26,075 bases of DNA from contig JBDZWC010000032.1 of assembly GCA_040256005.1 (NCBI GenBank), forward strand, positions 1 to 26,075. Reading direction: 5' to 3'. Source of the stretch: Deinococcaceae bacterium. GTDB taxonomy: Bacteria; Deinococcota; Deinococci; Deinococcales; Trueperaceae. The position numbers were made by a program, and so were the translations under genes. Position 1 is the first letter of the stretch. Every line of letters starts with the position of its first letter. The notes below the pieces were generated by a model. That model searched no databases, was not told where the DNA came from, and saw only the letters and a program-made list of their open reading frames with translations. Positions 1 to 26,075 of the stretch are shown here, in pieces.

Positions 1-1842
1 CGGCTCGGCGCCGGGTTCGATGACGCCCGAACCATCGTCCAGGTAGACCTCGACCGTTATCTCGTCGTGCACTTCGGGCGTGATGGCGGCCGGCTCGTTG
101 GCGAGGTAGAAGATCTCGTCCGAGTGGCTGTCGAAGCTGTCGCCCTCCTGCAGGTAGTCGCTGATGAACCCGTACTCGCCCGTCGTCTGCCAGCGGTAGA
201 GGTACGCGCCGCCGTCCAGAGGCTCGTCGATGACGACGTTGAACACCTGGCTGGGAGCGACGAGGCGCTGGACCTGACCCTCGTGCGGGCGTATCTCGGC
301 CCGGGTCTGGAGCCGGATGGGGTCGTAGGTCTCGGCTGGCCCGTTGCTGCCCATGTCGTAGAGCATCGCGACGATGTCGGCGCTGCTCATCAGGGCGTCG
401 ACGACCGCCAACACACCGGCCGCCTTGGCCATGGTGCCCATGTAGGCGCGGGCGCTCTGGAGACCGCTGGACGATGGTGCCGGTAGATCGAGGCTCTGTC
501 GCGTGTGTTCAACCAGCTCGTAGAAGTAGGTGCTGTCGGAGCCCAGCGCGGCGCGCTCTATGGCGGCGGTCATCGCCTTCGCCCTGTCGCCGCTGATGGG
601 GTTGGTGATGCCGTCGGCGGCCAGGACGGGGGCGGACGCGGCCCTGACATCGGCAGAGTGAGCGGCGACGTTCGCGTACGCGACCTGACTGGTGACGCCG
701 AACGCCATCGTCGACATGAGCGGGAAGAGGAGCGACGTCCACCAAGTCTCCCGGCTCAGGTCGTCCAGGATCGCGTCCCACTGCGGGCGGTAGGGGAAGA
801 AGCGCGAGTCGGTGAAGATCGGCGGCGTGGCTCCCGGTATCAACGATGGGGCCAGCAGCACCGCCGTGTAGTAGGTTCGCGTGCTGCCTTCCAGTAGCGG
901 GAGTGCGACGCTGTCTGACTCGATGGGCTCGAGCGGCGAGCCCCCTCCGCCCAGCGCGTCCTCCAGGGCCAGGAACAGGTTGATCGAACGTGTGGGTGGC
1001 ACGCTGACGGCCTCCCCGACCGCCCGGCCGTTCGACAACATGGTGACCGGCCCCTCCTCGGACTTCACGCCGGTCTGGTAAAGGAGCAGGCGCGCCGGCC
1101 GGCGTAGCGTGTTCTGTACCTTGACGCCGAGCCCATCGTCGCTGATCAACAGGTCGAAACCACCGCGAACGCCGGGATCCGTGATGATCACGTTGCCGCT
1201 CCCCTGGACGTCATGCGGCAAGGCGGGTGGGCCCGCCAGGGCCGACACCTGCGCCGCAACGGCTTCGCGCCGCGCTGCGATGGCGTCGCGCGCGGCCAAC
1301 ACGGCATCGACGATACGCGTGTCGCCGGTCGCCAGGGCCCGTGGCTCGCTCGCCAACACGGTGCCGACCTGCGCCGCAAGACCAGGCAACACGACGTCGG
1401 CATCCACCAGGTCGAGAACATGGCGGGCGTCATCGGACATGGATGGCCCACCCACGGCCAGGTACAGGAGGGCGGCTGCCGTGGTACGTGCCGAAACGTC
1501 ACCGGTGGCAGCGGTATCGAGGAACCCCATGAGCACCAGATCACCGGCCTGATCCGTGACGGTCACGAGCCCGTCACCGGTCTTGGCCATCGGCACCGCG
1601 AACGTACCGTCCGAACTGACCTGAGAGCTCCCGAAGGGCCCCCGCGCCACCAGTTCCGTCAGGTCGAGCGCGCTCCCCGGCGGCAACACCACCTTGCCTT
1701 CGATCTGCAGGTCCGCCACCGGGCCGGGCCCGGCGCCGCAACCGGTCACGACCCACAGCGCCAGGCTCGAGCACAGCGCGAGCAGCACCGACCTGACGCG
1801 CGAAGGATGACCCCGTGGTCGGAACGCGAGGCGTGCAGGCAT
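1..1842 (-). CDS. Large uncharacterised lipoprotein, 3'-truncated by the window edge (>614 aa)
   Basis: Absent from the ORF track because it runs off the window. My translation from ATG 1842 (SD GCAGGAGG just upstream) reads MPARLAFRPRGHPSRVRSVLLALCSSLALWVVTG|CGAGPGP... and stays open to position 1 (...LDDGSGVIEPGAEP). Lipobox VTGC. Confidence 0.85.
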   Translation of the reverse strand, partial: MPARLAFRPRGHPSRVRSVLLALCSSLALWVVTGCGAGPGPVADLQIEGKVVLPPGSALDLTELVARGPFGSSQVSSDGTFAVPMAKTGDGLVTVTDQAGDLVLMGFLDTAATGDVSARTTAAALLYLAVGGPSMSDDARHVLDLVDADVVLPGLAAQVGTVLASEPRALATGDTRIVDAVLAARDAIAARREAVAAQVSALAGPPALPHDVQGSGNVIITDPGVRGGFDLLISDDGLGVKVQNTLRRPARLLLYQTGVKSEEGPVTMLSNGRAVGEAVSVPPTRSINLFLALEDALGGGGSPLEPIESDSVALPLLEGSTRTYYTAVLLAPSLIPGATPPIFTDSRFFPYRPQWDAILDDLSRETWWTSLLFPLMSTMAFGVTSQVAYANVAAHSADVRAASAPVLAADGITNPISGDRAKAMTAAIERAALGSDSTYFYELVEHTRQSLDLPAPSSSGLQSARAYMGTMAKAAGVLAVVDALMSSADIVAMLYDMGSNGPAETYDPIRLQTRAEIRPHEGQVQRLVAPSQVFNVVIDEPLDGGAYLYRWQTTGEYGFISDYLQEGDSFDSHSDEIFYLANEPAAITPEVHDEITVEVYLDDGSGVIEPGAEP

Positions 1843-1859
1843 GTTTCCTCCTGCGGTCA

Positions 1860-1891
1860 AGGCTGCCACGCCCCCGCTTAACCAGCGCTTA
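1860..1891 (-). promoter_or_regulatory. Tandem heptamer repeat TAAGCGC-N4-TAAGCGG, 8 nt upstream of a weak -10 (CAGCCT)
   Basis: Minus strand reads TAAGCGC tggt TAAGCGG gggcgtgg CAGCCT tgaccgc AGGAGG aaac ATG. Confidence 0.45.
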
Positions 1892-1942
1892 GCTGCCTGG
1901 TTCCCGCGGGCGAGACCAGCCCCCGCGTGTACGCTCGCTAGC

Positions 1943-2401
1943 GTGATGAACGCAGGACAGGTCAAGGCAGCGGTCGCCACATTGGGCTTGCCGGCCGGCC
2001 ACTGGGCCGTGCACGCCAGCGCCGTGCTGGTGCTGTATGGGCTCATAGACGCGGCGGGAGACGTGGACGTGGTCGCGCGGGGCCCGGCGTGGGATCGTGC
2101 CACGGATCTCGGCACCCCCAAGCGAGGCAAGGAGGACCTGTGCGTGAGCCTGCCCGGGCTGAACGTAGAGGTGTGGTCCGGCTGGATGGGCGAGGACGTG
2201 GACGCCCTGATCGACGGGGCGGTCGAGGTAGCCGGCGTGCCCTGCGTCGACCTCCGAGCGGTGCTGCGTTTCAAGGAGACCGCGGGCCGGCCCAAGGACG
2301 CGGCTCATCTGGCCGTTCTGCGGCGGCACCTGGAGGCCGAAGGGCGTAGCCGCTCCAGCGAACGCTCGGCCGGGCGGCGACAACGGCCGAAGCGGCGTTG
2401 A
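1943..2401 (+). CDS. Small nucleotidyltransferase-fold-like protein
   Basis: HASAVLVLYGL..GDVDVV (degenerate GS plus DxD motif) and a C-terminal GRPKD motif typical of small Pol-beta-like NTase family proteins. Likely start is GTG 1943 or ATG 1946, with TACGCT (1930-1935) 7 nt before the GTG (leaderless), not the 1841 start in the track. Confidence 0.65.
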   Translation: MMNAGQVKAAVATLGLPAGHWAVHASAVLVLYGLIDAAGDVDVVARGPAWDRATDLGTPKRGKEDLCVSLPGLNVEVWSGWMGEDVDALIDGAVEVAGVPCVDLRAVLRFKETAGRPKDAAHLAVLRRHLEAEGRSRSSERSAGRRQRPKRR

Positions 2402-2426
2402 CACCTCGAGAGGCCGCTGTTATTCT
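2398..2426 (+). promoter_or_regulatory. Sigma70-type promoter of the aspS leader
   Basis: TTGACA (2398-2403), 17-nt spacer, TG-extended TATTCT (2421-2426). The leader ATG follows 7 nt later. Confidence 0.85.
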
Positions 2427-2433
2427 CCCGCGC

Positions 2434-2496
2434 ATGTTCGTGGTCGCCCTGAACAATCCCGACGACGATCCCGCGACGAGGAGCCTCGGGGCGTAG
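2434..2496 (+). CDS. Asn/Asp-rich leader peptide MFVVALNNPDDDPATRSLGA (putative attenuator leader)
   Basis: ATG at the predicted TSS. Codons 7-12 are AAC AAT CCC GAC GAC GAT. TAG at 2494-2496. Lies between the promoter and a terminator hairpin upstream of the AspRS gene. Confidence 0.8.
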   Translation: MFVVALNNPDDDPATRSLGA

Positions 2497-2519
2497 CCGC
2501 GTACCACCCAGCACGACAC

Positions 2520-2552
2520 GGACCCCCGAGCCACCTCGGGGGTCCTTCCTTT
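2520..2552 (+). terminator. Attenuator terminator hairpin
   Basis: Perfect 11-bp stem GGACCCCCGAG-ccac-CTCGGGGGTCC followed by TTCCTTT, then SD AGGAGG (2553-2558). Confidence 0.8.
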
Positions 2553-2563
2553 AGGAGGCACCG

Positions 2564-3898
<1,335 letters not shown>

Positions 3899-3911
3899 GC
3901 GTGCGCATGGC

Positions 3912-3943
3912 TTGACGCTGCCTTGACGCCCATGGACTACGTT
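3912..3943 (+). promoter_or_regulatory. Tandem TTGACG box A plus -10 (putative SARP-activated promoter)
   Basis: TTGACGC tgcc TTGACGC ccatggac TACGTT. Confidence 0.7.
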
Positions 3944-3985
3944 CTTCCCAGCTAGCGCTCTTGGCGGTACCTAGAAGGAGGAACC

Positions 3986-4642
3986 ATGAGGCAGCGGAGG
4001 ACCATCGCTCTTGCCGTCCCGGCGGCGGCCCTGGCGCTCTCGGCCTGTGCCCCCACCACCACCGGCGGTGGAGGCGAGGACACCGCAGCTCTCACCGCGC
4101 CGTGCGTCCAGACGCCGCCTCCCACGGTCGCTATCGTCGATTTCCAGAACACCACCGGCACTTACGGGCTGACGGTCGTCGGCGTGGAGGAGGCGGCCTC
4201 CGCCCGCCTGATAACCCTGATGAAGGAGTCGGGCTGCTACGTCGTCGTCGAACGCAGCGAGCTGCTGACGATCATGCAGCAGCAGGGGCTCGAATCGATG
4301 GACCCGGTCGACCTGGCCAAGGCGGCTGGGGCTGGCTACGTGGTCACCGGAACCGTCACCAGGGCCACGATCGCCGAGCCGGGAGCCAGCCTCTTCGGCA
4401 TCACCTTGGGCGAGACGCGGGCGGACGTGGAGGTCGATGTCAGGGCGACCGACATCATCACCGGCGAGGTCATCGTGTCCATGGCCGGCACCGGTACGGC
4501 CAGCAGCCCCAACATCGCCGTCAGCAGCATCCCGAGGGTAGGTACGATCCGGTACGACGACCCCACGGTAGGTCCCCTGCTCGCTGACGCGGCGCAGGCA
4601 GCCGTCACCAAGGTCGTCGCTGCGATCCGAGCCGCCTTCTAG
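3986..4642 (+). CDS. CsgG/HfaB-family lipoprotein
   Basis: Lipobox LSAC; TVAIVDFQN...LITLM...YVVVERSEL...YVVTGTVT...VDVRATDIITGEVI pattern of the CsgG-like fold; SD AAGGAGG. Confidence 0.8.
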   Translation: MRQRRTIALAVPAAALALSACAPTTTGGGGEDTAALTAPCVQTPPPTVAIVDFQNTTGTYGLTVVGVEEAASARLITLMKESGCYVVVERSELLTIMQQQGLESMDPVDLAKAAGAGYVVTGTVTRATIAEPGASLFGITLGETRADVEVDVRATDIITGEVIVSMAGTGTASSPNIAVSSIPRVGTIRYDDPTVGPLLADAAQAAVTKVVAAIRAAF

Positions 4643-4689
4643 GCCGGCGTACGGGGTCGCATCCCAGGCGACGACCGCGCTTCTAGGGA

Positions 4690-4710
4690 CGGCCGCTGCG
4701 ACGGCGGCCG
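4690..4710. terminator. GC-rich hairpin between convergent genes (possible terminator)
   Basis: CGGCCGCTG-cga-CGGCGGCCG, 9-bp stem with one G-U pair; no U tract. Confidence 0.3.
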
Positions 4711-4738
4711 GTCGGGCTATGCGCCGTGAGGCCGGAGC

Positions 4739-5914
4739 TCAGTCGGCCACCAGCAGGTCGACCACTCCGGACGCCAACACGGCCACGGCCACCTCCAGGC
4801 CACGCTCGTCTATGTCGAAGTGCGGGTTGTGGTGCGGCCACGCGGTGGACTCGCCCGAGCGGGTGCCGACGAAGAAGTAGACGCCCTTGGCCTGCTGCAG
4901 CCACAGCGCCATGTCGTCGCCACCCATGATGGGTCGCTGCTCGACGACGTTCTCCTCGCCCACCACGCCCGCGGCGACGCGCCTCAGCCTCTCCACGGAA
5001 CCGGCATCGTTGACGACCGCCGGCGTGCCATCGAACCACTCGCTGTCCAGGCTCGCGCGGTGGGCCCGGCACACGGCGTCGGCGACCTCGAGGACGCGGG
5101 CGCTCAGCCGCTCCCGCGTGGCGGCGTCGAACGTCCGAAGCGTGCCCTTGAGCTCGACCTGATCCGGGATGATGTTGTAGGCGGTGCCGGCGTGGAAGCT
5201 GGTGATGCTGACCACGGACTGGTCCACCGGCTCGGTCTCACGGCTGACGAGCGTCTGCAGCGTGGTCACGACCTGAGCAGCCGCCACGATGGGGTCGATG
5301 CAGTCGTGCGGATAGGCCGCGTGCCCGCCCTTACCCTTCACGACGAGCCTGAAGCTGTCGGTCGCGGCCATGGCCGGGCCCTCGCGGACGGCCACGGTGC
5401 CCACCCGGTCGTTGCTGGAGAGGTGGAGGCCTATGACGTGGTCGACGTCGATCCCGTCGAGGGCGCCGTCGTCCAGCATGGCCCGGGCGCCGCGCACGAT
5501 CTCCTCGGCCGGCTGGAACACGAAGACGACGCGGCCGACCAGGTCGGGCTTGCGGCTCACGAGGGCCTCGGCCACGCTCAGAAGCACCGACGTGTGGCCG
5601 TCGTGCCCGCAGGCGTGCATCTTCTCCGGCGTCGTGCTGCGGTAGGGAACGTCCTTCTGCTCCGGCACGGGCAGGGCGTCCATGTCGGCCCGTGCCAACA
5701 CCGTCGGTCCGGGCTTGCCCGTATCGAACACCGCGACGACACCCGTGCCGCCAACCCCGGCCCGCGGCACGAGACCGAGCTCCCGGAGGCGGTCGGCCAC
5801 GACGCCCATCGTGCGGTGCTCCTCGAACGCGATCTCGGGGTGCATGTGGAGGTCACGACGCGTCGCGACGGTCTTTGGCTGCAGCTCCCTCGCTTGCTCG
5901 ACGATGCTCTTCAT
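4739..5914 (-). CDS. M20D family amidohydrolase (N-acyl-amino acid amidohydrolase-like)
   Basis: RRDLHMHPE, RADMDALP, MHACGHDGH, FQPAEE, GKGGHAA, HHNPHFD motifs. Leaderless: TAGTCT (5921-5926) lies 6 nt before the ATG. Confidence 0.93.
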   Translation of the reverse strand: MKSIVEQARELQPKTVATRRDLHMHPEIAFEEHRTMGVVADRLRELGLVPRAGVGGTGVVAVFDTGKPGPTVLARADMDALPVPEQKDVPYRSTTPEKMHACGHDGHTSVLLSVAEALVSRKPDLVGRVVFVFQPAEEIVRGARAMLDDGALDGIDVDHVIGLHLSSNDRVGTVAVREGPAMAATDSFRLVVKGKGGHAAYPHDCIDPIVAAAQVVTTLQTLVSRETEPVDQSVVSITSFHAGTAYNIIPDQVELKGTLRTFDAATRERLSARVLEVADAVCRAHRASLDSEWFDGTPAVVNDAGSVERLRRVAAGVVGEENVVEQRPIMGGDDMALWLQQAKGVYFFVGTRSGESTAWPHHNPHFDIDERGLEVAVAVLASGVVDLLVAD

Positions 5915-5985
5915 GGCGTCAGACTACCGGAGTGGACGCCGGCTGCTGGGGTCGCAGCTCCACGGTCACCAGTGAGTCTGGCGAC

Positions 5986-8900
5986 TCACGGCGACCCCGC
6001 CTCCACCCGCACGGAGCCGTCGCCGGGCACCCGCACGTCGTCGAACACCTCCACCGGGGAAGACAGCACCCTGACCGAGTACGTCCCCATGGGCAGCTCC
6101 ACGGTGTCGCCCACGCGGCCGGTCGCCACCAGCGCCCCCGCGGCGTCGTAGACCTCGAACGATGGCACCAGTGCCTCCGTGATGGCCTGGCTGAGCGTCT
6201 CGTACGACGTGACGTCTACGTAGGTGGCGCCCACCTCCGCGGCCAGACCCTCGAAGACAGCGAGCGACTCGGGGTCGAGTGCTAGGGAGACGATGGCGAT
6301 GGCCACGTCCCCGGCGGCGCGCAGCTCGCTCGCCGCGGCGGCAGGATCGCCTCCGCAGGACTCTGCGCCGTCCGTGATCAGGACGATCGTTCTGGGGCCG
6401 CCAGCCGCGTCGAGGTCCTCTGCCGCCAGCGTCAACGAGTCGGCGATCGCCGTCTGCGACAGCAGCTTGGGCTCTATCGCGCGCACAGCGGCGCGAGCCG
6501 CCTCCCTGTCCAGTGGCCCCAGCGGGACGTCGAGCCGCGTCTCGCAGGAGTTGGGTGCGACGTGGCCGAACGCCCGCAGGGCGAACGGCGTCCCGTCCGG
6601 CAGGATGTCACCCACGAGGGTCTCGAGAGCGCGGATCGCGGCTTCGATGCGCGGCTCGCCGCTGGGCAGTGGCTGGCCCATCGAGCCCGAGGCGTCGAAG
6701 ATCACCTCTACGGCACCGCCGACGGCTCCCTCGGCCACGGTGACGGTAAGGGTGCCCGGTCCAGGAGGTGCCCTGAAGCCGGTCGTGACCTCCACCGCGT
6801 AGCGCTTGGGTCGCCGCAGTAGGCACGAGGCGCGCGCGAACCCGGCGTCGAAGCTACCGACACCGTCGGTCATGTCGTACCTGCCGGAGTTCACCGCGGC
6901 CCAGTCCTGCATGAGGTCCTGGGCGTCGTCGCTGCCGCCCGAGCTGATCTCGAACGTGAACACCCTCGGGCGAACGGACTCGAGGGCAGACCAGAGCTCC
7001 TCCGTGAGCTCGTAGCCGCCGGTCTCCGCGTCGGTGATGAAGAGGATCGCCTTCGTACCGTCCCGCCCCGCCAGCGCCTTGGTGGCCACCAGGAGAGCGT
7101 TAATGGCGTTGCTGGAGTCCGCCCGCCGTGGGTCGAACTCGGCGATGGCCCGTTGCACGCGCTCCGTGTCGCTTGACCAGTAGGGCAGGACCCACAGCGG
7201 CGACGGGTCGTTGAAGGCCAGCACCTGCACCGCCTCCCTGTCGCCGTCGACGTCGCGCGCGAACGCGGCCAGGGAGCTGTACGTGATGGGGCGGTACGGT
7301 CCCACGGACCCGCTCGTGTCCCACGAGAAGACGACGGTGCGCTTCGGTTCTTCCAGTCCCAGGTAGTACTCGCCAGCCTCGACGAAGGCGCTCAACACGA
7401 CCGCCGTCCCGTCCTCACGCCGGTCGAACGCGACGGGTCGCCCTGCGGCGTCCAGGAGGCTGTAGGTGTACGCGATGGCGGGATCACCCTCCAGGCGCAG
7501 GTCGACCACGTTCTCGCCCTCGCTCACCGTGAACACGTACCAGTCCACGTCCTCGCCCACCGCCACGCTGCCGGAGACGCGCACGCCCGGCGTCAGCCGT
7601 GAGGCGCTCTCCGGATCGTCGCCGCCGTCCACCGCTTCCGGCGGCGCGACTGCCGCGCCGGTGGCGCTCCACTCGAACGGGCCCCGCCTGGACATGTTCC
7701 CCCACTCGGCCAGGGCAGAGAGGTACTCACCGTCAACCGCTGCCTCGAAGACCGCGATGTCGGCAGGGGCGCTCACGTTCCGGACGTCCTCGGGCTTGGG
7801 CGCCGTGAAGCGCAGGTAGCGCGCCCACACCGGTTCGTCCAGGTCCGCCCGCATCGTGAGCCCGGACGACAGATCCCACTCGCCCACCGGTGTCCAAGGT
7901 CCGGCGGGCCCGTCGAGGCTCGACTCGACTAGGATCCTGTCGAACCGTTCCCGCGCCTCGGGGCTGTCCGTCCACTCGATCGCGCCGACCTGCGCCGCCC
8001 TCCCGTGCTGGAACCCCACGACGAACGCGAAGGCGTCGTAGCCCTCCAGGTCGATCCTCCTCACGGAGCCTCCCGGCGTCAGCACATCCCGGCCCCGACT
8101 CGGCAGCAGCGGCCGCGACCACACGACGTGGCCACCCAGCTCGGGCGCGGAGAGGTCGAGGCCCGCGAAGAGGCGAACGTCCGCGGCGATGAGCCGCCAC
8201 TCGCCGACGTAACCGTCTCCGCCGCCTTGACTCGACTCGAACACGAGCCTGGCGTACCGGGCCGTGACCGGCTCCTCGAAGAGGAAGGCCTGCTCGTATC
8301 GTGCCGACTCCAGCTCGCCCACGAGCACGGTCTCGAAGCTCTCGCCGTCCAGGGACGTCTCGATGCGGAACCCCCTCAGCTGGCGCTCGGGGGCGGCATC
8401 TGCTCGAGGGTCGAGGGTCGTGCCGACCAGGACCACCGGCCCGTCGGAGGCTAGGCGGAAGGTGGGGCTGTGATCGGCGCCCACCGCGCCTCCCGTGTTG
8501 ATCGCCGTCCGGCCGTCGATGAGCGCCGGGTCCCTGTTCCTGATGTCTTCACCGATCGGCTCAGCGCCGAACCCCGCCCAAAGGGCGTCCGGCCTCCCCA
8601 GCAGCTCGGTAGGCAACGGCCAGTACGAGAAGACACCCACCGGGGAAGCCTCGCAGCGGAGGGCGACCGAGGTCTCGGCCACGGCCCGGGCTTGAGCGGA
8701 CGTGGCGGCCGCCTGCAGCAACAGCGGTACCTGATCGACGACGTCCGCCGGCACGAGCAACCGTACAGGAGCCGCGACGCTCTGTCCGGGTGGCACCTCC
8801 ACCTCCCGTGGCGCCTCGATCCTGACGCGGGCGTCGCTGCCGGCGACCTCCAGGCCGACCGTGGCGGCCTGGGTGCCGTCGTTCCTGACGGTCACCGTTC

Positions 8901-11322
8901 CGGTGACGGTCTGGCCCTCGTGCCAGTACGCCGCGAGCTCGGTGGCGTCCAGTGCCAGTTCCACGCCCAGCGCTCCCGCTTCGCGAGGCACCAGCGACGC
9001 GGGGTCCGGCGGGCTGCCGAAGGCGACGGCGAGGTCGTAGCTGCCGCGTCCGGACAGCCTCAGGTGGGTCGGTTCGCCGCCAGGCAGCATGAACAGGACG
9101 GCGCCGTCCTCCGCTGCTGTGCGTCGCAGGCTGCGATCGGCGAGGACGTCGACGTTGACCGGGCCGGAGGCGGACACGTCGACCCGCAGTTCGGTGTCCG
9201 CCTCGAACACCGGCAGCCGGTAGAAGTCCGGGCCCGAGGTTTCGCCCACGAGCCCGCTCCACGACAGGTTCGCGGGCAACGGCGCGGCCTGGTCCCGAGA
9301 GTCGTTGGGCTCGTAGTCCGCCGGGTCGTACAACGGTCCGAGGAGCGTCAGGCGTAGCTGGTAGTAGCCCGTGGGCACGCCCTCCGCCTCCGGCGGCCTC
9401 AGTTCGACAGCGTGGTCACCTGCCAGGAACCGGCGCTCAGCCACCACGCGGGTCCCCGAGGCCTCCGGCACGGCGGCGTACGCTCTGCCGTCGACCACGA
9501 CAGGGATCGCCAGGTCGCCCTCGGCCGGTAAGAGTTCCAGCCGAACGTGCTGGTCGGTGTCCAGGTGGAAGCGGTAGAAGTCCCGGTCGTCGAGGGAGCT
9601 GAGCCGGCCCACGTGGGTAGCGCCCGGCTGCAGGCGGTTCGCGCGCTCGGGTCGGTCGTTGGGCTCCAGCTCGAGCTGCCCGGGCGGAGGCGGAGGCGGC
9701 GCCGGCAACGGGGCTTCCATGTCCTCATCGGCGGCATCGACAGCGTCCTCCGCCGCGGCCGGCGGGGCGGCGACCAACGCTCGATCCGGTGCCGGGGCGT
9801 CGGCGCTGGGCTCCGGAGCCGGCGCAGGACCCAGCGACAGCCCCCTCACCGCGTACGCACCCTCTCCGCCGGTGACGCGCACGAAGTGCGCGCCCGGCAG
9901 CAGGGTCAGGTCGTCGAGCCTCACGCGCCGTTCACCCGTGGATCGTGCCTGGACCTCGCCGCTGGCGCCCAGCAGCTCGACCGCTGCCACGCCCTCGCCC
10001 ACGGCCTGGATCCGGAACCGTTGTGCCTCGCCGGTCACGCGCAGGAGGAACACGTCCGAGTCCTGTGGGGCGAGCTCGCCGCGCACCTGCAGGTCGGGCC
10101 CAACCTCCGTGGCGCTGTCGACCGTGTCGTTGGGCTCGCGCTCGAAGCCGTCCGCCACCGGGGCGCCCGGGCGCAGCTCGAGCGTGTACTCTCGCTCCCT
10201 CGCGGCGGAGAGACGCAGGAAGTACGTACCTGCGCCGAGGTGCAGGCTGTCCGAGGTGCCGGTCACGCCCCTGCGCTCCTGCAACAGGGTCTCCTCGGCG
10301 TCGTAGAGCCTCAGCTCCACGACGTCCGACGCCTCGAGGACCAGGTCCCACGCGGCCTCGGCGTGCGAGTCGTCTACCTCGATGCGGAACACGTCCCTAC
10401 CTTCGAGCACGCCGGCCACGGTGCCACCCGGCTCGAGCCGCGTGGCCGTGCTGACGTCGTCGTTGGGCTCCGCCTCCACGCCGTCCGCGAACCTCCCGGC
10501 GCGCTCCAACGCGACCCTGATCGCGCTGCCAGCCGGCCAGGGAGCGTTAGGCGCGACGGTCACGACGTACTCGCCCGGTATGAGGCCGAGGTTCTTCAGC
10601 CGCACCGGCGCTGCGCCGGAACCGCTGTCTTCGGCGACCATGCCTGCGGGGCCGGTCACGGCGATGTCGGCCATGACGCCAAGGGGTACCTGCAGGGTGG
10701 CGTTCCAGGCGAACCCGGAGCCTTCTTCGTCGATCGCGAACCGGGCCTCAAGTCCCTCGCCGACCACCGCGTAGACGTCGAACTCTCCGGGGTAGGTACG
10801 ACGCGCATCGTGCTCTCGTGACGGCGGGCTGAGGTCCTGGGGCTGCAGGTGAACGACGTAATCACCCGTTCCGGTGCCGGAGACCCCCAAGACGTAGCGG
10901 CCGGGTGCCACGAGGAACTCGTCCGACTCCGACCACGAGCCGTCCCGCGTGCCGAAGCGGAGGAGGCTGTCGAACGCAGCTACGCTCTCGCCGCCGGTCG
11001 CGAACTCGACGGCGAACACATCCACCTGGGTGAGGGCGCCGCGAGGGCCCTCGATCCCCAGCGTCCATGCCCGCGTCGCGGCCGCCTCGTCCACCACCCA
11101 CGTGAAGGCGTCCTGGTCGCTCTCTGCCAGCACCCCAGCCAGGCAGACGAAAGGTGTAGCGGCGCCGCCGACCCCGGCAGCTGCGTCCGGACCGAGCCGG
11201 GTCGCCTCGGCCGGCGTATCGTTCGGCTCCACCTCCACGGTGCACTCCTGGGCCATGGCGCTGCTCGCCACGGCCAGGAAGCCACCGAGGATCACCAGCG
11301 CCGCGCGACATAGCCTCGTCAT
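5986..11322 (-). CDS. Secreted 1778-aa multidomain protein: EPND/PPC-like repeats, Ig-like, discoidin-like (F5/8C) x2, vWA x2
   Basis: Signal peptide AMA|QE. Five (E/D)xEPND motifs followed by D.D.[FY] strands; Pro-rich linker; FRIETSLDG...ARYARL and VESSLDGP...ARYLRF discoidin-like motifs; MIDAS motifs WDTSGSV...FITDA and FDASGSM...T...LITDG. Confidence 0.85.
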   Translation of the reverse strand: MTRLCRAALVILGGFLAVASSAMAQECTVEVEPNDTPAEATRLGPDAAAGVGGAATPFVCLAGVLAESDQDAFTWVVDEAAATRAWTLGIEGPRGALTQVDVFAVEFATGGESVAAFDSLLRFGTRDGSWSESDEFLVAPGRYVLGVSGTGTGDYVVHLQPQDLSPPSREHDARRTYPGEFDVYAVVGEGLEARFAIDEEGSGFAWNATLQVPLGVMADIAVTGPAGMVAEDSGSGAAPVRLKNLGLIPGEYVVTVAPNAPWPAGSAIRVALERAGRFADGVEAEPNDDVSTATRLEPGGTVAGVLEGRDVFRIEVDDSHAEAAWDLVLEASDVVELRLYDAEETLLQERRGVTGTSDSLHLGAGTYFLRLSAAREREYTLELRPGAPVADGFEREPNDTVDSATEVGPDLQVRGELAPQDSDVFLLRVTGEAQRFRIQAVGEGVAAVELLGASGEVQARSTGERRVRLDDLTLLPGAHFVRVTGGEGAYAVRGLSLGPAPAPEPSADAPAPDRALVAAPPAAAEDAVDAADEDMEAPLPAPPPPPPGQLELEPNDRPERANRLQPGATHVGRLSSLDDRDFYRFHLDTDQHVRLELLPAEGDLAIPVVVDGRAYAAVPEASGTRVVAERRFLAGDHAVELRPPEAEGVPTGYYQLRLTLLGPLYDPADYEPNDSRDQAAPLPANLSWSGLVGETSGPDFYRLPVFEADTELRVDVSASGPVNVDVLADRSLRRTAAEDGAVLFMLPGGEPTHLRLSGRGSYDLAVAFGSPPDPASLVPREAGALGVELALDATELAAYWHEGQTVTGTVTVRNDGTQAATVGLEVAGSDARVRIEAPREVEVPPGQSVAAPVRLLVPADVVDQVPLLLQAAATSAQARAVAETSVALRCEASPVGVFSYWPLPTELLGRPDALWAGFGAEPIGEDIRNRDPALIDGRTAINTGGAVGADHSPTFRLASDGPVVLVGTTLDPRADAAPERQLRGFRIETSLDGESFETVLVGELESARYEQAFLFEEPVTARYARLVFESSQGGGDGYVGEWRLIAADVRLFAGLDLSAPELGGHVVWSRPLLPSRGRDVLTPGGSVRRIDLEGYDAFAFVVGFQHGRAAQVGAIEWTDSPEARERFDRILVESSLDGPAGPWTPVGEWDLSSGLTMRADLDEPVWARYLRFTAPKPEDVRNVSAPADIAVFEAAVDGEYLSALAEWGNMSRRGPFEWSATGAAVAPPEAVDGGDDPESASRLTPGVRVSGSVAVGEDVDWYVFTVSEGENVVDLRLEGDPAIAYTYSLLDAAGRPVAFDRREDGTAVVLSAFVEAGEYYLGLEEPKRTVVFSWDTSGSVGPYRPITYSSLAAFARDVDGDREAVQVLAFNDPSPLWVLPYWSSDTERVQRAIAEFDPRRADSSNAINALLVATKALAGRDGTKAILFITDAETGGYELTEELWSALESVRPRVFTFEISSGGSDDAQDLMQDWAAVNSGRYDMTDGVGSFDAGFARASCLLRRPKRYAVEVTTGFRAPPGPGTLTVTVAEGAVGGAVEVIFDASGSMGQPLPSGEPRIEAAIRALETLVGDILPDGTPFALRAFGHVAPNSCETRLDVPLGPLDREAARAAVRAIEPKLLSQTAIADSLTLAAEDLDAAGGPRTIVLITDGAESCGGDPAAAASELRAAGDVAIAIVSLALDPESLAVFEGLAAEVGATYVDVTSYETLSQAITEALVPSFEVYDAAGALVATGRVGDTVELPMGTYSVRVLSSPVEVFDDVRVPGDGSVRVEAGSP

Positions 11323-11409
11323 GCGCTCAGGTCAGGACCGCCCGTGCGATGAAGGCGAGCTCCATCCCGCCGTCGTTCGGCGGCAGCCGCCCCGTGCGCG
11401 GAACGCGGA

Positions 11410-11997
11410 TCACATGCCCTCGTCCGAGAGGACCCGGTCGAGCGCGAACTCGCCCGCCACCTCTATCGTTTGCTCAGGGTCGGGCTCGTCGGTCCTGAGG
11501 TCCTCCACGAGGCCTAGAAGCGCGCGGAACGTGCCCGTCACCCTGTAGGTGCCGTCGTCGGACATCTCCAGCGTGGCGACGACGAGTTCGCCCTCCAGCA
11601 TGGCGTAGACGTCCTCGAGCATCGATGGGGTCGAGATGTACCTGATGTCCACCTCATCGGCGACGCAGGGGCAGTCGAGCGAACCGAGCATCCCGGACAA
11701 CAGCAGGGTTCCTTCGATCCCGTAAGCCTGTTGGGCGTGCGCCTCGACCTCGAAGCTCAGCAGCGTCACCGGGCCGAAACCCATGTTCCGCAGCCAGCTC
11801 GTTCCGTCCGCGCCTTCTTCGGCTTGAGACTGGTACTCGAGGGCGTACCAGGTGCGCTCCTCGCCGGCCAAGGTGCCGGTCACCGTACCGGTGACCGTGA
11901 ACTGCTGTGCGGTCGCGACCGAGGCTCCCAGGAAAGCGAGGCCGGCGATGACGGCCGCGGCCAACCTCCGCGCGAACCATGTCCTGCGGCGATCCAC
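11410..11997 (-). CDS. Probable independent 195-aa secreted beta-rich protein (internal start within the 1028-aa ORF)
   Basis: AAGGAGGAGGT-8 nt-GTG at 11997, then MDRRRTWFARRLAAAVIAGLAFLGASVATA|QQF, a complete Sec signal peptide. Confidence 0.7.
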   Translation of the reverse strand: MDRRRTWFARRLAAAVIAGLAFLGASVATAQQFTVTGTVTGTLAGEERTWYALEYQSQAEEGADGTSWLRNMGFGPVTLLSFEVEAHAQQAYGIEGTLLLSGMLGSLDCPCVADEVDIRYISTPSMLEDVYAMLEGELVVATLEMSDDGTYRVTGTFRALLGLVEDLRTDEPDPEQTIEVAGEFALDRVLSDEGM

Positions 11998-14496
11998 CGT
12001 CTCAGACCTCCTCCTTTTCCTGATCCGTGTCGAAGTCGTTCCCTCGCCCGCCAGAAGTGCCGCTCGGCTGATGGACGAGGGCGTCAGCAGCGCTTGGCGT
12101 GACTCGCATCGGTTGGCGTTGGTCCCCCCGGCGAAGATCAGAGTGCCGATGACCACCACGACGCTGACCACGACAGCACCTGCCAGCCCGAGCGCAAGGC
12201 CAGCGCCCAGTCCTGCGAGGAGGGCCAGCTCGACGCCAACCTTGCACATGCATGTCCGGTAAGCCTCTCCCGTGAGCCTCCAGCAGGGCTTGAGGAACTC
12301 GCTGATCAGGAGCCCCGCGACCACGCCGATGATCGAAACGCCGATGAGGGTCTCCAACTCCGCCTCTTCGGTCGCGTCCTGACCGCGTCCAGCGGCGGTG
12401 ACGCCCAGGGTCTCACCCGTCCGCGTGTCGACCCGCCACCAAGCCAGGTCAGTGCCATCTGGCAGAGGACCTTCCGGCAAGACGAGGGCGTAGCCGTTGT
12501 CCAGGTCCCTAGTGAGCGCCGGCAGCGCCGACGCCGGGACGTCAAGCGCGTCCAACGCTGCAACGTCCCCGGGCGAGACGACCAGCAGCGACCCACCCGC
12601 CGCCGTCACGGTCTCGTACGTCCCCTGGGTGATATCACCGTCACCTGCCAGACCGGCCACGAGGGCGCGCTCCAGCGCCGTCTCCCAGGCGCCCGCGAGG
12701 ACTGCACGGACGGGCGCGGTGACCACCTGGTCTCCTCTGGCCTCCAGGAAGCGGCGCCGGTTGTTGACGATGTCAACGCCGAACTCATAGGTGACGATCT
12801 CACCGGGAGTCACCGCCTGCTCGAGCGCCACGATCGTGGGTTGCGCGCGGTACGCGTGGGCGGTGACGGCCCCGCCGTCGCTTCCGCTCGGGGACGGGGC
12901 GGTGCCGCCGACGGCATCGAACCCGGCTACGAGGTTCAAGTGCGCCCGGACGCGCAGGTCCGCCAGTATCTCGGTGAGGGCAGCGTCGGCCGCTGCGTCT
13001 TCCGGTATCGGTCCCGCCGCCATCAGGCGCTCGAGAACGTCAACGTAGTTGAGCGCCTGTTCGGCTGCCTCGCGCACCACGTAGTCGGGTGAGAGACCGC
13101 CGCTGACCACGACGAAGTCGAACTGCGTGAGGATGCCGTCCAGCAACACGCTCTTGTCCTGCAGGTCGGTGCCACCATCGACTCGGGAGCGAGGTGTGAG
13201 CCGATCGAACAGGAAACGTCGATGCCGCGTCTCGTCGCCGTTGGGCCCGACGAGCGTGAAGTCGATCCATTCAGCAGTGAGTGCGACAGCCTCTTCCGTC
13301 GCGGGCCCGTCCATCCCTCCCAGGGCCCCGGCGGCCCGGCCGAACCGTTCGCCCTCCGTCTGGAACACGCCGGCCCTGCCCCCGCCGAGCACGTCGGGCG
13401 GAACGACGTTGCCGAGCAGGTCGAACGCCTGCGCGCCGGGGGGCAGCGACCCGTTCAACTGGGGCACGTAGAAAGTGACATCGGCGAGCTCGGTGCCAAG
13501 TTGGTCGATCGTCGTGCCGTCCTCGACTCCTATCGGGACGTTGCCGATGGAAAGGTTCATGCCGAACAGGTTCGCCGCCGGTATCTCCCAAGGGTCCATG
13601 AGGGGGCTCGTCTCGAGCCTCTCGCCCAGTTTCCGCTCGACGAAGACCTCGACGCGCAGTCGATGGGTCAGCTCGGCGGGTACAGCACCTTCCAGGTACC
13701 TGTCCGCGCTCACCTCCGGGGGCGTCTGGTCGGCGAACGCCGGGTGCGCCGCTTCCCAGGGGTCGTCGGCGCTCAGCCGGTACTCCACCCAGGCGTAGTC
13801 GCGTGCCTCCTCGAGCAGATCGGACGTGACGTCGCCGCCGACAGCGAGCCCGGCTGCCTCGAGACTGGCCAGGATGTCGTCACGCGCGGAGGACGCCCGT
13901 TGGTAGTCGGGGTGCGTGGTGAGGTCGAAGCTCTCCCGAGAGCGCAGCGCCTGCTCCAGCTCGGCTTGGCTCACGCCGGCCCGAGAGGCGAGATCGGCCA
14001 GTGCTCGCTCGTCAGGTGCGGAGGCAGACGTCACTCCGGACGGCCGGAACATGCTCGCCAACAGGCGGCCGGCGCCGTTCTCATCGAGCCGGCCTAGCGC
14101 GACCCTGGTCTGGTAGCCGGCGTCGCCCAGCAGATTCGCGAGGAGAACTGACTGGTCGAGCGCGTTGCCGGCCCTGGCGACGAGCGTGCCTTGCGGCCCC
14201 CGCAGGAGCCCTGCGTAGGTCTCGTAACGGATCGTCGACGTCACGTGATCCACGATGGCCGCAGCGTCCTCGAACGAAAGCGCAAGGCCGAGAGCCTCCA
14301 CGTCAACCAGCGCAGGGTCGATGGACTCCAACGCCGCAGCGGCCACTCGCCGGCGGCTCTCCAAGGTCTCCATCAACTGCGCTTCGAGATCGGCGGAACC
14401 CTGCGCGATCGCCCTAGGCGCCAGCTGGAAGGCCAGGCACACGCACAGAACGGTCGTGATGACCCTCTTCATCAGGCTCGATCCACTTGCGCCCAT
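11410..14496 (-). CDS. Secreted transglutaminase-like protein (catalytic residues substituted) with a hydrophobic C-terminal region, continuing in frame into a second secreted protein
   Basis: SD AGGAGGAG; signal peptide AIA|QG; YAGLLRGPQGTLVARAGNALDQSVLLANLL...YAWVEY...W..AHP transglutaminase-like core; two hydrophobic helices around aa 715-790. Confidence 0.75.
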   Translation of the reverse strand: MGASGSSLMKRVITTVLCVCLAFQLAPRAIAQGSADLEAQLMETLESRRRVAAAALESIDPALVDVEALGLALSFEDAAAIVDHVTSTIRYETYAGLLRGPQGTLVARAGNALDQSVLLANLLGDAGYQTRVALGRLDENGAGRLLASMFRPSGVTSASAPDERALADLASRAGVSQAELEQALRSRESFDLTTHPDYQRASSARDDILASLEAAGLAVGGDVTSDLLEEARDYAWVEYRLSADDPWEAAHPAFADQTPPEVSADRYLEGAVPAELTHRLRVEVFVERKLGERLETSPLMDPWEIPAANLFGMNLSIGNVPIGVEDGTTIDQLGTELADVTFYVPQLNGSLPPGAQAFDLLGNVVPPDVLGGGRAGVFQTEGERFGRAAGALGGMDGPATEEAVALTAEWIDFTLVGPNGDETRHRRFLFDRLTPRSRVDGGTDLQDKSVLLDGILTQFDFVVVSGGLSPDYVVREAAEQALNYVDVLERLMAAGPIPEDAAADAALTEILADLRVRAHLNLVAGFDAVGGTAPSPSGSDGGAVTAHAYRAQPTIVALEQAVTPGEIVTYEFGVDIVNNRRRFLEARGDQVVTAPVRAVLAGAWETALERALVAGLAGDGDITQGTYETVTAAGGSLLVVSPGDVAALDALDVPASALPALTRDLDNGYALVLPEGPLPDGTDLAWWRVDTRTGETLGVTAAGRGQDATEEAELETLIGVSIIGVVAGLLISEFLKPCWRLTGEAYRTCMCKVGVELALLAGLGAGLALGLAGAVVVSVVVVIGTLIFAGGTNANRCESRQALLTPSSISRAALLAGEGTTSTRIRKRRRSETVDRRRTWFARRLAAAVIAGLAFLGASVATAQQFTVTGTVTGTLAGEERTWYALEYQSQAEEGADGTSWLRNMGFGPVTLLSFEVEAHAQQAYGIEGTLLLSGMLGSLDCPCVADEVDIRYISTPSMLEDVYAMLEGELVVATLEMSDDGTYRVTGTFRALLGLVEDLRTDEPDPEQTIEVAGEFALDRVLSDEGM

Positions 14497-14542
14497 GGTC
14501 GCTCCTCCTGCTCGGTTCGTCCGGCTTGTCGTTGCTGTTCGG

Positions 14543-14574
14543 AAGCTAGCGAGCCAGCGTCAAGATGGCGTCAA
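14543..14574 (-). promoter_or_regulatory. Tandem TTGACG box B plus -10
   Basis: Minus strand reads TTGACGC catc TTGACGC tggctcgc TAGCTT. Confidence 0.7.
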
Positions 14575-14596
14575 TGGCGGCGCCGGTCCCACGGGC

Positions 14597-15223
14597 TCAC
14601 AGGCCGAAGGCGGCCAGTGGCAGGTACTCCTCGAAGTTGACCGACAGGCTCTTCACCAAGGCGACGTTCTCCGCGGGCACAGCCAGATCGGGCGCCGATG
14701 CCTCCAGGGCCGCGCCCCCTTCGGACAGGCGCGCGAGGTCGACCGCGAGAGGCGCCAAGCCTGCGGCCGCCAGTACCTGAGTGCGTACCCAGGAGTACTC
14801 GCCGAGTGAGAAGTGCTGGGCGTTGAGAGCCTCCACCTGGACCTCTTTCGCCCTGACGACCAGGCGCACGAGGTCCGCGTAGGCGATCGCGACGTCGCGT
14901 ACTGCCATCACGTCCCTGCGCCCCTCGAGCGCCGTTAGGCGCTCCTCGAGCTCGTCGCCGATGCCCCGCATCTCGCTACGAACACTGTCCGCGGCCCGCA
15001 GGTAGCGCTCGACCTGATCCCTCGTCAGCAAGCCGTCCGTGGGAGCCGTGAAGGTCGAGCGGTCGAGCAGGCGGTTCTCGATCTGCGGGATCCTGGCGAT
15101 CTCGCGGGCGGCCTGCATGGTGGCCAGCGCCGGCCTGCCCACGATCCGGTACGCGAGCACACCCCCGCCTCCCAGTACTAGGACGACGACGGCCAGGCAA
15201 CCGACGACCCAGGGCCGTTTCAC
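14597..15223 (-). CDS. N-terminally membrane-anchored helical hypothetical protein
   Basis: GTG start; KRPWVVGCLAVVVLVLGGGGVLAY TM segment followed by an amphipathic helical region; co-oriented within the cluster. Confidence 0.75.
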   Translation of the reverse strand: MKRPWVVGCLAVVVLVLGGGGVLAYRIVGRPALATMQAAREIARIPQIENRLLDRSTFTAPTDGLLTRDQVERYLRAADSVRSEMRGIGDELEERLTALEGRRDVMAVRDVAIAYADLVRLVVRAKEVQVEALNAQHFSLGEYSWVRTQVLAAAGLAPLAVDLARLSEGGAALEASAPDLAVPAENVALVKSLSVNFEEYLPLAAFGL

Positions 15224-15302
15224 GACCTACCGCCTACGGGCATGTGCCGGGGACCCGTGGAGCGGTCGCCGCGGCCCATGAACCTGGAACGATCCCGTGT
15301 CC

Positions 15303-15515
15303 TCATGCGATCCCTCCTCCGCCCGGGCGCCCGTCCTCGGTAGCTTCCAGGTCGACGCCGGGAACGTCAGTGCTCGCTTGCAGGAAAGAGCTCAGGTCGC
15401 CAAGGTCAGCGAACAGGCGCAACCGCCCGTCGGCGATGTCGCGCAGGCTGGCTCGGACGTCGCCTCGCTCGTCGTGCCACAGATGCAGCAGGAAGCGTCG
15501 GTCATCACCCGCCAT
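15303..15515 (-). CDS. Small 70-aa hypothetical protein downstream of the BTAD regulator
   Basis: SD GGAGGTG 5 nt before the ATG; FLLHLWH..G.VRASLRDIADGRLRLFADLGDLSSFL (beta-beta-beta-alpha pattern); own promoter box C. Confidence 0.7.
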   Translation of the reverse strand: MAGDDRRFLLHLWHDERGDVRASLRDIADGRLRLFADLGDLSSFLQASTDVPGVDLEATEDGRPGGGGIA

Positions 15516-15546
15516 GACATCACCTCCAGCGGTCGATCACGCGCGA

Positions 15547-15579
15547 AGGTTAGACGGCAGACCGTCAAGGGGACGTCAA
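15547..15579 (-). promoter_or_regulatory. Tandem TTGACG box C plus -10, overlapping the regulator's stop codon
   Basis: Minus strand reads TTGACGT cccc TTGACGG tctgccgtc TAACCT (9-nt spacer). The regulator TGA (15576-15578) lies in the first repeat. Confidence 0.65.
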
Positions 15580-18083
15580 GGCGCCCGAGAGAGACCGTCC
15601 AGCCACGCCGCCGGCCTCCCTCTCAACGCTTCGAGCAGAGAACGGGGCAGCCCTGCCGCTTGCGACGCGAGGAGCCCGTCGACCTCTCCTCGCTCCTGCT
15701 GCAGCTCGGGCGTTGCCTCGCCGGCGGTGGAAGCTCTCCAGCGCGCTAGCAGGAGGCGGGCATGCGGCGCCTGCAGGAACTCGAGCCGGGGCATAGACCC
15801 TTCGAGCTCGCGAGCTGCCTGATGGGCGATCTGGTCGTGGTCGTCCGTGGCGCCCTGAAGGAACCCAACTCTCAACCGCGCCATGGCGGCGAGCGCACCT
15901 ATGTGTTCGCTCTCGCTGCCATAGTCGAGGGCACGTCCGCACAGTCGGAGCGCCGCCTCCGGCTCGATCGAAGCCAACGCCAAGCCGAGCCACAGCCACG
16001 GCGCCACGTCCGCGAGCTGTGGGCCGGACAGACGCGCCAGCGGCTCCTCCACCTGGGCGATACGGGTCGGGTCGGCCAAGGCCCCGGCAACGAGACGACT
16101 GGCCTCGACGGCCGACGCCTTGCGTTCATCGCCGACTTCCTCCGCCAGTCGGGCAGCCTCTGCCAGCAGGTCGAAGGCGTCGTCGAAGCATCCGCAGTGG
16201 GTGGCGATCTCCGCCTTCTGCTCCTGCGCCAGAAGCATGAGCCGCGGCTCCCGGAGCTGCTCGGCGATCTCCTCGACCTCGACTGCCGTGTTCCATGCCG
16301 GGCCGAGCTCCCCGAGACGCGTGTACACGACCGAGAGGTTGACGAGGACCTGCCCTTGGTGGGACTCCGACCCGGAGCGCTTGGCCAGCGTGAGGCTCTC
16401 CTTGAAGTGCTTGAGCGCGCGACGATAGTCCCCCAACCTCTCGGCCGTGGCCGCCAGGTTGTTGAGAGTGCCCGCGACGCTCGCGTGTTCGCCCGCTGCC
16501 CTACCGAGGGTGAGAGCGATCTCGAGGTGCGACAACGCCTCGCGGGTCCGGCCCTGGACGCCTGCGATGCCGCCCAGGTTGTTCCGCGCCCGGTACCGCT
16601 CGACGGGGTCCGCGACGTCGACGTTCTGCAGGAACGACTGCTCGGCGCCCTGCAGGTCACCGGCGTAGAACTGGGCGCCACCGACCGCGTTCCTCGCGCG
16701 TGCGATGAGGCGCTCGTCGCCCAGGCGCGTAGCGATCTCGAGCGCCTCCAATGCGCTTTCGAGGCCCTCGCCGACCTTGCCGGCGCGCAGTAGAGAGCGC
16801 GACCGGCGCATGCGGACGTCGGCCATGCCAGCGTCGGTCTGCAGCTGCCATGCCAACGCCTCGGCTTCCGCCAACGCAGCCTCCTGCAGCCCGAGGTCGC
16901 CCAGCTGGGCGGCGCATCCCTCCAGCAGCAGCGCTGCCTGGAGCCGGATAGGCGGCGACTCGAAGGCACTCCACAGGGCTCGCATCAGATGGGGCACCGC
17001 CGTCGCCGGGTCAGCAGATCCGATCGCCTTCTCGGCGGCCTCGAGCAGCACTGGAGCCGCCTCACCAGCGTCGCCGGCCGAGAGCAGATGTCGGGCGACC
17101 GTATCCGGCTTGGAGCCCGGGACAGCGCGGAGTGCACCCGCCACCCTGTGATGCAGTAGGCGCTTCACGACGTCTGGTGTGGAGGCGAGCACCACTTGCT
17201 CGGCCCTGTCCGTGAGCGTGAGGTCAGGCTCCAGCCACCCGGCGGACTCGAGTCGAGCGAGGTCGGCTGCGACGTCCAGCGGCATCCTCTCGACCACGCG
17301 AGCGATGGCCTCCACGTCGAGCGCCCCGGCGGCCACAGCCACGACCTGGGAGAGCCCGCGCAGCTCGGGCTCGAGCCGCCCGAGCTCGTCCTCGACCGGT
17401 AGGGGTTCGCCTCGTCTGATCAGGCTCTCGAGCGTGGCCGTCTCTGGAGCGGGCTCGAAGCCCAGCTCCTCACGCAGTGAGTCGCGGAACGTGGCGAATC
17501 GTTCCAGCGACCGACGCACCTCACCCGCGGCGTACGCGGCCCTCATGGCGGCCCGCACCAGCCTCTCGTCGAGCGGTTCCAGTTCGAGCGCCGCGTCCAG
17601 TACCGCCAGTGCGTCCCGGTGCCGTCCGCGACCTCGCAGCCGCTCGGCGACGGCACGAGCCGCCCTGACCGTGAGCTCGGCGACCCGGCGCCGCTCCATC
17701 TCGAGCCAGTCCACAAACGCCGGCGACGCGACGCGGTCCAGGCCCGGAAGCAGTTCGCCCGTGGTGACGACCTCCACCGCGTCGTCGGACTCAGCATCCT
17801 CGAGTGCTTGGACGTCCGTGACCGCGTCGAGCCGTACGGAGTCGCCGTATTCAGCCAGCCACTCTGAAGCACCGCGCAGGTGTCGGAGCGAGTACAGCTC
17901 CTGCCGCAGGTTGGCCAGGCGCCCGGGGCCCCAGAGGAGGTCAGCGAGGTCTTCCCTCCTGGCACCTTCGGGGCGCAGGCACAAGTATGCCAGTAGCGCG
18001 GCGCCCTTGCGGGACACCGGCCCGACGTCCCCGCCCATGTGAGCGAAGCCGATCCGCCCGAGCAGCGTGGCGGTAAGCGGCAT
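15576..18083 (-). CDS. SARP/AfsR-like transcriptional activator (wHTH + BTAD + TPR), with no recognisable ATPase domain
   Basis: RKGAALLAYL...RREDLADLLWG...NLRQELYSLR (OmpR-type wHTH); ELLPGL...FVDWLEMERRR...LEPLDE...LREELGFEPAPET (BTAD); TPR repeats ARNAVG, ARNNLG, TLNNLA, VLVNLS. Confidence 0.9.
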   Translation of the reverse strand: MPLTATLLGRIGFAHMGGDVGPVSRKGAALLAYLCLRPEGARREDLADLLWGPGRLANLRQELYSLRHLRGASEWLAEYGDSVRLDAVTDVQALEDAESDDAVEVVTTGELLPGLDRVASPAFVDWLEMERRRVAELTVRAARAVAERLRGRGRHRDALAVLDAALELEPLDERLVRAAMRAAYAAGEVRRSLERFATFRDSLREELGFEPAPETATLESLIRRGEPLPVEDELGRLEPELRGLSQVVAVAAGALDVEAIARVVERMPLDVAADLARLESAGWLEPDLTLTDRAEQVVLASTPDVVKRLLHHRVAGALRAVPGSKPDTVARHLLSAGDAGEAAPVLLEAAEKAIGSADPATAVPHLMRALWSAFESPPIRLQAALLLEGCAAQLGDLGLQEAALAEAEALAWQLQTDAGMADVRMRRSRSLLRAGKVGEGLESALEALEIATRLGDERLIARARNAVGGAQFYAGDLQGAEQSFLQNVDVADPVERYRARNNLGGIAGVQGRTREALSHLEIALTLGRAAGEHASVAGTLNNLAATAERLGDYRRALKHFKESLTLAKRSGSESHQGQVLVNLSVVYTRLGELGPAWNTAVEVEEIAEQLREPRLMLLAQEQKAEIATHCGCFDDAFDLLAEAARLAEEVGDERKASAVEASRLVAGALADPTRIAQVEEPLARLSGPQLADVAPWLWLGLALASIEPEAALRLCGRALDYGSESEHIGALAAMARLRVGFLQGATDDHDQIAHQAARELEGSMPRLEFLQAPHARLLLARWRASTAGEATPELQQERGEVDGLLASQAAGLPRSLLEALRGRPAAWLDGLSRAP

Positions 18084-18102
18084 GTGTACCGTTGTTATAG
18101 AC

Positions 18103-18145
18103 GGCGCGGACCGGCTGAGCCAAGCATGGCCCGCCGGTCCGCGCC
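18103..18145. repeat. Perfect 13-bp inverted repeat upstream of the regulator (terminator or operator)
   Basis: GGCGCGGACCGGC (18103-18115) pairs with GCCGGTCCGCGCC (18133-18145). Confidence 0.6.
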
Positions 18146-18182
18146 CGCTCCTATACGCCGGAGCGACCTAGTTATGCGTCGC

Positions 18183-18626
18183 TCACATGCCTCCGCCGCC
18201 GCCAGCGATCACCTGGAGGAGGGCGCCCACGCCCGCCGCCGCGGACTGGACGGCCAGCAGTGACTGCTGCTCGACGCCCTGCGCCGCCAGCGCTCGGGCA
18301 GCTTCCACCACCGCGGCGAGGTCAGCTGCCTGAGGATGCGACGAGAGGTCACTGGCTATCCCCGCGCCCTGTCCGCCGCACGGATGACCCCAGTCGGCGT
18401 TGAAGCCTTCGCCGCCCTCGCCCACGATGCAGTTGAGCACGTGGCCCAAGTGGCGTGAGGCCATGCCCAGTTCTTCCGCGCTGGCCGAGAAGCCCGAGTG
18501 CTGGATCGCCGTCTGCAGCTCGGTCGCGAGGGCGCCCGTCGGCGCCTCGATCATCTGCGAGGAGACGACCCCTATCGCCAGGGCGAGCGCTACTGCTGCG
18601 ATTACCTTGGTCCCTATCCTCTTCAC
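18183..18626 (-). CDS. Secreted helical protein with His/Cys motifs
   Basis: GTG start with SD GGGAGGT; signal peptide VSS|QM; TAIQH...RHLGHVLNCIVG...HPCGG. Confidence 0.8.
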   Translation of the reverse strand: MKRIGTKVIAAVALALAIGVVSSQMIEAPTGALATELQTAIQHSGFSASAEELGMASRHLGHVLNCIVGEGGEGFNADWGHPCGGQGAGIASDLSSHPQAADLAAVVEAARALAAQGVEQQSLLAVQSAAAGVGALLQVIAGGGGGM

Positions 18627-18650
18627 GTCCTACCTCCCTAGGTCTAGCTG

Positions 18651-19157
18651 CTACTCGGCCGGTGGGGCATCGATGACGAACTGATCGAGCTGCTCTTCGT
18701 CCGGAGCCAACTCCGCCTCACCCGCCGGGAAGCCGTTGTGTGACAACACGAACGAGATGGCATCGGCGTACTGCTGCGGCTCGAGGCTGCCGGGTGCGCC
18801 GAACGGCATGTTCTGGCTCACGAACCGGTAAAGCGACGCCAGGCTCATGCCCTGCCAAGCCTCGTTCAAAGGCGAGAGCCTGGGGCCCACGCCGCCCTGG
18901 AGGTTCGCCCCGTGACAGCCGGAGCACCGCGCCATGAACAGCTCTTCGCCACGGGCCGCCTGTTCCTCCGTGAACACTCCGGTAGAGACGCCGGCGCGTT
19001 CCTGTGCGGCTGTGGCGCCGTAGTCGTCTCCGCCGTACCTACCCTGAGCCAAGGCCACCGCGGCCACCGCAGTAACCACCAGTAGCGGCACGAGAAGCGG
19101 CAGGCTCAGGCGCCGGTTCCGGGACGAAGGCGCCTTTCGGGACGATGTGTCAGGCAT
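18651..19157 (-). CDS. Monoheme class I cytochrome c
   Basis: ATG 19157 with SD AGGAGG; signal peptide ALA|QG; GVFTEEQAARGEELF, CSGCH, GPRL, distal Met in NMP. Confidence 0.9.
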   Translation of the reverse strand: MPDTSSRKAPSSRNRRLSLPLLVPLLVVTAVAAVALAQGRYGGDDYGATAAQERAGVSTGVFTEEQAARGEELFMARCSGCHGANLQGGVGPRLSPLNEAWQGMSLASLYRFVSQNMPFGAPGSLEPQQYADAISFVLSHNGFPAGEAELAPDEEQLDQFVIDAPPAE

Positions 19158-19212
19158 GTTCTCCCCTCCTGTACGCACATACGCGGCAGGCGGGGTATCG
19201 GATTCATGCGCC

Positions 19213-19824
19213 TCAGGTGCCCACAGGGAAGAGAGGCGTGGGCCGGGGCGACCTGATAACGACGTGGCAGGCCCGGCAGCGGGGTTCGTAGCTCTCCGAG
19301 GCGCCAACCAGTACCACAGGGTCGTCGGCGTGCGCCGGCTGGCCGCCGATGAGACGCTGCGTCCGCGTCGCGGCGCGTCCGCAGCGGCAGATCGCCGTCA
19401 GCTTCTCGACCACCTCGGCGCGCGTCAGGAGCTCGGCCATCGGACCGAACGGCTCCCCGCGAAAGTCGAGGTCCAATCCCGCGAGGATCACGCGCACGCC
19501 CTGGCCGGCCAGTCGGTCGACGAGGCCGACGAGCTCAGGCTCGAAGAACTGCGCCTCGTCTATCGCCACCACTTGCGTGCCGGGCTCCAGGGCGGACTCG
19601 AGCGCCGCGACGTTCACGACCGGTACTGCCTCCAGTGTCCTGCCCATGTGCGAGGCAACCGCACGCTTCTCGTAGCGGTCGTCGATCACCGGCTTGAACA
19701 CCTGCACCGGTTGCTTGGCGATCAGCGCGCGCGTCACGCGCCTGATGAGCTCCTCGCTCTTACCCGAGAACATCGGTCCGGCGATAACCTCTACCCAACC
19801 GGTGGAGAACGTATGGCCCAGCAC
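19213..19824 (-). CDS. tdk: Thymidine kinase
   Basis: [15 protein letters not shown]-loop, [20 protein letters not shown], Zn ligands C-x-C and CRAC-H. Leaderless: TACCAT 5 nt before the GTG. Confidence 0.96.
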
Positions 19825-19910
19825 GGCTGATGGTACCGCCGGTCAGGTCACGAGGCAGCGCCTCCCCCGATCTGCGGCCGCGCTCGTGCGGGCCCCTCCC
19901 CAAGAGGCCC

Positions 19911-20414
19911 TTAGTTCGCCGTCAACGCCAACAGCCGGTCCAGCCGGGCGTATCCCGCCTCCATCCCCTCGGCCATGCCGGTGCGCGTGGCGGCGTCGCG
20001 CGCCTCGCGGCTCTGGAACTCGACGGTGATCCGAACCAGGGTGCCGCCGTCCTCCTCCGCCGTGAACTCGGTCGTGACCTGGGTCTCGCCCTGCGTCCAG
20101 TCGTCGCCGAAGCGCTCACGCGCGACCAGACGCTCGGGCGGCTGCACCTCGTCGAACGCGCCCTTCAGCTCCATGTCCGGCTCGCCGGCCTTGCGCCACA
20201 GGTGCCGGTAGCCTCCGCCCGGCCTCAGGTCTACCTCGCACTCGGGCATCGTCCAGCCACCGGGTCCCACCATCCAGCGGGGGATCATCTCCGCGTCGGT
20301 GAACGCCTCGAAGACCAGCTCCCGGGGCGCGGCGAACCGCCTGACGATGAGTACGCTCCGTTCTCCCTCCAGGCTCAGCTCGAGGGGCCTTGGTAAGGGC
20401 GTACCGGCGTTCAT
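19911..20414 (-). CDS. SRPBCC/AHSA1 family protein
   Basis: RRFAAPRELVFEAFTD..RW.GP.GW.M..CEVDLRPGG.YR...GMEAGYARLD. Start ATG 20414 overlaps the upstream stop (ATGA). Confidence 0.9.
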   Translation of the reverse strand: MNAGTPLPRPLELSLEGERSVLIVRRFAAPRELVFEAFTDAEMIPRWMVGPGGWTMPECEVDLRPGGGYRHLWRKAGEPDMELKGAFDEVQPPERLVARERFGDDWTQGETQVTTEFTAEEDGGTLVRITVEFQSREARDAATRTGMAEGMEAGYARLDRLLALTAN

Positions 20415-20866
20415 CCGCGACCGTCCGCGGCGGCCTCCAGCGCCGCGATGTCGAGCTTCTGCATCTGCAGCATGGCGTCCATGGTGCGCTGGGCCCTCGC
20501 GGGGTCGGGGTCGGTGACAAGCCGGTAGTAGGCGTTGGGCACGATCTGCCACGAGACGCCCCAGCGGTCCTTCAACCAGCCGCACTGCGAGTGCTGGCCG
20601 CCGCCCTCGACGAGGCGCTCCCAGTAGTGGTCGACCTCGGCCTGCGTCTCGCAACGGACCTGTATCGAGAAGGCCTCCGACATCTTGAAGTAGTCTCCAC
20701 CGTCGTAGGCGTCGAACCGCTGGCCGCCCAGCTCGAACGAGACGCCAGGGAACTGGGGACCGGAGAGTACCTTGCCGTCCGGGAAGACGGTCGCGTAGAA
20801 CTCGGCCGCGTCTCGGCATCCCTTCTCGTACATCAGGAACGGTCTGGCATTCACGGACGTCGACAT
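20411..20866 (-). CDS. VOC/PhnB-like (3-demethylubiquinone-9 3-methyltransferase-like) protein
   Basis: PFLMY..AAEFY..VF, FELGGQRF, EVDHYWERL, CGWLKDRWGVSWQIVP, AMLQMQKLDIAAL. Start ATG 20866. Confidence 0.9.
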   Translation of the reverse strand: MSTSVNARPFLMYEKGCRDAAEFYATVFPDGKVLSGPQFPGVSFELGGQRFDAYDGGDYFKMSEAFSIQVRCETQAEVDHYWERLVEGGGQHSQCGWLKDRWGVSWQIVPNAYYRLVTDPDPARAQRTMDAMLQMQKLDIAALEAAADGRG

Positions 20867-20978
20867 GCCTGGCCTGCCCTTCCGCCGCTCGCGCGGCCCC
20901 GCTTCATCGAGCGCCCCTGGCACGCTGGCGCCGGGTCGAGACTGTCTCATCGTGCCGCGCCTGGCGTTCGGCGCGGCG

Positions 20979-21362
20979 TCAGTTGGAGCGCTCCTTGCGC
21001 ACGTCGAGAAGGAGGTCATCCAAGCGTGCGAAGCTCTCCTCCCAGTACCGGCGGTAGCGCTGCAGCCAAGCGCTGGCCTCGGCCAGCGGTGCGGCTCGCA
21101 GGGTGCGCGGCCGGCTGGTGCCGTCCCTGCCGACACTGACCAGGCCCGCCTTCTCGAGCACCTTGAGGTGCTTGGAGACCGCCGGCTGGCTCATGCTCAG
21201 AGGGGACGCGAGCTCCGACACGGTCGCGCTGCCCTCGGCGAGGTGCGCGAGCAGCGACCGCCTGGTGGGATCGGCGAGGGCGGCGAAGACGGCGTCGAGG
21301 TGCGCGTCATCGGTCGCCTCGCCAGGAGCCCTGTTCCCCGTTCCATAACCCGACGGTTGCAT
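20979..21362 (-). CDS. ArsR/SmtB family repressor
   Basis: LDAVFAALADPTRR...TVSELA...MSQPAVSKHLKVLEKAGLV...WEESFARLD. Likely start ATG 21362 (MQPSGY). Confidence 0.9.
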   Translation of the reverse strand: MQPSGYGTGNRAPGEATDDAHLDAVFAALADPTRRSLLAHLAEGSATVSELASPLSMSQPAVSKHLKVLEKAGLVSVGRDGTSRPRTLRAAPLAEASAWLQRYRRYWEESFARLDDLLLDVRKERSN

Positions 21363-21403
21363 AACCAAGTAGAAATATAGTCCGGCTCGCGCGTAGCTGT
21401 CAA
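21345..21403 (-). promoter_or_regulatory. Promoter and palindromic operator of the ArsR-VOC-SRPBCC operon
   Basis: TTGACA (21398-21403), 18-nt spacer, TATATT (21374-21379); palindrome AACC-gtcg-GGTT just inside the start codon, as expected for ArsR autorepression. Confidence 0.65.
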
Positions 21404-21443
21404 GGGTCCGGACCTGGGCACCCCGGTGATAACCTCGCCGGCG

Positions 21444-22031
21444 ATGGAACGATTCCACGGGACGACGATCGTGGCGGTGAACCGGGGAGGCGTGACGGCG
21501 CTGGTGGGCGACGGTCAGGTGAGCCTCGGCGACACGATCGTGAAGCGCGGGGCGGTCAAGGTGCGGGCGCTGGCGGACGGCAAGGTCGTCGCCGGCTTCG
21601 CCGGCGCCGTATCCGACGCGTTCACGTTGCTAGATAAGTTCGAAGGCTACCTGGAGACGTACCGAGGCAACTTGACGCGGGCCGCCGTGGAGACGGTGAA
21701 GGAGTGGCGCACCGATAGGGCCCTGCGCAACCTGGAAGCCCTCCTCATCGTCGCCGACCACGAGCAACTGCTCACACTGTCCGGGGCAGGCGACGTCATC
21801 GCGCCGGACGAGCCGGTGGCGGCCGTCGGCTCGGGTGGGCCGTTCGCTCAAGCCGCCGCCACGGCGCTCCTGCGGCACACGGACATGGGGGCCGAGGGGA
21901 TCGCCCGTGCCGCGCTGGCGATCGCGGCAGACATCGACGTCTTCACCAGCGGCAACGCGACCGTGCTAACCGTCACCGCGGACGGCGTCGCGAGCGGTGA
22001 AGGCGCCCAGGACGAGGGAACCGCGTCGTGA
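21444..22031 (+). CDS. hslV: ATP-dependent protease subunit HslV
   Basis: MERFHG|TTI N-terminal Thr nucleophile, GDGQVSLG, GFAG, WRTDRALRNLEA, GSGG. Start ATG 21444. Confidence 0.96.
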   Translation: MERFHGTTIVAVNRGGVTALVGDGQVSLGDTIVKRGAVKVRALADGKVVAGFAGAVSDAFTLLDKFEGYLETYRGNLTRAAVETVKEWRTDRALRNLEALLIVADHEQLLTLSGAGDVIAPDEPVAAVGSGGPFAQAAATALLRHTDMGAEGIARAALAIAADIDVFTSGNATVLTVTADGVASGEGAQDEGTAS

Positions 22032-23392
22032 CCGACCCCTTCGATCCCAACCCGGGTGGCTCGCGCTTCGCCGTAGGAGCTGACGGCGCTACGGCTCAGA
22101 TCGTGCGCAAGGCCGCCGGCCTGACGCCGGCGGAGATCGTCAGGGAGCTCGACCGCCACATAGTCGGGCAGGCGAAGGCCAAGCGGGCCGTCGCGGTCGC
22201 GCTCCGGAACCACTACAGGCGCAGGCAGTTGCCCGAGGAGATGCAGCCCGAGGTCACGCCCAAGAACATCATGCTCATCGGCCCCACGGGCGTCGGCAAG
22301 ACGGAGATCGCCAGGCGCCTGGCCCGGTTGGCCAAGGCCCCCTTCGTGAAGGTGGAAGCGACGAAGTTCACCGAGGTCGGCTACGTGGGTCGCGACGTCG
22401 ACTCGATCGTGAGGGACCTGGTGAGGGCCGCGGAGCTGATGGTCGAGGAGGAGAAGCGGGCCGAGGTCAAGGACCGGGCCAGGGCCGCGGCGGAAGAGCG
22501 CCTGCTCGACGTCTTGTTGCCCGGCGGCAGTCAGGAAGGCCGCGAGCGCATGCAGCGCCTGCTCGCGGACGGCGGGCTCGAGGAGCGCATCGTCGAGATC
22601 GAGGTCAAGGACGAGCCCAACGTGGCCATACCCATGCCGGGCATGGAGGAGACCGGCATGAACCTCCAGGACATGTTCAGGCGGTTCATGCCCGAGCGGC
22701 GCGTCAAGCGCAAGGTCACAGTGAAACAGGCCAGGCGGCTGTTGGAAGACGAGGAGGCCGGGCAGCTCATCGATCGCGACGCGGTCTCGGGCGAAGCGGT
22801 GAGGCGCGCCGAGGAGACGGGCATCGTCTTCATCGACGAGATCGACAAGATCGCCGGCGAAGACCGCACGTCCTCGGCGGACGTCAGCGGCGAGGGTGTC
22901 CAGCGCGACCTCCTCCCCATAGTCGAGGGCACGCAGGTCAACACCAGGCAGGGGCAGGTGCGCACGGACCACGTCCTGTTCATCGCGGCCGGCGCGTTCT
23001 CCACCTCCAAACCCAGCGACCTGATACCGGAGCTGCAGGGCCGCTTCCCTATCCGCGTGGAGCTCGAAGAGCTGTCGCAAGGCGACCTCAGGCGCATCCT
23101 CACGGAGCCGGAGCACGCCCTGACGAAACAGTACGAGGCTCTCCTGGCCGTCGACGGGACACGGATCCGCTTCGACGACAGCGGCGTCGACGCCATCGCC
23201 CGCTACGCCGAGCAGGTGAACAGGGAGGTCGAGGACATAGGCGCCAGGCGCCTGCACACGATCCTCGAGACCGTGCTGGAGGAGGTGTCCTTCGGTACCG
23301 ACCTGGGCGACGTCGTGATCGACGAAGCGCTCGTGAAGGAGAAGCTAGAAGGCGTCGTGGAGGACGAGGACCTGAGCCGCTACATCCTGTGA
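22028..23392 (+). CDS. hslU: ATP-dependent protease ATPase subunit HslU
   Basis: LTPAEIVRELDRHIVGQ, GPTGVGKTE (Walker A), GYVG pore loop, FIDEIDKI, PELQGRFP, IGARRL, C-terminal DLSRYIL. GTGA overlap with hslV; alternative start GTG 22103. Confidence 0.96.
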   Translation: MTDPFDPNPGGSRFAVGADGATAQIVRKAAGLTPAEIVRELDRHIVGQAKAKRAVAVALRNHYRRRQLPEEMQPEVTPKNIMLIGPTGVGKTEIARRLARLAKAPFVKVEATKFTEVGYVGRDVDSIVRDLVRAAELMVEEEKRAEVKDRARAAAEERLLDVLLPGGSQEGRERMQRLLADGGLEERIVEIEVKDEPNVAIPMPGMEETGMNLQDMFRRFMPERRVKRKVTVKQARRLLEDEEAGQLIDRDAVSGEAVRRAEETGIVFIDEIDKIAGEDRTSSADVSGEGVQRDLLPIVEGTQVNTRQGQVRTDHVLFIAAGAFSTSKPSDLIPELQGRFPIRVELEELSQGDLRRILTEPEHALTKQYEALLAVDGTRIRFDDSGVDAIARYAEQVNREVEDIGARRLHTILETVLEEVSFGTDLGDVVIDEALVKEKLEGVVEDEDLSRYIL

Positions 23393-23450
23393 CCGCCTGA
23401 CCGCGCGGCGCGGCCGTGGCGGATCAGTAGCTGCCCCTGGGCCGCCTACC

Positions 23451-23858
23451 TCACTCCTCGGCGACGATCGTCAGCGCGAACGTCACCTCTTTGGTCTTGA
23501 AGCCGTTGGTGGCGCGCACCTTGACGTTCTTCTCGGTCTCGCCGATCTGAGCGTCCTTGGAGACCACGAAAGTCATCTCGTCTTCCGAGATGCCGGATGG
23601 GATCTCCAGATCATCCGCACTCAGGAAGTCGGGTCCGTCGTGGAGGGCAACGACGACGGGTGTGGGCAGCACATCGATGGGCACGGGCCGGCTCACCGTC
23701 ACTTGCACGGTGAACACCTGTCCTGGGTAAGCCTCAACCTCACTCGGCTCGAGCGTTATCGAGAAATCCATGGCCGCGTTGGCGACCAGGGCTTCGCACG
23801 CCGTGAGGAGCCCCACCGCGGCGGCCCCCGCAAGCAACAAGACAGGCAGCCTTCTCAT
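23451..23858 (-). CDS. Small lipoprotein with an Ig-like beta-sandwich
   Basis: Lipobox LTAC; alternating beta pattern DFSITLEP...FTVQVTV...VKVRATNG...FALTI; SD GGAGGAGG. Confidence 0.8.
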   Translation of the reverse strand: MRRLPVLLLAGAAAVGLLTACEALVANAAMDFSITLEPSEVEAYPGQVFTVQVTVSRPVPIDVLPTPVVVALHDGPDFLSADDLEIPSGISEDEMTFVVSKDAQIGETEKNVKVRATNGFKTKEVTFALTIVAEE

Positions 23859-23950
23859 CCCGTATGCCTCCTCCCGCGGGTCGCAGGCCGAGGGCCCACC
23901 CGGAGGCGGCTCTGTCGTAGACGACTCGTCAGCGTTCCCGCGCAGCGCAC

Positions 23951-23982
23951 ACGTTACGTCGCGGCCGTCAAGGCAGCGTCAA
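23951..23982 (-). promoter_or_regulatory. Tandem TTGACG box D plus -10
   Basis: Minus strand reads TTGACGC tgcc TTGACGG ccgcgacg TAACGT; 18 nt (CTTGACGCTGCCTTGACG) are identical to box A. Confidence 0.7.
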
Positions 23983-24023
23983 GTTCGGTGGTATCCGGCT
24001 CGTCGGGCGGGACGCGACCGAGA

Positions 24024-24947
24024 TCACGGCAAGGCGTGACGCGCGAAGAACTGCCAGATGAACTCGGATGCGTCGAGGTCCAGGTTCACGTTCCCGGCAA
24101 CGTTGGCGGGCAGCAGCCCGGCGCGGCCCGGCCAGTTGTGGCCCCCGCCGAGCACCACCGCCAAGATCAGCTCGTGGCCCGCCGGACAGTTCATGTACCT
24201 GAGCACGCTGACCTGCGTCTCGGGCGACGCGCCGCCGCGCGGCATGGCAACGCTGTCTATGACGGTGCCGCAGGACAGTTTGTCCGACCAGAACGCCATC
24301 GTCTGCTCCACCGAGGCGAGGACCGTGACGGGGCCCATCGGCGTCTGCTGCACCATCCCCTGGAACGGGACTACCTCGTCGTGCGTGCCGTGGATGAACA
24401 GCAGCGAGGCGGGGCCTGGGTCCTCGCAGATACGCGGCTGCCCGCCGAACCCCGCAGCCCCTACGCTGGCGTAGGCAGCGAACACGCCCGTCGCGGCGCA
24501 AGCTACGCGCTGCGCCATGAACCCGCCGTTGGAGAACCCCGCGACGTAGACACGCTTGAGGTCGACCGGGTGCGTGGACGCGATCTCCTCCACCAGAGCG
24601 GCCAGGAAGTCCAGGTCGCTCACGGTGAGGTCGTAACCCTCGATGCCCTCGACGTAGTTCCACTGCTGGCTGATGCCGCTGGGGTAGGCGACGACGAACC
24701 CGTAGGCGTCTGCGACCTCGTCGAAGCCAGTGAGGGCGGCCATGCCGGCACCCGTGCCGCCTCGGCCGTGCAGCACGATGACGAGCGGCGCCTCCCCGTT
24801 CAACCCATCAGGCACGTGCAGGTAGTACTCGCGGGCGTACCCGTCATAGGACATCGTGGTCACGGACGGGCCCTGCGCGCTGGCCATACCGAGCGTCAGG
24901 GCCAGGGCCAGCCAGGTTGCTGGCAGCGACTTGGGCGTGCGGGGCAT
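24024..24947 (-). CDS. Secreted PHB-depolymerase/LpqC-family alpha/beta esterase
   Basis: Start ATG 24947; signal peptide ASA|QG; PLVIVLHG, GFVVAYP, GFSNGG nucleophile, HGTHD, GGGHNWPG. Confidence 0.9.
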   Translation of the reverse strand: MPRTPKSLPATWLALALTLGMASAQGPSVTTMSYDGYAREYYLHVPDGLNGEAPLVIVLHGRGGTGAGMAALTGFDEVADAYGFVVAYPSGISQQWNYVEGIEGYDLTVSDLDFLAALVEEIASTHPVDLKRVYVAGFSNGGFMAQRVACAATGVFAAYASVGAAGFGGQPRICEDPGPASLLFIHGTHDEVVPFQGMVQQTPMGPVTVLASVEQTMAFWSDKLSCGTVIDSVAMPRGGASPETQVSVLRYMNCPAGHELILAVVLGGGHNWPGRAGLLPANVAGNVNLDLDASEFIWQFFARHALP

Positions 24948-25024
24948 GGCCCATTCTCCGCCACGGCCCCGCCGAGGCGCTACCGGCGGATCACCAGCGA
25001 CCGTTCGGTCAGCGACTGGCACGG

Positions 25025-25909
25025 TCAGTCCCAGAACCGCAGGTCGCCGCGCTCGTACTCCGGGTCCGCGCGCACCGCGAACTCCTCCAGGCCGTCCAGG
25101 TCCGGCGGCTCGAGGTAGTAGCGGAAGTTCTCGAGGTAGCGCTGCACGAGTGCCGGCGGCAGGCCGAGGCGAGCGCCCTGAGCGCCGGCGACCTCGGCGA
25201 GCCTGCCCAGGCCGTGCGTGCGCGCGGCCCGGAACCGAGCTACGAGGTCGTCGGAGGGGCGGCGGTCGGCGCGCGAAGCCCAAACCGCGAACGTGAAGGG
25301 CAGGCGCGTGCGCCGGTACCAGGCCTCGCCGAGATCGGTCACATGAACGGTCGGGTTCAGCCGGCTGCGGCCGCTCGCACCGCGTGCTGCCGGTCCTCTG
25401 GGGTCGGGACGAAGATGGCGAACCGCCTCGGTCAGGGCGGCGTCGCCTATCAGCAGGGCGCCGTCGGCCGTCGCCAACATCGCGTCGAGGCTGCCGGGCG
25501 TGGCCAACAGCTCGGCCTCGAGCCCGTCGGCCGCCAGCAACACGCGCAACAGCTCCACGCTGGTGGCCGATTGCGGCGTCACGGCGATCCGCGCCCCGCC
25601 CAGCTCGCGCCAGGGCGGCAGGTGGAACAGCATCACGCTGTACACCGGCCCCAGGGTGGCGATCGAGAAGTCGGGCAGCGCGCGGTAGTGCGCGCGGTGC
25701 CTGATGAACTCCACCGACGAGACGAGCGTCAGGTCGATCTCGCCCCGGAACAGGGCCTCGTTGAGCACAGTGGGCACGCCCCGAACGAAGCGGGTACGCG
25801 GGCCCTCCTCGAGGCCGTGATGAAGCGGGGCCACGTTCGCGAAGTCGACGATGCCGAGCCTCTCCACGCCTGCCACGTCGCCGGGCGCCGGCGGGCGAGG
25901 TTGGCTCAA
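25025..25909 (-). CDS. mqnA: Chorismate dehydratase (futalosine pathway)
   Basis: LGIVDFANVAP, GVPTVLN, GPVYSVML, SATSVELL, ALLIGDAAL, DLGEAW...LPFTFAVW. The TTG start overlaps the mqnE stop. Confidence 0.92.
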   Translation of the reverse strand: MSQPRPPAPGDVAGVERLGIVDFANVAPLHHGLEEGPRTRFVRGVPTVLNEALFRGEIDLTLVSSVEFIRHRAHYRALPDFSIATLGPVYSVMLFHLPPWRELGGARIAVTPQSATSVELLRVLLAADGLEAELLATPGSLDAMLATADGALLIGDAALTEAVRHLRPDPRGPAARGASGRSRLNPTVHVTDLGEAWYRRTRLPFTFAVWASRADRRPSDDLVARFRAARTHGLGRLAEVAGAQGARLGLPPALVQRYLENFRYYLEPPDLDGLEEFAVRADPEYERGDLRFWD

Positions 25910-26075
25910 GCGAAGACCTTCAGTTCGCGGTACAGCGCGTCGCGCAGCACTGGCACCCTGCCGGCGCCCCGGATCAGCTTCCGCAGCGCCTCCTCGTCCA
26001 TGCCCTCGGCCGTCACCGCCCCTGAGGCGTGCGCGATCTTCTCGGCCTTGATCGTGCCGTCTATGTCGGAGACGC
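25906..26075 (-). CDS. mqnE: Aminofutalosine synthase, C-terminal fragment (5'-truncated by the window edge)
   Basis: My translation: VSDIDGTIKAEKIAHASGA...LIRGAGRVPVLRDALYRELKVFA*. The DxDGT..EKI.H..GA pattern fits MqnE rather than MqnC; adjacent to mqnA. Confidence 0.85.
   Translation of the reverse strand, partial: VSDIDGTIKAEKIAHASGAVTAEGMDEEALRKLIRGAGRVPVLRDALYRELKVFA

What the first reader, a model, noticed from the sequence alone, without database searches (positions are those of the whole stretch)
2398..2566. Leaderless Asn/Asp leader-peptide attenuator upstream of the non-discriminating AspRS
Seen: promoter TTGACA-17-TATTCT; ATG 7 nt downstream; a 20-codon ORF with Asn-Asn-Pro-Asp-Asp-Asp; CTCGGGG (2485-2491) complementary to CCCCGAG in the left arm of an 11-bp terminator (2520-2545 plus TTCCTTT); and a competing CGAG-gagc-CTCG hairpin. 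The last Asp codon ends 15 nt before the antiterminator strand. A ribosome stalled on Asn/Asp codons would leave that strand free, whereas one reaching TAG would mask it. Known: this logic is that of trp/his/pheM-type attenuation, and ND-AspRS charges both tRNA-Asp and tRNA-Asn (Asn-tRNA is then made by GatCAB). Inference: one leader monitors both outputs of a dual-specificity synthetase, which a single-specifier T-box cannot do. I do not know of a described example, but could not search.
Basis: partly seen in the sequence, partly recalled or inferred. Interest (0 to 1): 0.9.

Follow-up and report, generated by a model that had tools for sequence, protein, structure and literature searches.

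The report
Asn/Asp leader-peptide attenuator before aspS2
A 20-codon mini-gene rich in asparagine and aspartate codons, followed by a switchable transcription stop, sits in front of the enzyme that starts tRNA-bound asparagine synthesis; it is real and conserved across the Deinococcus-Thermus group, but a counterpart was already listed for Deinococcus deserti in 2014.

Summary
The same design lies upstream of the orthologous archaeal-type aspS in 41 of 46 family relatives and in 19 of 19 loci from the four other families of the order. That design is a promoter, an ATG 6-11 nt after the -10 box, a short ORF with an Asn/Asp codon cluster, a G-run at the stop codon complementary to the terminator's left arm, and a terminator.

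Asp+Asn make up 24.3% of uORF residues, against 1.8% and 3.4% in the other two frames. With a modelled ribosome on the first Asn/Asp codon, the antiterminator forms in 59 of 60 leaders. With the ribosome on the stop codon it forms in 2 of 60.

The genome has AsnRS, bacterial AspRS and GatB, and no AsnA or clear AsnB. AspRS2 is therefore probably its asparagine-synthesis entry step.

The element is not new. De Groot et al. 2014 (PMC4007540, Table S9) list a leaderless peptide, MFAALANNNDNDPH, before the non-discriminating AspRS of D. deserti, with a mapped start site. This scan has also reported the element on other DNA. No functional test was found in print. Verdict: a real, ordinary-mechanism attenuator and a new member of a known kind.

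The parts
2398..2403 (+). -35 hexamer TTGACA; it overlaps the stop codon of the upstream + strand ORF 1841-2401
   Evidence: TTGAC is kept at the same place in the relatives' leaders
2418..2426 (+). extended -10 element, TG-n-TATTCT (-10 hexamer at 2421-2426)
   Evidence: the TAnnnT type is kept in the relatives, 6-11 nt before the uORF ATG
2434..2496 (+). leaderless uORF, 20 codons plus TAG: MFVVALNNPDDDPATRSLGA
   Evidence: the frame is kept in 60 leaders; the orthologous D. deserti peptide has its start site at the A of the ATG
2452..2469 (+). sensor codons AAC AAT CCC GAC GAC GAT (2 Asn, 3 Asp)
   Evidence: D+N are 24.3% of uORF residues in frame against 1.8% and 3.4% out of frame; U-ending codons are over-used
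2439..2452 (+). segment 1: pairs with segment 2 in RNA free of ribosomes, and would be covered by a ribosome stalled on the Asn/Asp codons
   Evidence: minimum-energy folds; this pairing is not conserved in all relatives (24 of 60 have the strand paired mostly upstream)
2484..2503 (+). segment 2, the antiterminator strand (core CTCGGGG at 2485-2491); it overlaps the last uORF codons and the stop codon
   Evidence: duplex with 2516-2530 at -19.9 kcal/mol, 0 of 200 shuffles as good; pair counts
2520..2530 (+). segment 3, the left arm of the terminator (GGACCCCCGAG)
2535..2545 (+). segment 4, the right arm of the terminator (CTCGGGGGTCC)
2546..2552 (+). interrupted U-tract TTCCTTT
2553..2558 (+). 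Shine-Dalgarno sequence AGGAGG of aspS2
2564..3898 (+). aspS2: archaeal-type, non-discriminating aspartate--tRNA(Asn) ligase, 444 aa
   Evidence: Pfam tRNA-synt_2 plus OB anticodon domain; NF003483 at 530.5 bits against a cut-off of 353; best solved relative is T. thermophilus AspRS2, 1n9w/3kfu, E 1.1e-159

Best explanation
This is a ribosome-mediated (leader-peptide) transcription attenuator of the trp/his/pheM type, built on a leaderless mRNA.

How it most likely works. Transcription starts at or next to the A of ATG 2434, and a 70S ribosome translates the 20-codon uORF.

When Asn-tRNA(Asn) and Asp-tRNA(Asp) are plentiful, the ribosome runs to TAG (2494-2496). There it covers CUCGGGG (2485-2491), so the left arm at 2520-2530 pairs with the right arm at 2535-2545. 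RNA polymerase then terminates at the U-tract, before aspS2.

When either charged tRNA is scarce, the ribosome stalls on AAC AAU CCC GAC GAC GAU (2452-2469). It covers segment 1 but leaves CUCGGGG free, and that strand pairs with the left arm as soon as the left arm is made. The terminator cannot form and aspS2 is transcribed.

The physiological logic follows from the genome's gene set. It has AsnRS, a bacterial-type AspRS and GatB, and no AsnA or clear AsnB. AspRS2 is therefore the entry step of tRNA-dependent asparagine synthesis, and the leader reports both that pathway's product (Asn-tRNA) and its substrate pool (Asp-tRNA).

What is shown and what is inferred. Shown: the sequence features, their conservation, and the folding geometry. 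Inferred: the start site, translation of the uORF, termination at 2546-2552, and the response to starvation.
For: 1. The anatomy is present in the window.

2. The design is conserved. By a fixed rule (TTGAC, 16-18 nt spacer, nAnnnT, ATG within 14 nt, ORF of at most 45 codons, hairpin downstream), 41 of 46 family-f1 loci and 17 of 19 loci from families f2-f5 have it. The last two of the 19 have it once the -35 requirement is dropped.

3. The signal is at the codon level. D+N are 245 of 1007 uORF residues in frame, against 19 of 1067 and 36 of 1067 in the other two frames. A 4-residue window holds at least 3 D/N in 49 of 60 leaders and at least 2 in 58 of 60. Synonymous codons vary between families (GAC/GAT, AAC/AAT), while uORF length ranges from 8 to 38 codons and the frame to the stop is always kept.

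4. Terminator: 95.9% of cells are paired, 6 of 9 pairs change on both sides, and 0 of 500 shuffles reach the observed covariation score.

5. Antiterminator: 86.4% of cells are paired, 4 of 8 pairs change on both sides, and 0 of 500 shuffles reach the score. Three-way compensations can be seen in L008, L025, L022 and L059. In the other families the stem sequence differs, and the G-run next to the stop codon changes with it.

6. Geometry. With the ribosome's A site on the first D/N codon of the cluster and 12 nt masked downstream, at least 5 bp form between the upstream strand and the left arm in 59 of 60 nascent leaders. On the last D/N codon the figure is 55 of 60; on the stop codon it is 2 of 60. 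The contrast holds with 9 or 15 nt masked.

7. The covariance model finds one copy per genome, at aspS. It finds 1 hit in the window's own genome and hits in 32 of 36 f1 genomes.

8. Gene identity and pathway context are given. Background comes from passages of PMC4206432: D. radiodurans and T. thermophilus use the extra archaeal AspRS with GatCAB to make Asn on tRNA.

9. An ortholog has an experimentally mapped start site. It is D. deserti Deide_10019, MFAALANNNDNDPH, before the 'Aspartyl-tRNA synthetase, non-discriminating', with the start site at the A of the ATG (Tables S9 and S10 of PMC4007540).

10. In G000, asnS and gatB have a TAnnnT box 7 nt before their own ATG and no leader. In L006 and L009 the same promoter sits directly on the aspS ATG. 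This promoter-to-ATG spacing is therefore used for leaderless genes in this lineage.
Against: - There is no experimental datum for this organism. The only public RNA-labelled runs that hold the stretch are kept as contigs, which cannot show starts or ends.
- The window's U-tract is interrupted (UUCCUUU). Two f4 loci (L070, L074) have no U-tract after the hairpin at all, so at least there the hairpin may act in another way.
- With a stalled ribosome, the full-length minimum-energy fold still contains the terminator in 52 of 60 leaders. Antitermination must therefore be kinetic, which is an assumption.
- Single-sequence support for the antiterminator duplex is modest: median z is -1.7, and 26 of 60 leaders have at most 10 of 200 shuffles as good. 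G-rich strands pair readily with C-runs.
- Alignment A5 was fitted to the model's terminator structure, so its pair counts lean towards that structure.
- Some leaders carry few sensor codons (L018 has one Asn; L060 has two Asp). Five of 46 f1 loci have no leader.
- The strong preference for AAT/GAT could reflect a constraint at the nucleotide level rather than codon choice.
- The 1:2 pairing seen in the window is not general.
Confidence: 0.78

Rival explanations
1. The switch acts on translation or mRNA stability rather than on transcription termination. Ribosome position on the uORF decides whether the strong hairpin just upstream of the Shine-Dalgarno sequence forms, and that changes initiation at aspS2 or the decay of its mRNA. 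Amino-acid sensing by the uORF is the same as in the best explanation.
For: In the window the hairpin ends 7 nt before AGGAGG and the U-tract is interrupted. L070 and L074 have the hairpin but no U-tract, and their aspS starts 12-21 nt after it.
Against: Most leaders have clean U-tracts of 5-8 T right after the stem. In many leaders aspS lies 40-168 nt beyond the hairpin. The hairpin does not include the Shine-Dalgarno sequence.
Confidence: 0.1
2. The logic is the reverse, or the element simply senses translation in general. Either a stalled ribosome masks the G-run and so favours termination, or the uORF only reports whether ribosomes are engaged at all, with no Asn/Asp specificity.
For: In f3, f4 and f5 the last D/N codon lies only 2-7 nt from the G-run duplex. 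With a 15-nt downstream mask, the antiterminator forms in only 38 of 60 leaders when the ribosome sits on the last D/N codon.
Against: With the ribosome on the first D/N codon of the cluster, the antiterminator forms in 59-60 of 60 leaders at every mask length tried. In f1 the gap is commonly 13-14 nt. Lowering AspRS2 when Asn-tRNA is scarce makes no physiological sense. The specific enrichment of D/N codons is not explained by a general sensor.
Confidence: 0.06
3. The element is a structured RNA that binds a ligand, a tRNA or a protein (T-box-like or riboswitch-like), and the ORF is incidental.
For: The nucleotides of the GAYGAYAAT block and of CTCGGGGCNTAG are highly conserved within f1. The AAT/GAT bias is strong.
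Against: No Rfam family matches: the best hit is 18 bits against a gathering score of 72.2. Across families the nucleotide sequence changes while the frame, the D/N codons and the stop-to-G-run geometry are kept. The region upstream of the D/N block varies in length and sequence but always stays in frame with an ATG at the promoter.
Confidence: 0.03
4. The features are a chance promoter-like site, a chance ORF, and the terminator of the upstream gene.
For: The upstream + strand ORF ends at 2401, and a terminator downstream of it would not be surprising.
Against: The whole arrangement recurs in 60 loci from five families, including loci with different upstream genes. The hairpin lies 119 nt beyond the stop of the upstream ORF, and a promoter lies between them.
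Confidence: 0.01

Closest known systems
Deide_10019, putative leader peptide of the non-discriminating aspartyl-tRNA synthetase gene of Deinococcus deserti (de Groot et al. 2014, Genome Biol Evol, PMC4007540, Tables S9 and S10; I read passages of the main text and part 122 of supplementary file 3)
   Same: It is a leaderless short ORF immediately upstream of the non-discriminating AspRS. Its peptide, MFAALANNNDNDPH, has the same N-terminal MF(A/V) start and the same Asn/Asp cluster followed by Pro as the window's MFVVALNNPDDDP. It was predicted to act in transcription attenuation. The loci of family f2 fetched here carry near-identical peptides (MFAAHNNVNDDPC, MFVAPTNNSDNDPR).
   Different: It comes from a different family of the order. 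The D. deserti peptide has 14 residues and its stop codon precedes the G-run. In the window the uORF is 20 codons long and the antiterminator strand lies inside its last codons. The paper only lists the peptide: its main text has 0 occurrences of aspartyl, Asn or aspS, it draws no structure, and it reports no test.
Classical leader-peptide attenuators of Proteobacteria (trpL, hisL, thrL, ilv leaders), and pheM before pheST as the aminoacyl-tRNA synthetase example (recalled; not checked in a call)
   Same: Both have a short ORF rich in the regulatory codons, mutually exclusive antiterminator and terminator pairings, and a choice between them set by ribosome position. The thr and ilv leaders also sense more than one amino acid. 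pheM likewise controls a synthetase gene.
   Different: Those leaders have a Shine-Dalgarno-led uORF, whereas this one starts at the 5' end of the transcript. The sensed residues here are Asn and Asp. The regulated enzyme is a misacylating synthetase that serves as an amino-acid biosynthesis step.
Polycysteine leaderless short ORFs of mycobacteria (bioRxiv 10.1101/834739; only the search listing and the start of the abstract were seen)
   Same: They are leaderless short ORFs whose codon content lets them act as amino-acid-responsive attenuators of downstream genes.
   Different: They sense cysteine and occur in Actinobacteria. I did not read the paper's mechanism, so I cannot say whether an intrinsic terminator is involved.
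T-box leaders of aspS and asnS in Firmicutes (recalled)
   Same: They are cis-acting leaders that tie synthetase expression to tRNA charging through a terminator/antiterminator choice.
   Different: A T-box binds one uncharged tRNA directly and needs no translation. No T-box match was found here, and the element is only about 119 nt long.

Membership tests
Ribosome-mediated (leader-peptide) transcription attenuator | A short ORF in the 5' leader, enriched in codons of the amino acid(s) linked to the regulated gene | tested here: met
   The window has 5 Asn/Asp codons among 20. Across 60 leaders D+N are 24.3% in frame against 1.8% and 3.4% out of frame.
Ribosome-mediated (leader-peptide) transcription attenuator | An intrinsic terminator (GC-rich hairpin plus U-tract) between the uORF and the structural gene | tested here: met
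   The window has an 11-bp stem at 2520-2545 followed by TTCCTTT. The terminator forms in the minimum-energy fold of 58 of 60 leaders, with covariation. Caveats: the window's U-tract is interrupted, and L070 and L074 have none.
Ribosome-mediated (leader-peptide) transcription attenuator | An alternative pairing that excludes the terminator, with its availability set by where the ribosome sits | tested here: met
   This was tested by computation only. The duplex of 2484-2503 with 2516-2530 has -19.9 kcal/mol. With a modelled ribosome the antiterminator forms in 59 of 60 leaders (first D/N codon), 55 of 60 (last D/N codon) and 2 of 60 (stop codon).
Ribosome-mediated (leader-peptide) transcription attenuator | The uORF is translated | tested here: inconclusive
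   Frame conservation argues for translation. The ATG lies 7 nt after the -10 box, as at the leaderless asnS and gatB of the same genome. There are no ribosome profiling or proteomic data for this organism.
Ribosome-mediated (leader-peptide) transcription attenuator | Read-through responds to the supply of the cognate charged tRNA | not testable with these tools
   This needs reporter or transcript measurements under Asn or Asp limitation.
Leaderless leader peptides of Deinococcus (de Groot et al. 2014), ND-AspRS member Deide_10019 | Transcription start at the A of the uORF's ATG | not testable with these tools
   The start was mapped in D. deserti. Here only the promoter geometry agrees. The public runs are contigs and show no starts.
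Leaderless leader peptides of Deinococcus (de Groot et al. 2014), ND-AspRS member Deide_10019 | Lies immediately upstream of the non-discriminating AspRS gene and has an Asn/Asp-rich peptide | tested here: met
   The peptides are compared.
T-box riboswitch | Stem I with a specifier loop and the conserved T-box sequence in the antiterminator | tested here: not met
   An Rfam scan of 2200-2700 at E up to 10 gave no T-box hit. The best hit of any family was 18 bits against a gathering score of 72.2.

The most novel reading that the evidence does not exclude
Across the whole Deinococcus-Thermus lineage, tRNA-dependent asparagine synthesis is governed at a single point. That point is a leaderless attenuator on aspS2 which reads both the pathway's product (Asn-tRNA) and its substrate (Asp-tRNA), and it does so through deliberately rare U-ending codons. 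asnS, gatB and the bacterial-type aspS carry no such control. If so, this would be the first leader-peptide attenuator shown to regulate an amino-acid biosynthesis step that takes place on a tRNA. Notes of this scan on other genomes, which I did not check, suggest that analogous Asn/Asp leaders before aspS arose in other phyla as well.
Probability: 0.55. Interest if true: 0.55.

Novelty: new member of a known kind. Interest (0 to 1): 0.38.

Why it matters
In bacteria that lack asparagine synthetase, the non-discriminating AspRS together with GatCAB is the only route to asparagine. How that route is regulated has not, as far as my searches show, been tested.

This element offers a concrete and conserved candidate mechanism. 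It could be tested in cultivable relatives. From recall, these include Truepera radiovictrix, Deinococcus radiodurans and Thermus thermophilus.

It also adds a well-supported example to two other cases. One is that leaderless mRNAs can carry classical attenuators. The other is that leader peptides, rather than T-boxes, control synthetase genes in this phylum. For genome annotation, the roughly 20-codon ORF and its RNA switch are worth marking, because gene callers miss them.

Tried and rejected
- **Rfam.** A scan of 2200-2700 at E up to 10 gave only chance-level hits: ftsZ-DE at 18 bits, plus mir-575, F6, sX12 and CcsR1. No known RNA family fits.
- **RNAalifold.** Run on the MAFFT alignment A2, it recovered only 4 terminator pairs, because the loop and one arm were misaligned between subgroups. 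I replaced it with a model-based alignment.
- **Covariance model R1.** It was built from f1 only. In the other four families it gave only weak or terminator-only hits, so it cannot be used to count the element there. Direct inspection of the aspS2 upstream regions was needed instead. One 36-bit hit in f5 (G099:C108:2116-2208) is not at aspS. By eye it lies at the 3' end of another gene and its terminator, and I treat it as a chance match.
- **Public RNA runs.** Thirteen runs were listed, all kept as contigs. I laid four of them, and they showed no starts, ends or joints. They say nothing about the start site or a premature 3' end. Two 151-nt contigs of the one clearly metatranscriptomic run cover 2171-2454, across the promoter. 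That could be DNA carry-over or read-through from upstream, and I draw no conclusion from it.
- **Archaeal-type aspS outside the phylum.** The two more distant loci I looked at (L106 at 41% identity and L107 at 44%) directly follow another gene and show no leader. Two loci are too few to say anything about other phyla.
- **AsnB.** The only candidate (G000:C226, 659 aa) scores 153.7 bits against a cut-off of 267.1. Its best match is a lasso-peptide cyclase model, also below that model's cut-off. I do not count it as an asparagine synthetase.
- **Promoter wording in the paper.** A look-up in PMC4007540 for its description of the -10 motif failed on a term-format error. I did not repeat it.
Full report
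**Observation**

- TTGACA at 2398-2403, a 17-nt spacer with a TG two bases before the -10 box, and TATTCT at 2421-2426;
- an ATG at 2434, 7 nt after the -10 box;
- a 20-codon ORF, MFVVALNNPDDDPATRSLGA, ending in TAG at 2494-2496;
- CTCGGGG at 2485-2491, complementary to CCCCGAG in the left arm of an 11-bp hairpin at 2520-2545;
- TTCCTTT after the hairpin, then AGGAGG, then the ATG of a 444-aa ORF at 2564.

The consensus scan of 1800-4200 found this one promoter-like site, where shuffles give a mean of 0.1. It listed the hairpin as one of two terminator-like sites. The 119-nt leader folds far better than its shuffles (z = -4.43; 0 of 200 shuffles as good).

Instead the CUCGGGGCG strand pairs with the 5' part of the uORF, about 2439-2452. 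That gives the window a four-segment layout like the trp leader.

**The downstream gene and its context**

The 444-aa ORF has the class II synthetase core and the OB anticodon domain. It passes the NCBIfam equivalog for aspartate--tRNA(Asn) ligase with 530.5 bits against a cut-off of 353. Its best solved relative is the non-discriminating archaeal-type AspRS2 of Thermus thermophilus (1n9w/3kfu, E 1.1e-159).

The window's genome is 96.8% complete by the tool's figure. It also holds:
- an AsnRS above cut-off;
- a bacterial-type AspRS above cut-off;
- GatB;
- no AsnA;
- only a sub-threshold AsnB-like protein, whose best match is a lasso-peptide cyclase model.

This is the gene set reported for D. 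radiodurans and T. thermophilus. In those species the extra archaeal AspRS works with GatCAB to make asparagine on tRNA (passages of PMC4206432).

Record titles of close relatives name Trueperaceae, Deinococcaceae or Deinococcales MAGs.

**Conservation**

I searched 61 related genomes with the protein, and all 61 had a match. I read the upstream regions of the 30 best loci.
- Twenty-five of the 30 have a short uORF placed 7-11 nt after a TTGAC-17/18-TAnnnT promoter. Twenty-four of these carry an Asn/Asp cluster, and L018 is degenerate.
- In L006 and L009 the same promoter sits directly on the aspS ATG, so the leader has been lost there and aspS itself is leaderless.
- L017, L024 and L030 show no such arrangement.

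A covariance model built from 16 of these leaders found one hit in the window's own genome, at 2454-2550. It found hits in 32 of 36 sampled genomes of the same family, and all 30 that became loci lie at aspS. In the other four families of the order it gave only weak or terminator-only hits.

That weakness reflects sequence divergence, not absence of the element. I fetched 300 nt upstream of the orthologous gene in 19 genomes of those four families, and every one shows the same logic with different letters. Examples are MRGLLNNDR, MLRADDNL, MGPLIGNNAG, MNAANNNVNDDPC and MKHIFNNRTDDDF. In each case the stop codon is followed at once by a G-run, and after that comes a hairpin whose left arm starts with a C-run.

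By a fixed rule, 41 of 46 f1 loci and 17 of 19 others qualify. One f1 locus, L054, was left out of the 47 because its contig ends before the gene. The two remaining loci, L068 and L071, qualify when the -35 requirement is dropped. This gives the 60 leaders used below.

**Is the ORF read as codons?**

In the 60 leaders, Asp+Asn are 245 of 1007 residues (24.3%) in the ORF's frame. In the other two frames they are 19 of 1067 and 36 of 1067.

A 4-residue window holds at least 3 Asp/Asn in 49 of 60 leaders, exactly 2 in 9, and 1 in 2. Three leaders have no Asn (L005, L020, L060), and two have no Asp (L018, L070).

uORF length runs from 8 to 38 codons, yet the ATG at the promoter, the cluster and the stop codon always share one frame.

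In 34 high-GC f1 loci the leaders use AAT for 35 of 54 Asn codons. The aspS coding sequence next door uses it for 11 of 189. The leaders use GAT for 35 of 87 Asp codons, against 61 of 710 in aspS. The loci are related, so the very small Fisher p-values overstate the case.

This bias could mean that slow, wobble-read codons were chosen for sensitivity. It could also reflect a nucleotide-level constraint, and I cannot tell the two apart.

**The switch**

On the model-based alignment of 41 f1 leaders (A5), the terminator has 95.9% of cells paired and 6 of 9 pairs with changes on both sides. This alignment leans towards the terminator structure.

The antiterminator I proposed pairs columns 31-38 with 74-81. 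It has 86.4% of cells paired and 4 of 8 pairs with changes on both sides. Between 0 and 10 of 500 shuffles reach the observed values, depending on the measure. Sliding the partner by one column drops pairing to 58-70%.

Compensations that involve all three strands can be read in L008 and L025 (CCCGGGG with CCCCGGG), in L022 (TTGGGG with CCCCAA) and in L059 (CTTCGGG with CCCGAAG).

The best duplex between the stop-codon region and the left arm has a median of -17.9 kcal/mol. The terminator hairpin has a median of -20.6. Single-sequence z-scores are modest, with a median of -1.7.

I modelled a ribosome as an unpaired block that reaches 12 nt past the first base of its A-site codon. I then folded each nascent leader up to the terminator loop and counted leaders in which at least 5 bp form onto the left arm:
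- A site on the first Asn/Asp codon of the cluster: 59 of 60;
- A site on the last Asn/Asp codon: 55 of 60;
- A site on the stop codon: 2 of 60.

With 9 nt masked the figures are 60, 59 and 7. With 15 nt masked they are 60, 38 and 0.

In full-length folds the terminator remains the minimum-energy structure in 52 of 60 leaders, even with a stalled ribosome. The choice must therefore be kinetic, as in classical attenuators, and this is an assumption I could not test.

**Mechanism**

The best-supported reading is a classical attenuator on a leaderless transcript. Fast translation carries the ribosome onto the antiterminator strand at the stop codon, and the terminator forms. Stalling at the Asn/Asp codons leaves that strand free to capture the left arm, and aspS2 is transcribed.

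Of the Asn-pathway genes I looked at in this genome, only aspS2 has the leader.
- asnS and gatB have a TAnnnT box 7 nt before their own ATG.
- The bacterial aspS directly follows another gene.

I put this reading at 0.78. The main rival keeps the sensing but moves the output to translation or mRNA stability (0.10). It rests on the weak U-tract here and on the two relatives that have none.

**What is known**

Searches for aspS, leader peptide, attenuation, asparagine, AspRS2 and related terms found no paper that discusses this element in its text.

De Groot et al. 2014 (PMC4007540) report 14 leaderless putative leader peptides in D. deserti. Their Table S9 lists Deide_10019, MFAALANNNDNDPH, with the regulated gene 'Aspartyl-tRNA synthetase, non-discriminating'. 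The table header and Table S10 place the transcription start at the A of its ATG. I read passages of the main text and one part of supplementary file 3. Supplementary file 1 was not searchable. The paper gives no structure and no test for this peptide.

The element in the window is therefore an ortholog, in another family, of an already listed prediction. Sensing two amino acids with one leader is, from recall, also textbook (the thr and ilv leaders).

This scan has reported the same element on other Deinococcus-Thermus genomes, with the same conclusion. It has also noted look-alikes before aspS in other phyla, which I did not check. I saw these notes only after reaching my own reading.

**Verdict**

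The element is a new member of a known kind.

The parts I did not find in print, as far as my searches reach, are these:
- the order-wide conservation;
- the terminator/antiterminator anatomy, with the antiterminator strand fixed at the stop codon;
- the ribosome-position geometry;
- the rare-codon bias;
- the two lineages that lost the leader.

Interest is moderate. The mechanism is ordinary, but it is an untested and readily testable control point for tRNA-dependent asparagine synthesis.

Noticed in passing
L006 and L009 (relatives of the same genus; upstream of aspS): The same TTGACA-17-TAGACT promoter sits 9 nt before the ATG of aspS itself, and the whole leader is missing. Two lineages seem to have deleted the attenuator and now make a leaderless aspS2 mRNA.
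   Followed up: partly
L081 (G000:C168, asnS) and L086 (G000:C42, gatB): Both genes have a TAGACT or TACACT box exactly 7 nt before their ATG, with no Shine-Dalgarno sequence and no leader. These look like leaderless mRNAs, and only aspS2 among the Asn-pathway genes inspected carries an attenuator.
   Followed up: partly
uORFs of 34 high-GC family-f1 loci, including window 2452-2469: The leaders strongly prefer the rare U-ending codons. AAT is 35 of 54 Asn codons, against 11 of 189 in aspS. GAT is 35 of 87 Asp codons, against 61 of 710. The cause may be sensitivity tuning or a nucleotide-level constraint; this is undecided.
   Followed up: partly
L070 and L074 (family f4): The hairpin after the uORF is 12-13 bp long but is followed by CAAAGCTT or AAACCTTA, not a U-tract, and aspS starts 12-21 nt later. 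The output of the switch may differ in these genomes.
   Followed up: no
window 1841-2401 (+): This upstream ORF of 186 aa has no Pfam hit. Its C-terminal part (the LRFKE...GRPKD...H motif) and its position directly before the aspS2 promoter recur in many f1 loci. Its stop codon lies inside the -35 box.
   Followed up: no
window 3986-4642 (+): A CsgG-family (curli assembly/transport) ORF lies just downstream of aspS2 (Pfam PF03783, E 3.4e-18).
   Followed up: no
window 5986-11322 (-): A very long ORF of 1778 aa was listed. I did not examine it.
   Followed up: no
G099:C108:2116-2208 (L080 617-709): The f1 leader model scores 36 bits (E 6.4e-8) here in a family-f5 genome, but the site is the 3' end of another gene plus its terminator, not aspS. 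It is probably a chance resemblance.
   Followed up: partly
G000:C177:24595-26043 and G000:C168:6085-6387: The bacterial-type aspS is split over two contig ends. Its 3' part lies about 0.9 kb upstream of asnS on the same strand, with one ORF between them. The aspS-asnS neighbourhood recurs in relatives.
   Followed up: no
stop codon to terminator spacer, e.g. L012, L013, L019, L023: Many f1 leaders have a small conserved GCGTCG...CGAC hairpin between the stop codon and the terminator, inside the antiterminator loop. It may be a pause or stabilising element. I did not analyse it.
   Followed up: no

Follow-up and report, generated by a model that had tools for sequence, protein, structure and literature searches.

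A double TTGACG promoter element with SARP geometry and its candidate regulator and envelope regulon in Deinococcota

Introduction

The literature regards SARPs as regulators of antibiotic synthesis in actinobacteria, and a 2024 review describes them as "exclusively found in actinobacteria" (PMC10972967). Their operators follow a simple rule: direct repeats with a period of 11 or 22 bp, the 3′ repeat lying 8 bp from the −10 element (PMC10936776). The small, cluster-situated members ActII-ORF4, DnrI and RedD consist of the SARP module alone and control actinobacterial antibiotic biosynthesis from within their own clusters, often by way of three repeats. Several promoters of such a cluster carry heptameric direct repeats that end 8 bp ahead of the −10 (PMC10936776; PMC10972967).

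The larger AfsR of Streptomyces coelicolor appends to its SARP module a NOD/ATPase domain and a C-terminal TPR region. The afsS gene lies directly 3′ of afsR. This small-protein gene is the primary target of AfsR and encodes 63 aa (PMC6988585); its operator comprises two 11-bp direct repeats overlapping the −35/spacer region, in the account given by PMC10936776. A third variation is offered by EmbR of Mycobacterium tuberculosis, in which the wHTH and BTAD domains are combined with a C-terminal FHA domain. Beyond the SARPs, PhoB and PhoP (OmpR family) bind pho boxes, in which 11-bp direct repeats in tandem are recognized by winged helices arranged likewise and replace the −35 element.

Here we describe an element of closely similar layout in a non-actinomycete. 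The window, a 26,075-nt stretch of Deinococcaceae DNA, encodes an 835-aa SARP-like regulator, and four of its promoters had been proposed to share a tandem TTGACG box read by that regulator.

A rare tandem box ahead of the −10 element

The four promoters are as follows.

3912..3943, plus strand: box A, TTGACGc-N4-TTGACGc with −10 TACGTT 9 nt further on; putative promoter for the CsgG-like lipoprotein gene
14543..14574, minus strand: box B, −10 TAGCTT; predicted promoter of the 1028-aa/1778-aa gene pair
15547..15579, minus strand: box C, −10 TAACCT; predicted promoter of the 70-aa gene
23951..23982, minus strand: box D, −10 TAACGT; putative promoter for the 135-aa lipoprotein gene

Exact matches to TTGACGNNNNNTTGACG are found at 3912–3928 (+), 14558–14574 (−), 15563–15579 (−) and 23966–23982 (−), just where the full TTGACGN-N4-TTGACGN-N8/9-TAnnnT element had been noted; 100 dinucleotide-preserving shuffles yielded none. 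The −10 hexamer begins 9 nt past boxes A, B and D and 10 nt past box C, which places the two TTGACG hexamers 20–21 and 9–10 nt from the −10; as originally noted, neither has −35 spacing. A standard sigma-70 consensus scan allowing a 16–18-nt spacer called none of the four promoters. The repeats have a period of 11 bp, and 8 (or 9) bp separate the second heptamer from the −10, in agreement with the spacing rule of PMC10936776; this repeat geometry recurs in all six boxes of the genome. Boxes A and D indeed share 18 identical nucleotides, cTTGACGCTGCCTTGACG.

Each of the four boxes is co-oriented with the gene it precedes, as had been claimed; all are intergenic, and each of these genes has a Shine–Dalgarno sequence. 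In the case of box A, the CsgG-like start codon lies 42 nt past the −10, with AAGGAGG just upstream of it. Box C overlaps coding DNA solely at the stop codon of the regulator gene, whose TGA (15576–15578) falls within the first hexamer.

A scan of the whole genome (3,116,331 bp) raised the number of exact boxes from the four real ones of the window to six, the others being at C140:2036 (+) and C201:12458 (−). Every one of the six is intergenic, co-oriented with the gene downstream, and followed by TAnnnT at +9 or +10. Relaxing the box by one mismatch added 13 sites, none with a −10; two mismatches gave 181 sites, one with a −10, and the reversed-sequence control also gave one. According to crude gene calls, under which 84% of the genome counts as coding, 6/6 exact boxes are noncoding, versus 4/13 one-mismatch and 34/181 two-mismatch sites. 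Other recurring spacers in the genome scan (N3, N12) fall in coding-looking DNA and lack a −10. Together, these observations support a double box that is real, rare and placed as a promoter element, with the geometry of SARP operators.

An AfsR-like regulator without the ATPase

15576..18083, minus strand: SARP-like regulator, 835 aa, assigned by Pfam, profile, Foldseek and structure model

The wHTH–BTAD–TPR architecture originally assigned to this gene is borne out by several lines of analysis. Residues 1–225 comprise the wHTH and BTAD domains, residues ~239–301 a small winged-helix-like bundle, and residues ~304–828 a TPR superhelix. Pfam recognizes BTAD (PF03704, E 1.4e−18 and, in a second search, 1.2e−19) and TPR_12 (1.8e−24), with TPR_MalT at 6e−9 under its cut-off. 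The wHTH itself has no Trans_reg_C match in Pfam even at E up to 1; its assignment derives from the AfsR profile match and the predicted fold. A profile of 14 orthologs matches AfsR with E 8e−12 over positions 5–228, the AfsR structures 8hvr, 8k60 and 8jke at ~1e−11 across wHTH and BTAD, and EmbR at 7e−12. The AF2 model of the SARP module (pLDDT 87.6) adopts a beta-alpha3-beta wHTH topology; in Foldseek it retrieves AfsR (8k60/8hvr, E 1e−10, TM 0.63–0.68) and EmbR (TM 0.71), and all six of its best matches are AfsR or EmbR chains. By profile and predicted fold, then, the N terminus is a genuine SARP module that combines wHTH and BTAD and has AfsR and EmbR as its nearest counterparts.

The likeness to AfsR extends to the C-terminal TPR region but not to the domain in between. 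Walker A (G....GK[ST]) is absent from 13 of 13 members of the regulator lineage, whereas five of the seven BTAD paralogs of this genome have one. The full-length model (pLDDT 89.3) shows helical repeats across 304–828 and no alpha/beta (NOD/ATPase) domain: past residue 120 it contains only helices, bar two one-residue bridges at ~283–290. Sequence and model thus indicate a regulator that is without the P-loop/ATPase (NOD) domain of AfsR-type large SARPs. Its ~600-residue TPR tail equally distinguishes it from ActII-ORF4, DnrI and RedD, which it resembles in residing within the cluster of its predicted control. A Response_reg receiver domain, sought with Pfam, is likewise missing, and a BTAD follows the wHTH, both in contrast to PhoB and PhoP. 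EmbR shares the fold but differs in its FHA tail, and no such promoter box is given for it in the sources cited here.

A syntenic cluster of mostly exported-protein genes

The genes behind the window boxes are these.

3986..4642, plus strand: CsgG-like lipoprotein, 218 aa (Pfam CsgG PF03783, E 3.4e−18); predicted regulon member
5986..11322, minus strand: 1778-aa exported protein, F5/8 type C above the Pfam cut-off
11410..14496, minus strand: 1028-aa exported protein, with a transglutaminase-like N-terminal part, a TM segment and a C-terminal domain
14597..15223, minus strand: 208-aa membrane-anchored protein, N-terminal TM segment by inspection
15303..15515, minus strand: 70-aa member of a conserved family of small proteins whose core is RYLLRVW..WRASLRD..G..F..L..FL
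23451..23858, minus strand: 135-aa lipoprotein with an LLTAC lipobox; candidate member of the regulon

The CsgG-like protein carries a lipobox, LSAC, by inspection. In the 1028-aa protein Transglut_core falls under the Pfam cut-off (E 0.0038); its Atlas neighbours score 0.95–0.96, and 15–28% of their members have PF01841. Its C-terminal domain is a separate ~190-aa gene in relatives by tblastn, a split architecture. The 1778-aa gene is likely co-transcribed with it. The pair had been labelled a pseudo-transglutaminase/vWA operon; the vWA label is not borne out by Pfam analysis of the 1778-aa protein, in which F5/8 type C is found and vWA is not; PPC and FixG_C-type Ig-like matches are both under the cut-off. 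Orthologs of the 1778-aa and 208-aa proteins in the syntenic cluster of relatives are 46–63% and 38–66% identical, respectively, and the 208-aa gene likely shares a transcription unit with the 70-aa gene. The 135-aa lipoprotein has no Pfam or NCBIfam family match; at loci retrieved via the box, its pairing with box D recurs in G001, G003, G004, G005 and G011.

The 70-aa protein had been listed as just one target among several. Box C does precede its gene, but this understates the case: on comparative evidence, the gene for this small protein of 60–80 aa is the most conserved predicted target. Alignment A2 holds 14 members, each encoded directly 3′ of a box that itself comes after the gene of a SARP-type regulator, and further members occur in G202, G253 and G235; the family spans 60–94 aa. 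The 70-aa protein has no Pfam or NCBIfam match. Position and size recall AfsS: the predicted target follows the regulator gene and is small. The protein has a conserved core of its own.

Taken together, the predicted regulon core is a syntenic cluster kept across the family, comprising the CsgG-like, 1778-aa, 1028-aa, 208-aa and 70-aa genes and the regulator. What had been conceived as a dispersed regulon is mainly a conserved gene cluster with a few distal genes. The proposal of mostly surface or secreted targets fared better, since seven predicted products have an N-terminal signal peptide, lipobox or membrane anchor, as did that of a role apart from antibiotic clusters: the cluster encodes exported proteins, and Pfam detected no biosynthetic enzymes in it. 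This sets it apart from the clusters of ActII-ORF4, DnrI and RedD, and the further predicted targets, exported or envelope proteins, are not the antibiotic pathway regulators found downstream of AfsR.

Box and regulator travel together

In genus g1, all eight genomes with a regulator ortholog contain 2–8 boxes, and all three without it contain none; these three also lack the entire gene cluster. Across the phylum, the full element occurs in 75/301 Deinococcota genomes versus 2/301 for the reversed control. The co-occurrence in relatives anticipated by the original prediction is thus present. At the 3′ end of the regulator gene the box is exact in G000. Eleven relatives have a full-length ortholog; in nine of them the box is likewise exact, and in two it has 1–2 mismatches. 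In 10 of 13 regulator genes examined the stop codon lies within the box or its −10. Distant regulators with the same 3′-end box are found in G195, G253 and G117 (family f2) and in G235 (f4).

CsgG-like orthologs, retrieved by protein search and so independently of the box, give a similar picture: among 16 loci, 12 have an exact upstream box, two a one-mismatch box and two none, such that the box is kept at 14/16 loci, including loci with a different gene order. In a logo of 47 family sites, information is confined to the two hexamers, position 7 (C or G), and TA(g)nnT 9 nt past the second hexamer. No third repeat is visible in it, in contrast to the three often seen with the small SARPs, and TTGACG(C/G) distinguishes the box from that of AfsR. 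For genus g1, the −10 lies at +9 past the hexamer, or 8 bp past the heptamer, at 34 of 42 sites. Among the 85 exact 17-mers in the relatives, TAnnnT is missing at +9 in 29 within g1/f1 and at +9/+10 in 21 overall; part of these are expected to be chance matches. G016 has a diverged regulator beside CsgG-like and 1778-aa-like genes and no exact box, and no replacement repeat was seen there by eye. The comparison shows directly that, throughout a bacterial order, the regulator occurs together with the box and the target genes and that their linkage persists despite changes in gene order.

Proposed mechanism and alternatives

Probably, then, the six elements are promoters without a usable −35, and the regulator binds their repeats as a side-by-side dimer and activates them as Streptomyces SARPs do. 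Each wHTH would read one heptamer, TTGACG(C/G). Provided that transcription starts ~7 nt past the −10, the 22-bp site would have its centre near −27.5. The bound dimer would make up for the absent −35 contact and bring in the housekeeping RNA polymerase by the "sigma adaptation" of AfsR complexes, activation in SARPs proceeding through contacts with RNA polymerase/sigma region 4. The C-terminal TPR superhelix may sense some signal and gate the SARP domain without the ATP switch of AfsR. The predicted output is one small cytoplasmic protein (70 aa) and seven exported or membrane-anchored proteins, among them the CsgG-like lipoprotein, two giant proteins and small lipoproteins, a set that may constitute a cell-envelope or surface programme. 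The original interpretation is thus supported in large part, though not throughout, by comparative evidence.

The boxes might instead be activator-dependent promoters read by another winged-helix protein, either of the OmpR/PhoB type, which likewise uses 11-bp direct repeats in place of the −35, or one of the seven other BTAD proteins (the genome has eight BTAD loci, the regulator included), with the local regulator a neighbour or co-regulator. A second reader of TTGACG boxes is made plausible by the overlapping boxes for which PhoP and AfsR compete in Streptomyces, according to PMC6988585. Moreover, where box and regulator are both missing, so is the rest of the cluster, which points to a module inherited as a unit and says nothing on whether the regulator reads the box. 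Against this, no other DNA-binding protein was found in the conserved cluster; G002, G006 and G009 keep BTAD paralogs (best E 3e−15 to 6e−8 versus the regulator), yet have no boxes; and the box adjoins the 3′ end of this very regulator lineage in several families. The paralogs also differ in the recognition helix: N(L/V)RQxxYx(L/C)(R/K), with a shorter preceding loop, is present in 14/14 box-associated regulators in alignment A1, the motif ending in LR in 13 of them, while its Y occurs in 0/7 paralogs, all from this one genome. Congruent with this, a tree separates 19 box-associated SARP domains from five paralogs with branch support of 100/99. A different reader is accordingly judged unlikely.

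Still less credible is a local regulator that acts from the boxes as a repressor, by occluding the −35/spacer or by roadblocking the end of its own gene. The box does overlap the region that RNA polymerase must occupy, box C overlaps the regulator's own stop codon, and the upstream TTGACG matches the −35 consensus TTGACA at five of six positions. That hexamer, however, lies beyond the spacer range of the consensus scan, which calls none of these promoters, and every characterized SARP quoted in PMC10936776 and PMC10972967 is an activator with exactly this geometry. The same resemblance of TTGACG to a −35 hexamer could suggest an alternative sigma factor element or two overlapping ordinary promoters, which we regard as very improbable. 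No −10-like hexamer is conserved 16–18 nt past either TTGACG, nor does the 47-site logo contain any conserved hexamer 17 nt from either; the sole conserved downstream element is at +9/+10. The strict 11-bp period and two identical hexamers are typical of tandem wHTH dimers, and Pfam turned up no gene for a sigma factor in linkage with the cluster. Activation by the local regulator hence remains the preferred reading.

Significance

This SARP-type regulator from outside the actinobacteria, here in Deinococcota, comes with a predicted operator that is unusually clean, at six exact copies per genome, with a candidate regulon that is well delimited, and with a conserved partner gene for a small protein. 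It lies outside the actinobacterial, secondary-metabolite circumscription of the family, which is a historical and not a structural criterion. If the proposed activation is true, the SARP mechanism would extend to another phylum and to cell-envelope genes. The prediction is directly testable, and the element is present in 75 of the 301 sampled Deinococcota genomes.

Conceivably, though this is a tentative and rather doubtful extension, the AfsR–AfsS switch of Streptomyces has a counterpart throughout the Deinococcota that does without the ATPase. The last codons of the SARP–TPR sensor would be built into the operator of a protein with a conserved ~45-residue core (RYLLRVW...WRASLRD...F..L..FL), the real output or feedback partner, and together the two would switch on movable envelope/surface genes and not antibiotic pathways. 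Were this so, SARP "sigma adaptation" would have to be seen as an old way of activating transcription that is general among bacteria, where now it passes for an actinobacterial speciality.

RRNPP-like peptide-receptor cassettes have an adjacent gene for a secreted mini-peptide (about 30–40 codons, signal peptide plus short tail). Inspection of the ORFs of at least 20 aa in 14480–15620 and 18050–18700 showed no such signal-peptide-like mini-ORF beside the regulator. Literature searches on SARP/BTAD proteins in Deinococcus or Thermus, and on TTGACG in Deinococcus, brought up no described operator or regulon; what they did bring up is a CheY–SARP protein of D. deserti, which is uncharacterized.

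Occurrence and geometry of the double TTGACG box

The pattern TTGACGNNNNNTTGACG, in which two TTGACG hexamers are set five nucleotides apart, occurs exactly four times in the window, at 3912 (+), 14574 (-), 15579 (-) and 23982 (-) (boxes A to D), and not once in 100 dinucleotide-preserving shuffles of it. Each box is followed by a putative −10 element, TAnnnT, at +9 nt from the second hexamer in A, B and D and at +10 nt in C, and a further 31-92 nt lead from the −10 to a Shine-Dalgarno sequence and start codon, as read from the sequence. The coordinates and spacings of the original prediction all proved correct on sequence reading and pattern search, and the 18-nt identity it had claimed between boxes A and D is a run of 18 consecutive bases.

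The genome (3,116,331 bp in 250 contigs, 96.8% complete, 69% G+C) holds six exact boxes: the window's four, one at C140:2036 (+) and one at C201:12458 (-), on two other contigs. All six carry TAnnnT at +9 or +10. A tolerance of one mismatch brings in 13 further sites, all without a −10; at two mismatches there are 181 sites, one with a −10, against 103 sites, again one with a −10, in the reversed-sequence control. Weaker sites in this genome were rejected, as the two-mismatch scan equals its control. Few exact hexamer pairs occur at other spacers, and the recurring ones (N3, N12) lie in coding-looking DNA and are devoid of a −10. By a crude gene call, which assigns 84% of the genome to coding sequence and for which the 70-aa gene is too short, 6/6 exact boxes are noncoding, versus 4/13 one-mismatch and 34/181 two-mismatch sites. 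Likewise, a co-oriented called gene start falls within 150 nt of five of the six exact boxes (all six counting the 70-aa gene), of 0/13 one-mismatch sites and of 9/181 two-mismatch sites. A sigma-70 consensus scan called none of the four window promoters, which fits a missing −35 element because the hexamers stand 20-21 and 9-10 nt from the −10.

The box on C201 heads the unit of a 239-aa protein:

C201:12427-12458, (-) strand, box and −10 of the 239-aa gene, with just 9 nt between the −10 and the gene start

The transcript of this gene would have little or no leader, unlike those of the other five units, whose Shine-Dalgarno leaders span 31-104 nt.

A SARP-type regulator lacking the ATPase

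The regulator encoded beside box C is a wHTH-BTAD-TPR protein:

15576-18083, (-) strand, regulator of 835 aa with Pfam BTAD and TPR domains

Its first 100 residues have no match to Pfam Trans_reg_C. A full-length phmmer search of the PDB was swamped by TPR matches, and the N-terminus was used instead: a profile of 14 orthologous N-termini matches the AfsR structures 8hvr, 8k60 and 8jke at ~1e-11 over wHTH and BTAD, and EmbR at 7e-12. The AlphaFold2 model of residues 1-250 (pLDDT 87.6) is closest by Foldseek to the SARP domains of AfsR from its transcription-initiation complexes (E 1e-10, TM 0.63-0.68) and to EmbR (TM 0.71), the next matches being generic TPR proteins at E >5e-3. In the full-length model (pLDDT 89.3), the SARP module is followed by a winged-helix-like bundle (~239-301) and then by nothing except helical repeats to residue 828; no alpha/beta nucleotide-binding domain is present in it. 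Walker A is absent in 13/13 lineage members and present in 5/7 BTAD paralogs of the window's genome. Fold, domains and the missing Walker A therefore describe a SARP-TPR protein without the ATPase of AfsR-type large SARPs.

Linkage of the regulator to the box

Within the genus, all eight genomes with a regulator ortholog (E 8e-110 or better) carry 2-8 boxes, and the three genomes without one (G002, G006 and G009, 87-89% complete), whose best matches are paralogs at 3e-15 to 6e-8, have no box. The co-occurrence of motif and regulator in relatives that the original prediction called for is seen, together in 8/8 and jointly absent in 3/3. The CsgG-like and 1778-aa genes are also absent from those three genomes; because the whole module is missing, co-absence alone does not single out the regulator, and the boxes might, less probably, be read by another winged-helix protein. 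Positional linkage is the stronger evidence for a regulator-box connection. The regulator gene has a box at its 3′ end in the window's genome and in 9/11 relatives with a full-length ortholog, and G021 and G023 have a version of this box there with two mismatches and one, respectively. Moreover, 20 boxes sampled from three further families of Deinococcota (f2, f4 and f5) include four, each from a different genome, that directly adjoin a SARP-type gene at its 3′ end. In the window's genome, a box 5′ of the regulator's own gene was sought and rejected, as contig C180 has no further 0-2-mismatch site with a −10. A search of genome contigs for related loci returned two, one a duplicate of G008 and the other a short Anaerolineales contig with neither box nor small protein.

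In 10/13 genes examined, including two distant f5 regulators, the regulator's stop codon falls inside hexamer 1, hexamer 2 or the −10, as follows:

15576-15579, (-) strand, stop codon within box C of the window
Loci L043, L006, L048, L008, L045, L003, L004, L084 and L073, stop codon within the operator or −10

The stop is either the TGA inside TTGACG or the TAG inside TAGCCT. The regulator's last codons are therefore constrained by the promoter, and its transcription runs into its own predicted binding site.

The regulators themselves bear a shared signature. All 14 box-associated regulators of the ortholog alignment have N(L/V)RQxxYx(L/C)(R/K) in the recognition helix, 13 of them ending in LR, and all 14 have a loop four residues shorter; the recognition-helix tyrosine occurs in 0/7 paralogs of the window's genome. 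A maximum-likelihood tree of 24 SARP domains, unrooted and with its paralogs all from one genome, separates the 19 box-associated domains from the five paralogs with branch support 100/99.

A small gene behind the regulator

Directly 3′ of the regulator-proximal box lies a gene for a protein of 60-94 residues with the core RYLLRVW..WRASLRD..G..F..L..FL; the alignment of 14 members has invariant L10, L24, F35 and L45. The same small protein follows boxes behind distant SARP-type regulators in seven genomes (G040, G028, G020, G035, G202, G253 and G235). It follows three of the four regulator-abutting boxes sampled from f2, f4 and f5. The family has no Pfam or NCBIfam match, and an Atlas search with the 70-aa protein of the window returned only unnamed clusters (0.88-0.90). 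Short assembled contigs of public RNA-labelled runs extend over the 70-aa gene at 15299-15523 (X20) and 15325-15537 (X17) with a depth of 2-6. One ends 3 nt away from the predicted start of transcription (~15540); as assembled contigs cannot show transcript ends, and at such a depth, this was not counted as evidence. Modelling the regulator (alignment A3) and the 70-aa protein (alignment A2) as a complex gave a score of 0.00, which bears neither way on binding. Inspection of the ORFs beside the regulator found no gene for a secreted mini-peptide.

The genes afsR and afsS are physically adjacent. AfsR activates afsS, which encodes 63 aa (PMC6988585), and here likewise a small gene with a predicted box promoter stands behind the regulator. 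AfsR-type large SARPs carry an ATPase, whereas the present regulator does not, and its small gene would be an AfsS-like partner.

The predicted regulon

By tblastn, the cluster of CsgG-like, 1778-aa, 1028-aa transglutaminase-like, 208-aa membrane and 70-aa proteins and the regulator is syntenic family-wide. Gene order is rearranged in several genomes, and every transcription unit is still headed by a box. A protein search for CsgG-like orthologs in 41 genomes, independent of how the loci were fetched, located 16 such loci, spread over 15 genomes. An exact box stands 60-150 nt upstream of 12 of them, two (G021, G024) have a one-mismatch box, and two (a second copy in G018, and G016) have no box.

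The six units of the window's genome encode eight products. On inspection, the 70-aa protein is cytoplasmic and the other seven carry a signal peptide, a lipobox or a membrane segment at the N-terminus. The proposal of a mostly surface or secreted regulon fits, by inspection, all products except the 70-aa protein. Family searches recognize little besides CsgG, F5/8 type C in the 1778-aa protein together with sub-threshold PPC and FixG_C-type Ig-like domains, a transglutaminase core, likewise sub-threshold, in the 1028-aa protein, and Big_7 in the 885-aa lipoprotein; they find no vWA domain, and the vWA label of the original prediction is not borne out.

The C-terminal ~190 residues (~837-1026) of the 1028-aa protein (11410-14496 (-)) have an apparent signal peptide of their own, are a separate gene between the small-protein and 208-aa genes in relatives, and have as a paralog the 239-aa protein encoded behind the C201 box. 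In the window no stop codon separates them from the rest of the frame, indicating either a fusion or loss of a stop. Upstream of the regulator, a gene for a 147-aa exported protein (18183-18626 (-)), which has no match in family searches, is conserved at 72-87% identity in the genus versus 48-64% for the regulator. The two genes adjoin each other; G005 and G003 are the exceptions, having a 1028-aa-like gene, with a box ahead of it, in between. The 99-nt gap between them (18084-18182 (-)) contains a perfect 12-bp G+C-rich inverted repeat, GCGCGGACCGGC ... GCCGGTCCGCGC, without a T-run, followed by TATAAC 12 nt before the regulator ATG; these may be a terminator or processing hairpin and a promoter of the regulator gene itself that would leave a very short leader.

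Distribution across the phylum

At least one exact 17-mer occurs in 23/41 genomes (40 relatives and the window's genome), with 87 rows against 14 in the backwards control; 85 distinct sites were recovered with flanks. TAnnnT follows at +9/+10 in 36/42 sites of the genus, 20/30 in the rest of the family and 8/13 in other families. A logo of 47 family sites has information only at both hexamers, at the seventh position (C in 32/47 and G in 11/47, at both repeats) and at TA(g)nnT; a third repeat upstream was rejected, the logo being without information 5′ of the first hexamer. The full element is present in 75/301 sampled Deinococcota genomes versus 2/301 in the reversed control; by family, it occurs in 43/102 genomes of f1 (the window's family), 21/112 of f2, 6/62 of f4, 1/14 of f3 and 3/10 of f5. 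At G202:C2:5096334-5107595, five full elements within 11 kb accompany two genes for SARP-type regulators and one for the small protein, which looks like a denser form of the box-regulator system; the genome is a larger one within the family.

Proposed mechanism and alternatives

Published SARP promoters contain direct repeats of 11- or 22-bp period, with the 3′ repeat 8 bp from the −10 (PMC10936776). The AfsR complexes described there contain a side-by-side pair of SARP protomers, bound to a 22-bp box with its centre at −29.5 and in contact with sigma region 4 and core subunits, a mode termed "sigma adaptation" (PMC10936776). The boxes here agree with this in their 11-bp period and in standing 8 bp (once 9 bp) from the −10, and their centre would lie near −27.5 if transcription starts ~7 nt after the −10. 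From this match in geometry, tandem binding of the regulator and SARP-type activation of the housekeeping polymerase are proposed; the TPR domain would gate activation without an ATP switch. Every step past the match in geometry and fold is inference. Less probably, the regulator would bind these sites and repress, or the box would be an element of an alternative sigma factor; the logo of 47 family sites shows no conserved hexamer 16-18 nt after either TTGACG.

SARP-type activation remains the preferred reading, and the comparative evidence behind it is strong. The original interpretation of a SARP-type activator system with an envelope regulon appears largely right, sharpened by an ATPase-less regulator and a small-gene partner: the system would be one outside Actinobacteria, with an AfsS-like small gene and a regulon of envelope proteins. 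SARPs are "exclusively found in actinobacteria" according to a 2024 review (PMC10972967), and "mainly" so in the wording of PMC10936776. The only Deinococcus SARP mention found in the literature, subscription journals aside, concerns D. deserti: irradiation induces a CheY-SARP response regulator whose targets are not known according to that report (PMC3564903). With the same restriction, none of the papers listed by searches on SARP/BTAD, TTGACG or promoters in Deinococcus, Thermus and Truepera gave a description of the box.

Lineages without exact boxes

G016 has no exact TTGACG double box in its genome. At G016:C41:27652-36152 (L087 in part), a diverged BTAD regulator in a 1126-aa open frame lies beside CsgG-like and 1778-aa-like genes, making this a candidate lineage of joint regulator and operator change. 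No alternative 11-bp repeat was seen by eye at its regulator locus, and the test for covariation of recognition helix and box therefore failed. In G002 (L088, contig C83), compared with window positions 23440-24090, the 135-aa lipoprotein gene is reduced to its last ~130 nt, directly behind the esterase stop, and the box, leader and N-terminal two thirds are gone. In this single case, the remnant fits target decay after loss of the module.
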